From an uncultured Clostridia bacterium (lineage in GTDB: Bacteria; Bacillota; Clostridia; Christensenellales; UBA1242): a stretch of 64,000 nt of DNA. Below the pieces are notes generated by a model, which worked only from the letters and a program-made list of their open reading frames with translations, did no database searches and was not told where the DNA came from. Shown piece after piece: positions 1 through 64,000 of the stretch; positions within the stretch are counted from its first letter, which is position 1, and each line of letters starts with the position of its first letter. Where the stretch lies: contig CALWTK010000030.1 of assembly GCA_944384465.1 (NCBI GenBank), positions 1,942 through 65,941 on the forward strand. The letters run 5' to 3'. A program made the translations under genes and the position numbers.

Positions 1-1548
1 TTTTTTGTTCTCAATAGCGTTTGCTTCTTCTCTACATTGTTCAATATATCTCAAGAATGTAGCCCTATTGTCTTCTGGAGAGTTCTCTTCGTTACCGATA
101 GTCTCTTCGTCCAAATCTTTTGTGAAATATTCGCTACTTACACCTGTCAAGTTTGCATTCGTCATGGTAAGTCTTGGCAACTGTCCAGCGACAATGCTCC
201 ACGCTGAACTATCCCACATAACTTTATTTGTTTGACTGATAGCGTAGAATACATATTCCACGTCATAGTCAACCATATCGTTCACATTGCCGAATGATCT
301 AATCAAATATAATGAATTGTTTTCATCATAGAAATTGTTGCTAATTTGATCAAATATTGCTGTATCGTAACTGTTTATTACCTCATGCCCAGCAGCTACA
401 ACATAGTTACCTATAAAGTAAGTCAATGGATTAACGTTATCTAAGATAAACGAACTATCCGTCTCAAATGCCCCTACCAAAGCACCAAAGTCTGTATATT
501 CGCTTGTAGATATTGAATAAGACTCTTGAATTGTGCCGTAATTGTTGTTAACTACCATTCTTCCCACAAATCCACCAGCATTACCAGTAGCATTCAACAT
601 TACGATATTGGCATCAGCATAAGTCGCTTGTGCTTTAGCTAAATTCATCTCGCCTAGCAAGCCACCGACTGTTGCATTGACATTTACAGGGTCATCACTG
701 GTAGCACCAATAGTTATTGTAGAGTTATCAACATAACTGATTGTCACTCTTGAATTTGGACCAGTAAGAGCACCTACAAGTCCACCAGTCACACTGTTGT
801 TTCTTGTATTTGTGATGTTGGCATTTGTTACTCTAACTCTACTAATTTCACCGTTAGCTGCCCCTGCCAACACGCCAGCATAATCATAGCCGCCAGAAAT
901 GACAGCTCCGCTGATGTTGATATTGCTCACTTTTGCGCCATTGTTCAAAGAATAGAATAACCCAGCATTTGCATAATCTGTCCCTTGTAAATTCAAGCCA
1001 TAGATCGTGTAGCCTTGTCCATCAAAGCTCCCACCAAAGCCAACCCAAAGTTCAGACGTAGCATTGTAACCAATTGGAGCAAAACTGTTTGTCAATGTGA
1101 TATCGTTCATCAGCATATAACTAGCATCCAATTCGTAGGTAACGCCAATTTTTTCCAAATCAGCTTGATTATCTATGTAATAAGGGTTCTCTTCACTACC
1201 GTCACCAATATGAACATTGATCTTGAATTCTGGACTCCTTTCATTTGTTGTAGTGATAAGAAGCGTAACTTCTCCACCTTGTAATGCAACATAATAATTT
1301 TTATCCGCATCAAAGTTGATGTATTGAGTTACTTCTTCACCACCTGCATTATAGTCTATTGTAGTGTTGTTACTAGGTTTTTTGATTGTATACCCTAGGT
1401 CATCAACAGTGATGACATCGCCAACATTACAATATATTTCTCTAGTACTGAAATTAATTACTTCATCATTGCGCAAAAAATAATATGTAGTCATACCAAG
1501 ACAAACTACAACTATTATCGCTACTAAGACAACTAAAAACTTTTTCAT
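1..1548 (-). CDS. Surface protein, N-terminal 516 aa only (3' end lies beyond the window): TM/signal anchor, Ig-like segment, GLUG-motif beta-helix repeats
   Basis: My own translation of the minus strand from the ATG at 1548 (SD GGGAAGGG upstream) stays open to position 1. It reads MKKFLVVLVAIIVVVCLGMTTYYF..., then ENPYYIDNQADLEKIG...FGGSFDGQGYTIYGLNL, with repeated GGLVG/GGLLG/GGFVG motifs like the other giant proteins here. It is missing from the ORF track because it has no stop codon inside the window. Confidence 0.8.
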   Translation of the reverse strand, partial: MKKFLVVLVAIIVVVCLGMTTYYFLRNDEVINFSTREIYCNVGDVITVDDLGYTIKKPSNNTTIDYNAGGEEVTQYINFDADKNYYVALQGGEVTLLITTTNERSPEFKINVHIGDGSEENPYYIDNQADLEKIGVTYELDASYMLMNDITLTNSFAPIGYNATSELWVGFGGSFDGQGYTIYGLNLQGTDYANAGLFYSLNNGAKVSNINISGAVISGGYDYAGVLAGAANGEISRVRVTNANITNTRNNSVTGGLVGALTGPNSRVTISYVDNSTITIGATSDDPVNVNATVGGLLGEMNLAKAQATYADANIVMLNATGNAGGFVGRMVVNNNYGTIQESYSISTSEYTDFGALVGAFETDSSFILDNVNPLTYFIGNYVVAAGHEVINSYDTAIFDQISNNFYDENNSLYLIRSFGNVNDMVDYDVEYVFYAISQTNKVMWDSSAWSIVAGQLPRLTMTNANLTGVSSEYFTKDLDEETIGNEENSPEDNRATFLRYIEQCREEANAIENKK

Positions 1549-1581
1549 ACACCCTTCCCTGAATTAAAATTTGTTATGATT

Positions 1582-1609
1582 ATTATACCCCAATTCTAAT
1601 ATTTGTCAA
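1582..1609 (-). promoter_or_regulatory. Sigma-70-type promoter for the truncated surface-protein gene
   Basis: Minus strand reads TTGACA (1604-1609), a 16-nt spacer, then TATAAT (1582-1587), about 35 nt upstream of the ATG at 1548. Confidence 0.55.
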
Positions 1610-2341
1610 TACCAATTTCTAAATTTTATTAGTACTAATATTTATACTATCTGTGGATGGATTTAAATTAAAATTATAATACGATTGTCTTATATGTTTG
1701 TGCAATATATTTATTACGACAACATGAACGAGTTTGACTATTCACATAACTGGTATCTTATATGGCACGCATTTAATATTGACAACAGCTTCCCTTCTTA
1801 CTCTAACTTTTTTTATTTAGTTTATAATTAAATATGAAACAAAATTTATAAAAAATTTTTAAAATACACAAAAATATGAAAAGTTTTTATTGATTTTACA
1901 TTCAATATGGTAAAAATTTTTAAATTTTGAATGTTTAATCGTGCAAAATTTTATAATACATTCAACATATTTATATTATCAGTATATATAATAGATCAGT
2001 ATATAATAGGTTATAATATATTATATCAAAGGTCAAAACATATGGTTCAGCATCTTGGAAGCCTTGTCCACTGCCTATACTTTGAGTAGCCAACTGGATA
2101 TTGTAGCTCAGACTTGCGCTCACACTTTTTATGGCATAATCAGCAAATATTGCGTGAACAGAGATATGCTTTTTACACTGTCATATTCCAATAGCATAAT
2201 CAGTATATATCCGCTATACTTACTTTAACACCGAATTCACCACATCCAACACAACTGCAAAGCAAAAGTTTTTGAAATTAAAACAAATACCTTATCTAAA
2301 ATAAATTTGCAATATTATTCAATTTGATGTATTATTGATTT

Positions 2342-4555
2342 ATGAAAATTACTGGGAATGTAGAAAACATAGTCTTTAGAAATGAAATTAACGGTTATTC
2401 TGTAGTCAATATCTCACACAACAACAAGCGGTTGACTGTCGTAGGCAACCTACCCGAAGTCTATGAAGGTCAGACCCTAGAGTTGGACGGAGAATTCATT
2501 GTAAACAAAAAATTTGGTGAACAATTCAAAGTAGACGATGTGAAAATCATTGAACCGACATCCCTGCCAGCGATTGAAAAATATTTGGCAAGTGGCTTGA
2601 TATATGGAATAGGTCCTGTCACAGCAAAAAAAATTGTAGATGAGTTCAAAGAAGACACCTTGACAGTGCTCGAATTTAATCCTATGAAACTCAGTAAAAT
2701 TCGTGGCATCAGTAAACAAAAGGCAGCTGAAATCTCTAACGCCTACAATGAAATGAAAGGAATGCAAAATGTCATTATTTTTTTGCAATCTCATTTCATC
2801 AGCACGAATATGGCTATCAAAATATACAACGTCTACAAGGACAAAACTATTGAAATTATAAAAAATAATCCATATCAACTAATAGAAGATGTGGATGGTA
2901 TAGGATTTAGCACTGCAGACAAGATTGCTGTGAAATTAGGCATAGACCTTTATGGCGAAAACAGAATAAAAGCGGGACTAGTATACACGCTGAAAACGGC
3001 TAGCGAACGAGAAGGTCACACCTATCTTCCAAAAGACAATTTGATAAATAATTGCATAGAAATTTTGAATTTTAGCGAAAATGAACGCAATTTGATAGAA
3101 AAATGTATAGAATATTTGCAAATTGAAGGTATGGTAAAAAATTTTTCATACCATGGTGAAGATATCTCCTGCCTAACAAAATTCTATTTCCAAGAAAAAT
3201 ATATCGCTAGAAAATTGTACAAATTGTCTTACAATGAATTTGAAGAGAAAATCAATTTCATCGATAGCATTAATCTGTATCAACGCTTGCACAACATACA
3301 ATTGAACGGCGAGCAGACTGATGCCGTCATGTATAGTCTGACAAAAGGTGTCTCAGTCATTACTGGCGGACCAGGTACTGGTAAAACGACGATCGTCAAA
3401 TGCATACTAGAGATGTTCAAACAACAAAATAAAAAAGTATTGCTATGCGCCCCTACCGGAAGAGCTGCGAAGAGACTCACTGAGACCAGCGGAATGGAAG
3501 CAAAGACTATCCACAGAGCACTGGAGATGAACCCTAGCGAAAACGAAGGCTTTTTCCATAGGAACGAAAATAATCCACTAGATGCAGATGTAGTGATAAT
3601 TGACGAAATGAGCATGGTAGATGTCGCACTATTTTGTCATCTACTGAAAGCGCTCCGCTCTACTACGCGTTTAATTATGGTGGGCGACAAAGATCAACTG
3701 CCAAGCGTAGGAGCAGGTAACGTATTGCGTGATATAATTGAGTCAGGAAAGCTACACACGACTCAATTGATCAATATTTATAGGCAAGGGAATGACAGTC
3801 TCATCATCACCAACGCCCATTTGATAAATAATGGTAAAATGCCAATCATTGACAACACTAGCAAAGACTTTTTCTACGAACAAGGAAAAGATTTAGAGAC
3901 AAATAGTGAAACAATCATAGACCTTGTTACGACCAGACTTCCAAATTATTTTGGCTATCGTCCGCAAGATATTCAAGTGCTCGCTCCAATGAAGGCTGGC
4001 TCATGCGGAATCGACAATCTAAACAAGCGCTTGCAGATGACGATCAATCCCTATTTTTCGGGAATTGAATTGTCTACAGAATTTACAAAATATCATGTAG
4101 GCGATAAAATTATGCAAATAATCAACAACTATGAAATGAACTATGTAAAATACGAAAAGAATGGAATGACTCAAGAAGGCAGTGGCATTTACAATGGTGA
4201 CATAGGTTATATAACAAACATTGAGCCAAACTCTCATCAAGTGACTGTAAAATTTGATGATGGGAAAATTTGTAAATATGAAAAAACTGACCTGTACCAA
4301 ATCACCCTCGCCTACGCAATCACTATACACAAAAGCCAAGGCAGTGAATTTGATTGTGTCGTCATACCATTGGTGCCAGGTGCTCCAATCATCATCACCA
4401 GAAATCTGTTGTACACCGCCATCACCCGCGCAAAAAAGACGGTCGTCCTTGTGGGAAGCAAACAAATTTTAGCGAGAATGATACACAACAATTACACAGC
4501 AAAAAGATTTACTCTATTAAAAGATTTTTTGAGCGAAGAATATAAAAACGATTAA
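2342..4555 (+). CDS. recD2: RecD2-type ATP-dependent 5'-3' DNA helicase
   Basis: 737-aa ORF. The N-terminal region is typical of RecD2 (MKITGNVENIVFRNEINGYSV..., HhH-like GIGPVTAKKIV). It has Walker A GGPGTGKTT, Walker B VIIDEMSMVD, VGDKDQLPSVGAGNVL, and the C-terminal motifs TIHKSQGSEFDCVV and ITRAKK. Confidence 0.92.
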   Translation: MKITGNVENIVFRNEINGYSVVNISHNNKRLTVVGNLPEVYEGQTLELDGEFIVNKKFGEQFKVDDVKIIEPTSLPAIEKYLASGLIYGIGPVTAKKIVDEFKEDTLTVLEFNPMKLSKIRGISKQKAAEISNAYNEMKGMQNVIIFLQSHFISTNMAIKIYNVYKDKTIEIIKNNPYQLIEDVDGIGFSTADKIAVKLGIDLYGENRIKAGLVYTLKTASEREGHTYLPKDNLINNCIEILNFSENERNLIEKCIEYLQIEGMVKNFSYHGEDISCLTKFYFQEKYIARKLYKLSYNEFEEKINFIDSINLYQRLHNIQLNGEQTDAVMYSLTKGVSVITGGPGTGKTTIVKCILEMFKQQNKKVLLCAPTGRAAKRLTETSGMEAKTIHRALEMNPSENEGFFHRNENNPLDADVVIIDEMSMVDVALFCHLLKALRSTTRLIMVGDKDQLPSVGAGNVLRDIIESGKLHTTQLINIYRQGNDSLIITNAHLINNGKMPIIDNTSKDFFYEQGKDLETNSETIIDLVTTRLPNYFGYRPQDIQVLAPMKAGSCGIDNLNKRLQMTINPYFSGIELSTEFTKYHVGDKIMQIINNYEMNYVKYEKNGMTQEGSGIYNGDIGYITNIEPNSHQVTVKFDDGKICKYEKTDLYQITLAYAITIHKSQGSEFDCVVIPLVPGAPIIITRNLLYTAITRAKKTVVLVGSKQILARMIHNNYTAKRFTLLKDFLSEEYKND

Positions 4556-4648
4556 TTTTTATTAATTTAATTAAAATAATGATAAATATATTAATTTAAA
4601 TAAAAAATTAATGAAAAAATAAGGTTTGTAAACCTTGAAACTAGCAAA

Positions 4649-4690
4649 AAAGATAGTGAGAATTTAATTTCATCACTATCTTTCTATATT
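4649..4690 (+). terminator. Intrinsic terminator-like hairpin downstream of recD2
   Basis: 11-bp stem AAAGATAGTGA (4649-4659) pairs with TCACTATCTTT (4673-4683), followed by a T-rich tail. Confidence 0.5.
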
Positions 4691-4747
4691 AGTTTGAAAA
4701 ATACTGGACTAAGGCAAAAAGATTTTGAAACTAGCAGAATAAACAGG

Positions 4748-4790
4748 AAAAAGAGTTCTACTTTTTAGCAGCAAAACTCTTTTTTAGTTT
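4748..4790 (+). terminator. Second intrinsic terminator-like hairpin
   Basis: AAAAAGAGTT (4748-4757) pairs with AACTCTTTTT (4775-4784). The T-run continues as TTTTTAGTTTT. Confidence 0.5.
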
Positions 4791-4817
4791 TAACAATCTC
4801 AAAAAAATAGATTCTTA

Positions 4818-4846
4818 TTGACTATTGCAACAAAAATTGATATTCT
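4818..4846 (+). promoter_or_regulatory. Sigma-70-type promoter of the small-protein/LRR cassette
   Basis: TTGACT (4818-4823), a 17-nt spacer ending in TGA (extended -10), then TATTCT (4841-4846). The SD AAGGAGA at 4854-4860 precedes the ATG at 4866. Confidence 0.55.
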
Positions 4847-4865
4847 ATTGACAAAGGAGAAAATT

Positions 4866-5156
4866 ATGGATTCATCTTTAAAAATAATGCAAATAAATAA
4901 ATTTAATGAATATATTTTACAGGATGTCAAAACAAAAAGAACACATCGGCTTATTTTAGAATTTTATGGAATCAATCCAAAAGTTGGAGATATAATTTTG
5001 TTAAACGAAGAGTTGTTAGACCCTAAAAGTGACTTATACATTCAGTCGTATGCATTTGAAAAGTTTAATGAAATTGAAAATAATTTGGATAAAGCAGATC
5101 TTGCTGGTCTTATCACAAAGGATAAAAAATATGTTTTAAAAAGGATATATGGTTAA
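4866..5156 (+). CDS. Hypothetical 96-aa cytoplasmic protein, first gene of the LRR cassette
   Basis: The ATG at 4866 has a good SD. The longer TTG-initiated ORF in the track (4818) begins inside the -35 box. I see no TM segment and recognise no motif. Its 3' end overlaps the next ORF by 8 nt. Confidence 0.6.
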   Translation: MDSSLKIMQINKFNEYILQDVKTKRTHRLILEFYGINPKVGDIILLNEELLDPKSDLYIQSYAFEKFNEIENNLDKADLAGLITKDKKYVLKRIYG

Positions 5157-6873
5157 TATGGAAAATAAAGATTTAAAGTGGATAAAAAAACATTATGGAG
5201 AAAAGTTTTCTCATCTATGCCGAAATCTATTTCCAACTATTCTGGAAACTGAAGGGTTGTTGACTAAATTGGTAAGTGAGCACTTCCCACCCAGCCGAGA
5301 ACTATATGATGATTTAACTCAAAATAGTCTTGCTAATCCTTTTAAAAATTATGTGTTCAGTTTGACAGAAACTGAGGATAATAAGAAAAAAGTCAACCTG
5401 ACACCTGAAGAACTTTTGGACAAGGCAGGCTACATTCTCTATCCAGAATGCCAAACAGAACAAGATATTCAAAATTTTAGACATTATTATCATCGAGGTT
5501 CACCTACTCCAGTGTATCAAGGTGGGAGTCCTGCAGGATATAAAGGAGAAGAACTTTGCACCTTTAATGGTGGCAGGTTGAGAACCGACCGAGTGTGGTT
5601 TGCTGTCAAAAAGGATGCTGACAAAATTAAAAGAAAAAATTTTAAAAATCCAAGAAGAGAAGATGACTATGGCGTAAGCGTTTTAAGCATACAGTTTTCG
5701 CGTTCTGAACCAAGTATTCTTTCAATTAAAAATAGATATAACCATACAGTTGCCAACCCTGACGCAACTTTCAGCAACAACCTTGACAATATAATCCCAG
5801 GACTCACTCAAGCCTTTGTGGATCATTATAGCATAAATCTTGCCAACAAAAATTCAAAATCTTTTGAAATTCCAGGATATATTCAGGCAAGAGATGGCAA
5901 GTTTTACAAATATAACCTTGAAATCAACAATGTGTATTATTGTCCAAACAACACCATAATTCGAAATGGTGAAGTTAAACAATTTGATATAAATAAGGCT
6001 ATTGTTTTTGATTATTTTATCCTTGATTTAGAAAAAAAAGAAATAATAGATTATAATAAGCTTGTGATGAGAAATGGTATTCCTGATGATTATTTCCCAA
6101 AAAGTGTTGGAAAAATTAAGGATATAAAACGCATAACAAGTGCGGAGGGCTTAAAAATTCAAATCACTCCAGAAAAGGGAAACACAGTTGAAATACAACT
6201 TAATAAGCATAACGAAATAGTTGGCTATACAAATCCTAATGCTACACAGATTGGAGATGATTTCTTGTCCTGCAATGAGTCTCTTACAAGCATAAATCTT
6301 CCTAATGCTACACAGATTGGAAATTCTTTCTTGTTCAAAAATAGATCTCTTACAAGCATAAATCTTCCTAATGTCACACAGATTGGAGATTATTTCTTGG
6401 GAGACAATGAATCTATTACAAGCATAAATCTTCCTAATGTCACACAGATTGGAGATTATTTCTTGGGATACAATGAATCTATTACAAGCATAAATCTTCC
6501 TAACGCTACACAGATTGGAGATGATTTCTTGTGCGACAATGAATCTCTTACAAGCATAAATCTTCCTAATGCTACACAGATTGGAGATGATTTCTTGTAC
6601 TTCAATAGATCTCTTACAAACATAAATCTTCCTAACGCTACACAGATTGGAAATAATTTCTTGTACTTCAATAGATCTCTTACAAGCATAAATCTTCCTA
6701 ATGTCACACAGATTGGAGATGATTTCTTGTACTTCAATAGATCTCTTACTAACATAAATCTTCCTAACGCTACACAGATTGGAAATAATTTCTTGCGCGA
6801 CAATAAATTAATATCAGAAGTTGAAACTGCAAATGGTGTAAAAGTTTTAAATGAAAGTGGTAAAGAATTATAA
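5149..6873 (+). CDS. Signal-less protein: unknown ~360-aa N-terminal domain plus nine 22-aa BspA/LRR_5-like leucine-rich repeats
   Basis: 574-aa ORF with no N-terminal hydrophobic stretch (MVNMENKDLKWIKKHYGEKF...). The C-terminal third is nine copies of NLPNATQIGDDFLYFNRSLTSI-type units. An alternative start is the ATG at 5158. Confidence 0.8.
   Translation: MVNMENKDLKWIKKHYGEKFSHLCRNLFPTILETEGLLTKLVSEHFPPSRELYDDLTQNSLANPFKNYVFSLTETEDNKKKVNLTPEELLDKAGYILYPECQTEQDIQNFRHYYHRGSPTPVYQGGSPAGYKGEELCTFNGGRLRTDRVWFAVKKDADKIKRKNFKNPRREDDYGVSVLSIQFSRSEPSILSIKNRYNHTVANPDATFSNNLDNIIPGLTQAFVDHYSINLANKNSKSFEIPGYIQARDGKFYKYNLEINNVYYCPNNTIIRNGEVKQFDINKAIVFDYFILDLEKKEIIDYNKLVMRNGIPDDYFPKSVGKIKDIKRITSAEGLKIQITPEKGNTVEIQLNKHNEIVGYTNPNATQIGDDFLSCNESLTSINLPNATQIGNSFLFKNRSLTSINLPNVTQIGDYFLGDNESITSINLPNVTQIGDYFLGYNESITSINLPNATQIGDDFLCDNESLTSINLPNATQIGDDFLYFNRSLTNINLPNATQIGNNFLYFNRSLTSINLPNVTQIGDDFLYFNRSLTNINLPNATQIGNNFLRDNKLISEVETANGVKVLNESGKEL
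6232..6825 (+). repeat. Nine in-frame tandem 66-bp repeats encoding the LRR units
   Basis: The period is exactly 66 nt. Units 6358-6423 and 6424-6489 differ at one base (6403 G versus 6469 T). The repeats also generate the spurious antisense ORF 6456..6803. Confidence 0.95.
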
Positions 6874-6980
6874 TAAGCCTTTTTGTTGCAAAAATCAACG
6901 AAATGATATTAATAATACAAAAAATACAATATCTTAATAAATTTTCTATATTTAACACAATTGAATGCTAAGTGATAATA

Positions 6981-7016
6981 AAAAATCTAAGCCGTTTTGG
7001 TTTAGATTTTTAATGT
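6981..7016 (+). terminator. Intrinsic terminator after the LRR gene
   Basis: AAAAATCTAAGCC pairs with GGTTTAGATTTTT (one G-U pair, loop GTTTT), followed by TTTTTAATGTTT. Confidence 0.6.
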
Positions 7017-7161
7017 TTCAAAATTGCTTGACTAAAAAACAATAATTTTTATAATTTTATAATTAATTTATTATTTTTTAATACAATTTTTATTTTAATT
7101 CCACTAATGTCTGCATGTTGTTATCTATATAATTGAATATTGAATTGTCATGAACTAAATC

Positions 7162-7308
7162 CTAAACAATTTTTCTTTCTTCCTTTGGAATATTTACTTC
7201 AATTTCGTCTCCTTGTTTATCAAAATAAACAAAATATGAACCACAAATTAAATAAAATTCTTTATCTTTAGATTTTTTTATTAATTCAATAATTTTTTCT
7301 TTATTCAT
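7162..7308 (-). CDS. Hypothetical 48-aa protein downstream of comFC
   Basis: Hand translation gives MNKEKIIELIKKSKDKEFYLICGSYFVYFDKQGDEIEVNIPKEERKIV*. An SD (GTGGAGAA) lies upstream of the ATG at 7308, 26 nt after the comFC stop. The ORF is below the ORF-track size cutoff. Confidence 0.35.
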   Translation of the reverse strand: MNKEKIIELIKKSKDKEFYLICGSYFVYFDKQGDEIEVNIPKEERKIV

Positions 7309-7334
7309 TATTTTCTCCACAAATGATTATATTT

Positions 7335-8138
7335 TTAATTATTCTTTAGCGTTTTTTCTTTTTTATCTTTATCATATTCTAATTTATTATCTCCTAAACC
7401 ATGAGCAAGAGTCAATACGTAGATTTCTTTAGCTTTGGCATGCTTTAGAATTCTACTCACTTCGCTACTGGTCGAACCAGTTGTATACACATCATCAATC
7501 AATAAGATTGTTTTATCTTTTATGATTGATCTATATTTTGTATCAAATTCATATACATCTTTTACATTTTGTTTTCTCTTCTTTAAATCTAATTCTGTTT
7601 GACTCACGTTATCTTTCACCTTTACACACAAGTCATAATATGGAATAGAAAACTTTTTGGCAATCAATTTCGCCATCAATTTTGATTGATTGTATCCCCT
7701 AGATTTTTCTTTTGCTTTATACAAAGGTACAGCTGTTACAATGTCTGGCGCTATATCCCATGTGGAAAAATAGTCACACAAGAAATCGCCCAAAGGTTCA
7801 TACAAAAACTTCATACCACCATATTTATATTTGTGAACCACTTTGACTATCATTTCGTCATAGGCAAACACACTTCGCGCCAAACTGAAATCGAAATTAT
7901 TTTCTTTACAATTCAAACAGACTCCATCATTATTATCTCTGATCGGTGCACCACATCGTTTACATACATGATGCAAAAACGGAAGCTCGTTAAAACATTT
8001 TTCACAAGTATCATTTATAGATTTTTCATTCAACTCTTCCCCACAAAAAATACATTTTATATGCCTAGGATATAGTACATCTAAAAGCTTTTCTTTCCAC
8101 TCATCCCACTTTTGTTTTGTTTCAATTTTCATAATCAA
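7335..8138 (-). CDS. comFC: ComF family protein (ComFC-like phosphoribosyltransferase-fold competence protein)
   Basis: The N-terminus has four Cys pairs (CIFCGE, CEKCFNEL, CKRCGAPI, CLNC). The PRTase PRPP-binding motif ILLIDDVYTTGST lies near the C-terminus. Confidence 0.88.
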   Translation of the reverse strand: MIMKIETKQKWDEWKEKLLDVLYPRHIKCIFCGEELNEKSINDTCEKCFNELPFLHHVCKRCGAPIRDNNDGVCLNCKENNFDFSLARSVFAYDEMIVKVVHKYKYGGMKFLYEPLGDFLCDYFSTWDIAPDIVTAVPLYKAKEKSRGYNQSKLMAKLIAKKFSIPYYDLCVKVKDNVSQTELDLKKRKQNVKDVYEFDTKYRSIIKDKTILLIDDVYTTGSTSSEVSRILKHAKAKEIYVLTLAHGLGDNKLEYDKDKKEKTLKNN

Positions 8139-8324
8139 ACCTTATGTAATTTAAGTACACCCCACAATTTTTAATATTATCTTATAATAAATTTAAAGTC
8201 TTAAAAATCCCAATACAAACTTTAGCAATCAAAAAACATTCGCCCTAAAATATGTTCTTATTTGCATCAACAATATTAAAAATTTAATAAAATAATACAA
8301 AAAAACATCAATATATGTCAATTG

Positions 8325-8354
8325 AATAAAAAAAGACACATCAAAGTGTCTTTT
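8325..8354 (-). terminator. Intrinsic terminator after rplL
   Basis: Minus strand: AAAGACAC pairs with GTGTCTTT (6-nt loop), followed by a T7 run. Confidence 0.7.
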
Positions 8355-8366
8355 TAGCATAAAGAA

Positions 8367-8738
8367 TTATTTAAGTTCAACAGTAGCGCCTGCATCTTGC
8401 AATGCCTTCTCAAGAGCTTTTGCTTCTTCAGTAGGGACATTTTCTTTTACAGTAGCAGGAGCACTTTCTACCAAGTTTTTAGCTTCCATCAAGCCCAAAC
8501 CTGTAGCTTCACGTACTGCTTTGATGACAGCAATTTTATTTGCACCAACTTCTTTAAGTACAACATTGAATTCTGTCTTTTCTTCAGCTGCTGGAGCAGC
8601 CTCTCCGGCAACTGCTGGACCAGCTACAACTGCTGCAGCGGCACTCACGCCAAATTCTTCTTCCAATGCCTTAACTAATTCATTAAGTTCAACAGCTGTT
8701 TTAGTTTTAATTTCTTCAACGATTTCTTGAATTGTCAT
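8367..8738 (-). CDS. rplL: 50S ribosomal protein L7/L12
   Basis: 123 aa. It has an Ala/Pro-rich hinge ([22 protein letters not shown]) and the C-terminal domain [24 protein letters not shown]. Confidence 0.97.
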
Positions 8739-8775
8739 AATAAACTCCTTTTAATTTTAATGATCAATAGTCTTT

Positions 8776-9261
8776 TTATTCTTTTTCTGCGATTGCTTTA
8801 AATGCACGAGCAAGACTAGCAACAGGTGCATTGAGGACATACAATAATTGAGCAACAAGTTGTTCTTTAGAAGGAATAGAAGCCAATGTGATAACTGCTT
8901 TTTCATCAATAACTTTACCATTATGATAACCTGCCTTGACAGAAAGAGCTTGATAATCTTTCATAGCGTTCTTAATCATTCTAGGAGCGATAGTTTCATC
9001 GTCTAGCCCAAAAGCGAAAGCTGTTGTTCCGTTTAGAGCATCATCAAAACCATTAATACCCAATTGTTCGCATGCTTTTTTGAAAAGGGTGTTTTTGATA
9101 ACTTTGTAGACGACATTGTTATTGCGCATCTCTTTTCTTAAAGCAGTATCTTGACTGACGTTTATACCACGGTAGTCAACTAGAACAATAGATTTTGATG
9201 AGTTAATCAAATTTTTGATATCCTCGACCGCATTCTTTTTCGCTTCAAAATTTGTTGACAC
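8776..9261 (-). CDS. rplJ: 50S ribosomal protein L10
   Basis: 161 aa, with a GTG start at 9261 behind GGAGGA. It lies immediately upstream of rplL and has a typical L10 N-terminus (VLVDYRGINVSQDTALRKEMR). Confidence 0.95.
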   Translation of the reverse strand: MSTNFEAKKNAVEDIKNLINSSKSIVLVDYRGINVSQDTALRKEMRNNNVVYKVIKNTLFKKACEQLGINGFDDALNGTTAFAFGLDDETIAPRMIKNAMKDYQALSVKAGYHNGKVIDEKAVITLASIPSKEQLVAQLLYVLNAPVASLARAFKAIAEKE

Positions 9262-9410
9262 GTTAATCCTCCTTTATGCTATATAAATAAAAATTCCTCT
9301 TGCCAAGACAAAAGGAATACAACAATCGACATTCTTTTCTCTCCTACACAAGCAACAATGTTTACGCCTTACAGCACTTGTGGTCTTTGGCTAGAATTTT
9401 TATTTAATTG
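9262..9410 (-). promoter_or_regulatory. L10-leader-like 5' UTR with an intrinsic attenuator hairpin
   Basis: A ~147-nt leader lies between the putative promoter and rplJ. The minus strand has a 10-bp hairpin, ATTCCTTTTG-TCTTGG-CAAGAGGAAT (9293-9318), followed by TTTTATTT about 30 nt before the SD. An upstream GC-containing segment (CCAAAGACCACAAGTGCTGTAAGGCGTAAAC) could form the L10(L12)4 binding mimic. Confidence 0.45.
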
Positions 9411-9415
9411 ATTAT

Positions 9416-9444
9416 AGTGTAATCAATAAAAGATAATTTGTCAA
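9416..9444 (-). promoter_or_regulatory. Putative rplJL promoter
   Basis: Minus strand reads TTGACA (9439-9444), a 17-nt spacer, then TACACT (9416-9421). Confidence 0.4.
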
Positions 9445-9760
9445 TAGATTTTAAGATTTTTTTATATTTTTTTATTTTCTCACGTTGAAATTAAAAAAAT
9501 CACGCGCTATTATAACTATAAATTGAAAATGCCGATTGAGATTAGATTTAGATTAGATAATATAAATATATGTTTTATCTAATAAATAATAAAAATATTG
9601 TTGAATAATAGTTAATGACTGGATACTTAATGATAACTTTAATAATAAAGTATGATTTTAATTTGTAATCATATATACAAAATTTATATATTATACTAGA
9701 ATAGTTTAGCATTTAATTGTAATGATGATTTTTTGTATTAATATAAATTTAAATTGAACT

Positions 9761-9791
9761 AAAAAAGAAGGCAATTTATGCCTCCTTTTTT
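9761..9791 (-). terminator. Intrinsic terminator after the 2339-aa gene
   Basis: Minus strand: AAAAAAGGAGGCA-TAAAT-TGCCTTCTTTTTT, beginning about 15 nt after the stop at 9806. Confidence 0.65.
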
Positions 9792-9805
9792 GTATACTCA
9801 GATCC

Positions 9806-12800
9806 CTATAGCTCAAAGTAGTGATACCCTTCGTATGCTCCAGTGGTCTCTTTACTTATTTTGTATCCACTAAAGATTGTTTCTATACTCTCAGCATCTA
9901 TTGGCAGCATTATGTACCACTTTCCTGTGAATATTGCATTCGTTCCATTCTGTAATACTCGCACAAAGCCTTCATCTGCTGACCTTATCTCTACCGTCGT
10001 CCCTTCTGGTATGACAACATCTATCTCCTCTGTCCCTTTCACTATTACATGAATGTCTTCTATAATCACGTTCTCTTTAATCGTATAGACAAACAACCCA
10101 TCTCCTACGCTTATATCATCTTTATGGACATAGTCATCTCCACCATTTAATACGCTCACAGTCTCCCCACTCTCTAAGGTATATATCATACCTATGTATG
10201 TCCTGTCAGTGTTAGAGCCTTTCAACGTGTTCTCGTCTATTGTGATCGTCACTTCTGCGTCTGTAGCTATGATACCATCAGCGGTGATCTTATCTAGATC
10301 GGTAGATATTTCAATGCTATCTACGTTAGTATCCTCAGTTGCACTTATGTTCATCCTGTATCCTTCAGAGAATACAAAGCGTATAGTCGTGTCTGACTCT
10401 ATTGATTCTATTGTCGTACCTGCCCTGTTGTCTATCGTCCCAGATACCGGTCTCATGCTCAATGCGTCATTTACATATACCGCCACTAGCTGATACGTGT
10501 TGTTCTCTTCATCTCCCGGTTCGGTCGCGCCCACTATATTGATCGTAGAGCCTTTCCTTACCGTTCCGCTCGTAGATATTGTTTCTCCATTGTTTACTTT
10601 GATGCCATAACTTGCGGTTCCTACTTCGCCCTGTACTTCTATGGTCACGTTCACTATCTCTGCGAACTGTGCTGTAATTGTTACATTGCTTGTCACTGTC
10701 TCTGGTACGTTTAAGTAACTGTCAAACTCATATCCGCTGTTCGCTGTAGCTGTCACGACTGTTGTACCTATTGTCAGTGTAGCTCCGTCTACTGATACCG
10801 CTGTGCCATAGTTTACTTCTACGCTTGTCTCACTCACTTGTCCACCTGTTCCAGCCGTGATGGTCACTACTAGTACCTTTATATCTGCATTCGCTGTCAA
10901 GGTCATATTCTGAGTGACTGTTATTGTAGCCTGTTGTGTGGAGATTGTTGTCGTTCCTGTCCAGTTTCTCCAGTCATACCCTTCTGTTAATACTGCATTG
11001 ATAGTAATCTCTTTTTCGTACCTATATGTTCCACCGCCAGATACACTTGTGACACCTGTACCTGTTTGCAAGTTGACCGTATAAGTCTGCCTTGTATATC
11101 TATATTCTACTACTGTACTGCCATCTGCCGCAATAGTCACTGTCTGCGTGCTTGGACTATTGAAGCCTGTGTATGTCTTCACGATTGGTGTCACTTGTGC
11201 GCCTGTAGCCCCTGTCAAGTTCTCTGTCTCATGTAGCGTATATTCATCGTCATCTACATTCTGCCAGTAGTGTCTCACTGTATATGCTGTGTCTGTGTCT
11301 GGTGCGAACACTGCCGTGATTGTAGTTGTACCTGTAATTGTACTTGGTGCAGTCCAACTAGAGAAGTGATATCCCGTGTTAGCTGTCGCTGTCACTGTCT
11401 CACTGCCTATTAAGATAATGTTTCCATCGGTCTGCACTACTGAGCCATACGGTACATTTACTTGACCTATCGACACTGTTCCATAGGTCGTATTGTTAGA
11501 TACTATTGTCACATCATATCTGTTCACTGTAGCGGTATGCGTCACATATATGTATATATTTTCATAATACGTTCCATTCATCACATATGTAGCACTCGTG
11601 CCACTTGTGTATGTCGCTAGCAATGTTCCGCTTGTATCCGTACCCGCATACACACATACGTTATCTAGTGTATAAGTGTATTGTTCTGTGTCTTCTTTCG
11701 CTGCCCATGATATACTCAAACCTTCACCATATGACCCTATGTCTGCCACTGTTATACTCGCCGTACCGTCTGATATACCTGTCGTCACATTGTAAGGTCG
11801 TGCAGTCCAGTGCGCGTATAGAGTCACGTCGCCGTCATGGTGCCATACCAAGTCACTTCCACTCATTGCCCAATAATCGCCTTCTACTGCCTGACCGTTC
11901 GCGTTATATACTTGCACCCCATTGGTTGCGTCAGTGTACCAACCTATGAACGTATATCCTTCTCTTGTTGGTATTATACTTGACATGCTGTTGTAGTTCG
12001 TTGAATCATATGTGACTATATATGTCTCATTACCTGATAATGTACCACCATTAGCGTTAAACGTTAAAATGTAATCGTTGGCATCCCATACCGCATACAT
12101 AGTAGCACTCGTCCCGCTCGTTGGCGTATATCTTGAACCAACCGCATAAGTGGTCCCTGTCGCACTACCTAATGCCCATGTAGTAAATGTGTAGCCAGTT
12201 CTAATAAATCCATTGCTTGGCAAAGTCAAGGTTGGATATGTCCTGCCACTTTCATAATTTGACCCATAACTTTCACCTACTGGTGTAGATATAGACAAGT
12301 CATAATTGTATTGCAGGTAATAAGTTCGCACTCTAGAATAACTGATATTTATTGTACCTAAGACATCATTTGTGCTTCCAGAAGTATTGTTGTTTCCATT
12401 GAATGTCAGAGTATATGTCGCTGTGCCCGTGCTAGGACTGCCTGTCACAATCCCACTGGACTGCGCGTTGGATCTCCATACTGCATACCAACTGCCAGAC
12501 TCTGTCGTGAGAGAGACATTGCTACTTGATGCAGTTGTCCCTGTCTCGGACGTCGTCCAACCTACAAAAGTGTATCCACTCTTCGTTGGACTATAACTTT
12601 GACTATAACTAGCACTTGCCCCAACATTGTACATATAGTATGCATTTCTTGTCTCTGTAGTGTTACCATCAACATGGAATGTCCATGTCCTCATATATAC
12701 CGCGTATACTGTCGTGCTAGCTGCTGTCGTCACTATGTTGTTCGTATTTGTGCTGTAACTTATCCTGCTAGGTGCTGTCGTCGTGTTGTTTGTGAAACTG

Positions 12801-15800
12801 CTTATATTTGTGTATCCATATAGGGTGTATCCTGTAGGTGCTGTGCTGAATATTGAAATATATTTCGTTCCTGTCGCTGTATTATATGGATAAAAGCGTG
12901 TTATTGAAGCACTTGTTCCGTTGTAATAAAAATGTACACTCCTGCTCCATACTGCATATAGATTAGATGTTGTACTTGCCGCCGACACATCAATTGTCCT
13001 TGAAGTGTATATGGTAGGACTATTACCCCCTTCGCTAGGTGAACTTGCTGCCCAGCCATGGAAATTAAACCCATCTAGAGTAGGAGTGCTAGTAGTAGCG
13101 CTTGCCGTGATAGACGTGATTGAGCCATTGTATGCACAATATACTGTGTTGCTTGTAGTATAGGCAACAGTACTTGAAGTCGCATAATGATTTAATGTGA
13201 GCGTCCTGCTCCATACTGCATAGTATGCAGTGTTGCCGGTAGGGGTCTGCGTGCCGCTCGTCCATGTCGCACTTGTCCCTGTGTTAGACGTTGTCCAACC
13301 CATAAAATTGTATCCGCTCCTGCTCGCCGGCTTATATGACAAGCTGGAGTATGTAGGTGTTCCTGCTAAGCCTCCTGTTGTTGCTGTTCTTGATGATGAT
13401 AAATCATAATTATAATATTTCGCCACATCTGTATATGGTATAGTCTTTGTCGTGTTTCTTGTATTTGACACCCCGCTCGTTGTGTAGAATGTATGTGTTA
13501 AGGTGCTTGTAGAACTTCTCGTACCGCTCGTGTCACTCCATACCGCATAGTATGTCGTGGCTGATGACGGTGTCTTGCTCCCGCTCGTCCATGTAGCAGT
13601 CGTTCCGCTACTTGATGTAGTCCAACCTTCAAAACTATACCCGCTCTTGCTCGCTGTCCTATATGATAGAGTTGAATATGATGTGGATGATAGACTGCCC
13701 CCTGTGGTGCTAGTTGTTGATGAAGTCAACCTATAGTTATAATATTTTCTAACACCAGTGTATGTCGACGTCTTAGTCGTTGACACTGGAGTATATGACC
13801 CCGACGCAGTATAAAACTTGTGGGTAATGCTTGAACTCGATGTCCTGGTCCCATTCGTGTCTGACCAGACGGCATAATAAGATGTATTAGATGTAGGAGT
13901 CTGCGTGCCACTCGTCCATGTTGGTGATGTGGATGTGGTGCTTGTCGTCCAACCTTCAAATCTATACCCAGACACGGTCGTACCGAAAGTCAATGGTGAA
14001 CTCAAAGATGAATATGTACTGCTCCCAGCTGTGCCACCAGTCGAAGCTGCCCATACAGTTGATCTATCACATGCCAGATATCGTGTGACGCCAGTATATT
14101 CTCTGGTTCTAGTGGTAGTTGTTGTAGTATAACTGGTGCTACCTGGTGTTCTATAAAATCTATGAGTATAAGTAGATGTCTCCGTCCTAGTGCCGTTATT
14201 GTCATATTTCCAAACGGCATAATAGATTTGAGAATCCGTGGAGTTATTGCCATTATAAATAGTAAATATATTGTTAGCCGTACCAGCTGTAACCATATTT
14301 GTATTTGCACCTAAGAAACCAGTAGTTGTTGTAGCAAAACCACCACCTGTATACGATCTAGAAAGCCCAGCATAAGTATAACCGCTAGGGACAATTATCT
14401 TTGGACTCCCATCCGTAGTAGGATTATACGTATCAAATAGGCATTGATAATATGAATAGCCTGAAGTTGATCCTGTTCTATATTTAATTTGTCTTTCATA
14501 ATATCCACAATTAAAGGTGTTTTGTCCATGATTTATAAAGGTAGCTGTATTATTATAAATTGTTGATGAATAATAATCAGGTGAATAATATGCTAAATAA
14601 AAATGAAATCTCGATGGAGTATTATTACCATTGTATATCCCTCCGCCAGTATATGCAGTATTATTGTAAATATAAAAACCATCTTCAAGCCTTCCCCATT
14701 CATGTGGTAGTGCTGTATCAGGGTGATCCGTGTATGCATCCCACAAATGAAAATCTCCTAGAAAATATACCCCACCACCATATTGAGCCTCATTGTTTGT
14801 TATATACCCTTGAAAACACGTAATATTTCCATAATTCGTTGATTGATATACACCTCCTCCATAATTAGAAGCAGTATTTCTGTCTATCTGTGCCCACGTT
14901 AACGCCATCCAGTACCCGCCATAATCATATAATTCTGAAAATATATAGATTTCTGATGCATACACTCCACCACCATTAGTAGCCGAATTATTATAAATCG
15001 AAGTGCCGTACATCTCATATTTCCCACTAGTGTTGATTTGTCCTGCGAGAGGTTTTACATATTTAGAATTGGAAGCAGTCCTCAGATAGGACAATGCCTG
15101 CAAGGTAGGAGCGTCAGCCTCTTCCACGCTAAAATACACGCCACCGCCATCACCTTCCGTTGAGCAATTGGATATGGTGACATGGTTCGTGGACAAGTTA
15201 TTGCCAAAGCAATAGATACCGCCACCATCTTTTGTAGCCGTGCAGTTCAAAATCTGTCCACCTTCTAGATGAGTCTCTGTCTCTACGAGATTGAGACACA
15301 TTGCTCCGCCATATCCGTCAGCATTGTTGACATTGTTTTTCAAGATGACATTGTCGTACATCTCTACAGTGTTGCCCTGCGAATATACAAGGGCATTTGT
15401 GGTCAGATTTTCTCTTGTCACTCTCTCACGTTCGCCATCTAGCACAATGGTAGGTAGGTCGTCCGTGCGCACTAAGTTGTTGTCATCATCCGCTTCGCTG
15501 CTAGCGTTTTCATCCCCTAGCACTAGAGTCGAGCTATCTGTACCCACTATTAGAGACAGTGGATTGCTGTCGCCACGTACAACGCTGGTATCCACGCTAG
15601 TGTTCAACGTCACTGCACTTGTTCCACTCGCTACCGCTGTGTCTTCCATGAACACTTTCTCTACTATGATGTTCACTTCAGCTGTTTGATTGTCTATGAC
15701 GCTATCAAACGCGTCCGCTATCGTCTCTGCGTTGATGATCTCGCCTGTGGTCTCGTTCTTGACCGTATTTTCATAGCATGAACCTGTCATGAATACTTTG

Positions 15801-16825
15801 TTGAATCGAGTTAAAATTGGGTAGTTGAAACTAAGTTCTGTGCTGCCTTCTCTATATGAATAATCACACCAAGTCTTCTCTAAATTGTATTCTGCTGCAT
15901 AGTCCCAGCTATAGAATTGGGACACACTGGTAGCTTTGATGAAGTTATCAGTAGAGATATGGTCGCTGTCGCGCCTAGCGATACCATTCGTGTCTCCAGT
16001 AAAATAAGAGTGAGAGACATATATAGTGTTCGCTTCAGAATGATTGGCGTTGGCATAACCGATTATCCCACCGACCGTGTTGCCTGAGATCTCCACATCC
16101 GCAAACGAATTGGTGACATAGTGATTCCCGTCAGTGGATAGCAGCATGCCCACAATTCCGCCGACAGTAGCCGCTCCGCTGATGGAGCCGTGGTTCACAT
16201 ACGTGTTGTGTATATCTGTATTGACCGCTTCTGCGACAATGCCGCCAACGTATTCCACACTTTCCTCAGCGGAATTGATGCTGACATTGTATAGACCTAA
16301 ATTTTGAATAGTGGCGTTCTCGACGTAATTGAAAAGTCCGTTGCCGTTGATAGTCGCGTTGAAGATAGTATAATACCCGCCGTCAAACACCCCTTGGAAG
16401 GTGGAATATGTATGAGTCTCGGCATCGACTTTCATCCCTATAGCGTCAATGCTCGCGCCTTTTAGATCAATATTCGTATTCAAATAAACTGTATAATCTT
16501 TGAAATAATCATACTGTCTGGCAATCTCGAGATCATTTACCTGACTGATGAAATAAAGAAAGGAGGCAGCGGAATTGATTGTGATAGATTTTTCATCCCT
16601 GTTGCCGAATTCTGCGCCCTGGAAATAATCTTGATCGCTGACACTTTCGCCATCCCATTCGTCAATCGACCAGTCAAGCGGATTGACCGCACCAGTCTGC
16701 GAACTCCTCCGCCTGTTTCCGTAATAGATCCCCAATGAAGTAAAAACTAGCATCAGCACCATCAAAGCAGCGATTATCACTTGCAGTGTAACTCTTGTGC
16801 TTTTTGTGGTAAGTTTTTTGCTCAT
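9806..16825 (-). CDS. 2339-aa membrane-anchored mosaic surface protein (GLUG cassette, Pmp-like GGGxY beta-helix repeats, S/T-rich YAVW modules, Listeria-Bacteroides/Flg_new-type repeats)
   Basis: SD GGGGAGGGG. N-terminal TM segment QVIIAALMVLMLVFTSLGIYY. GLUG-like motifs VGGIVAEA/VGGIVGML/VGGIIGYA. Six or more GGG(I/V)Y motifs. Repeats such as GYxFxGWTTS...YYAVWS and REGYTFIGWYTDATNGVQVY...LYAHW. No LPXTG. Confidence 0.85.
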   Translation of the reverse strand: MSKKLTTKSTRVTLQVIIAALMVLMLVFTSLGIYYGNRRRSSQTGAVNPLDWSIDEWDGESVSDQDYFQGAEFGNRDEKSITINSAASFLYFISQVNDLEIARQYDYFKDYTVYLNTNIDLKGASIDAIGMKVDAETHTYSTFQGVFDGGYYTIFNATINGNGLFNYVENATIQNLGLYNVSINSAEESVEYVGGIVAEAVNTDIHNTYVNHGSISGAATVGGIVGMLLSTDGNHYVTNSFADVEISGNTVGGIIGYANANHSEANTIYVSHSYFTGDTNGIARRDSDHISTDNFIKATSVSQFYSWDYAAEYNLEKTWCDYSYREGSTELSFNYPILTRFNKVFMTGSCYENTVKNETTGEIINAETIADAFDSVIDNQTAEVNIIVEKVFMEDTAVASGTSAVTLNTSVDTSVVRGDSNPLSLIVGTDSSTLVLGDENASSEADDDNNLVRTDDLPTIVLDGERERVTRENLTTNALVYSQGNTVEMYDNVILKNNVNNADGYGGAMCLNLVETETHLEGGQILNCTATKDGGGIYCFGNNLSTNHVTISNCSTEGDGGGVYFSVEEADAPTLQALSYLRTASNSKYVKPLAGQINTSGKYEMYGTSIYNNSATNGGGVYASEIYIFSELYDYGGYWMALTWAQIDRNTASNYGGGVYQSTNYGNITCFQGYITNNEAQYGGGVYFLGDFHLWDAYTDHPDTALPHEWGRLEDGFYIYNNTAYTGGGIYNGNNTPSRFHFYLAYYSPDYYSSTIYNNTATFINHGQNTFNCGYYERQIKYRTGSTSGYSYYQCLFDTYNPTTDGSPKIIVPSGYTYAGLSRSYTGGGFATTTTGFLGANTNMVTAGTANNIFTIYNGNNSTDSQIYYAVWKYDNNGTRTETSTYTHRFYRTPGSTSYTTTTTTRTREYTGVTRYLACDRSTVWAASTGGTAGSSTYSSLSSPLTFGTTVSGYRFEGWTTSTTSTSPTWTSGTQTPTSNTSYYAVWSDTNGTRTSSSSITHKFYTASGSYTPVSTTKTSTYTGVRKYYNYRLTSSTTSTTGGSLSSTSYSTLSYRTASKSGYSFEGWTTSSSGTTATWTSGSKTPSSATTYYAVWSDTSGTRSSTSTLTHTFYTTSGVSNTRNTTKTIPYTDVAKYYNYDLSSSRTATTGGLAGTPTYSSLSYKPASRSGYNFMGWTTSNTGTSATWTSGTQTPTGNTAYYAVWSRTLTLNHYATSSTVAYTTSNTVYCAYNGSITSITASATTSTPTLDGFNFHGWAASSPSEGGNSPTIYTSRTIDVSAASTTSNLYAVWSRSVHFYYNGTSASITRFYPYNTATGTKYISIFSTAPTGYTLYGYTNISSFTNNTTTAPSRISYSTNTNNIVTTAASTTVYAVYMRTWTFHVDGNTTETRNAYYMYNVGASASYSQSYSPTKSGYTFVGWTTSETGTTASSSNVSLTTESGSWYAVWRSNAQSSGIVTGSPSTGTATYTLTFNGNNNTSGSTNDVLGTINISYSRVRTYYLQYNYDLSISTPVGESYGSNYESGRTYPTLTLPSNGFIRTGYTFTTWALGSATGTTYAVGSRYTPTSGTSATMYAVWDANDYILTFNANGGTLSGNETYIVTYDSTNYNSMSSIIPTREGYTFIGWYTDATNGVQVYNANGQAVEGDYWAMSGSDLVWHHDGDVTLYAHWTARPYNVTTGISDGTASITVADIGSYGEGLSISWAAKEDTEQYTYTLDNVCVYAGTDTSGTLLATYTSGTSATYVMNGTYYENIYIYVTHTATVNRYDVTIVSNNTTYGTVSIGQVNVPYGSVVQTDGNIILIGSETVTATANTGYHFSSWTAPSTITGTTTITAVFAPDTDTAYTVRHYWQNVDDDEYTLHETENLTGATGAQVTPIVKTYTGFNSPSTQTVTIAADGSTVVEYRYTRQTYTVNLQTGTGVTSVSGGGTYRYEKEITINAVLTEGYDWRNWTGTTTISTQQATITVTQNMTLTANADIKVLVVTITAGTGGQVSETSVEVNYGTAVSVDGATLTIGTTVVTATANSGYEFDSYLNVPETVTSNVTITAQFAEIVNVTIEVQGEVGTASYGIKVNNGETISTSGTVRKGSTINIVGATEPGDEENNTYQLVAVYVNDALSMRPVSGTIDNRAGTTIESIESDTTIRFVFSEGYRMNISATEDTNVDSIEISTDLDKITADGIIATDAEVTITIDENTLKGSNTDRTYIGMIYTLESGETVSVLNGGDDYVHKDDISVGDGLFVYTIKENVIIEDIHVIVKGTEEIDVVIPEGTTVEIRSADEGFVRVLQNGTNAIFTGKWYIMLPIDAESIETIFSGYKISKETTGAYEGYHYFEL
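12080..14235 (-). repeat. About eight diverged ~105-115-aa (~325-345-nt) tandem modules, each ending in aromatic-YAVW
   Basis: YAVW-encoding landmarks occur near 14209-14230, 13863-13885, 13540-13560, 13211-13232, 12941-12965, ~12700, 12470-12495 and 12080-12105. The three central modules align by eye (THRFY/THKFY/THTFY ... GY(R/S/N)F(E/M)GWTTS ... YYAVWS). Confidence 0.75.
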
Positions 16826-17064
16826 TTTTGCCCCTCCCCTTAAAACAAAACAATCTTTATCTTAGTCTACACTATTTCGACAAAAAAGACAAATCATTTT
16901 TCCGTAATATGCCATTATGCCATATTGTTTTTTTGATAAATTTATGAACTTTCGGTAATGAACATTAACCTATAACTATTTATACAAGCGCGATCATCAA
17001 TTTTCTTTAGACTCACAGAGTAAATCTATAAATATTATCTCTAAAAGTCGCAATAAATATTAAA

Positions 17065-17094
17065 ATTACAAATATGAAGATTACAAAATGTCAA
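17065..17094 (-). promoter_or_regulatory. Possible promoter for the 2339-aa gene
   Basis: Minus strand reads TTGACA (17089-17094), an 18-nt spacer, then TGTAAT (17065-17070). This would give a ~235-nt 5' UTR. Confidence 0.3.
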
Positions 17095-17103
17095 AAATTT
17101 AAA

Positions 17104-17190
17104 ACGCCAGTTTGGCGACTTGTAGGAAAGCGAATGAAGGTATCTTGCGGGACATAATTTGTCCTCAAGCGCGGTCGCGACGCGAAAGGG
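17104..17190. other. GC-rich, hairpin-dense element between divergent promoters (candidate small RNA or regulatory RNA/operator)
   Basis: It contains CGCCAGTTTGGCG (5-bp stem), GGACATAATTTGTCC (5-bp stem) and CGCGGTCGCGACGCG (which includes the palindrome GTCGCGAC), all inside otherwise extremely AT-rich DNA. Read on the minus strand it ends with CGCCAAACTGGCG followed by TTTT. Confidence 0.3.
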
Positions 17191-17238
17191 ATATAAAATT
17201 TGAGCTAAATTTTTCAAAAAATATGGCAGATGAAGCTA

Positions 17239-17267
17239 TTGACAAGAAAAAAATTGCATGGTATACT
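17239..17267 (+). promoter_or_regulatory. Sigma-70-type promoter of the 344-aa lipoprotein gene
   Basis: TTGACA (17239-17244), a 17-nt spacer ending in TGG (extended -10), then TATACT (17262-17267). Confidence 0.55.
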
Positions 17268-17314
17268 TTTTAGAGAATTTTATCTAACAAAAGGATAAAT
17301 TTTAGGAGAAGATT

Positions 17315-18349
17315 ATGAAAAAAATAAAGGACACTATCACTGAAGACACTGTCACGAAGGAAGAGACCACAATGAAGAAGCCTAATTTGATCAAACGCGC
17401 ATTCAGCAGATTGAAAACTGCATTGAAAAATGCAAAAATTTCAAAGAAGATTGCCACTCTTAGTTTGACGACCGCGCTGGTTGTCAGCGGGATCACATTC
17501 GCAGGCTGCTCTAACGACAGCCATAACCCAGGTCCAGGTCCTGGCCCTAACCCAGGCCCGATCGAATCTGGCTATAGTCAAATCATGGACACTGTCTTGA
17601 ATGACGAATATTATACAAGTTTGGTAGACAACTTTACCTATGAAGACAATAGCAGTGCTTACTATGACCCACATCCTTATGGCTTCCTAGAAGATGAAGG
17701 CTACAATATAGATGATATCAAGAATGGCACCCTAAAATGCTACTCCACCTCGTATATGAAAGATGACGGATACTATATCCGCACTATGGTGGAGAACAAA
17801 GCGTCTACCGACTACTACGGCTGCTACATAATTAAATATGACTTGACCGACCAGGAAAAAGATGAATTGGATATGCTGTTTGAAGACGAATATATCCAGA
17901 CTCCACTCTACATCCAAGAGATCTCCAACCAAAAGTCAGCATCCGTCCAGTCCGAAGCATATATCGCTAAAACTGCTTACGAATCAATCCTAAATAGAGT
18001 AAAAGAAGTTAGTGGATATAGTGAAGAAGTTTTAGGCACAAATAATGTTGATATATTATATCTTGGAAATTATGTCGATGGGGCAGAAGGTAGTTGTGAT
18101 ATTCAAATATATGTCAGAAATAGCAATCTAACTATGGGGAGACTAAAAGGCAGAATGGGCACTTGTAATATATCTACAATTGGTAGTATGGGATTTCAAA
18201 ATATAAATGGACGCCAAGTTTTGATAAATCCTACTAACGCTTGGACTTCACCTAGTGATAGTTATGAATCATATGTAAATAGCATAGAAGAAGTTGATTG
18301 TTATAATTGTCAAAACGTTAGCTTGTCTATGGAGTATGAAGTTAAATAA
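17315..18349 (+). CDS. Putative lipoprotein with Pro-Gly linker, function unknown
   Basis: SD AGGAG. Signal region with lipobox ...LVVSGITFAGC|SND, followed by NPGPGPGPNPGP. An alternative start is M20 (17372). Confidence 0.75.
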   Translation: MKKIKDTITEDTVTKEETTMKKPNLIKRAFSRLKTALKNAKISKKIATLSLTTALVVSGITFAGCSNDSHNPGPGPGPNPGPIESGYSQIMDTVLNDEYYTSLVDNFTYEDNSSAYYDPHPYGFLEDEGYNIDDIKNGTLKCYSTSYMKDDGYYIRTMVENKASTDYYGCYIIKYDLTDQEKDELDMLFEDEYIQTPLYIQEISNQKSASVQSEAYIAKTAYESILNRVKEVSGYSEEVLGTNNVDILYLGNYVDGAEGSCDIQIYVRNSNLTMGRLKGRMGTCNISTIGSMGFQNINGRQVLINPTNAWTSPSDSYESYVNSIEEVDCYNCQNVSLSMEYEVK

Positions 18350-18351
18350 TG

Positions 18352-18387
18352 AAAAAATCTCATGGCGAAAATGCTATGAGATTTTTT
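18352..18387. terminator. Bidirectional intrinsic terminator between convergent genes
   Basis: AAAAAATCTCAT (18352-18363) pairs perfectly with ATGAGATTTTTT (18376-18387). A/T runs on both sides allow it to work on both strands. Confidence 0.7.
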
Positions 18388-18430
18388 CATACAATATTTA
18401 GTTGTAATAGGATAAAATCTATTGCGCTAG

Positions 18431-21400
18431 TCACTCTGTGATGATAGTGATACTACCTGATGTAATATTCCCAACACCCGTATGTTGAAGACTTAGATTT
18501 CCTCCCAGCGTCACTTTGACAGACTCTGTCAGATAAGTCGTTTTACCATTAGGTGAGCCAGAATAGATAGTGCTTTTAGGGATTAGTGTATAGTTACTTT
18601 CCTTCACTGTTACACCATTTTCACCCTCATTAACCCTATAAATTGGCCACAAGGTAAATGACAAATCGCTTGGATTCCCTGTTTCGTTTACATACATATA
18701 TCTAGTATATATGCCATAAGTACGGTTAGATAAATATTTGTTGTAATTATAGTCTACTGTATAATCTCCTTCTGAATTGGCATTCGTTCTCACTTGCTGT
18801 AGATATCCATACATTTCGTTGACTATATAACCTGATTGAAGAACATATATAGTGTCATTGTAGACTCGATAATTATAGCCAACTCGAAACATGGCTCGCT
18901 CTCCCGCATCAAAAGCAGAGACATTAGTGATATAATTATTCGAATTTGCCTCTATCTTATCTATTATATCTTCTATCTTATTTTCATCATCTGCTATTAA
19001 ATTAATTGTCACAATCTTATTTCCTGAAGCATCGTATATTGGCATTTCCCAACTATCATAATCTATTTCTCCTAAAGGAGCGAAGACATAACTAATACCA
19101 TCGTCCTTATAGACCTCATAACCTCCATCGAAATAATAATATGTCACTTCTTGAGAAATTTCAGCATCTCCAAAAAAATCTAGCTTTAAATCGCTATTGC
19201 CATATATTTCTTCTCCTGCATATAAGTCTCCTACTGTATCAGTTGTATAAGGATTAACAAAGCTAGAAGGATAAGCTGTGATTGTAATACTCTCTGGAGT
19301 GGAGGTCAACCCATTTTCGATCAGATCGATATATTCATAGTCTCCGCTGGAGGTAGACTTGCTGAACTGATACCACACGGTAGTCGTCTGAGGGTTGCCT
19401 TCGGCATCGGTGTAGTGATATGGTATTTGAATATAGTTGACGCCATCACTGGTCAATCCAGAAGGATTTTCCACTCTTGAATATTCCGCATATTTCTTAT
19501 TGCTATCTACCTGAGCGCCATTGATTGTATAGTATGCTCCTTTTATATAATCATAACCTAATTTATATCCTCGATTAATTACATTTTCTTCTGTAGAATT
19601 TATATATTTAAATATTTCCTTACTTCGATATTCTGGATCTATATCATTAGAAAGAGACTTTCCGTTGATCGTATATTTGCCACTTTCATACTTCAAATTG
19701 TTATTAGGATCGGTTGCGTCCGGAGATTCTTTAGTTTCGCCTAAAGAATATTCACCGTTCCCTAAATAACTACCATAGGTATAATAATATCCGCCATCCA
19801 TTGTGTACCATGTAGTAGCAGTATCTCCAGATACAACGCCATAAGTGTAATTTTCAGCTGAGAAGAATACTTGAGTGCGCACATAGTCTACTGTCATAGC
19901 CAACACATGCTTGTAGTATACACCATTTCTATAATAATATGTGGAATAACCATCTGTATACTCAGTACCAGTCGAATTGTTTGTGATCGTATATATATAT
20001 TCATAATCCTCGTTAGCAGTGATTGTATAATCCTCACTATTTATAGGCACATAGTGCGAATTTCCATTGTTATCTAAATAGAAATAGTAGTTAGAGTAAT
20101 AGTCGGATGGGCGGACAGAAGAGTATGCAAAATATGTATGAGCATAATCTTCCCCTGTGCCACCACCTTGATAATCATCTTCTAATATAATATAAGCGTC
20201 CAATTGACCTGTCAATTGACCCTTTTCATATAAGACTTGACGAGTGTATTTGGAGGATATGAAACCGAAATTTTGATCAACAACAGAGAAGAATAAGTTA
20301 TCCGCCTTGGCGTTACCAGTATTAATTCCGTTGATCACAAAGATTGCCGCAAATCCCATTAGGGCAAGTCCTTTCGTAACCAACTTCAAAACCTTGATCG
20401 CCATTTTAACCGTCTTCATGAACATACCGACGCCACCCAGCACATAACTAGCAATTTCCGCTGCTGCTGCTCCGGTAAAGATAAGCCACTCCCACCAAGC
20501 AGGAGATTCTTCAGTAATTCTAACTTTATTCAATCTTGCATCGTTGTAACCATATACTTCAAAGATTGAGCCAGAACTTGGCACTTCACTTATATTTGTC
20601 CAATCTGAAGAACCACTAAATCCTGGAATATATCTCATGCTATTGTTGGCGAACAATGTGTTGAATATAAAGTATGCTGTATAACCGCCTGATAAATAAT
20701 TCCTGACACCATACACCACCATACCACCAAATGTTGAATCTGGATTCCCTGGAGTGCCTTTCTTAATTATAACTTCATATGAAGCTTTATTTCCTTCTAT
20801 TGTATTGTATTCTTTCCATACGTTTTCATCTCCGGAACGCTCCGCATATTCAAAATATGTCAATCCTTGTAATTTATTACCATATCTTGTGTCATCATTT
20901 GCATTGATCCAATAGATATCTCCGAAGTCCCCATTTGGGAATATATAATCTTCTTCATCTTTTGGTGTCAAATACTGCTCTGCGTTATCAGAGGAGTACT
21001 TTTCACCTTGAATGTTAGTATACAAACTACCCATACCCATAGCTGAATAGATCTTTGGACTGTCTGCTTCTTCCTCATACACAGTAAAGCATATATAATC
21101 AGGATCAAACCGTTCATCCACTATAGTACCTTTTTCGTTTTCATGTGGTAAGGATGTAGTAGTCAAGCGTAAATTAGCAATAGTGCCCACATGTGTGATA
21201 TTGCTTGCATCATATATCTCTGCTATTGAATCCCATGATGCACCGTTGTTTTCCTCCATAGGAATATTCCTTTGAATACGTTTGAACGCTGTATAATCTT
21301 TGTGCCATCCTTGTGCTGCGCTATTCAATGGATTGGTTGCTTTCACATCATACCAAGATTCTTCCGATGTGCCTGAAATGCTGAAATTATCTAGATTTAT

Positions 21401-24400
21401 ATAATACGCTTGCGCAATTAAATATATTGCGTTATCTGTTTCATCAACTGTAAAAATTGACTGCCCGTCATAATAGTTGCTATTTTCTATGGTATTTACC
21501 GTGAATGCATATTTATGTTCGCCTTTGACAGTTACTTCTGCACCTGAATTACCACTCCTACCTTCTACTTTCAGCATGCCGACCAAGCCACCAAACTCAT
21601 TGACAGCATCTCCGTCAACCGTTATGTTGTAAGAAGAAGACTGCCCAATCTCAGATTTCAGATTGCCTTCCAGTCTACCGATCAGTCCGCCAATATAGTA
21701 TGAGGAATCTGTCTTGAGGGTGATATTCACCTCGCTAGAGCCCGCTCTCAGCGTGTCCGCATCACCTTTTAATTTACCTATCAAGCCACCAACATATATA
21801 CCGACACCTTTTGCCTGAACGGTGATGTTGCCTGAGCCTGCTATCTCGTTTGTGTTGAAGTTTTCTAGAGTGTTCTGCTCCCCGCCGTCGAACACGCCGA
21901 CCACGCCACCGATGTTGTACGCACCGCTGACATTGGTGTCTCCCATCAAGGTTGGCGTCACAATATATCTTGACGTACCGGTTGAACCGCTAGCAGGACC
22001 ACCCTCTAGGTAATAGTAGCCATAGAATGTGCCGACATTGATGCCGAGCTCTGCTTGGATGTCTGCTTTCAAACTATTTGACTCGATATATATTTCACTA
22101 CTGTTGTCAGTATTAGCCGCCAAAGCCACACTGGAAGAAAGTGTACCGATGAACCCACCAAAGCCACTAGTCATATCATCGAATTGGGTCACGACATTTG
22201 ATGTGTCCTCCTCTGAGGTAATGTATTTATAAATATTCGTACTGTTGAAATAGTTAGTGTTATTGGTGTTCACGCTACCCGAAGTAAGACTAATATTGAC
22301 CATATTGTTTTCAATGGTGTTGATAACGCTTGAGCCACTGTAGTCTGATGCCCCTGGAGCAATGATGCCTTCACTAGAACTAGTGATGAATGCATCGTAC
22401 ACGAGGTTGTTTTGAACCCTACCATAAGCGGCAAAACCTATCAAACCGCCCACACTGTTAGGCATAAAATATGTGTTATAAGTTTCTTGAGGGCCTGAAC
22501 TGATCGTATCTTGACGTTTGATGAAATAGATACCTTTGATAATGACATTGTTGTCTTCAGTTCCATTAGCATCAGCGGTTGGCATGACTGCGCAGTTTTT
22601 GACCATCGTAAGGGCATCATTCAACACACCTATCAGTCCGCCCACGTTGGCATTGCCATATACATCAGCATATGACCAAATGGAGTCTACCGTACCAGTC
22701 ACATAACCAAACGCTCCACCTACATTCAATACGCCCGAAATTTGCCCTTCTACAGCAGCGCCTTCACGCAATTTGTAATAAGCACCTGCCTGTGTACTTT
22801 CTGTAGCCACAAATGGAGTGTAAAGAGACTTATCTTTGTCATGAGTGAAATACACTTGACCAGGCGTCAATTGTTCTGTAGCAGCCACCTCTTCATAAAT
22901 GTTATTGACTATGCTGATATTCTCAGCATAACCTATCAAGCCACCGACATTTTGATAGCCTTCTATGTTAGCTGAATTGAAGATGTTGCTCACGTCTACA
23001 GGGGTGCCCGAGTTGTCCGAATTTGTCAACATGCCTACAACTCCACCAACGTTCATTGTCAAAATTGTCGACATCTCACTATTATCCTCTATCGCGAACA
23101 TTTCATTGTCAGTATCTAGCCCCATATATAAATCAGCTGTCGTACTTGTGTTTATATCTAGACGATCATTCACAAATGCGATAATACCTTCATTCGTCAA
23201 GTCGCTCACTTCTGTTATATTGTCAATTTTGCCTGCTACTCCGCCAACATTTCTTACGACTTGAGTCGTTGTATTATTCTCTTTGAAGGTTATATATACA
23301 TTATTGTAGTTCGTTATAGTAAGTTTTTCTTGTTGTTCTTGACCATTCTCATCATTTCCTGCACTGTACAACTCCAACTCACTGGCAGCATAGTGACCAA
23401 ATAGGCCGCCCCAATTCTCTAGATCTCTACCTATATTTTGTTCAACAGCTTTGTAAACTGTAGCATAAGCGTTGTTGTGTCCATCGCCGTCGGTCAAGAA
23501 ATTCCAGTAGCTGTCGTCCTCTGCTGTTTCATCAGGGGCGAAATCAAATATGTTCTCAATATTGCTCGACACATACCCTATAGCTCCGCCGACATTATCA
23601 GCGCCAGAAAGCTGTACAGAATAGTTCATGTTGGAAATATCTATTTTAACGTAACCAGAATCGTATCTACCAATCAAACCGCCGACATTGTTACCATCAC
23701 TTACTATCATATTTGGCTCAAAGCTGAAAGATGTATCAAAGGTCAATTCGAAATTGGCATTTTGTCGACCAATCAACAGACCAAACCCTTCGTTTATATT
23801 ACCTTCAGATGACTGACCATCATTGGTAACCACGCTAACAAGAATTGATTTAGAATCAGAGGTGGTGTCAGTATCTATTTGCTTATAAGCAAAACCATCG
23901 ACTGTCAATGTGGCATCACTAGAACCGTTTGTATCTCCTAACTTAGCTGCCAATAATCCAAAATAATTGTTGGATTGATTCATTTTGCTCACTACTTGCA
24001 TACTGTTGCCTGAATCGATCACACAATCAGTAAACGTTATATCATGACGGACCTCTGCTATCAGCCCACCAAAGCTATTTGTATGAAGCATATCAGGCAC
24101 GATGACATCAATATTCGAAATTGATTTGTCACCGCTACTCGACGCTAGTCCGACTATTCCGCCTAGATTAGCATTCACTTCTGTTGTACCCTCTGGTTGT
24201 AGACTAAATAAGTATACAGTCGAATTTAGATTGTTACTGCCTTCAACACCTATTATAGTCCCACCAGTCATTTCACCAATTAGACCACCGCCATAGTGTA
24301 CATGCGTGAATCTTACATACAAATTATTTGTCGTTTGGTTGCTTGGCTCGGTAAATATTATTGTTCCACCATCCATTTTACCTGCAAGTAAACCTGCTCT

Positions 24401-27400
24401 TGTAGTTGTAGAATCCCCTACAAGGTTTAATTCTGCAATTTTTTCATCTGTTGTATCGGTGTATGAAGTGTTTAGATTATAGATCTTGATTGTACCGGCG
24501 TATTCGGTTATCGTTCCGAACAGTCCACCTAAATATGGTTCACTCGTGTTCTCTTGATCCGCACTAAGCTCACCATTTATCGTCACATTCGCTATGGTGA
24601 TGATTTGAGTTGTTTGTTCGATGTCTTCGTTATTTGTCCCAACATTTACGCCTAGTACACCACTATTCTCTAGCATGGACATATTCCCAAATTTAATATA
24701 AGTAAAATACGCACTGTTGATATTGGTGAACAATCCATTCGTATGAAGCCCACTGATCGTACATGCATTGTCAATGTTTAAAGTGTTAATGGTAGGATTG
24801 TTGTAATACTTATGCGTTATAAACAGTCCATTAAATTGATGTGCAGCGTCAGAATAGAAACCATCACTCGTATTTCCTGCCACACCTACTGCCGTCCATG
24901 TCAAATTGCTGGACAAATCGTTGCCTATATCATAAATTACCATGTAATTTAAATATGTATTTCTTACTTCAGCAACGCCACCTTCAGTTGTGGTGATCAC
25001 AGTAGAGATACCTTGTACCGCACTCAACACTCCTAGATGTGGGATTTTGAAGAAATCATTGCTGCTGACGTCGTCCAAGATGTTTTGATATCCTGTATCC
25101 GACTTATTAATGAATGCGTTATTTATATCATTGAAGCCTCTACCTGTGTAAAGTTGATGAGTGTTATCAATATTCGTTGATAAATCACTTCCACTAATTT
25201 TATTGATCCTATAGAAAGGATACAGATAGTTGTAACCATAAGAATTAGCAGCTAGATTAAAGTAATATTGTTCATTCCCACTGCTCGTTGTAGTCTCTAC
25301 AGTCGACACATGCCAGTTTCCTTCAAGGTCACTTGCTGACATCAAGTCTGCTGTGCTGACACAGCTGACAACTGTTATTATTTCCCCATCATTATTGTAT
25401 GTCACATTACTTGACTCATTGTTAGCTAAACTATCTATAAAGTTGTTGCTTCCTGAATCTGAAGGAGTGAAAGTCCCGTTAGCAAAACTATTCCCACCTA
25501 CACTTTCAATCACGCCAGCCATATAACAATTGTAAACGTAGCTATTGCCAGTAATTATCTGACCAATAATACCTGCGGCGCTTGTGGTCGTAGTTGAACC
25601 TGAAGCATCAGTTGATGTATTGTTGATATATCCAGTGAAGTAACAAGACAAAATTTTACCCTGGTTGATATATGTAATACCACCTAATGCTGCCTCAGTG
25701 CTTACAATTTCAATATTTGAATATGAATAGGAAATCAGCCCATTGTTCCTTCCTACTAAAACACCCATAAACTGACCAGATAAATTTACACCTTGTCCCT
25801 CTACTGAACTATTGAATATCACACCCTCGTTTTGTCCGGTCATAAAACCATTGCTTCCTTGTAAAGAGCTAAATATATGGTCAGCATCTACGCGAACATG
25901 CAAGTTAGATATAGCAGAATGATCTGCCACCTCACTTATCAGCCCATAAGCGTATCCACCGTCAGTAGCTGAACTATGTATTCCTCCCACTGTATAAGTG
26001 GTATCTCCTGCTATCAATATACCATTCAACACTCCGCTAAACTCAATCGCATTATTATTGTTATCTATATTGCTAGAAAGGATGAAATAGGTATATGAAT
26101 CCTCATACGTCCCAAAATCGAACACTCCGCTATTCATGGTCGCAGCATCTATCAATATTGGATTCATTGAACCACCATAGTAATATGCATAACTGCCAGA
26201 TGAATTACTTATCACACCATAATGTATCAACTGCAATTCTAGACTGGCAATGAATGGTAAATTGTTTCCAGTCTCATTCAATTCTGCCCAATAGTTATTA
26301 GCCGAATTGAAATAATTGTCTCTAGACTCTCTCCATAAACTCGTAAATACTAGAGTATACGCAGGCAAATTGGTACCCAAGCCGCTATCTTCTGGGAAGA
26401 GTGCAAAATCTGATGAATAGTACAAATCTGTAACTGTGTTAGTTTCTAATGCCAAGGCACCAAATAGTGCGTTGACATTAAATGTATTGTTCCCTATACC
26501 TTGAATGACATCATTTGCCACGCCATCTGCCACAATACTGGTCAAAGAGTATGCTGCCCGCACATCTACCGAATTAGCCTGACCAATCATACCACCAATA
26601 TTGATCTTGGTCGTATCCGAATATTTGTCAGTAATTGGTACAATTCTTCCTGTAGTCGCTGAGTTGGTGATGTCAACGTTATACCCTTGACCAACCAAAC
26701 CACCCGCATATAATACACTTGTCCCAACTGTTTTTGCAGTTGTGCTACCTATAAAGATATTTGTGGTGACCATCACTTCATCAATACTCAATTCACTGTA
26801 ACTATTTGTCGAATTTGACGCGAACGCCACTGCACCACCGCTATACACATTTATCAGTCCATTGTCATATTCATTCTCTGTGCTGACATTGCCAGTCGTA
26901 GTGGTGTATGAAATTGTGTTGATGTCTCCTACAAAGACGCATTGTTTAATTTCTACTGTGGCTAAGTTAGACACTACATAACCTACACCTGTAGATACAT
27001 ACAAATTGTTGATAACTGTTTGAGTTCCTTCACTATTCCCTATAGTGATATACGACTCTGTATTAGAAGAATTAATATTTATAGAAGACTCGCTAGAAAG
27101 AACATATTGACCAATCAAGCCGCCTATTATATTCATCCTTGTGGTTGTATTAGTGCCGTCTCCTTCTGTTCTTTCTGTCCCATAGACATTGATATTTGTC
27201 AAAACGTCACATGAAGACACCTGTGTCTCACTGCCACGACCTAGCAATCCGCCCACATAGTTGTTTGTCATGCAATCGTTTAAATTTACACTTATATTGA
27301 TGCGTCGGTTGCTTGTATATGAATAGTGCCCTACTCGAATCGAAGATATTGTCGTCTCCTCAGCGTAGCCTACTGCTCCACCAATATATACCTCACCTGT

Positions 27401-30400
27401 TGAGTTGGATGATATAGTCAATTCAAAGTTTACATTAGTCTTATTCCTACCTACGCTAGAATTCATTATCGACATATTTTCATCTTCGCTCTCGCTAGTT
27501 ACGTACATGGTAGCTCTGCCGACCAATCCACCAAAGTAGATCGCATCTGTTGACTGCAAATATGAAGTGACGCTACCTACAAACGTACAGTTCATAATAT
27601 TGCTACCCTGTGCGTTGGCAACAATTCCGCCAAAGCCTGAGATACTGCTCGAACTAGATGTCCCTACCAAACTATCTGCTTCCACATTGACTGTCAAGTT
27701 GCTGAATAGAGACTGCGTATCATCTGCTGATACTGCACCTATCATACCTATATTAGAATTCAACTGTATAGAATAAGTGTTTCCATCCCTACTATATTTA
27801 TTTGACCAATTAAATGCAATATTCCTTATGGTAGCATCGTTAGTAGATCTAAACAATCCAGCATCTCCAGCATCGACAGTATTGACTGACAAGCCTGACA
27901 ACACTGGGATCTCGTTGTTCTCTTTTTCACCAATCAATATACCTGTGAAATCAATGTTAAATACGAAGTTGCTGCTATTGTTCGCACACCAGCTAGACAA
28001 ATCTATATCTTCAACGATCTTGTAATTCCCGTCTGGATTGTTGATCAAAACATAGAAATCTTCCACATCATCAATTATATAATAGTTTTCGGTATTATCA
28101 TTCAACAACAATGGGAAATATTTATCTGAATTTAATGACCAATATTCTGTACTCCATCCAGAGAAGACATTGTTAAATGTAGCAGTATGTTCAATATCTT
28201 CCAAATCGTACAATTGTGATAGATTTACTTCACTGGCACGTGAATCATTAGCGTGTTGAACAATGCTCTCGCCATCTAACATAGCATAATTGTTGACAAT
28301 TCCAGCAAACACATATGAAAATGCTGCATTGTTATTGCTAGTAATATAGCCTGTATTGTTGTCTTCCAACTGCCCATAATTTGGAGAAATATAGTCGTAA
28401 TTGATGTTGACAAACTCACCATTATCTGTCTCGTGTTGAGTGTGTAGCATTGAATTGTCTAACAACAAGGTAGAGAATGTGAATTGAATATCATTGTCTT
28501 CATTCGTAATTCCTAAAATTTGGTTGACGTACGCTACATATTCGCTGACTTCTTCATTCCTTGATATGGTTGAATTTCTGACACCATACGCTGAGCCAAA
28601 TAGTCCGCCCGCATATTCCAAGTAAGCGCTGTCAATGTTTACATATGGTACAGCATAAGAATAGGATACATTTGAAATAATGCTACATCCTATCAAGCCA
28701 CCCACTGTAGATCCGACCATGAAACCAGCTTTGCTATAGCATGAATCAATATTCATCTGAATGCCAATACCTACCAAGCCACCACCATATTTGTATGACT
28801 CCAATAGGTTCAAGTTGCCCGAATTTTGCGTGTCTACGCTAGCGGTAGCAGATGAAGTAGAATCTTCCAAATCCAAGATATATCCACCCAAAGCGGTGTC
28901 ATACTCGTATTGCTCATCTTCTTCAGCTGTGACTTGCGATGCAGTCAAATCTCCTAACCCCACTGCATATATACCACCAACAGCGAACTGACCAGTGATC
29001 AAATTCGTCGTGCCGACATTGTACTTCAATTTCAAAGCATTTGTATCTCTGCCTGCATAGCCCGCTATACCACCAGCATAGTCTGCTAGGATATTGCCCT
29101 CATCAGTCTTGGTGTACATTTCATTGCCATTTATTGTGATGTAAGACAAATTGAAGTTTACATTTGTCCTTTCTTGAATATCAATTACGCCCGCTATACC
29201 GCCAGCATAAGAAAGTTGCTCTAAGTAGTCGTCGTATGCGCCGTTGAAACTCAAAGCACCAATAGCTTTCATGGTGTTGAAATCAGCTTCATTATAATAC
29301 ATGTAGTAGTTGTTGATATCAGTGTTGACCGCTTTGACACTAAGATTTGAGTCAATTCCATAGATTAAGCTATTGCCCGAAATTATACCAGCCAAACCGC
29401 CTGCGAAATTGTTTCCTGTAACGGTCGTGCTGCCGCCATCAAGGTCAACATTGATTATTACACTATTGTTGATTTTACCAGCCAAACCACCGGAATACGC
29501 TACCCTTACCGAACTAAAGCCCGGAGTGGAAGCAAATTCTAGGTTGAGATTTTTGACATATGCATTTTCAATTTCTGAGAACAAACCGATTGAAGATTCG
29601 GTAGCATTAGCGACATCAAGGAATATTCCACTAATTGTCATACCGTTACCTTCAATACTCGTTACAGAAATGTTGTTCGCATCTCCCAAAGTATAGTTGA
29701 CACGAGTCTGAATAGCCGTCTCGTCACTAGCAAAGTCAATATTGTTTATAAATCTGACATAGCCCGTCATAGAATTTTGTGTCCCACCTGACAAGAATAT
29801 GTCGTTATATTCCTCTACGCTCCTTATAATATACGGATTGTTCGCACTGCCCAAAGCATAAGAGACAGCATTGGAGTATACATACTCTTCATCTTCTTGA
29901 CCAACTAAATATCTATATGAATATGCGATGTCGTTCGCAGTATTTAGTTCTGGCAGGAGTCTATAACTATTGTCAGCGTTGTAGTATGACCAAACTCCTT
30001 GCTCACGCTCTGTCCTAGAATTGCTGTTGATGAATACAAATCCGGTCAGAGCATCTGGATCGGCAAAGTTGTCGGTGTTGAAGCCAACAGCTTGGTCCTT
30101 TCCTTCTTCTGATCTTACAATGAAATCATCATCTTCATTTACAAGATAATAAGTATTTTCAAGCGTTCCGTATGACAACAACTCGTTGTTGTTGCTGACG
30201 CCCACAAATGGTTGTTCGGACGCATCATTTTCTGTGGCAACTCCATTAAGAGTACATGCGGCATAACTTTCACTGATGCTACCAGATGCGGCATTGTTGT
30301 ACACAAAACCTGCCACATATGCTGAATCGGACACCAGAACGGTATTTGCATATGAATTGTTTATCTCTCCTGAATTTAGATATACAAAGCCAGCCACATT

Positions 30401-33400
30401 GCCGTTGGTGGTAGATTTTATTTGTGCACCTGTAGAATATGGATTTGTTGAGTTGTCTGTATCCGCTCCTTTTACATAGCTATACGAAATTTTACCACTA
30501 TTTTCACCAACAAATCCAGCTGTCATGCTGTATCTGGTAGATAGCCCTTCTGGTGCGGTAGAATAGTTGACTAAGCTGGTGTTTGATACAAATGAACTTG
30601 CAATCGTTCCCGTATTTACTCCCACGAATCCGCCTGTAACTGCCACAAAGCCTTGTCCACCTTCGCTAGCGGTCGTGTCTCCTACTATGAATTGCAATGC
30701 ACCCCCCGTCACATAGCTTGTGCTCTCGCTATATTCATCCGCAGTTATGCGTGTATAACCATCTTTGCCTACACGTGAATTGGTGATTATTCCACTGTTG
30801 TTTCCTACCAATCCACCGAATGTCACATTGACATCACTGCTGTTGTCTACAACAATGTTGATAGTTTTTGTAGACGCAGACAAATTCATCACGTCACAGT
30901 TATAGATCAAAGCACCATTGTTGTTCGCGACAAGTCCACCGAATGTGATATCCGTGATGTCGTTCTGTGTCAGAAGTAATTTTCCATTATTTACAGTATT
31001 AAATTCGCTATAATCTACAATGATATTTTTCAAAATCGTAGATTGTGTATTGCCGTTAGCATCTTGATAGGTTGAGATGTTGCCAAATAGGCCATATTCT
31101 GTGCGGTCAGTGGATATAGCAAAACTTCTGATCTTGATCACTCTGTTGTTGCCATCAAAGCTTGCGATATTCACACTGATTGGAACGAGATTATCAATCG
31201 TTATGTCGTCCATCAAAATATAGTCAAGCCCTTCACCTAGCAGACATTCTCCGGTATCAGGGTCAAATATCTGATCAACCGAATAGATAGGAATTGCATG
31301 TTCTTCTGTTGTGCTGACATTTATATTCAAAGTGAAACTGAAATTCATAGTGTATGACAGTGAATTGCTCGACATCAAACCGAACTTCAACTCGTACTTG
31401 TCTCCATTGAGGATATATCCATAATGAACTTCAAAATTGATCGTGCTGCTAAAGCCTTCCGTCCCTCTTATTGTCAACCTGTCATCCACAATATTCACCA
31501 CAAATTCTGGATGAGCATTGTTGTTGCTAAAGTAGATGACTTCACCATTATCATTTGTGTAATAGAATAGTTCAGCAAGATTTTCGGCGCCTATATCGGA
31601 CACCATTTTTTCATATATCTCACTAGATAGATTGTAATTTGGGTTTTGTGTCGTGAAATTGAAATCGAAGCCAACTGTTCTATCAACTGCCGTGTTCAAC
31701 ACGCCATTCGCAAGTCCGTTCAAATATGCTGAATCTGCACTCACTATATAAGGTATAGGATAGAATACCAAACTACCCTCTTCTTCACTGGTAACAAGTG
31801 AATCTTCTGTCGCCAAAGTGAGCGCTACATTCATCTTGAACGCAACAGGGATATCCGAGCTGACATTCAACATTGCAGTCATAGTGTATGAACCATCATT
31901 ATTTTCGACAACATCACTGTAGTCGTTCAACAGTCTAAAGCTCAAATAGTCACCAATCCTATATTCACGCCCGTATTCGTCATCATCTTCATCAATATTT
32001 ATTAAAATACCCTTGGTCGCACCATATTCGTATTTTGTGCTGTTTTCATCTAGAATCCACTCGAATGAGATGTTAGGATTTTGACTGAATTGATAACCAT
32101 AAATTCTAATGCTGATTTCGTTGTTGTATGTGTCTTCTTGAATCAAATATTCACTATCGCCGTCATCGCTGACACCTAGGTAATATCCATCATAGCTAAG
32201 TGACGCACCTGGCAAATATTGAGTCAACAATGTCTTTGTCACCGTTCTCACACTGTTGTTTGATGTCTCGACAGTGAGGGTCGCTCTGATAGTTGATGAC
32301 AAGCCGCTGAACATATCCATCTGAGTGTGGATATATATTCTTCCGTCATAATGATAGTTGTTATTTTCATCTATGTACGAAACTTTCCTCAAAACGATGC
32401 CACCATCAATCTGTTCGTTGCTTGGATAGATAGTTTGATATGTATTAGTGGAAGCATTGTATACCAATTGCTCAAATATTATAGACACTTCCCTATTCAA
32501 AGATGGAACAAACAATGTAGAACTTGTAAGGGTCGCAGAAACAATATTAGAGTAACTAGGCTCTAAATATACCAGCATCACGCCACCATATCCACCAGGA
32601 GAAATGATAGATGTTTCGACGTTGTTGCTGCTTATTAAATTGGTATAACTTGTACTAGGAGTGATACTTGTTGCTGTATAATTTTCGATCCTAACTGTAG
32701 ACAACTCGGTCGGAGTCAAGATCAAATTTATGCTGTCTCTAACATTCGGATTATTTGTAGAGTAGACAATGATTTCTAGCGTGATATTGCTTTCAATATA
32801 CCTATATTCAAATTCGTTCTTCAGACTCAAAGCGATGTTATAAGTATACCCCGTGATCCTGTCCTCTGTACGAATAGGTGTATACATAAACGTATAGTCA
32901 AACAAATCTACTATACTTTCTACTCTAGCATTTGCCAACAAGCTATTTAATTCGTCCTGACCATCGACGACATTCATTGTAAGTGAAATACTATCTTTAT
33001 CCACTTCTGTCAAGACAATGGTATTATCAGAAGAAGTGTAATCTACCTGTCCGCCTATGTCATCATCACGAACATAGCCGGTAGATAAATTCGCATCGAA
33101 AGCCATATTTGCATTTGTCTGCATTTTATAATCTGACCCGTCTATTTCTAGGTCGGTCGCAGACTTGTACACAATCACACGCAAACTGGTCGTCTTCAAC
33201 TCTAGCATCTGGTCTTGATTGTCTATTTGTGGATAAATAGTCTCGCCAAAATATTGTGTCAGATTCAGCATCAGTCTGAATGTCAATATCTCGCTGACTC
33301 TATCTCCCTCAAAATCATTGTTAGCGACACTGATCATGACACCATTCAATGAATTTGTATCTTCCACTGCCAAGACTGAACTTGTATTTTCTCTCACCAC

Positions 33401-36400
33401 TTCTAGCTCAACATATTGATTAATATTGGCATCAAAGATAGTGGCAAATTCCAAGTTGTCTTTAATATTTGTCGCATCCACATTCACCAATACAGAGTTT
33501 GCTCCAGTGTATGTGTATAATTCATATACTGCATTTTCTTCGTTTATTTCATATATCGAATTTGAAGTTAAAACTAATTCATTCAACCCCAGTTGAGTAT
33601 AGAAAATCACATATTCTTCCAAAGCAGAATTGAATGTTGAATAGCATCTTACAACTATAGGATTGTTCCCACTCACACCTGTGAATATGATTTGTCCGTT
33701 TGAGATGTATGCGTACGCTGACCCACGAACTATCTCATAACTCACTCCACCTTGTGAATTTGTTGGTAAGACTTCTAGGTTGATCAAACCATTTTTATCT
33801 TCGTTTTCACCCGCTGTATTTATCAAATTATATGTATTATGCCTGATATTATCTAATGGATTGTCCACACTGCTATAGTAGTTGATAATTGTCGTGCTTG
33901 TAACATTATAATCCCCCACATTAGGCTCTTCATCAATATATACAGAGCCAATAGAGATCACATAATCTTCATCAATATCTGCGCTGATATCAGTAGGTCG
34001 AATTACCATAATAGGATCTAAATTCGTGCCAGCTACTAGATATGGGAAATAGAAATTGAAGCCATAAAATGTGATATAATTCAAATCAGATTGAATTTTC
34101 CAATTTGTAGTATCATTCAACCAAGCGAGGACAAAAGTCTCCCACTCTTCAGTCTTAGTAGATGTCAAAGTATAATATGTATTATTGATATTTACTATAG
34201 TAGATGTGTTTTCCACTAATTGTTCTACATCATCCACTTCATATAATAAATAGGTATCCAATATATCAATATAGTTTTCTGTGAGAGTATAATATATCTT
34301 TGATGAGTCATATTCTGTATCGGTAGTTATCGCTAGATTTCCATCAGCGTCCGCTTCATATAAACTAACTCTGTCTTGATCCCATGTCTCATAATCAAAT
34401 ACAAAATAAGTTTGTGTTTCATCAAATTGGTTGTCCACACTTTCATCAAGTTTTGTATATACTCCATCGGTATCGATATACAACCCGCTAGCGACAAACT
34501 CATCGAAATTTTCTTCGCTCACTTCCTGCTCGAGCATGTAATCAGACAACGTTTTTGTGAAAGGCACGCTCATCGATACTTCAGTGCGTGTAATGTAGTC
34601 CGCTATGGACAGTTCATTCCAACCTATATGATAAAAATATACTGTTTCATCATCATAGATCACTGAATAATGATTTCCGTTTGTTGGACTAGCATTGATA
34701 TAGTCAGATAATAATGAAATGTAATTGTTTACTCGGCCTATATAATAAGTGTTATTTTCATTGCTGCTTGGACTTGTCAAATATATCTCGTTGGTTTGAT
34801 TTTCATATGCATTGATATTAGCGTTGACAAAAGACATGTCAATATTCGTGCCATTTAGCGAATATACAAGCCCTGCCACTCTATTAGATCTACTATTGAA
34901 AGTATAGAATATCTCATCATTATTAGTGGTGATAAAGTTTTCTATGATTGCGGTGTTCAAAGCATCCCTTTGCGATGACACAACAATACCAGCCACAATA
35001 TTGTCCCCACTCAAACTACCATTAGCAGATAGTGCATTTGAGAAGGTAACATTAGCTGACATGAAACGCACTTCGGTGATGATCGTAGCAATTGAATAGC
35101 CAACGACACCTGCAACATCCAGCCCAGAATTTAACGCACTGATATCCAACCCTAATAGTGCCACATTTTCTATACTATTTTGATATGTGATACTGCTTTC
35201 GCTAGAATTTGAAACTGATTGCCCAGCGACCCCCGCGATATAACCCAAAGCGTTTGTTATACTTGGAGAGATTCCATTCGTGATAGACAATCTTCCGCCT
35301 AAAATTATGTTGTGAATAGTCCCAGTATTCACGCCAGCCACACCACCAACATAATAATTACTGCCCACTTGTGCTGTGCTTGTGTTTACAATAGTTATAT
35401 CTACAATTATTGTATAACTGATATTGTTTAGATCAGATTTTCCAGCATAACCACCAATAATCTCGCCATTGTTGGCCCCCGCGACTGAACCAATATTATG
35501 ATCGGAGGATGAAGAAGATGTGATTTCTAGTCTAGAACTATAGATCACATTTGATGTGGTCAAATCTATATATCCATTGTTTATACCTACTACTCCACCA
35601 AAATTGATGTCTACATTTATTCTATCATAACTAAAAATTGTATTAGACGAATTCGTAGAGTTTATGTAAACGTTTACTCCCGAGATGGTCCCGTTGTTTA
35701 TACCAGCTATCGCACCTATATTTAGACTTCCATTGTCTGCTGAAGCGGTTATGCCACTAGTATTAAACGACACATTGATATCAAGGTCACTTACATCCCC
35801 GCCTTCACCAATTCTTGCAAACAATGCTGAGTAATAATTTTCACCATCTTCCACACTGGTAGACAAATTCAAAGTGATTTGATATCTAGATGTAGAAATA
35901 TTTGTTCCGTTAGAAGCAAGATTTTGTACCGTACCGCTGAGACTGCCAGTAAATTCCGATATAACTTCACCACTCAAACCTATTGGTGAAAAATCTGTAG
36001 AACTATCAATGGTTATATTGTTCCTCAGGACATAATTAGCATCCATGTCATTGATGATATTTTTCAAGTCATCCACGGATTGAATTGTATATCTATTCTG
36101 GATAGATCCATCACTTATTGATATAAATATCGAATAACTCGTTGAATATGTCCCCAACTCATCACTATATGAGTCTTTTGTGACCAAGGTCAGCATGAAT
36201 AGCCCGCCACCCATGCTCTTGCTCGCAGATATCGCAATTGTATGATTGATATTATCTATATTGACATTCAATCTTTCATTGCTAATTTGAGACAATATTA
36301 TTTTATTATTTTCATCAACTGCTATGCTTCCATCTTCATTTTGCTGTACTCTATAAAGGATATAATCCAAATCGCCAAATCTCATATTGTTTGACTCGTT

Positions 36401-39325
36401 GGTGTCATAATAAGCCTGCGCGTTGAACGTAGCAGTGTCGCTACCGCCATATGCCACATCTATAAATGACATATAGATATATTGACTATCTATACCATTA
36501 GAAACAATTTCATCACCCCAAATAGTGATGCCTTTCGCTGGATCATAATCAGCGAATCGTATCGTTGTACTTGTAGATACATTTGACTCTTCTCCAAATC
36601 TAAAGGCGACTAAACTTATTGTGATTTCATTATATTGAGAATTAGAAGAAAGAAGTCTCACTTGAATATTTCCCTGCAGGATATCTTCTCCAAGGCGGGA
36701 ACTTATTATAGTATTGTTTGTAAGTGTTATCTCACTGTCTCCATCCATCAGCACGACTTGGACACTTTCGTCAATATTGTCTATCATGACGCGAAGTTGT
36801 GATGCGTGATCTATCACTCTTTCACCAATGCCCGTAGCCGCATCCCCCGTACTGAACACAACATTTGTTGACGCGCTGGCGTTGTTAGACGCGTACGAAT
36901 TGAACGAAATATTGGAAACAGCTGTCTCTTCAAAATATTGATTGATATATACAATTTGATTAGGAGTGGCATTGATTGAGATGTTCGCGATCGGATCATA
37001 TACCGCTAACTCTATCATCAAAACTTGTTCAACTGCGGTGATCAAATTGTCCACCATAGCATAGTAGCGCACAGTGATGTTCAAAACTTGTGTGTAAGAG
37101 CCTATTATACCCATCACGCTGAATTCGTTGTTGGAAATTTTGTTGAATTCTACCGCATTGGTATTGAATGCGCCAGTGTTGTAATCTAGATTAGTAGCCA
37201 CCGAAATGTCTGTGATGGCATTAGCAATAGGAGTGGACGAATTAGATACATATCCTAATACTTCAAAGTCTACATTCCTATTTTTGACAATCGCAAAATT
37301 TGCATGTCCGTTATCCACGTCAATCTCGTTTGCATTGGTGCTGGTCGTCTGTATTATCAACCTATCATTGTTTACTAGATATACACTGCTAGCTGTAAAC
37401 TCTGTACCAACACCTACAGTATCATCTCCTGCCAAAACGCGTATTAAACCAGTTTCCACCGAAGAAGTGGCAAGTATACCAACTTCATAAATGTTATAAT
37501 TCCCCGTTGGTGAAACATAGATCGTCCTGACCGTACTATCTGACAAATTGATTGTGCTAGAATTGTTCAAGAACTTGATATTGCTGTTGTTGGAATTTAT
37601 AGTTATTGAAGACGTGTCCAAAGTCGCGCCACTATAATCAACTCGCACATAAAAATTCGTGTTGGCATGTGCATTGATATACAGATCTCCATTATCGATA
37701 TTGTTCGTTATACTGCTATCCGCATAGACGGACAAACTATTCGCAGTCACCACTTTAGATATAGTATAGGCAATTTCTACCCATTCTGTTGCCACATCCG
37801 AGTTCTCGAATCTATCAGGAGTAGACTGCGCCCTGATATAAATCAGTTGTGACGCTGAAGCATTTTGACTCAAGCGCAAATATAAAGTCTCTCCGCTTCT
37901 CACTCTATATTGATTGTTGCCTAAATTCTCTAGACTGACCCCGGAGACAATAACATTGCTGTTTGCTTCTATATAAATATAGTCATTCGTATTGGCATCG
38001 GTAGGGATGGTCAACAACCTTAATTCTAGCCCTGCGTATGTAGAGCTCGTCGTCCCATAGATGATCCCTTGCGCCGTGCCGTTCTCTGGGATCTCATCAT
38101 TGATGGAAATGTTGCTAGGCAGGACACTTTTGATAATATCTATAGTCTTTTCGTATACAGGGACCCCGGTCGAGTTGAACAACAACCCTTCTATCTCTAG
38201 AGCAAAAGTAAGTGTGTTGCTTGCAATGGTATTGTTAGTGGCAATGACTCTATAGTGCAAGTCATCTATTGCCTGCACAATCAAACCATTATAACCTTCG
38301 CTCATTTGAGAAAGATCATATTTGATCCCATCAATATATATTGCGACATTGTATGAGATTGGATCCGCATTGGTCATCACATCATTTTTATAGATTGAAT
38401 TGAAGTCTGTCAAATCCACTGTGAATTCTGTGCTCGCATATACTGAATCTCTATATAATGTAACGACCTCATTTATGTATTCCGAGTTTATATCATTGGT
38501 ATAGTACACAACTGGCGTGTATTCCTGAGTGTCCACCAAGTAGACATCAAAGTCAGCATAGATATTCTCATTAAATAATGACGTTGCCCTAATCTTTGCC
38601 ACATATTCCTGTGCACGCACTGTGAAATCTTGACTCAACTGCAAAACTCCGCCATCGCCAATTGTTATATACCTTTGCGCATATGTTTGATTTTGACTCT
38701 CAACGTACGCTCTCTCTTGATTCACATCAGCATAATAGCCAATTGACATTACTTGATAACTCACGCCCGTCTGATTGGTCTGCCCTAAAGGTAAATATGT
38801 AAGATTTGATATATTTAACAAGTTCAACATCCCGCCAACAGCGACTGCTGGTTTGATAGATGTATCGACTTCAATGCTAGTCAAACTTCTGTACACATTT
38901 AGATCAATCGAAACTTGTCTACCCGAATTCGTTTCATAAGATCTTAATCCTGTCTGCACATTCCCTGTGATGTCTAGCCTAAAGACTTGATTTTGTCCAA
39001 CTGTAGCAGAAGAGAAATTTAACCCATTGCTGTCGCCTGTTTTAGTCACTATAATGTCGTCAATGTATTTAGCCTTCACATTTTTGATTTCCACTTTTAT
39101 AAAGATTGACCCAACCCCAGATTCTTCGTCAATCTGAAGCATATCATTTACCCCACCATAATTTGCAAAAATACCATGGTTACCATCGTACCATTCACTA
39201 GCATCTTCGCTATATGCATAAGTGATATTGAATTCTAGATCATCATATCTTCCACCACATGCTGAAAGCACTCCGCACATGACGAATAAGAATAATGCTG
39301 TAATCACGCTAAATACTTTTTTCAT
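18431..39325 (-). CDS. 6964-aa giant surface lipoprotein with multiple GLUG beta-helix cassettes, a C-proximal TM hairpin and a ~630-aa C-terminal domain
   Basis: Single 20,895-nt ORF with SD GAGGGG. Lipobox MKKVFSVITALFLFVMCGVLSAC|GG. The first ~1000 aa have a beta-rich, Ig-like character. After that come many (V/I/A)GG(L/I/F/V)(V/I)G repeats. No LPXTG. Confidence 0.85.
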   Translation of the reverse strand: MKKVFSVITALFLFVMCGVLSACGGRYDDLEFNITYAYSEDASEWYDGNHGIFANYGGVNDMLQIDEESGVGSIFIKVEIKNVKAKYIDDIIVTKTGDSNGLNFSSATVGQNQVFRLDITGNVQTGLRSYETNSGRQVSIDLNVYRSLTSIEVDTSIKPAVAVGGMLNLLNISNLTYLPLGQTNQTGVSYQVMSIGYYADVNQERAYVESQNQTYAQRYITIGDGGVLQLSQDFTVRAQEYVAKIRATSLFNENIYADFDVYLVDTQEYTPVVYYTNDINSEYINEVVTLYRDSVYASTEFTVDLTDFNSIYKNDVMTNADPISYNVAIYIDGIKYDLSQMSEGYNGLIVQAIDDLHYRVIATNNTIASNTLTFALEIEGLLFNSTGVPVYEKTIDIIKSVLPSNISINDEIPENGTAQGIIYGTTSSTYAGLELRLLTIPTDANTNDYIYIEANSNVIVSGVSLENLGNNQYRVRSGETLYLRLSQNASASQLIYIRAQSTPDRFENSDVATEWVEIAYTISKVVTANSLSVYADSSITNNIDNGDLYINAHANTNFYVRVDYSGATLDTSSITINSNNSNIKFLNNSSTINLSDSTVRTIYVSPTGNYNIYEVGILATSSVETGLIRVLAGDDTVGVGTEFTASSVYLVNNDRLIIQTTSTNANEIDVDNGHANFAIVKNRNVDFEVLGYVSNSSTPIANAITDISVATNLDYNTGAFNTNAVEFNKISNNEFSVMGIIGSYTQVLNITVRYYAMVDNLITAVEQVLMIELAVYDPIANISINATPNQIVYINQYFEETAVSNISFNSYASNNASASTNVVFSTGDAATGIGERVIDHASQLRVMIDNIDESVQVVLMDGDSEITLTNNTIISSRLGEDILQGNIQVRLLSSNSQYNEITISLVAFRFGEESNVSTSTTIRFADYDPAKGITIWGDEIVSNGIDSQYIYMSFIDVAYGGSDTATFNAQAYYDTNESNNMRFGDLDYILYRVQQNEDGSIAVDENNKIILSQISNERLNVNIDNINHTIAISASKSMGGGLFMLTLVTKDSYSDELGTYSTSYSIFISISDGSIQNRYTIQSVDDLKNIINDMDANYVLRNNITIDSSTDFSPIGLSGEVISEFTGSLSGTVQNLASNGTNISTSRYQITLNLSTSVEDGENYYSALFARIGEGGDVSDLDINVSFNTSGITASADNGSLNIGAIAGINNGTISGVNVYINSTNSSNTIFSYDRINVDINFGGVVGINNGYIDLTTSNVIYSSRLEITSSSSSDHNIGSVAGANNGEIIGGYAGKSDLNNISYTIIVDITIVNTSTAQVGSNYYVGGVAGVNTGTIHNIILGGRLSITNGISPSITNALGYIAGVAGQSVSNSSESSITYQNSIENVALLGLDISALNSGLDVAGVVGYSIATIITEVRFMSANVTFSNALSANGSLSGDNIVAGIVVSSQRDALNTAIIENFITTNNDEIFYTFNSRSNRVAGLVYSLNGTNIDMSFVNANINAYENQTNEIYLTSPSSNENNTYYIGRVNNYISLLSDYINASPTNGNHYSVIYDDETVYFYHIGWNELSIADYITRTEVSMSVPFTKTLSDYMLEQEVSEENFDEFVASGLYIDTDGVYTKLDESVDNQFDETQTYFVFDYETWDQDRVSLYEADADGNLAITTDTEYDSSKIYYTLTENYIDILDTYLLYEVDDVEQLVENTSTIVNINNTYYTLTSTKTEEWETFVLAWLNDTTNWKIQSDLNYITFYGFNFYFPYLVAGTNLDPIMVIRPTDISADIDEDYVISIGSVYIDEEPNVGDYNVTSTTIINYYSSVDNPLDNIRHNTYNLINTAGENEDKNGLINLEVLPTNSQGGVSYEIVRGSAYAYISNGQIIFTGVSGNNPIVVRCYSTFNSALEEYVIFYTQLGLNELVLTSNSIYEINEENAVYELYTYTGANSVLVNVDATNIKDNLEFATIFDANINQYVELEVVRENTSSVLAVEDTNSLNGVMISVANNDFEGDRVSEILTFRLMLNLTQYFGETIYPQIDNQDQMLELKTTSLRVIVYKSATDLEIDGSDYKMQTNANMAFDANLSTGYVRDDDIGGQVDYTSSDNTIVLTEVDKDSISLTMNVVDGQDELNSLLANARVESIVDLFDYTFMYTPIRTEDRITGYTYNIALSLKNEFEYRYIESNITLEIIVYSTNNPNVRDSINLILTPTELSTVRIENYTATSITPSTSYTNLISSNNVETSIISPGGYGGVMLVYLEPSYSNIVSATLTSSTLFVPSLNREVSIIFEQLVYNASTNTYQTIYPSNEQIDGGIVLRKVSYIDENNNYHYDGRIYIHTQMDMFSGLSSTIRATLTVETSNNSVRTVTKTLLTQYLPGASLSYDGYYLGVSDDGDSEYLIQEDTYNNEISIRIYGYQFSQNPNISFEWILDENSTKYEYGATKGILINIDEDDDEYGREYRIGDYLSFRLLNDYSDVVENNDGSYTMTAMLNVSSDIPVAFKMNVALTLATEDSLVTSEEEGSLVFYPIPYIVSADSAYLNGLANGVLNTAVDRTVGFDFNFTTQNPNYNLSSEIYEKMVSDIGAENLAELFYYTNDNGEVIYFSNNNAHPEFVVNIVDDRLTIRGTEGFSSTINFEVHYGYILNGDKYELKFGLMSSNSLSYTMNFSFTLNINVSTTEEHAIPIYSVDQIFDPDTGECLLGEGLDYILMDDITIDNLVPISVNIASFDGNNRVIKIRSFAISTDRTEYGLFGNISTYQDANGNTQSTILKNIIVDYSEFNTVNNGKLLLTQNDITDITFGGLVANNNGALIYNCDVMNLSASTKTINIVVDNSSDVNVTFGGLVGNNSGIITNSRVGKDGYTRITADEYSESTSYVTGGALQFIVGDTTASEGGQGFVAVTGGFVGVNTGTIASSFVSNTSLVNYSTAPEGLSTRYSMTAGFVGENSGKISYSYVKGADTDNSTNPYSTGAQIKSTTNGNVAGFVYLNSGEINNSYANTVLVSDSAYVAGFVYNNAASGSISESYAACTLNGVATENDASEQPFVGVSNNNELLSYGTLENTYYLVNEDDDFIVRSEEGKDQAVGFNTDNFADPDALTGFVFINSNSRTEREQGVWSYYNADNSYRLLPELNTANDIAYSYRYLVGQEDEEYVYSNAVSYALGSANNPYIIRSVEEYNDIFLSGGTQNSMTGYVRFINNIDFASDETAIQTRVNYTLGDANNISVTSIEGNGMTISGIFLDVANATESSIGLFSEIENAYVKNLNLEFASTPGFSSVRVAYSGGLAGKINNSVIINVDLDGGSTTVTGNNFAGGLAGIISGNSLIYGIDSNLSVKAVNTDINNYYMYYNEADFNTMKAIGALSFNGAYDDYLEQLSYAGGIAGVIDIQERTNVNFNLSYITINGNEMYTKTDEGNILADYAGGIAGYAGRDTNALKLKYNVGTTNLITGQFAVGGIYAVGLGDLTASQVTAEEDEQYEYDTALGGYILDLEDSTSSATASVDTQNSGNLNLLESYKYGGGLVGIGIQMNIDSCYSKAGFMVGSTVGGLIGCSIISNVSYSYAVPYVNIDSAYLEYAGGLFGSAYGVRNSTISRNEEVSEYVAYVNQILGITNEDNDIQFTFSTLLLDNSMLHTQHETDNGEFVNINYDYISPNYGQLEDNNTGYITSNNNAAFSYVFAGIVNNYAMLDGESIVQHANDSRASEVNLSQLYDLEDIEHTATFNNVFSGWSTEYWSLNSDKYFPLLLNDNTENYYIIDDVEDFYVLINNPDGNYKIVEDIDLSSWCANNSSNFVFNIDFTGILIGEKENNEIPVLSGLSVNTVDAGDAGLFRSTNDATIRNIAFNWSNKYSRDGNTYSIQLNSNIGMIGAVSADDTQSLFSNLTVNVEADSLVGTSSSSSISGFGGIVANAQGSNIMNCTFVGSVTSYLQSTDAIYFGGLVGRATMYVTSESEDENMSIMNSSVGRNKTNVNFELTISSNSTGEVYIGGAVGYAEETTISSIRVGHYSYTSNRRINISVNLNDCMTNNYVGGLLGRGSETQVSSCDVLTNINVYGTERTEGDGTNTTTRMNIIGGLIGQYVLSSESSININSSNTESYITIGNSEGTQTVINNLYVSTGVGYVVSNLATVEIKQCVFVGDINTISYTTTTGNVSTENEYDNGLINVYSGGAVAFASNSTNSYSELSIDEVMVTTNIFIGSTTAKTVGTSVLYAGGLVGQGYNVDITNSATTGRIVPITDKYSDTTKINIGGMIGQANSVDVRAAYSLTSIVADGVANDVIQGIGNNTFNVNALFGALALETNTVTDLYYSSDFALFPEDSGLGTNLPAYTLVFTSLWRESRDNYFNSANNYWAELNETGNNLPFIASLELQLIHYGVISNSSGSYAYYYGGSMNPILIDAATMNSGVFDFGTYEDSYTYFILSSNIDNNNNAIEFSGVLNGILIAGDTTYTVGGIHSSATDGGYAYGLISEVADHSAISNLHVRVDADHIFSSLQGSNGFMTGQNEGVIFNSSVEGQGVNLSGQFMGVLVGRNNGLISYSYSNIEIVSTEAALGGITYINQGKILSCYFTGYINNTSTDASGSTTTTSAAGIIGQIITGNSYVYNCYMAGVIESVGGNSFANGTFTPSDSGSNNFIDSLANNESSNVTYNNDGEIITVVSCVSTADLMSASDLEGNWHVSTVETTTSSGNEQYYFNLAANSYGYNYLYPFYRINKISGSDLSTNIDNTHQLYTGRGFNDINNAFINKSDTGYQNILDDVSSNDFFKIPHLGVLSAVQGISTVITTTEGGVAEVRNTYLNYMVIYDIGNDLSSNLTWTAVGVAGNTSDGFYSDAAHQFNGLFITHKYYNNPTINTLNIDNACTISGLHTNGLFTNINSAYFTYIKFGNMSMLENSGVLGVNVGTNNEDIEQTTQIITIANVTINGELSADQENTSEPYLGGLFGTITEYAGTIKIYNLNTSYTDTTDEKIAELNLVGDSTTTRAGLLAGKMDGGTIIFTEPSNQTTNNLYVRFTHVHYGGGLIGEMTGGTIIGVEGSNNLNSTVYLFSLQPEGTTEVNANLGGIVGLASSSGDKSISNIDVIVPDMLHTNSFGGLIAEVRHDITFTDCVIDSGNSMQVVSKMNQSNNYFGLLAAKLGDTNGSSDATLTVDGFAYKQIDTDTTSDSKSILVSVVTNDGQSSEGNINEGFGLLIGRQNANFELTFDTSFSFEPNMIVSDGNNVGGLIGRYDSGYVKIDISNMNYSVQLSGADNVGGAIGYVSSNIENIFDFAPDETAEDDSYWNFLTDGDGHNNAYATVYKAVEQNIGRDLENWGGLFGHYAASELELYSAGNDENGQEQQEKLTITNYNNVYITFKENNTTTQVVRNVGGVAGKIDNITEVSDLTNEGIIAFVNDRLDINTSTTADLYMGLDTDNEMFAIEDNSEMSTILTMNVGGVVGMLTNSDNSGTPVDVSNIFNSANIEGYQNVGGLIGYAENISIVNNIYEEVAATEQLTPGQVYFTHDKDKSLYTPFVATESTQAGAYYKLREGAAVEGQISGVLNVGGAFGYVTGTVDSIWSYADVYGNANVGGLIGVLNDALTMVKNCAVMPTADANGTEDNNVIIKGIYFIKRQDTISSGPQETYNTYFMPNSVGGLIGFAAYGRVQNNLVYDAFITSSSEGIIAPGASDYSGSSVINTIENNMVNISLTSGSVNTNNTNYFNSTNIYKYITSEEDTSNVVTQFDDMTSGFGGFIGTLSSSVALAANTDNSSEIYIESNSLKADIQAELGINVGTFYGYYYLEGGPASGSTGTSRYIVTPTLMGDTNVSGAYNIGGVVGVFDGGEQNTLENFNTNEIAGSGNITVQAKGVGIYVGGLIGKLKGDADTLRAGSSEVNITLKTDSSYYIGGLIGRLEGNLKSEIGQSSSYNITVDGDAVNEFGGLVGMLKVEGRSGNSGAEVTVKGEHKYAFTVNTIENSNYYDGQSIFTVDETDNAIYLIAQAYYINLDNFSISGTSEESWYDVKATNPLNSAAQGWHKDYTAFKRIQRNIPMEENNGASWDSIAEIYDASNITHVGTIANLRLTTTSLPHENEKGTIVDERFDPDYICFTVYEEEADSPKIYSAMGMGSLYTNIQGEKYSSDNAEQYLTPKDEEDYIFPNGDFGDIYWINANDDTRYGNKLQGLTYFEYAERSGDENVWKEYNTIEGNKASYEVIIKKGTPGNPDSTFGGMVVYGVRNYLSGGYTAYFIFNTLFANNSMRYIPGFSGSSDWTNISEVPSSGSIFEVYGYNDARLNKVRITEESPAWWEWLIFTGAAAAEIASYVLGGVGMFMKTVKMAIKVLKLVTKGLALMGFAAIFVINGINTGNAKADNLFFSVVDQNFGFISSKYTRQVLYEKGQLTGQLDAYIILEDDYQGGGTGEDYAHTYFAYSSVRPSDYYSNYYFYLDNNGNSHYVPINSEDYTITANEDYEYIYTITNNSTGTEYTDGYSTYYYRNGVYYKHVLAMTVDYVRTQVFFSAENYTYGVVSGDTATTWYTMDGGYYYTYGSYLGNGEYSLGETKESPDATDPNNNLKYESGKYTINGKSLSNDIDPEYRSKEIFKYINSTEENVINRGYKLGYDYIKGAYYTINGAQVDSNKKYAEYSRVENPSGLTSDGVNYIQIPYHYTDAEGNPQTTTVWYQFSKSTSSGDYEYIDLIENGLTSTPESITITAYPSSFVNPYTTDTVGDLYAGEEIYGNSDLKLDFFGDAEISQEVTYYYFDGGYEVYKDDGISYVFAPLGEIDYDSWEMPIYDASGNKIVTINLIADDENKIEDIIDKIEANSNNYITNVSAFDAGERAMFRVGYNYRVYNDTIYVLQSGYIVNEMYGYLQQVRTNANSEGDYTVDYNYNKYLSNRTYGIYTRYMYVNETGNPSDLSFTLWPIYRVNEGENGVTVKESNYTLIPKSTIYSGSPNGKTTYLTESVKVTLGGNLSLQHTGVGNITSGSITIITE

Positions 39326-39371
39326 ATCCCCTCACTTTAATTTGTTCTATTCTGCAAATATTATTAATTTA

Positions 39372-39401
39372 ATTATATAAAAATATCACGCGATAAGTCA
39401 A
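39372..39401 (-). promoter_or_regulatory. Promoter of the 6964-aa gene
   Basis: Minus strand reads TTGACT (39396-39401), an 18-nt spacer, then TATAAT (39372-39377). Confidence 0.5.
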
Positions 39402-39527
39402 ATAATTGGCGAAAAAACAATTATTTTGAAATAAAATAAATTTTACTAAAATTTTTTGTGTAAAAAAAGATATACAATTAAAAAAATTTAATCTTTTCGA
39501 AAAAATGGTAAATTTTTGATAATTTTA

Positions 39528-39555
39528 TTGAATTTTTATGATTTTTTGATATAAT
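39528..39555 (+). promoter_or_regulatory. Promoter of the ttcA-like gene
   Basis: TTGAAT (39528-39533), a 16-nt spacer ending in TGA, then TATAAT (39550-39555). SD AAGGAGA precedes the ATG at 39580. Confidence 0.55.
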
Positions 39556-39579
39556 TATAAAAATTTTTAAGGAGATCAA

Positions 39580-40293
39580 ATGCAAAAAGTTTTGAGCACT
39601 ATGCGGAAAGCTATCGAAAAATATAGACTAATCCAAGACGGAGACAAAATCGCCGTCGGCGTTTCAGGCGGGAAAGATAGTCTAGTACTGCTCAAAGCTT
39701 TAAGCGATTTCAAGAAATTTGGACTATACGAATTTGATATTGTGGCAGTGACCATTGACATATATTCTGGCGAAGTTGATTATTCAAACCTAAAAAAATT
39801 TTGCGACGAAATCAATGTGGAATTATATATAGAAAAGACTGATATTAAACATATAGTGTTTGACATCAGGAAAGAGAGCAACCCTTGTTCGCTATGTGCC
39901 AAAATGCGCCGTGGAGCTCTAAACTCTGTATGCAACAGATTGGGCTGCAACAAACTTGCGCTAGCGCACCATTTGCAAGATGTGGTCACTACTTTCTTTA
40001 TGTCGCTATTTTACGAAGGTCGCTTGTCCACAATGCTGCCTATATCCTATATGTCAAAAACTAATATAACTCTGATTAGACCGCTATATTTGACTGAAGA
40101 ATCAAGGATCATACACGCCAGCAAAGATATGCCTATATTGAAAAGTAAATGCCCTGCCAACGACAACAGCAAGCGAAAAGAAATCAAGGAATTAGTAGCT
40201 AGACTAGAAAAAGAAATTCCGCTTTCAAAAAAACGCATAGAACACGCCATATTATCTAGCGAAAGTTATAATCTACTAGACAAGTTAAAATAA
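39580..40293 (+). CDS. ttcA: TtcA-family PP-loop ATPase (tRNA 2-thiocytidine synthetase-like)
   Basis: PP-loop VGVSGGKDS and the TtcA-type motif NPCSLCAKMRRG. 237 aa. Confidence 0.8.
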   Translation: MQKVLSTMRKAIEKYRLIQDGDKIAVGVSGGKDSLVLLKALSDFKKFGLYEFDIVAVTIDIYSGEVDYSNLKKFCDEINVELYIEKTDIKHIVFDIRKESNPCSLCAKMRRGALNSVCNRLGCNKLALAHHLQDVVTTFFMSLFYEGRLSTMLPISYMSKTNITLIRPLYLTEESRIIHASKDMPILKSKCPANDNSKRKEIKELVARLEKEIPLSKKRIEHAILSSESYNLLDKLK

Positions 40294-40326
40294 AAATCTG
40301 ACATGAATTATGTCGATTTTTTTTAT
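40293..40326 (+). terminator. Intrinsic terminator after the ttcA-like gene
   Basis: AAAATC(T)GACAT-GAATT-ATGTCGATTTT, followed by a T-run. Confidence 0.6.
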
Positions 40327-40378
40327 TTTTTGACATATTTTGTCCGTTGCCTAAATAGGTTAATTTAAGGAGCAAAAT

Positions 40379-40678
40379 ATGAATTATAATGACTTAGACG
40401 ACCGCACTATTAAACTGGCATACTACATTTTAGAAAATCACACCACGATACGTGCAACGGCAAAAGCGTTTGGAATTCCAAAGAGCACAGTACATCATGA
40501 TTTGAGCACAAAATTAAAATATATAAATTATCAACTATTTTTGGATGTGAAAAAATTGATGGAAGAAAATTTTAGCGTAAAACACATCCACGGTGGCGAA
40601 TCAACAAAACAAAAATATCAAGCATTGAAAAAAGAAATTACGGAAGATGAAGAGCACGATTATTATTATGGTGCTTGA
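40379..40678 (+). CDS. spoIIID: Stage III sporulation protein D-like HTH transcription regulator
   Basis: 99 aa. RTIKLAYYILENHTTIRATAKAFGIPKSTVHHDL...HIHGGESTKQKY parallels the B. subtilis SpoIIID HTH and the C-terminal GGxATKxKY box. Confidence 0.85.
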   Translation: MNYNDLDDRTIKLAYYILENHTTIRATAKAFGIPKSTVHHDLSTKLKYINYQLFLDVKKLMEENFSVKHIHGGESTKQKYQALKKEITEDEEHDYYYGA

Positions 40679-40680
40679 TG

Positions 40681-40709
40681 AAAAGACACAAATGATGTGT
40701 CTTTTTTTT
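40681..40709 (+). terminator. Intrinsic terminator after spoIIID
   Basis: AAAGACACA-AATGA-TGTGTCTTT, followed by a T-run. Confidence 0.75.
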
Positions 40710-41003
40710 AAAAATTTATAAAAAACACAATTATTTTCAATTTTTAATGTGTTTTTTCTCAATATTTTATAGTTTTTTATATTTTTTCAATCAATATTTT
40801 AAAATAATTGTAAAGATATAAAAAATAAATTTATAAAAATTTTATTTATTGTATATGTTAATTTTTCTAATCCGCAGTAAAACATTAACTCGCCTTTTTA
40901 CATTATAGTACGATAAGAGAAAAAGTAGTTAAACTAGCACTAACAACTTGCAATGTCATCATAATTATATAAAATATTATACTTGTTATATAAATTGATT
41001 TTG

Positions 41004-41032
41004 TTGACTTTATTATAAATTTATGTAATAAT
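41004..41032 (+). promoter_or_regulatory. Putative promoter of the gatCAB-aspS operon
   Basis: TTGACT (41004-41009), a 17-nt spacer ending in TGT, then AATAAT (41027-41032). Confidence 0.4.
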
Positions 41033-41076
41033 AAGATGTATGTTAATTGTAGCAAACATCAATGATAATAATTTTT

Positions 41077-41143
41077 AAACACAAGTTTTGTGTGTACCTT
41101 TTGCTACAGAACAATCAAGGTGCACACCTTGATGTTTTTATTT
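41077..41143 (+). promoter_or_regulatory. Three-hairpin transcription attenuator in the gatC leader
   Basis: Terminator: ATCAAGG (41114-41120) pairs with CCTTGAT (41127-41133), followed by GTTTTTATTT. Alternative 11-bp antiterminator: GTGTGTACCTT (41090-41100) pairs with AAGGTGCACAC (41117-41127). An upstream hairpin ACACAA-GTT-TTGTGT (41079-41093) competes for the same segment. Confidence 0.55.
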
Positions 41144-41153
41144 AGGAGTAAAT

Positions 41154-41432
41154 ATGATTTCTTTAGAAGAATTAAAACATTTAGAGGATTTGTCTCGTCT
41201 AGAATTTACGGATACAGCTAGAGAAAAAATTTTGAAAGACATCAATTCCATGATTGATTTTGCATCCCAAATTCAAAATGCCGACTGCGAAAACAAATCA
41301 TTTATAAAATCTATGGACATGAAAGACTTGAGGGAAGATGAACCTAAACAAGGCTTGAGTCAAGAAGAAGTGATATCTAACGCTCCGATGAAGAGGAAAG
41401 GCTGTTTCGCTGTCCCTAGGATTATGGATTAA
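41154..41432 (+). CDS. gatC: Asp/Glu-tRNA(Asn/Gln) amidotransferase subunit C
   Basis: 92 aa. It has a typical GatC N-terminus (LEELKHLEDLSRLEFTD) and lies directly upstream of gatA/gatB. Confidence 0.9.
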   Translation: MISLEELKHLEDLSRLEFTDTAREKILKDINSMIDFASQIQNADCENKSFIKSMDMKDLREDEPKQGLSQEEVISNAPMKRKGCFAVPRIMD

Positions 41433-41441
41433 GGAGTATAT

Positions 41442-42863
41442 ATGATAGAATTAGGCGTGATAGATATAAGAGAAAAAATATTTTCGGGAGAACTCACTAG
41501 CGAGCAAATCACCAAAGCGTATGTCGATGAAATCAAAAAAAGCAATATTAACGCCGTCATCGAAATCTTTGACGACGCAATAGACACCGCAAAACAGATG
41601 GATGAAAGGATAAAGAATGGCTATAGAGGCAAATTAGCGGGCGTGCCCATCCTTGTCAAAGACAACATTTTGATAAAAGGTAAACATTGTAGCGCAGGAT
41701 CGCTGTTTTTGAAAGATTATATAGCTGAATACACTTCAACTGTCGCTCAAAAATTGATAGATGAAGGAGCTATACTTTTAGGACGGACAAATATGGACGA
41801 ATTCGCCATGGGCAGCGGTACAGAGACTAGTTTCTATGGCAAGACGTTAAATCCACACGACAACAGTCGTGTCCCAGGCGGGTCATCTGGAGGAAGTGCC
41901 GCTGCAGTAGCTGCAAATTTGTGCGCAGCAGCTCTCGGGACGGACACGGGTGGATCTATTAGACAGCCAAGTTCATATTGTGGAGTCGTAGGGATAAAGC
42001 CGGCATATGGTCGAGTTTCTCGTTATGGGGTTATCGCATTTGCTAGCTCACTTGACCAAGTGGGTCCTATTACTAAAAACGTTGAAGACAATGCCCTACT
42101 CCTAGAAATCTTGTCCGGACAAGATAAAAATGATGAGACTTCAGAAAATGAACCAAAAGTAGAATATTTGAAAGACTATAAAAATTCAATCTCAGGGCTA
42201 AAAGTAGGCGTCATAAATTCCGTTGAAGACATGCTAAAAGGCCTAGAGAGCGAGAAAAATTATAATTTAGCTAAACAATTTTTGATCGATAGTGGTGCAG
42301 AAATTGTGAATCTAGACATAAACAATATGGAGCTCGTGTTGCCAGTATATTACATCATTGCACCAGCGGAAGCTACTAGTAATCTCGCCCGTTTTGATGG
42401 TGTAAAATATTCTAGAAGAAGTGAAAAAGCAAAAAATATAGATGAAATATACAAATTTTCAAGGACCGAGGGCTTTGGCGATGAAGTCAAACGCCGTATC
42501 ATGCTCGGAAATTATGTTTTGTCAAGCGGTTATTTCGACGCATATTACAACAAAGCACGCTCATTGCAAGCTAAATTGCGGGATGAATTTTTATCAGCGT
42601 TCAAAAATTGTGATATTATACTGATGCCGACCACCAAAGGTGAAGCTTACAAACTGGGATCTAAAACTGACCCTGTAGACGCGTATAAAGAAGACATCTT
42701 CACCGTCAGCGCAAACATCACCGGACTACCTTCTATATCCATTCCGTTTGGATCGGGTAGCACAGGTTTGCCAATTGGTATGCAATTACTTGCCCCACAC
42801 TTTATGGAAAAGAGATTGTATCACCTCGCCAAATTCATTGAGAGCAATAAGGAGATAAAATAA
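41442..42863 (+). CDS. gatA: Asp/Glu-tRNA(Asn/Gln) amidotransferase subunit A
   Basis: Amidase signature GGSSGGSAAAVA...GTDTGGSIRQP. 473 aa. Confidence 0.95.
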   Translation: MIELGVIDIREKIFSGELTSEQITKAYVDEIKKSNINAVIEIFDDAIDTAKQMDERIKNGYRGKLAGVPILVKDNILIKGKHCSAGSLFLKDYIAEYTSTVAQKLIDEGAILLGRTNMDEFAMGSGTETSFYGKTLNPHDNSRVPGGSSGGSAAAVAANLCAAALGTDTGGSIRQPSSYCGVVGIKPAYGRVSRYGVIAFASSLDQVGPITKNVEDNALLLEILSGQDKNDETSENEPKVEYLKDYKNSISGLKVGVINSVEDMLKGLESEKNYNLAKQFLIDSGAEIVNLDINNMELVLPVYYIIAPAEATSNLARFDGVKYSRRSEKAKNIDEIYKFSRTEGFGDEVKRRIMLGNYVLSSGYFDAYYNKARSLQAKLRDEFLSAFKNCDIILMPTTKGEAYKLGSKTDPVDAYKEDIFTVSANITGLPSISIPFGSGSTGLPIGMQLLAPHFMEKRLYHLAKFIESNKEIK

Positions 42864-44290
42864 TGGAATATGACGTTGTTATCGGATTGGAAGTACATGC
42901 TGAATTAAAGACAAACACAAAATGTTTTTGCTCGTGCAAAAATGAAAGTGGCGTGGAACCGAACACAAATTGCTGCCCTGTCTGTATTGGACTACCTGGC
43001 GCCCTGCCTGTTTTGAACAAAAAAGCGGTTGAACAGACTATCAGAGCGGGACTAGCATTGGGTTTTGACATTAACCGTACAGCTGTATTTGAGAGAAAAA
43101 ATTACTTTTATCCAGATCTAGCAAAAGCATATCAGATCTCACAACTGGTGAAACCAATTTGCATAAAAGGTCATTTGCGAGTGGGAGAAAAGGACATTCC
43201 TATAGATCGTATCCATCTAGAAGAGGACGCTGGAAAATTGGTCCACAGCAATGACGGAAATACCTTAATAGACTACAACAGGGGCGGCGTTCCGTTGATA
43301 GAATTAGTGACGGATGCCCTGCAAGAACCGCATATCGAGACAGCTGACGAAGCGATAGAATTCCTTGAAAAATTGAGACAAATATACATCTACGCTGGTG
43401 TCGCTGATTGCCTGATTGAAAAGGGTCAGATGAGAGCGGACGTAAATGTCTCATTAAAGCCAAAAGGCAGTCCAATCTACGGCACAAAAGTTGAAATGAA
43501 AAACATCATGGGATTCAAATCAGTTTACCGTGCCATACAATACGAAATAGAACGCCAAAAGGACATATTGGATGACGGCGGGAAAGTTGAACAAGAGACA
43601 AGAAAATGGGATGATGACAAGGGCATCAATTTCACATTAAGGACCAAGGAAAACAGTCAAGATTATAGATATTTCCCTGACCCTGACCTACTCGCTGTCA
43701 ACATAAGTGAAGCTGAAATCGATAAAATAAAGTCAACTATGCCAAGACTTCCTGACGAATTGAAAAAGATATATACAGAAGAATATGGTTTGAGCGAATA
43801 TGACGCTGATGTTTTGCTTCAGTTCAAACATGTCAGTGATTATTATAACGAATGTGTAGAATTATATAGACAGCCAAAGACTGTATGCAACTGGATCACC
43901 ACCGAGATCATGGCTAGGATCAAAACTGAAACGGGTGCCGGCCCTATCCTCATCGATAAAACGGACTTAGTCTGGCTTATGAAAAATGTTGATGACAAAA
44001 AAATCAACAGATTGAGCGCAAAGGATGTCCTGTCAAAAATCTGGGGGACACAACTGCACGCAGAGCAAGAAGCAAAAAGATTAAATCTCATAATTGATAT
44101 TGACAATAACGCACTTGACAATATAATAAAAAATGTGGTAGATAATAATGCCACTGTCGTGCAACAATACTTGACTGAAAACGACCCTAAAATTCTAAAT
44201 TATTTAGTAGGTCAGGTAATGAAAGAGACAAAAGGCAAAGCTAACGCAGGTGACGTTATGGCAAAAATTAAAGAAATAGTAAATAAATAG
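42863..44290 (+). CDS. gatB: Asp/Glu-tRNA(Asn/Gln) amidotransferase subunit B
   Basis: VIGLEVHAELKTNTKCFC...GLPGALPVLN and DYRYFPDPDL. The start overlaps the gatA stop (TAATG). Confidence 0.95.
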   Translation: MEYDVVIGLEVHAELKTNTKCFCSCKNESGVEPNTNCCPVCIGLPGALPVLNKKAVEQTIRAGLALGFDINRTAVFERKNYFYPDLAKAYQISQLVKPICIKGHLRVGEKDIPIDRIHLEEDAGKLVHSNDGNTLIDYNRGGVPLIELVTDALQEPHIETADEAIEFLEKLRQIYIYAGVADCLIEKGQMRADVNVSLKPKGSPIYGTKVEMKNIMGFKSVYRAIQYEIERQKDILDDGGKVEQETRKWDDDKGINFTLRTKENSQDYRYFPDPDLLAVNISEAEIDKIKSTMPRLPDELKKIYTEEYGLSEYDADVLLQFKHVSDYYNECVELYRQPKTVCNWITTEIMARIKTETGAGPILIDKTDLVWLMKNVDDKKINRLSAKDVLSKIWGTQLHAEQEAKRLNLIIDIDNNALDNIIKNVVDNNATVVQQYLTENDPKILNYLVGQVMKETKGKANAGDVMAKIKEIVNK

Positions 44291-44299
44291 GAGAAAATT

Positions 44300-46030
44300 A
44301 TGTATAGAACAATGACTTGTGGCGAAGTAGACGAAAAAAATGTCGGGCAGACTATAGAACTCGCAGGTTGGGTAAACACCATGCGAGATCATGGCGGCAT
44401 CGTCTTTATCGACCTTAGAGACAAATATGGACTGGTGCAGCTCACCACTCACGATGACAGTCTTCTCACCTCTCTAACTAGAGAAAGCGTCATCAGCATA
44501 AAAGGTAAAGTCGTAATGCGTGATGAATACAACTTCAATCCAAAGATGAAATCAGGTAAAATTGAAGTGGAAATAGAACAATTGCACGTTCTTTCAAAAG
44601 CTCGCAACATACTTCCTTTTGAAGTGGAAGATAGTATGAAAGTGAATGAAGAGTTGCGCTTGAGACACAGATACCTCGATTTGAGAAACGAAAAGATGCA
44701 AGAAATAATCAAGATGCGTGCGGATCTTTCATATGAAGTGCGCAGTTGTATGCGTGAAATGGGTTTTGTTGAAGTGAACACTCCAATACTTACAGTCCCT
44801 AGCCCAGAAGGAGCAAGAGACTATCTCGTACCTAGCCGTGTGCACAAAGGTAAATTCTATGCCCTACCTCAAGCTCCACAACAATTCAAACAACTTTTGA
44901 TGTGTGGCGGATTAGACAAATACTTCCAAATCGCACCATGCTTTAGAGATGAGGACCCACGCGCAGACAGACTCGCCGGCGACTTTTATCAAATTGACTG
45001 TGAAATGAGCTTCGCCACTCAAGAAGATGTCCACAAAGTCGTGGAAAATTTGATTGATAGGATATTTTCAAAATTTAGCAAATTTCCATTCAACAAGGGG
45101 CCTTTCCAATGTATTCCTTTCAAAGATGCCATGATAAAATATGGAACAGACAAGCCTGATTTGAGAAATCCTATTGTCATGACTGATTTGCATGATGTAT
45201 TCAAAAATACTACTTTTGTTGGATTTAAAGATAAAACTATTGAAGGATTTTCAATCAACGCAGGCGCTCAACCTAGAAGTTTCTATGATAAACTTCAAGC
45301 ATATCTGATAGAACAAGGTGCAGAGGGGCTCGCTTGGGTCAGAGTGCAAGAAGACGGGACTCTAAAAGGCCCTATTGTTAAATTCATCACAGAAAACGAA
45401 TGCAAAGAGTTAATCGCTGCCACTAATGCAAAGATAGGTGATGACATATTTGTCATCGCAGATGCAAACAAAAAGAAATGCTATAAACTAGCTGGACTAC
45501 TGCGCACTCAAGTTGGTGAAAAACTTGACATCATAGATAAATCTAGAATTGAATTTTGTTGGATCGTAGACTTCCCTATGTTCGAACTTAGTGACGAAGG
45601 GAAAATTGAATTTTGTCACAACCCGTTCAATATGCCAAAAGGTGGCATGAAAGCATTGACTGAGATGAATCCATTAGACGTTGTAGCATATCAATATGAC
45701 TTGGTCGCAAATGGATACGAATGTGCTTCTGGCGCTGTCAGAAATACAGACACGGACACTATGGTCAAACTATTCGAAATCGTGGGATACGGCAAAGAAG
45801 AAGTTGAAAAACGCTTCGGCGCACTATATACAGCGTTCACTTATGGCGCTCCACCACATGCAGGAGTCGCTCCAGGTTTTGAAAGGTTGATGATGCTCAT
45901 GCTGGGGATTACAAACATTCGTGACGTCGTACCGTTCCCAATGAACAGCAAAGCGCAAGACTTGTTGATGTGCGGGCCTATTGAAGTGGGCGAAACTCAA
46001 TTGAGAGAATTGCATATTAAATTAAGATAA
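44300..46030 (+). CDS. aspS: Aspartyl-tRNA synthetase, bacterial type
   Basis: 576 aa. Class II motifs FRDEDPRADR and GVAPGFERLMM, with an OB-fold N-terminus. Confidence 0.95.
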   Translation: MYRTMTCGEVDEKNVGQTIELAGWVNTMRDHGGIVFIDLRDKYGLVQLTTHDDSLLTSLTRESVISIKGKVVMRDEYNFNPKMKSGKIEVEIEQLHVLSKARNILPFEVEDSMKVNEELRLRHRYLDLRNEKMQEIIKMRADLSYEVRSCMREMGFVEVNTPILTVPSPEGARDYLVPSRVHKGKFYALPQAPQQFKQLLMCGGLDKYFQIAPCFRDEDPRADRLAGDFYQIDCEMSFATQEDVHKVVENLIDRIFSKFSKFPFNKGPFQCIPFKDAMIKYGTDKPDLRNPIVMTDLHDVFKNTTFVGFKDKTIEGFSINAGAQPRSFYDKLQAYLIEQGAEGLAWVRVQEDGTLKGPIVKFITENECKELIAATNAKIGDDIFVIADANKKKCYKLAGLLRTQVGEKLDIIDKSRIEFCWIVDFPMFELSDEGKIEFCHNPFNMPKGGMKALTEMNPLDVVAYQYDLVANGYECASGAVRNTDTDTMVKLFEIVGYGKEEVEKRFGALYTAFTYGAPPHAGVAPGFERLMMLMLGITNIRDVVPFPMNSKAQDLLMCGPIEVGETQLRELHIKLR

Positions 46031-46043
46031 AAATATAAAATAA

Positions 46044-46078
46044 AATATAGGTAAAATAATCTTACCTATATTTTTTAT
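46044..46078. terminator. Bidirectional terminator between aspS and the convergent HA-domain gene
   Basis: AATATAGGTAA-AATAATC-TTACCTATATT, flanked by A/T runs. Confidence 0.65.
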
Positions 46079-46178
46079 TAAAATTTTTAAAATTTAATTA
46101 ATTTTTAATAAATTTTTATTTTTTTATTAATTTTTGCTAATTCTTTAAAAACAATAATATATTTTTTAATATTTTTAT

Positions 46179-47369
46179 CTATATATGGATTTCTTCTAAT
46201 TTTTCTTTTTGTTGATTAGACAGCTTTATCTTGCGTCCTTTTTGATATTTTAACCACAACTTTTCTTTGCTATCTAATTCAATATTTTGGGTCAATTTGT
46301 ATTTTACTCTATCAAACATATCATCCCAATTTTTATCTTTTATCGATTGAAATTTATCCATCAAAACTTTTCGATTGGCATCTGGAGTATTCCTATTCCT
46401 AAGCCACCATTTATACAGATATGGATCATTTCTATATAAATCAGTTAATGAAAAATTGTGCTCTTCATAATATGCTTTCACTCTGTTATAAGAGCGAAGC
46501 CACTTTCGGTCGCAAGCTCTTTGAACTAAACTATTAGTCACTCTTGGATAATTAGAAATCTTATCCAAAATATCTCTTTGATGGGCGGATAAATTCGTCC
46601 TTTTTTTACACCTATAGAACCATACTATGAGTTTATTTTTCTTTTTTGATATAGACTTAAGAGTCTCGCCTTGTGCTAATAAAGACAAAATTTCTTGTGC
46701 GTTTTCTTCGAAAAATTTTTCTTTTTCCGCGACTATACTTTGCTCATAAGATTTTATAAATGTTAATAAAACTTTTTTTAATTTAGCATCTTTTATATCA
46801 GAATGTTTAATCGTCTGTTTTTTCCCTTGCAGATAATAATACAGCTCTGGATTCTCAATAAGTAAATTCTCCAAACTGCCATGCTCTTCGAGATATTGAT
46901 CCAGCAACTGCAAATTTTGCCTCAGCCTATAATTATCGCCATTATATTGCAGTTTTGCCTTAGCATAACTCAGTTTTTGTTTTTTGTCGTCATCCAATTC
47001 GTCATATTTGATTAGGATATTTCTATACCAAGCGAATAGATTTCCATCCATTTTCCTCAACTGTGTTAAATTATAGCCCTTCTTGATAAATTTCAATATT
47101 TTAGCATAATTTTTTGCAAAAACATAATTTTTATAATTATTTTGCAATTTATTTATTTTATTTTTTTGATTTTCTGTTAAATTTTTATTTTTCTTTTGTC
47201 TCATCAGCCATTCGTATAATTCATTATTAAATTTTTCTAAACCATAAATAGAAAAATAATTGGAAAGATAATAATCATATATTTGATTATATTTCTCCTC
47301 CCATTCTCCGTTTGTTGAAATAATATTTTCAATTAAATTAGTCATATTTACCTTATATTTATTTTGCAT
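46179..47369 (-). CDS. Protein made only of helicase-associated (HA, PF03457-like) domain repeats
   Basis: 396 aa (388 if it starts at M9, 47345, which has an AAGG SD). It has five or six ~65-aa units with a W/Y...(Y)...L..W(L/Y/F)..(Q/R)(K/R)...L...Q...L pattern, for example EWEEKYNQIYDYY...LYEWLMRQKKNKNLTENQKNKINKL. No helicase core is present. Confidence 0.55.
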   Translation of the reverse strand: MQNKYKVNMTNLIENIISTNGEWEEKYNQIYDYYLSNYFSIYGLEKFNNELYEWLMRQKKNKNLTENQKNKINKLQNNYKNYVFAKNYAKILKFIKKGYNLTQLRKMDGNLFAWYRNILIKYDELDDDKKQKLSYAKAKLQYNGDNYRLRQNLQLLDQYLEEHGSLENLLIENPELYYYLQGKKQTIKHSDIKDAKLKKVLLTFIKSYEQSIVAEKEKFFEENAQEILSLLAQGETLKSISKKKNKLIVWFYRCKKRTNLSAHQRDILDKISNYPRVTNSLVQRACDRKWLRSYNRVKAYYEEHNFSLTDLYRNDPYLYKWWLRNRNTPDANRKVLMDKFQSIKDKNWDDMFDRVKYKLTQNIELDSKEKLWLKYQKGRKIKLSNQQKEKLEEIHI

Positions 47370-47389
47370 TCACACAAAATATTGACAAT

Positions 47390-47418
47390 AATCTACCATA
47401 AGTTTTCATCAATGTCAA
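47390..47418 (-). promoter_or_regulatory. Promoter of the HA-domain gene
   Basis: Minus strand reads TTGACA (47413-47418), a 17-nt spacer ending in TGG, then TAGATT (47390-47395). Confidence 0.45.
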
Positions 47419-47445
47419 TATAAAAAATAGGCAAGATGCCTATTT
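47419..47445 (-). terminator. Intrinsic terminator after the sufB/D-like gene
   Basis: Minus strand: AAATAGGCA-TCT-TGCCTATTT followed by TTTT. The hairpin overlaps the stop codon. Confidence 0.6.
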
Positions 47446-48357
47446 CAAAAACCCTTCTATAATTTTTCTTTCTGCTTCTTCCTTAGTTAAGCCCAAGGTC
47501 ATCAACTTGACAATCTGCTCGCCTGCGATTCTCCCTATCGCCGCCTCATGAGACAATGACGCTTGATTATTTACGGCACTTACTCTTGGTATTGAATCTA
47601 TCCTTGCGGCATCCAAAAGAATACCATCACATTCCACATGTCCAAAGCACAGATTCTTACCAACTATGTTCGATTTAAATATCTGTTCACTCTCTCCTCG
47701 TGCCACACTTCTAGACACGATGTCGCACTTACTGTTTTCCCCTTGAAGGATGACTTTAAAGTCAGTTTTGGCAACATTAAAGCCGGACGTCATAATTTTT
47801 TCATTGATATTCAAAACTGCATCTTTTTTTAATATCGCTTTAGTGATCCTATTCGAATAATCCACTCCACCAATCTGTGTAGTCGTCATAGTCATCTGAC
47901 TACCCTGCTCCATTTTAATTATTGTCGTTGGATTCATCACTTTACCCTTGCCCGTGCCTATAGCAAGATGATTTTCTATATAATTTACCACCGCATTTTT
48001 CCCTAAGTGAAAAGTATGAATTCCGTCATGTCCGCTTTTGTCTGTAGAGTGGACGCCACATCCCGCCACAATCGTCACCTGTGCCCCTTCTTCTATGTAA
48101 AAATCGTTATACGCCAAATCAAAAAGTCCATTTTCACTCACAATAACAGGAATATGGCACGCCTCACCTTTGCAACTAGAATGAATAACTATATCTATAC
48201 CTGATTTGTCTTCTTTCGGGAATATCTCTATATTCTTTGTTGATCGCATCACTTGACTTTTGCCATCTTTTCTAAAAGAGACAGCACCGCTTGGTATTTC
48301 ATGAAGGTTAGCAATTTTTTCCAAAAGTTGTCTAGATATATTATCTAATTTCATCAA
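47440..48357 (-). CDS. sufB: Short SufB/SufD-family (UPF0051) Fe-S assembly scaffold protein
   Basis: 305 aa. The C-terminal signature SHEAAIGRIAGEQIVKLMTLGLTKEEAERKIIEGFL matches the SufB/D C-terminus. It overlaps the sufC-like gene by 17 nt. Confidence 0.75.
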   Translation of the reverse strand: MMKLDNISRQLLEKIANLHEIPSGAVSFRKDGKSQVMRSTKNIEIFPKEDKSGIDIVIHSSCKGEACHIPVIVSENGLFDLAYNDFYIEEGAQVTIVAGCGVHSTDKSGHDGIHTFHLGKNAVVNYIENHLAIGTGKGKVMNPTTIIKMEQGSQMTMTTTQIGGVDYSNRITKAILKKDAVLNINEKIMTSGFNVAKTDFKVILQGENSKCDIVSRSVARGESEQIFKSNIVGKNLCFGHVECDGILLDAARIDSIPRVSAVNNQASLSHEAAIGRIAGEQIVKLMTLGLTKEEAERKIIEGFLK

Positions 48358-49057
48358 TCCCTCCGATATTTTTTCTACATTTCATTTTATTCAATTCATT
48401 TAAAACTTTTCCCGCCGTGTCATAAGTAACCAAACGACCATTCTCTAACACCATAATTTTGTCAGCACGTTTCAAAAGACGCTCTTGATGGCTGACGATG
48501 ATATACAGTTTGTCCTTATCAAATATTTCGCTCAATCTATCAAAACTCCATAGATCGATACCTGCCTCTGGCTCGTCAAAAATTATACACTTGCCTTTCT
48601 TTGCAAGTGCCAATGCTAGTTCAATACGTTTTTGCTCCCCACCTGAGAGTGTCTTGTCAAAATCTCTATTGATATAATCTTTTGCGCAAATGCCCACTCT
48701 TGATAGATAATCACAAGCATTAGATACAGAGTTTTCAGAATTAGATGCCATATCTATCAAATCTTTTACAGTTATACCCTTAAAAGTGATAGGTTGTTGA
48801 AAAGCATAATTGATACCCAATTTGGCACGCTCATCGATCGGCATATCTGTAATATCTATATTATTAAAATAAATTTTCCCTTGCGTGGGCTGAATTATCC
48901 CCATGATAATTTTCGTCAAAGTAGATTTCCCACTTCCGTTATGCCCAGTAATTGCCGTGATAGAATAGTCATCAAACACGCAAGATATATCATTTAAAAT
49001 GGTCTTAACATTATCTCGTTCAACCACACTGTAACTTATATTTTTTAATTCTAACAT
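48341..49057 (-). CDS. sufC: SufC-like ABC ATPase
   Basis: Walker A GHNGSGKST, signature LSGGEQKR, Walker B IIFDEPEAGID, H-loop VSHQ. It has no partner permease and is paired with the SufB/D-like gene. Confidence 0.8.
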   Translation of the reverse strand: MLELKNISYSVVERDNVKTILNDISCVFDDYSITAITGHNGSGKSTLTKIIMGIIQPTQGKIYFNNIDITDMPIDERAKLGINYAFQQPITFKGITVKDLIDMASNSENSVSNACDYLSRVGICAKDYINRDFDKTLSGGEQKRIELALALAKKGKCIIFDEPEAGIDLWSFDRLSEIFDKDKLYIIVSHQERLLKRADKIMVLENGRLVTYDTAGKVLNELNKMKCRKNIGGIDEIR

Positions 49058-49099
49058 ATTAGCCTCATGAGTATTTTAGCACACCACAGGCAAAAAAGC

Positions 49100-49127
49100 A
49101 ATAAAAATATAAAGCCACGCGGGCTTT
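49100..49127 (-). terminator. Intrinsic terminator closing the SipW operon
   Basis: Minus strand: AAAGCC-CGCGT-GGCTTT followed by ATATTTTTATT. It overlaps the stop of the 271-aa ORF. Confidence 0.55.
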
Positions 49128-49941
49128 ATACTCTTTCAAAATAAGTGTGCACTTCCATTTTAAAATTATCTACATTTAAAGTGTTTTCATATTCATAATC
49201 TAAAATGACACCTTCAAACAAATGTACAGTTGTATTCCCATCTACAGGAACTTTGCTATGATAATAATTATCATTGCCTAAATAAAAATCGTCCCTATTT
49301 GGTTCATATATCAATATGTTGTTTAATAATTCTTCCCCTTGATAAACGAGCACTGTAAAACGAACATTATACTGTCCCTCGCTTTCTAATCTTGCATACG
49401 TATCTATCTCCAAAACTCTATTACCTTGCAGATTTGATGGAGTCCTGAACCTAGACAATTCTTGTCCGTCAACTATATATGTCGCCTCACAATCTCCATG
49501 AGCATAAAGAAAGCAATTATTATTTAAGTATATAGTAGCAGCGTAAATTGAAATGCTAGCGATGGCTATTATCAATAAAACAACTAAAACTATTATTATC
49601 GCTCGATTACGCCTAGACCTAAATCTATATGCTTTTATATTCTGTTCATTTAATTCTTCTAGATCTTCCAAATCCATTATACTGGACTTTATACGAGTTT
49701 TTGATTCCTTGGAATCATTTTCAGAATTATTGTTATTTGTTTGAGATTGTGGCTGTGGCACACTAGTATCTCTTTTCTTTTCTACATTATTTGTTTTAGA
49801 TTTTGAATACTTTTTAATTTTTGATTTATGTTTTGAGTCTTCGGTAGCTTGGTTTGATTGCTTATAACGTTCTATTTTATAGTCCATATATGTATCAAAT
49901 GGCAAATCACTTTTTGTCATATCGTTAAAATCTTTTCTCAT
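49126..49941 (-). CDS. Type II single-pass membrane protein: disordered K/S/N-rich cytoplasmic tail plus ~140-aa extracellular beta domain
   Basis: 271 aa. The TM segment AIIIVLVVLLIIAIASISIYAATIY follows the basic stretch RFRSRRNR. It is the last gene of the SipW operon. Confidence 0.75.
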   Translation of the reverse strand: MRKDFNDMTKSDLPFDTYMDYKIERYKQSNQATEDSKHKSKIKKYSKSKTNNVEKKRDTSVPQPQSQTNNNNSENDSKESKTRIKSSIMDLEDLEELNEQNIKAYRFRSRRNRAIIIVLVVLLIIAIASISIYAATIYLNNNCFLYAHGDCEATYIVDGQELSRFRTPSNLQGNRVLEIDTYARLESEGQYNVRFTVLVYQGEELLNNILIYEPNRDDFYLGNDNYYHSKVPVDGNTTVHLFEGVILDYEYENTLNVDNFKMEVHTYFERV

Positions 49942-49957
49942 AAACTACCTCCTTTTA

Positions 49958-50629
49958 TTAGACTCCTGGATCTACATCAAACCCCTCAATAGTTATAATC
50001 ATTTTAAAATTATTTCCACTGATAGTAGGATATTCACCATCAAATTCAAAATTCGAATAACTAATTGTAAATGATGTCATCAAATTGACGTCTTCATTTA
50101 AGTCAAAAATTTGATTTTCACCACTAGCATTTTGATAGTAATAATATCCATTCGAATACACGAAACCATTGCTAGTCTCTGTAGGTGCTATAAACCCTGA
50201 AATATTGCTATCAAGTAAAATGTCGTCCGAATTATAATTGCTGACATAGAATTCTATCTTGTATCTCAAATATACTGATTGAGTACCTGCGTCATTATTG
50301 ACCAATTTTAATGTCAGTGAGTTTTGCACATCTGGAATTATTTCTTTCGTCCCAGCTCCATTGGTTATATCAACATAACTAGGAGTAGTCGAAGTCTCAT
50401 TTTCATTAAATGTTCTGATTAATATTTCATCTCCGCTATCCATCACTTGATATACCGACAAATTCATCTGCCCAATGTTGACAATACATTCGATTTGCAG
50501 TCCCTGTCCTGATGTAAACCACGCACTAGTGACTCCGACAAAAGCGAGTAAAAGACCTACCAGTATCACTAATACTGTCAAAACATTTAATGAAGATACG
50601 ACCTTAATTCTTTTCAATTTTAACTCCAA
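49958..50629 (-). CDS. TasA/camelysin-like secreted protein with SipW-type signal peptide (paralog 2)
   Basis: 223 aa. Its N-terminus is MELKLKRIKVVSSLNVLTVLVILVGLLLAFVGVTSA|WFTS. The core is beta-rich (YLRYKIEFYVS). Confidence 0.7.
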   Translation of the reverse strand: MELKLKRIKVVSSLNVLTVLVILVGLLLAFVGVTSAWFTSGQGLQIECIVNIGQMNLSVYQVMDSGDEILIRTFNENETSTTPSYVDITNGAGTKEIIPDVQNSLTLKLVNNDAGTQSVYLRYKIEFYVSNYNSDDILLDSNISGFIAPTETSNGFVYSNGYYYYQNASGENQIFDLNEDVNLMTSFTISYSNFEFDGEYPTISGNNFKMIITIEGFDVDPGV

Positions 50630-51291
50630 TTTGCTGAATATCCCCAGCCATCATTAAACACAGCTAAATATGCTTGATTAGCACTTTGCACTGCTTCAAA
50701 TTCAATATATAAACGAACCTGTGAATTCAATAACTCTACCGGCGCAGTCTCAAGCAAGGTTATACCTGTCGCGAAAATCATATTTTGACCTGCACTTATA
50801 GTATTGTTCATATAATAAATGGTATTTGTAACGCTACCTACAGTCTTCAAACTAGTAGTAAATACGTTACTTTCAATTTTGAAATATTGACCGAAATTTA
50901 CAGTATTATCAATGTTGCCATCTACCACCTTGTACGCATTAATTCTAAATCGTATATAACTGCTACAAGAATCATTAGACGCATTGAACGCTAAATATTC
51001 CAAATCTGTACCATCTGCCAATGCCAATTCAAAAGTCGTACCTCTCGCGATTGTGCCACTAGAATCACTTGGTCGAACGGACAAAGTATCATCATTTACC
51101 ACTATTGGCGAATTTGGGCTGCTGACAGTTGTATAAGCAAATCGCACATTTAAGTTTGAGAAAGTTATATCTCCAGTAACCTGATGCGATGATGTAAAAT
51201 ATGAATATGTGACATTGAAAGCGAACAAAAAGATTAGCGCCAATACGACGAGTAGTCCAACTATTTTAATCTCCTTGTTCTTAATCTTCAT
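50620..51291 (-). CDS. TasA/camelysin-like secreted protein with SipW-type signal peptide (paralog 1)
   Basis: 223 aa. Its N-terminus is MKIKNKEIKIVGLLVVLALIFLFAFNVTYS|YFTS. It also has YIRFRINAYKV and, near the C-terminus, LYIEFEAVQ. Confidence 0.72.
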   Translation of the reverse strand: MKIKNKEIKIVGLLVVLALIFLFAFNVTYSYFTSSHQVTGDITFSNLNVRFAYTTVSSPNSPIVVNDDTLSVRPSDSSGTIARGTTFELALADGTDLEYLAFNASNDSCSSYIRFRINAYKVVDGNIDNTVNFGQYFKIESNVFTTSLKTVGSVTNTIYYMNNTISAGQNMIFATGITLLETAPVELLNSQVRLYIEFEAVQSANQAYLAVFNDGWGYSANWS

Positions 51292-51305
51292 ATCCTTTCC
51301 CTTCT

Positions 51306-53729
51306 TTAATTAAAATATTCATCAAATATTTGTTGTACTTGTGTCCCCCAGCTATTTAGCGTCGAAGCTGAATATTCCCCTGTGTCTAATATCGTTTCAA
51401 GCTTGACGCTAGACGATGTAGTCATAGGGATTTTCACTACTTGGCCTGGTCTAACTATGCCAATATAATAGTTATATCCATCAATTGTCACGACATTAGG
51501 GACTGAACTTGTCTCCATGTTACCTGTAAATCTGACATAATATGATGAGGTAGAATTATTTATTATATACGCGCCACTGGTGCCTTCATCTATTATATTT
51601 ATTGATGTGCTAACTGCACTAGAACTGCCCACTGCGGTACTATTGAATGTTAGATACCCATTTGTAGAGATTGTTACTGAAGCAATTTTGACAGTCTCAT
51701 TAGGTTGTATCGTCAAATCTGCAGCTGCAAATTGATACCCACTACCCGATGATGGTGTTCCTGTTGTTGACAATGTAAAACCATTATATAGTGTCGCATT
51801 AGTGAGTGAAATCAATTCTCTCGAATATGACAAAATATAATATTGCAGTTGTGGATTCCATGCGCTATTTGTGTTTTGCTTGTATGTCCCAGACGCTGTA
51901 TCGTAATAATAATATCTCCAATAACTAGAAGCCCAATCATCTGGCTGTGCGCTGGTTGATGCATAATTTGCTACATTTCTATTTGCCACTAATTCTGCGG
52001 AAATCCCAGTAATCGCTTCCATACTATAATTTTTCACACTGAATGTAAGTATAGTATTACTTCCACTGACAATCGCGCTTGTCTCTACTGAAAGTGCTGT
52101 AGAGGTCGACGTGTCATTCGAATTGTCTATCTCGATTTCAGGTACTAGTACCACCCAAAAATCATAGGTCCCATAATTAGATATGATAGTATTCCTAAGT
52201 GCGTCATTTACCACGAATTGTTCCAACACATTAACTGTAGAGTATGGCGCAATATAACTGGTAAGGTTGATCGCGTTTGCTGTAAAATCTGTTGAAGATG
52301 TTGTGGTGCCTGTATCCCTATACCATAGCGTTGGATTATCGAAGCTCCCAGCATCGCCCGAAATTTGATCTCCAATGATAGATGTCTTCGCGTTAGAAAT
52401 ATAATATCTTAAGGTGAAACTTACGCTGACACGAATTTTATTAGCTGTATTGTTAGTGATACTGACGTTAGTGTCAAAGGTCTGCCGACCACCACCACCC
52501 AAAGTGATATCATATAGTCCTGCTTGATATAATGACGTATTGACGACACTTACGACATTATGGGTGCTTGGATCATATGTCCCTACCGTTACTACATCAG
52601 TTGTATTGACAATGTTGCCTACGAGAATATTTGTTTCGTTTTCAGAAGTCGAAAATGTATTAAATGCTACATCATTGATGTTGACTTCTGTAATAATTAA
52701 TTTGTGATTGCTGTAATCAGATTGAGCTAAGTTACCACGACTGATTATCTCTACACTATCCAAAATATTGATATATAGTGCAGTATTTTCAGGAATGATT
52801 AAATTGTAAGTGTATACCTCAAAGGTATTGTCCGCCAACTTATTTTTAAACACCCAACCTGAAGAATAATTGAACAATATGTTATTGTCGTTAACCGTCG
52901 CAGAACCACCATTTTCTGTACGCCAAGCGCCAAGAACGCTAACTTTCAAAGTTATAGGTGAGGAGCCATTTATAATATACATTCCGACTCCGGCATATGC
53001 CTTGTTTCCACCTGCCCAATTGGCGCTGGAGACAGTAGAACCTGTCATCACCTTTTGATATGCTGATTCTACCCCCGGATGAGAGACTCCGTGACTCAAA
53101 TTATAACGTGAATTATATACAATCACATGAGCGCCAGATAGTGATGACCTATTCTTATATTGAATCCAGGCGTCTCCTGCCACACTATCCACATACAAAT
53201 CATGTGAAGTTGTATAAGTCGAAGTCGATTTCCTGATTTTCACTTCATCGATGTTTATTGTCAACGAATCACCTTCATATGTGGTATCCGTCGTGTCTGT
53301 GAAACTTACCCCAGTAAATACTGTCAATGTGTCCGTCCCCGCTGGGATTGTCTCGGTATAATAGATGTATTCATTGTCCACTATGAAGTTATTTCTATTA
53401 GCATAATTTAATATTACATTCGAAGTATCTGCTCCGCTTGACCAAGATAGACTATATTTAATCCTGATATCAAAAGAGTAACTGAATGAATATTGAATAG
53501 CCACTTCATAATTGCGTGCACCTGTACCAAAAGGTATAGGAGTTTTTTCTGTGTCATTGATCACGACATACGATTGTTTAGCTGCATAAGCTGTCGTATT
53601 ATAACTATTACTCCCCAGCGACATATTGACTATCTGAGCTGCATAAGTTATTCCCATAGTACATGCAAAAACCACCGCCAAAATGGCAGCTATAATTGAG
53701 AACCAATTTTTCTTAGTTTTTGCCCTCAT
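51306..53729 (-). CDS. 807-aa secreted S/T/N-rich protein with TasA-like signal junction (candidate large fibre subunit or tip protein)
   Basis: Its N-terminus is MRAKTKKNWFSIIAAILAVVFACTMGITYA|AQ. The only Cys lies in the signal peptide. Its ATG directly abuts the sipW stop codon. Confidence 0.75.
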   Translation of the reverse strand: MRAKTKKNWFSIIAAILAVVFACTMGITYAAQIVNMSLGSNSYNTTAYAAKQSYVVINDTEKTPIPFGTGARNYEVAIQYSFSYSFDIRIKYSLSWSSGADTSNVILNYANRNNFIVDNEYIYYTETIPAGTDTLTVFTGVSFTDTTDTTYEGDSLTINIDEVKIRKSTSTYTTSHDLYVDSVAGDAWIQYKNRSSLSGAHVIVYNSRYNLSHGVSHPGVESAYQKVMTGSTVSSANWAGGNKAYAGVGMYIINGSSPITLKVSVLGAWRTENGGSATVNDNNILFNYSSGWVFKNKLADNTFEVYTYNLIIPENTALYINILDSVEIISRGNLAQSDYSNHKLIITEVNINDVAFNTFSTSENETNILVGNIVNTTDVVTVGTYDPSTHNVVSVVNTSLYQAGLYDITLGGGGRQTFDTNVSITNNTANKIRVSVSFTLRYYISNAKTSIIGDQISGDAGSFDNPTLWYRDTGTTTSSTDFTANAINLTSYIAPYSTVNVLEQFVVNDALRNTIISNYGTYDFWVVLVPEIEIDNSNDTSTSTALSVETSAIVSGSNTILTFSVKNYSMEAITGISAELVANRNVANYASTSAQPDDWASSYWRYYYYDTASGTYKQNTNSAWNPQLQYYILSYSRELISLTNATLYNGFTLSTTGTPSSGSGYQFAAADLTIQPNETVKIASVTISTNGYLTFNSTAVGSSSAVSTSINIIDEGTSGAYIINNSTSSYYVRFTGNMETSSVPNVVTIDGYNYYIGIVRPGQVVKIPMTTSSSVKLETILDTGEYSASTLNSWGTQVQQIFDEYFN

Positions 53730-54371
53730 CTATAAAAACAACCTCCTTGTCCTACGAACATCAAATTCGTTTTGAACTGTGGCGCTAACGCACCAAATGG
53801 ATAGAATTATTGCAATGATCAACAATTTATGGTCATTGATGAAACTAAAATAGCTTCCCCAATTGTTCAATGTAGCGACCACTTTGCCTTCAATATCTGC
53901 TTCTGTAACGATTTGAACATGGTTGACTAATTTGTGACCGCTCTCATCTTTTCCGTTCAAGATTTCTTCATAAGTCATATCTGCTAGCCTGTCTATCTCC
54001 CACTGATAATCTCCAATATGATCATACGAGCCGTCTGTATTTTGATTATTGTCTCCATGGCAGATATAATAGGTCGTGCCTTGATATTCTTTGATAGCCA
54101 CCAATCTATGAGTCGTAGGGGTGCCATTATGATCAAATTTAATGATATCTCCCAACTCGTAACTATCTTGTGCCTTTACAATGACCATATCCCCAGCTGT
54201 GAAATAGGGAGCCTGACTGTTTGACAATACATTGTATGGTCTAAACTTGAAGCCATATACCAAAATCAGACAAACAGCCAGCATGATACAAATTGCTACA
54301 ACTATATTATACATCAGTTGTTTGAAAAAGTTAAACGATTTGTTTTCCAATATTTCATCACTGTAATTCAT
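53730..54371 (-). CDS. sipW: Archaeal/ER-type signal peptidase I (SipW family)
   Basis: 213 aa. It has an N-terminal TM segment, a Ser box VLSNSQAPYFTAGDMVIVK, a His box TTHRLV, HGDNNQNTDG, and a C-terminal TM segment LLIIAIILSIWCV. Confidence 0.8.
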   Translation of the reverse strand: MNYSDEILENKSFNFFKQLMYNIVVAICIMLAVCLILVYGFKFRPYNVLSNSQAPYFTAGDMVIVKAQDSYELGDIIKFDHNGTPTTHRLVAIKEYQGTTYYICHGDNNQNTDGSYDHIGDYQWEIDRLADMTYEEILNGKDESGHKLVNHVQIVTEADIEGKVVATLNNWGSYFSFINDHKLLIIAIILSIWCVSATVQNEFDVRRTRRLFL

Positions 54372-54382
54372 TTTCTCCCCTT

Positions 54383-57300
54383 TTAAATTTCATAACAGCC
54401 AGATACAGTTATATTAGTTTGTGTGCTTGTTCCATATATACCTATTTGATTTACACCCGTCTGAGTGAGCGTGGTCTGTTCAATAAACGCATAGCCTATA
54501 CCGCAATCAGTTACTTGACAATTCACATTCCCAGTACTTGCTGTCCTCAAGGCACCTGCCACTGCGCCAATGTTGATTGATTTTGTCGCATTGACTATTT
54601 GAATATTGAATTCCATAGTCACTTGTGCTTCGTTGATGATGACGCTCTGTCCGGTACCGACTATTCCGCCCATATTAGTGTCCACATTCAAGCCCTGATG
54701 TGTGGCTGTCCCTGTCGATGTACAACCATCAATAGTTATCTTGTTAGCAAATCCTACAATTCCGCCTATGTATGCTGAATAAATGTTAGTGATGTTCATG
54801 TTGACAACTGCATCGTACACACCGCTCGTCCTAGCATCTTCGCCATTCATATATCCTACAGCTCCACCGATATAAGTAAATCTCCTATTAGTTACGCCTT
54901 GAGATAGTGTGAAGTTTATCTGTGAATTCCTGCTAGATGAAGATGTGATAGTCGTCGACTCTGCATTCGCAACCACACCACCAATATACGAGCCTCCTGT
55001 CGAGAAGTCAGCATTGAACTGAACATCCACGTCTACTAGCAAACATCCGGATATTGTGGTCGAAATCGTATTAGCGAACAATCCACCAATGTAGACGTCA
55101 CCTTGTAATGTACCATTGCCCGCGATGATGAACGTCAGATTGTATACCGTCAAATCCTCTATTGTGGAATTAGTTGAATTGATTGCTACTAGACCTAATT
55201 TTAACACATCTTGAGTGTTGTTGGCAAATGTATTTGATATAATTATTTCTTCTGTTGATGCTCCTATAATCAAATTCTTGATTGTGGCACCATTGATACT
55301 ATTGAACAATGCCAAACTGCTGACGCCATTTACATTGATTGTGTTCAAACCATGTATTGAATAACCGCCACCATCAATATAACCATAGAACTCATCACAT
55401 ATAATATACCCATTTGTCTCTATTCTACTAGCGATGTTCGAACCAGATAAGTCTATTGCTGATATCAACTCATAATAAGCGCTGTTGAACCTGCCGATAT
55501 TGAACAATTCATCTGCACTATCTAATCTATACGGATTATCTTCAGTACCTGCACCATAACTGAACAAATTGAAGTTTAGATCATCTCCACTGCTTGCGTC
55601 TGAGTACATGCTTCCTTCACGTTCCACTTGCACGACAAAGTCTGTAATCATACCCATCTCTGTAGGTGCATAGAAGTAATATCTAACTCCATCTTCTATG
55701 AAGTAAGCCCCTGACTGATTGTATCTAATATTGACTGTGACCATAGTCGCCGTGCTGGATAGCACCACATTTCCTGCTTCAGAGCGAATATATGGTCTAA
55801 AGTTATATGAGATTCTCAAGATGTCAGTTTCACCAAAGTCGTCTGCCGTCTGCCAGTAGTATCTATAATTTGTATCGTCAAACATCACAGCACCGACTGC
55901 GTTTGGTCTATCTTTTGAACTCACAAATGTAGCAGAATCGCCATTGAATACGTATCCATATCCGACACCAATTGCCTGCACTGTTACAGAATATTGTCCA
56001 GTCATACCTACAGGAGCTACACATGAATTGTTAGACTCTCCTTCAATTTGTTGTTCAACAACCAAAGGATCCCCTGCCGAATTAGTATAATTGAAGGTGA
56101 CAATGTAACCTTGTGCACCATCCACCACATCCCAGGTCATAGCTGCAGGGTTGGTCTCATCTATTCGAATATTTGCGACCATCGCCAACTTTGTGAATGT
56201 ATTTGTAGATACAGTGTTCCTTGCTGTGATCATTGTGTCACCTACCGCTCTGATCTCTATGTTGTAATCGCCTGCTAGTATACGCTCACTGTCGTCAGAC
56301 AAAGTTGTTTCAAAATCTATCAATGTGTCGCTAGTCGTGAAGGTATAAGTATTGTCTCCGCTAGTCATCACCACTTCGTATGACACAGCTCCGTCCACTC
56401 CTGCCCATGACAACATGCCATCCATTGATGTAATAGATGTATCATTTACTCTCGCCACTCGGTTCATAACGATCGCATCAGTAGGATTCGAATTCAAAAT
56501 AGCTGTACTAGAATTTGAATTTCCTACAACATACAATACTACCGAATAATTAATACCAGAGTCTATGTATACAGAAGAATTCGTGCCTGAAATGTTGTAT
56601 CTAGAATCGGCGAACCTATAATAATGATATTGATATACTCCGTTGTCATACTGTGCTGTTCCGTTCGAGTTTATTAAGATACGGACATCTTGATAATTGA
56701 TGTCCTGATAGGTGAGAATAATGTTGACTGTAGAGTAGTTGTCTAGATCGGCCACTCTCCATTTTAACACACCATCTTCAATCACCACACTGTTATCTAT
56801 AATGCCCCTTGATTTTACAAAGGCAAGGGTTATATCCGTTCCGTTAGTCTTGGCATATGCGCCATTCAAAATATATTGATTTGCGTCTGTCGCTATTGCT
56901 TTGATTTTGATTGTATATTCGCCCGCATTGTTGATCTCTATCATCTCTCCGCTAATTTCAATGCTTGCTGGGATCTCATAAGTAATCTTGTGATTTACGC
57001 TATCCACCGTCACTCCTTCGCTATCGCGGTTGATAGTATAAACATATTCTTGTCCACTAGTCACATCATATAATGTGATTTCATAGTCATATATGTAAAT
57101 TGTCTGATTGATCCCTTGTACTGTACCTAAATTAAATTCTAGCACTCCAGAGTTGCTTGATATAGTAGTATTTGAAATCTTTCTGAATGTAAATGATGTG
57201 GTAGGTTGTTTTGAATTCAACAGATAGTTAGCATCATCTTCGTTTCCTGTCGTGCCTATACCTGCTAAGGTCTGTACTTGCACATTATACGACCCGGAAT

Positions 57301-60300
57301 TGAATACATAGTCTCCATTGCTGTTCAAATAATTCGAAAAATCAAACAATATAATATTTTCATTCGTCTCATCATAAGTCACTTGAACATAGTACCCATC
57401 CGCATTGTTTGTGATCTGTCTAGCTTCTTCTTCATTGGTATAATACAGATATACCACCGTCGTATCTTGCGAATTTAATGGTGTAATAGACAATTTATAT
57501 ACAGGATAATCTAACACATTGTCATACTCATCCCTAGGAGATTGATTTTCTAGCCTTATCATGCCGTTATATGATGACAATATGTTGTCCCCATATCTGA
57601 TGAATGTATTTGATGAGTTGATATTCGATGTCAAATAACCTGATTGAGCGATTATAATATCAGATGCCGATTCAGTCTGAATAACGCTATCCCCGCCGAG
57701 CATGCTGACTCTAATCACGAATGTGCCCCCTGACGCTAGGTCGATAGTCACAAAGCCATTATCTGCATCTACTCCTGTATATACGAATTCGCCATCTTGT
57801 TTTGCCACATTGATTGGATAATAATATAGCGCATCATAATCTCGTAAATTAATATAGTTGTTTTCAAACACATTGAAGTATAAATATCTTGTCTCTTGGT
57901 TATACGTATATGCATATCTGACATAAGCACATAGTCCATTCATCTCGCCGCTAAAAGATACATAATCAGATGTAGTCAAAGTAGAATTCTCTATTGCCGC
58001 CATGAATAAATAATAATCCACAGCATAAATGTCGTACGAAGAAGTAGATGTTGTGATATTCAATTTGTAAATGACGGTCTTGTTCCAGAACGAATTTGTG
58101 CTCAAATTCTCTTGCCCGTTGAACTGATAATTGAAGTTTGAATTGTCGTATTCATCTTCATAGCCGAACTGCAACACACCAGCCTGCACTTCGAACAAAG
58201 CATTTTTCAATTTTACAGAATTCAATTCGCTGACACCGATGGACTTCTTCGAACTTATTACACACAATACGCTGTTAGAATTCCCAACAAGTCTAATATT
58301 TATTGTATAGTTTCTGCCTGACATAATGTTCAATATGTCATTATCCAAAATCTCTACAATAAATTTGTAGCTAGTATTTAATTGCGCTTCACGTCCGCCA
58401 TCAACTTCATCTTGCCAACTTTGGATATCTGCAAGTGCCGCTTCGGCATCTTCAGCTCTTGAGTATATTAGACGCTCTGTTCTATCACTACTTTCTGTAT
58501 CTACAAACTCTATTTCCGCTTCGCTAAAATACTGATTCGCATACAAAATCAAACTGCCATCATCTATTGTCACTTGTTCAATTTCTGGCATACGATACAC
58601 TTGCATGATCTCGCTTGTCTGACTATTCAATATGTTAGCTTTGTTACTGATAGCTTGTACAGAAACGCCATAGACTCCATATAGGTCGGCGAATTCTGCG
58701 TTTGAGAAATCAAATTCAGATATAGTGACAGTGTCTAGCCCTATTTCTGTCTCGAAATCATTGGCATACACACGCACAATATAACTCGTAGCATTATCAT
58801 TCGCCGTCCAGACTATACGTCCCTGATCTGCGAACAAGGCAGGAGTGTCCATTATAGTTATAGTGTAGCCAGTCGAATAAGCAGACGAACATAAATTGTA
58901 GTTTGAGATTGTCTTTGGGACTTCTTTCACATAGATTGTATAAGTATTAGCTCCGAATATCTCGTCACCAGAGACTGTCCCATTCCCATCCGCATCATAG
59001 CCATATGGGAAGATGATGTTTGTATCAATTATAGTTGATGGGTAAGATAGATAATTATTACCGCTCGATTGATCTAAATATTTCAAATTGCTATCATTGC
59101 TATAGCGAGTCACCTTGTTGTCGCCCGTTCCTATCTCTATTTTGAAAATATATCCGTATGTTAAATCCTCACTATTCAAAACATTATTTGCATTACCCGT
59201 CCATGAGATATGATCAACATATTCTGAAACGTCAACATTGCTTGTATATTTGCTGATATTCGTAGGACTCAGTAATCCGTACACTTCTATAGAAGTAGAA
59301 TTCGAATTCATATAATATACGCTGTTTTCTACATCTTCATATTCCACACGGATAGATACAGATAGATTTTCTCTAATCAGTGAAGTTGTGCCATAATTCA
59401 ATACAATATATGGGTCTATTGTTATCCTGCTGCCATTTAGACTCACTCCTTCGCTATCTAAATTCAAGGATACTTCTCTAGTGCCATTTAATATGACTAT
59501 TGCGCAATTTACCTCTGCATTTTGCAACAATGTGACCACATCGCTTGACACGCTTAAAATTATATCCCCATTTTCTATAGATACGACTGGAGTAGCAAGC
59601 TTATTTACATTGATAGTCTCACTCAAATTTGAATTGGTGTACTGCCCGGCGAATGAAATGGATTTTATGGCAATTTCAAGATTCCCACTTTCGCTTGACA
59701 GGTCATAACTTAATGATGTCAAAAGACTTGAATTGATTTTCTCAAAGCCATCCGCCACCCTTTTGTAGACTTCGTACCCGACTGCGTTTGCCACAGGAGA
59801 GAAAGTCAATATTCCGTTGCTGACGCTGATGTTTGATACTGACTCTATCTTTATGAACATCAATTCATTGGACACACTAGACGAGAATACATATATCGTA
59901 TCTAGTTCTTGATTGAATTCAGCGTTCGCCACTACATAAGCTGAAACGTATATATTCCCTATTAGGTCAAATTCATCAAGATTAAACGAGATGGTGGACT
60001 CATCTACATTTTGATACCTTTGCGTAACTAAATTAGTCTTATTTCCTCCCTCATCTTTGTTGTAGATTTCCACAACATATTCAGTGTCATAATCCACCTG
60101 CTCTACAGCAAAAGAAATGACTACTGAATTGTTATCCGAATTATTATCTTTTGAAGAGGTAAGTTCGATCTGTTGCGCCCTTGTGAAAAGGAGTTCATCA
60201 CTGACCACACTCAAAGTTAAATTTGCCTCATTAGAATTCGTATTGAGCGTGACCACTGCAATAGTATTAATCTCCTTTATATATTCATTAGGTACATTAT

Positions 60301-64000: not shown

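Follow-up and report, generated by a model that had tools for sequence, protein, structure and literature searches.

A 6964-residue putative surface lipoprotein with predicted beta-helix cassettes in an uncultured relative of Ca. Onthoplasma

The window analyzed here, a 64-kb stretch of DNA, encodes three giant secreted proteins which together occupy 57% of its bases. One of them, the subject of this work and referred to below as the giant, is encoded at 18431..39325 on the minus strand and raises two questions: whether so long a gene is genuine and what its product might do for the cell. The 20.9-kb reading frame was found to be uninterrupted, as the preliminary description had stated: it starts with ATG, encodes 6964 aa and contains a single stop codon, at the end of the translation. 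The genus name 'Onthoplasma', together with the low GC content, raised the possibility of an alternative, Mollicutes-like genetic code. This was rejected, since table 11 gives an open frame and the genus is classified in Christensenellales by NCBI taxonomy.

The promoter, ribosome-binding site and lipobox already listed in the preliminary description were all seen, and each of them recurs in orthologous loci. A sigma-70-like promoter, TTGACT-18-TATAAT, is located at 39372..39401 (minus strand) and matches at 11 out of 12 positions. This is the top-scoring site of the region, although such sites abound in this AT-rich DNA, with 20 found and 14.2 expected; its hexamers are kept in two loci, L010 and the distant L011. 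A Shine-Dalgarno-like GAGGGG (39328..39333, minus strand) can be read 2 nt upstream of the ATG, and GAGGGG-N2-ATG is invariant, spacing included, in L010, L011 and L008. Residues 1-23 (39257..39325, minus strand) form a predicted signal peptide with the lipobox VLSAC/GG, the slash following Cys23. The N-terminus, MKKVFSVITALFLFVMCGVLSAC/GG, fits the pattern [LVI][ASTVI][GAS]C, and the n-region, h-region and lipobox typical of bacterial lipoproteins are present as MKK-VFSVITALFLFVMCGV-LSAC/GG. The lipobox is kept in three orthologs: P0012 (VFSAC/S), P0014 (FFTAC/G) and L008 (FVTAC/K). Neither lgt nor lspA was found inside the 64-kb window. Judged by its signal peptide, the gene product is a putative surface lipoprotein of the Lgt/Lsp type, with a computed mass of 757 kDa and pI of 4.1 for the mature protein.

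An open frame of this length could be produced by misassembly, and the preliminary description had warned of repeats as an assembly hazard. The analysis did not bear this out: no repeat in the DNA of the gene exceeded 37 nt, and blastp comparison of the giant with itself and with the other giants of the window gave no match at 1e-3. In each of two independent assemblies an ortholog is present at full length (6998 and 6936 aa), with unchanged synteny. These were identified by exhaustive representative search; word-indexed searches were weak, giving no match for the N-terminal 1100 aa and only two fragments for the C-terminus. Overall, five GTDB genomes gave collinear orthologs with lengths of 4450 aa or more, and the family has about 30 members. 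The giant is approximately 35% identical to its L003 and L006 orthologs, compared with 79-80% for the neighbouring RecD2 and L10, and 31-39% identical to the L011 and L008 proteins. Such fast evolution suggests a protein exposed at the surface, for which it is typical. At the same time, comparison with the closer ortholog L010 gave dN/dS of 0.04-0.5 in all 200-codon windows with estimable dS.

In L001, L008 and L012 the orthologs are split over several called genes. This is the one observation in favour of an assembly artefact, or of a decaying pseudogene that merely looks like one frame, and the frameshifted orthologs did suggest pseudogenisation. However, with one exception, in L008, the breaks fall at scaffold gaps of 10 N, and pseudogenisation was rejected on these grounds. 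An independent scaffold is also identical to the window sequence over 4.5 kb, its N gap aside. Together, the non-repetitive DNA, the two full-length orthologs and the purifying selection along the frame refute an artefact, an explanation which we regard as hardly credible. The gene is real and intact, and is not a product of misassembly.

The most distinctive motif of the giant is xGG[LIV]xG, which occurs 36 times, compared with 0.7 +/- 0.9 in shuffled sequences. The occurrences are clustered at aa ~1150-1480, 2760-3050, 3240-3600, 3870-4260, 4900-5130 and 5200-5920. These clusters point to at least 6-8 cassettes, in line with the 'at least five' beta-helix cassettes proposed earlier. Motif counts in the giant and its full-length orthologs are nearly equal (35 vs 36). 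Cassette 1 (aa ~1078-1500, 34826..36094, minus strand) was delimited by GG motifs. It is followed by cassettes 2 and 3 with their linker (aa ~2683-3600, 28526..31279, minus strand), cassette 4 (aa ~3748-4290, 26456..28084, minus strand), which contains eight GG motifs, and a probable weaker cassette 5 with degenerate GG-type turns (aa ~4387-4640, 25406..26167, minus strand). Cassettes 6-8 (aa ~4850-5950, 21476..24778, minus strand) carry 16 GG motifs and mark the start of fast divergence. Cassette heads follow the pattern 'NPYxIxSxEEL...DIDL'. Only one pair of cassette profiles was linked by hhalign, which related aa 1072-1372 to aa 3742-4076 with a probability of 94%.

Cassettes 2 and 3 form the most conserved core of the protein: identity to orthologs is 50-64% here and about 30% elsewhere, and dN/dS is 0.04-0.07. 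An AF2 model of aa 2690-3600 was of moderate quality (pLDDT 67.9, pTM 0.63), and its Foldseek matches were right-handed beta-helices only. The best match by probability was 3n6z (1.00, TMt 0.47); IgA1 proteases 6xjb, 6xja and 7uvk followed with probabilities of 0.80-0.84, and the adhesins Ag43, Fap2 and SRRP were also matched. The best E-value, 9.8e-4, belonged to PL6 alginate lyases, with TM-scores of 0.12-0.15 and rmsd of 27-28 Å, and further matches were to GH55, GH87, pectate lyases and tailspike depolymerases. Beta-helices occur in enzymes too, a point that speaks against reading the protein as an attachment device. The invariant residues of the core coincide with the structural rung residues AGFV..N.G.I.

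Pfam and NCBIfam profiles were run against the two halves of the giant and against ten 760-aa tiles, and no family scored above threshold. This tile-by-tile search gave sub-threshold signals in one tile only, aa 3451-4210: Glug at 17.0 bits (cutoff 20.5, E 0.0078) and Peptidase_M26_N at 16.3 bits (cutoff 27.7). Thus the giant itself does not reach the gathering threshold of either PF07581 Glug or PF05342 Peptidase_M26_N. PF07581 was nevertheless detected in four out of eight homologs of aa 2690-3600, with a best E-value of 2.3e-7. No match was found in PDB sequence searches with the two halves or with profiles of the N-terminus, central region, core and C-terminus. HExxH is absent from all 6964 aa and Peptidase_M26_C gave no match, so the features of an M26 metalloprotease are lacking; no catalytic family was matched in Pfam or NCBIfam, and no domain with a known ligand was found. 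By these searches the giant is outside any described family. The GLUG-like turns of the preliminary description are borne out by the motif excess, by the beta-helix matches of the model and by the Glug hits in core homologs. The data support a giant made up largely of beta-helix modules with such turns, two cassettes having been modelled and the others being predicted.

Two long regions are free of GLUG motifs. The N-terminal one (aa 24-1075, 36101..39256, minus strand) is 31-34% identical to the L008 and P0014 proteins. It gave no Pfam or PDB match, either alone or as a four-sequence profile. The first ~1000 aa had previously been described as stacked Ig-like domains, an assignment for which Pfam, PDB and profile searches provided no support; when the region was compared by hhalign with the window's own Big_2 domain, the probability was 0.3%. 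The central region (aa ~1501-2682, 31280..34825, minus strand), which includes an acidic and Tyr-rich stretch, contains no motif clusters and likewise had no Pfam or PDB match.

The C-terminal third is different in character. Following the cassettes, a conserved module that would adjoin the membrane (aa ~5950-6260, 20546..21478, minus strand) was recognized from invariant columns in alignment A1. It has the pattern NYYDG...QRNIP...DY(I/L)CFT(V/I)YE...GS(I/L)F.V.G, and identity to orthologs at aa 5900-6050 is 50-65%. Next to it, hydrophobic segments indicate a membrane hairpin of two helices joined by a basic loop (aa ~6277-6344, 20294..20497, minus strand). AF2 placed helices at 6277-6297 and 6318-6344, with a confidence of about 30 there. 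The loop charge is +4/0 and the flanks are near neutral; the hairpin pattern is found in six orthologs, with Lys/Arg-rich loops of ~15-60 aa. From hydrophobicity, the positive-inside rule and conservation in orthologs we infer a second membrane anchor near the C-terminus of the giant. The hairpin, the domain beyond it, the mosaic nature of this third and the genome-reduced host lineage are additions to the preliminary description.

The remaining residues, aa ~6345-6964 (18434..20293, minus strand), form an orphan Tyr-rich and, in the AF2 model, beta-rich domain, ending in ...GSITIITE. The model has pLDDT of 70-90 for aa ~6380-6850; overall pLDDT of the AF2 models was 68 and 58, i.e. moderate quality. 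Foldseek returned only noise for this domain, and no credible match was found in PDB. The domain is homologous throughout the orthologs, although in P0002 the tail beyond the hairpin is much shorter. It is also hypervariable. Identity to P0012, 90-97% in the N-terminal half, drops to 52-74% in cassettes 6-8 and to 35-52% in the C-terminal domain, where it is interspersed with patches of 76-85%. From aa ~4900 on, the sequences diverge in a graded, mosaic fashion. In patches of the C-terminal domain dS relative to L010 is saturated, which suggests imported alleles, and the mosaic hypervariability of the whole C-terminal third suggests selection arising from an interaction.

The host is probably a relative of Ca. 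Onthoplasma (Christensenellales, GTDB family UBA1242), as indicated by the 79-80% identity of RecD2 and L10 to named MAGs, which is not a phylogeny. Genomes of UBA1242/Onthoplasma are 0.76-0.92 Mb in size and without standard transporters, and a partner-dependent life has been predicted for these bacteria (PMC12306168). The giant gene would take up about 2-3% of such a genome of less than 1 Mb. Its neighbours are housekeeping genes. A gene for a 344-aa putative lipoprotein (ITFAGC/SND, PG-rich linker) is convergent with it at 17315..18349 on the plus strand and is syntenic, downstream and on the opposite strand, in L001, L003-L006, L010 and L011.

The preliminary description had placed the giant in the class of Ebh, SiiE and LapA. 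Its size (5000-10000 aa in that class) and a presumed adhesive role at the surface are indeed shared, and Ebh likewise has a C-terminal membrane-spanning segment. The hallmarks of the class are absent from the giant. Ebh consists of alpha-helical FIVAR/GA repeats and carries a YSIRK signal; SiiE and LapA, from diderms, are BIg/RTX repeat adhesins secreted by T1SS and encoded by highly repetitive DNA. The giant has no YSIRK signal and no FIVAR, GA or DUF1542 domains in Pfam, and its AF2 models are beta-rich. Nor does it have a Big or RTX match in Pfam, internal repeats or a T1SS signal; GGxGxD occurs once, by chance. Unlike the RTX/T1SS adhesins LapA, SiiE and MpIBP, it carries a Sec signal with a lipobox and is encoded among housekeeping genes. 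The absence of LPx[TSA][GAN] from the giant separates it from sortase-anchored proteins.

The closest structural likeness is to the GLUG-motif domains of streptococcal IgA1 proteases/ZmpB and of Bacteroides BACOVA_03286 (3n6z, 6xjb, 7uvk), which share the right-handed beta-helix with xGG(L/I/V)xG turns. The giant differs in scoring below the Pfam thresholds, in lacking the M26 catalytic domain, LPXTG and G5, in its at least 6-8 predicted cassettes per chain and in its predicted lipoprotein plus hairpin anchoring. L. reuteri SRRP (PDB 5nxk), one of the Foldseek matches, has a beta-solenoid binding region, but serine-rich repeats are absent from the giant. Ag43, Fap2, EtpA and FHA/CdiA use long right-handed beta-helix stalks for cell-cell or cell-host adhesion. 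These are diderm proteins exported through a beta-barrel or TpsB, whereas the giant has Sec and lipobox signals and belongs to Bacillota; TM-scores to autotransporter and TPS adhesins are low, at 0.10-0.14, and sequence homology is lacking.

Giant1-5 of Apilactobacillus kunkeei are surface proteins of 3000-8000 aa. According to the abstract of PMC12863079, they resemble the giant in several respects: they are extracellular, of very large size and encoded by small Bacillota genomes, of which they make up several percent; they contain beta-solenoid modules; and their genes are clustered and have diversified through intragenic recombination. In the same abstract the solenoid of Giant1-4 is a single N-terminal domain, in contrast to cassettes placed along the chain, and neither a lipobox nor a C-terminal hairpin is mentioned for Giant1-5, while the giant is predicted to have both. 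No sequence homology was detected between the giant and either Giant1-5 or SRRP. Omnitrophota and CPR/Patescibacteria also combine reduced genomes and predicted dependence with very long secreted proteins (PMC12306168; bioRxiv 10.1101/2023.11.21.568195). They differ from the giant and its Bacillota host in domain make-up and phylum; a role in attachment would be presumed in both cases, and the likeness is one of ecological logic.

These data could be explained in several ways. With two membrane anchors the 6250-aa ectodomain would be a loop with no free tip, and such a chain might be a structural protein of the envelope or a coat, fixed to the membrane by either end, that forms an S-layer- or glycocalyx-like protective or spacing layer and is not a specific adhesin. 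The very acidic pI, the strong purifying selection across most of the protein and the presence of further giant secreted proteins encoded close by all agree with this. We nevertheless consider it unlikely: no SLH or other S-layer domains were found in the giant with Pfam, a single non-repetitive chain of 757 kDa would be an odd lattice unit, and the variable C-terminal third points to selection driven by an interaction. It is also improbable, and slightly more so, that one or more of the cassettes, especially the core at aa 2700-3550, are stalk-displayed enzymes (polysaccharide lyases, glycosidases or non-M26 proteases) degrading host glycans or the partner cell wall. The lyase, glycosidase and depolymerase matches, with PL6 best by E-value, speak in favour, as does the strong constraint on the core, which exceeds that on any other part of the protein. 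In addition, the title and abstract of bioRxiv 10.1101/2023.11.21.568195 connect giant proteins of predatory Omnitrophota with the degradation of cell walls. Against this, the TM-scores to the lyases are very low and the rmsd is large, and the high-probability matches are to non-catalytic GLUG domains (3n6z; N-terminal domain of IgA1 protease). The invariant residues of the core are structural rungs, and the giant has neither HExxH nor a catalytic-family match.

A contact-dependent effector resembling polymorphic toxins seems very improbable. Here the stalk would present a variable C-terminal module and the hairpin would be inserted into a target membrane, with the C-terminal domain thereby delivered or exposed. 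Such a role would fit the position of the hairpin ahead of the variable domain, the short tail of P0002, the patchy dS saturation suggestive of imported alleles and the contrast between N-terminal half and C-terminal region in close relatives. Polymorphic toxin and CDI systems, however, have a replaceable C-terminal toxin and a co-oriented immunity gene. In the giant the divergence is mosaic and graded and shows no abrupt boundary of a swapped module, all orthologs share a homologous, not a replaced, C-terminal domain, no toxin or pre-toxin domain was recognized in Pfam, NCBIfam and PDB searches, and the downstream neighbour is convergent, with no co-oriented immunity-like gene. The basic loop is consistent with ordinary insertion into the cell's own membrane.

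We favour, with a probability of about 0.6, the reading of the giant as a lineage-specific attachment fibre that would fasten the cell to a partner microbe or to the surface of the host or of mucus. By means of its Sec signal peptide and lipobox the chain would be exported and lipidated at Cys23. The ectodomain that follows would be elongated and comprise about 6250 aa, made up of non-repetitive beta-rich domains and of right-handed beta-helix cassettes of the GLUG/IgA1-protease-N type; there would be at least 6-8 of these cassettes, two of them modelled and the others presumed. The hairpin, with its Lys-rich loop in the cytoplasm, may provide a second attachment to the membrane, and the last 620 aa, the Tyr-rich domain, would be re-exported after it. 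The constrained core may serve as a structural or functional scaffold, while the C-terminal third, which recombines and diverges fast, would be exposed to selection for specificity or evasion. If expressed, such a protein would probably be a dominant feature of the surface, as had been proposed from the sequence. A further-reaching version is possible, if doubtful: the fibre, anchored at both ends, would be the attachment organelle that characterizes a partner-dependent way of life like that of Patescibacteria, evolved independently in Clostridia (UBA1242), with the recombining, membrane-proximal C-terminal third and the orphan domain choosing the partner or host surface and the basic cytoplasmic loop perhaps coupling outside binding to the cell interior.

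With about 30 members, ~7000 residues that Pfam does not cover and an unusual predicted lipobox-plus-hairpin topology, the family of the giant is an addition to the catalogue of giant bacterial proteins. UBA1242/Onthoplasma are widespread, uncultured, genome-reduced residents of the gut. Since the gene occupies ~2-3% of a genome of less than 1 Mb, is intact across several lineages and is under purifying selection nearly throughout, its product is a prime candidate for the interface with a partner or host. It would be a target for antibodies, FISH, cryo-ET and partner pull-downs, the last of which could help to bring these bacteria into cultivation.

The minus strand at positions 18431–39325 contains one open reading frame with an ATG start, and its translation into 6964 amino acids (aa) meets no stop codon other than the terminal one. 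The upstream sequence consists, in order, of TTGACT-18 nt-TATAAT, an interval of ~40 nt and GAGGGG-AT-ATG. In a promoter scan the TTGACT-18-TATAAT pair scored 11/12 and was the top site of the region; promoter-like sites are frequent in the AT-rich DNA of the window (20 found vs 14.2 expected). When the upstream sequences of four orthologous loci were aligned, GAGGGG-N2-ATG proved identical in all four and both hexamers were kept in loci L010 and L011, the L011 protein being only 39% identical to that of the window. The expression signals are thus conserved family-wide, which outweighs a consensus match by itself as evidence. The distance of 2 nt between GAGGGG and ATG is unusually short for a Shine-Dalgarno sequence and is likewise conserved. 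The encoded N-terminus, MKKVFSVITALFLFVMCGVLSAC/GG, has the classic form of a lipobox and demonstrates the presence of a lipobox signal peptide. The uninterrupted frame, the expression signals and the lipobox had all been noted in the preliminary description and were confirmed here.

It had also been suggested that repeats make this gene an assembly hazard. The gene lacks meaningful nucleotide repeats: direct repeats do not exceed 37 nt (68–78% identity), and there is a single 47-nt tandem array. At the protein level, blastp of the sequence against itself gave nothing at E<1e-3. The "cassettes", clusters of GLUG-like turns, are structural repeats only, and the worry about repeat collapse therefore does not apply. 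Two full-length orthologs, P0012 (6998 aa) and P0014 (6936 aa), each from an independent assembly, were recovered when 1.84 billion representative proteins were searched exhaustively with phmmer; their overall identity is 80% and 39%, respectively, and both are collinear with the giant protein over the entire length. Both have the same lipobox and membrane hairpin, 35 GG-motifs each vs 36 in the giant protein (a cassette count in orthologs had been proposed as a check), and a gene order matching the window. Collinear orthologs were found in five GTDB genomes, with single tblastn HSPs spanning aa ~2480–6960 at 33–39% identity; in three of the five the frame stays open as far as the 10-kb flank extends. 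Nei-Gojobori comparison with L010, a closer ortholog locus, gave dN/dS of 0.04–0.5 in every 200-codon window with estimable dS (33 of 35; dS was saturated in the remaining two). This purifying selection indicates that the gene has been maintained as coding sequence over essentially its whole length. On four lines of evidence we conclude that the gene is real.

Split orthologs are broken at 10-N scaffold gaps (L001, 5913–5922, 6547–6556 and 7168–7177; L008, 6351–6360; L012, ~2080–2089), and real frameshifts in these loci were rejected on that ground, the exception being a single change of frame near 10260 in L008 that has no explanation. L012 is identical to the window across 4.5 kb apart from its 10-N gap.

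In the mature protein (757 kDa, pI 4.1), N, S, G, T, I and Y are abundant and Cys is scarce (20 residues). Pfam and NCBIfam searches with its halves produced no match, tiles of 760 aa gave only sub-threshold Glug (17.0 bits, cutoff 20.5) and Peptidase_M26_N, and sequence and profile searches of the PDB returned nothing. The motif xGG(L/I/V)xG occurs 36 times vs 0.7 expected, and its clusters define at least 6–8 cassettes from aa ~1080 to 5950, consistent with the earlier count of at least five. Profile-profile comparison linked only one pair (aa 1072–1372 with aa 3742–4076, 94% probability) because the cassettes are highly divergent. The best-conserved segment, aa 2700–3550, is 50–64% identical to orthologs vs ~30% elsewhere, with dN/dS of 0.04–0.07. 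An AlphaFold2 model of this core (aa 2690–3600, eight homologs; pLDDT 67.9, pTM 0.63) is built of successive 3–4-residue strands, and Foldseek matched it to right-handed parallel beta-helices only in the PDB. The highest probability was that of 3n6z, a 'putative IgA1 protease' of B. ovatus (1.00, TMt 0.47), followed by streptococcal and Gemella IgA1 proteases (~0.8) and further by PL6 lyases, Ag43, Fap2, SRRP and tailspikes. Pfam Glug was found in four of the eight core homologs (best E 2.3e-7), the giant protein itself being below threshold. Predicted fold and transitive homology thus support the beta-helix/GLUG assignment, and at the level of the model beta-helix cassettes 2 and 3 are demonstrated; structurally, the GLUG beta-helix domains found in 3n6z and in IgA1 proteases come closest. 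Pfam, PDB and profile searches with the N-terminal 1075 aa and with central aa 1500–2680 gave no match, also when ortholog profiles were used or the comparison was made with the Big_2 domain encoded in the window itself; the stacked Ig-like domains proposed for the N-terminus are still a guess.

Four features had been overlooked: a membrane-adjacent module, a membrane hairpin, an orphan C-terminal domain and the narrowness of the family. The module (aa ~5950–6260) follows the last cassette and is well conserved, with NYYDG, QRNIP, DY(I/L)CFT(V/I)YE and GS(I/L)F.V.G motifs. The hairpin comprises hydrophobic helices at aa ~6277–6297 and 6318–6344 separated by a Lys-rich loop of net charge +4, the flanks being near neutral; the same pattern, with basic loops of about 15–60 aa, is seen in six orthologs despite very different sequences. 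By the positive-inside rule we infer an out-in-out orientation, in which case the final 620 aa would again be extracellular. This Tyr-rich, beta-rich domain was modelled with pLDDT 70–90 over aa ~6380–6850, and searches with model and sequence found no credible relative. LPXTG, YSIRK, RTX and HExxH are absent from the protein. Only 32 proteins in the 1.84-billion-protein library matched the C-terminal 1015 aa, which makes the family a narrow one. In P0002, a shorter homolog (L002 185..2056, 2.5-kb contig), the protein stops ~40 aa past the conserved post-hairpin motif and a Peptidase_S66 gene is next; some lineages may lack the 620-aa domain, or this contig may be chimeric.

Divergence along the protein is mosaic. 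Identity to P0012 is 90–97% over aa 1–3900, 52–74% over aa 4900–6100 and 35–52% over aa 6100–6500 and 6700–6964, with a 76–85% island at aa 6500–6700. Synonymous sites have reached saturation in the patches that diverge most (pS 0.69–0.76; dS elsewhere 0.3–0.7), and these patches therefore appear to be older alleles imported by recombination and not only regions of relaxed constraint. Across genera the protein is ~35% identical vs ~80% for neighbouring housekeeping proteins. Surface proteins that are exposed and driven by interactions typically show this pattern.

Other genes for putative surface proteins lie nearby. Convergent with the giant gene, at 17315..18349 (+), is a 344-aa putative lipoprotein (ITFAGC/SND, then a PGPGPGPNPGP linker) with no Pfam match; it occupies the equivalent position in L001, L003–L006, L010 and L011, diverges fast (31–43% identity) and may be a functional partner. 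Downstream, at 9806..16825 (-), the third giant surface protein of the neighbourhood (2339 aa; ~39% identical orthologs in L003 and L004) combines a signal anchor at its N-terminus with six Flg_new (Listeria-Bacteroides) repeats, Flg_new_2 and a weak Peptidase_M26_N match. An operon-like block at 49126..63277 (-), in the same order throughout in L011, begins with a 2964-aa putative lipoprotein (…VFIFGC/NNT; Big_2 at aa 40–110; GLUG-like xGGIVG motifs at the C-terminus). Its later genes encode an S26/SipW-like signal peptidase (213 aa), an 807-aa protein, two 223-aa proteins with SipW/TasA-type-like N-termini (…SYFTSS, …SAWFTSG) and a 271-aa protein; the block may specify a secreted fibre system relying on the dedicated signal peptidase. 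A 574-aa BspA-type leucine-rich-repeat protein at 5149..6873 (+) (LRR_5, E 2e-25) is a likely surface or interaction protein, and a frame of at least 521 aa at 1..1563 (-), open at the left edge of the window, starts with a signal anchor (MKKFLVVLVAIIVVVCLGM…). The sole Rfam match in the window is a ribosomal protein L10 leader (RF00557, 64 bits) at 9279..9408 (-), upstream of rplJ (8776..9261); no tRNA genes were found in the window.

Together, the three giant frames (20.9, 7.0 and 8.9 kb) account for 57% of the window. Related loci are labelled Candidatus Onthoplasma sp., uncultured Christensenellaceae and uncultured Clostridia (rabbit). RecD2 and L10 of the window are 79–80% identical to their L006 and L003 counterparts, a pairwise measure suggesting that the window comes from a close relative. 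Onthoplasma is placed in Christensenellales by NCBI and in family UBA1242 by GTDB. MAGs of UBA1242 measure 0.76–0.92 Mb; most biosynthetic pathways and standard transporters are missing from them, sporulation genes are retained, and an obligate symbiotic or parasitic life on other cells has been predicted (PMC12306168). A SpoIIID-like gene lies immediately upstream of the divergent neighbour of the giant gene.

Taken together, the giant protein is a beta-helix surface protein restricted to its lineage, in which orphan terminal domains accompany an unusual topology of lipobox plus hairpin. It would be exported by Sec and lipidated at Cys23, giving an elongated acidic ectodomain of ~6250 aa that is held to the membrane at its two ends. 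Export would halt at the first hairpin helix, a presumed stop-transfer signal, and resume with the second, so that the C-terminal domain would also leave the cell. Its role would be attachment to a partner microbe or host surface. We assign this overall reading a probability of about 0.6; that the protein is real, membrane-anchored and surface-located is very probable, and the adhesive role is the uncertain part. A structural coat protein is an unlikely alternative, the divergence pattern pointing to interaction. That the beta-helices are displayed enzymes, PL6 lyases being among the fold matches, is slightly less probable again. A CDI-like effector is improbable, and an artefact or pseudogene is scarcely credible given the collinear orthologs and purifying selection.

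The original observation is thus confirmed and its interpretation partly supported. As for the comparison with Ebh, SiiE and LapA, the protein would resemble giant fibrous adhesins in its workings, and it falls outside all named families. Its nearest biological analogues are Giant1–5 of Apilactobacillus kunkeei; these proteins, with their beta-solenoid domains and their diversification through recombination, account for 6% of a 1.5-Mb genome (PMC12863079). A second analogue is provided by the giant proteins found in ultra-small bacteria that depend on partner cells. In a genome of 0.76–0.92 Mb the giant gene alone would occupy roughly 2–3% of the DNA. It is not unusual for MAGs to encode giant 'hypothetical' surface proteins; the present one is well validated and offers a testable handle on partner contact by a genome-reduced, ecologically intriguing gut lineage.
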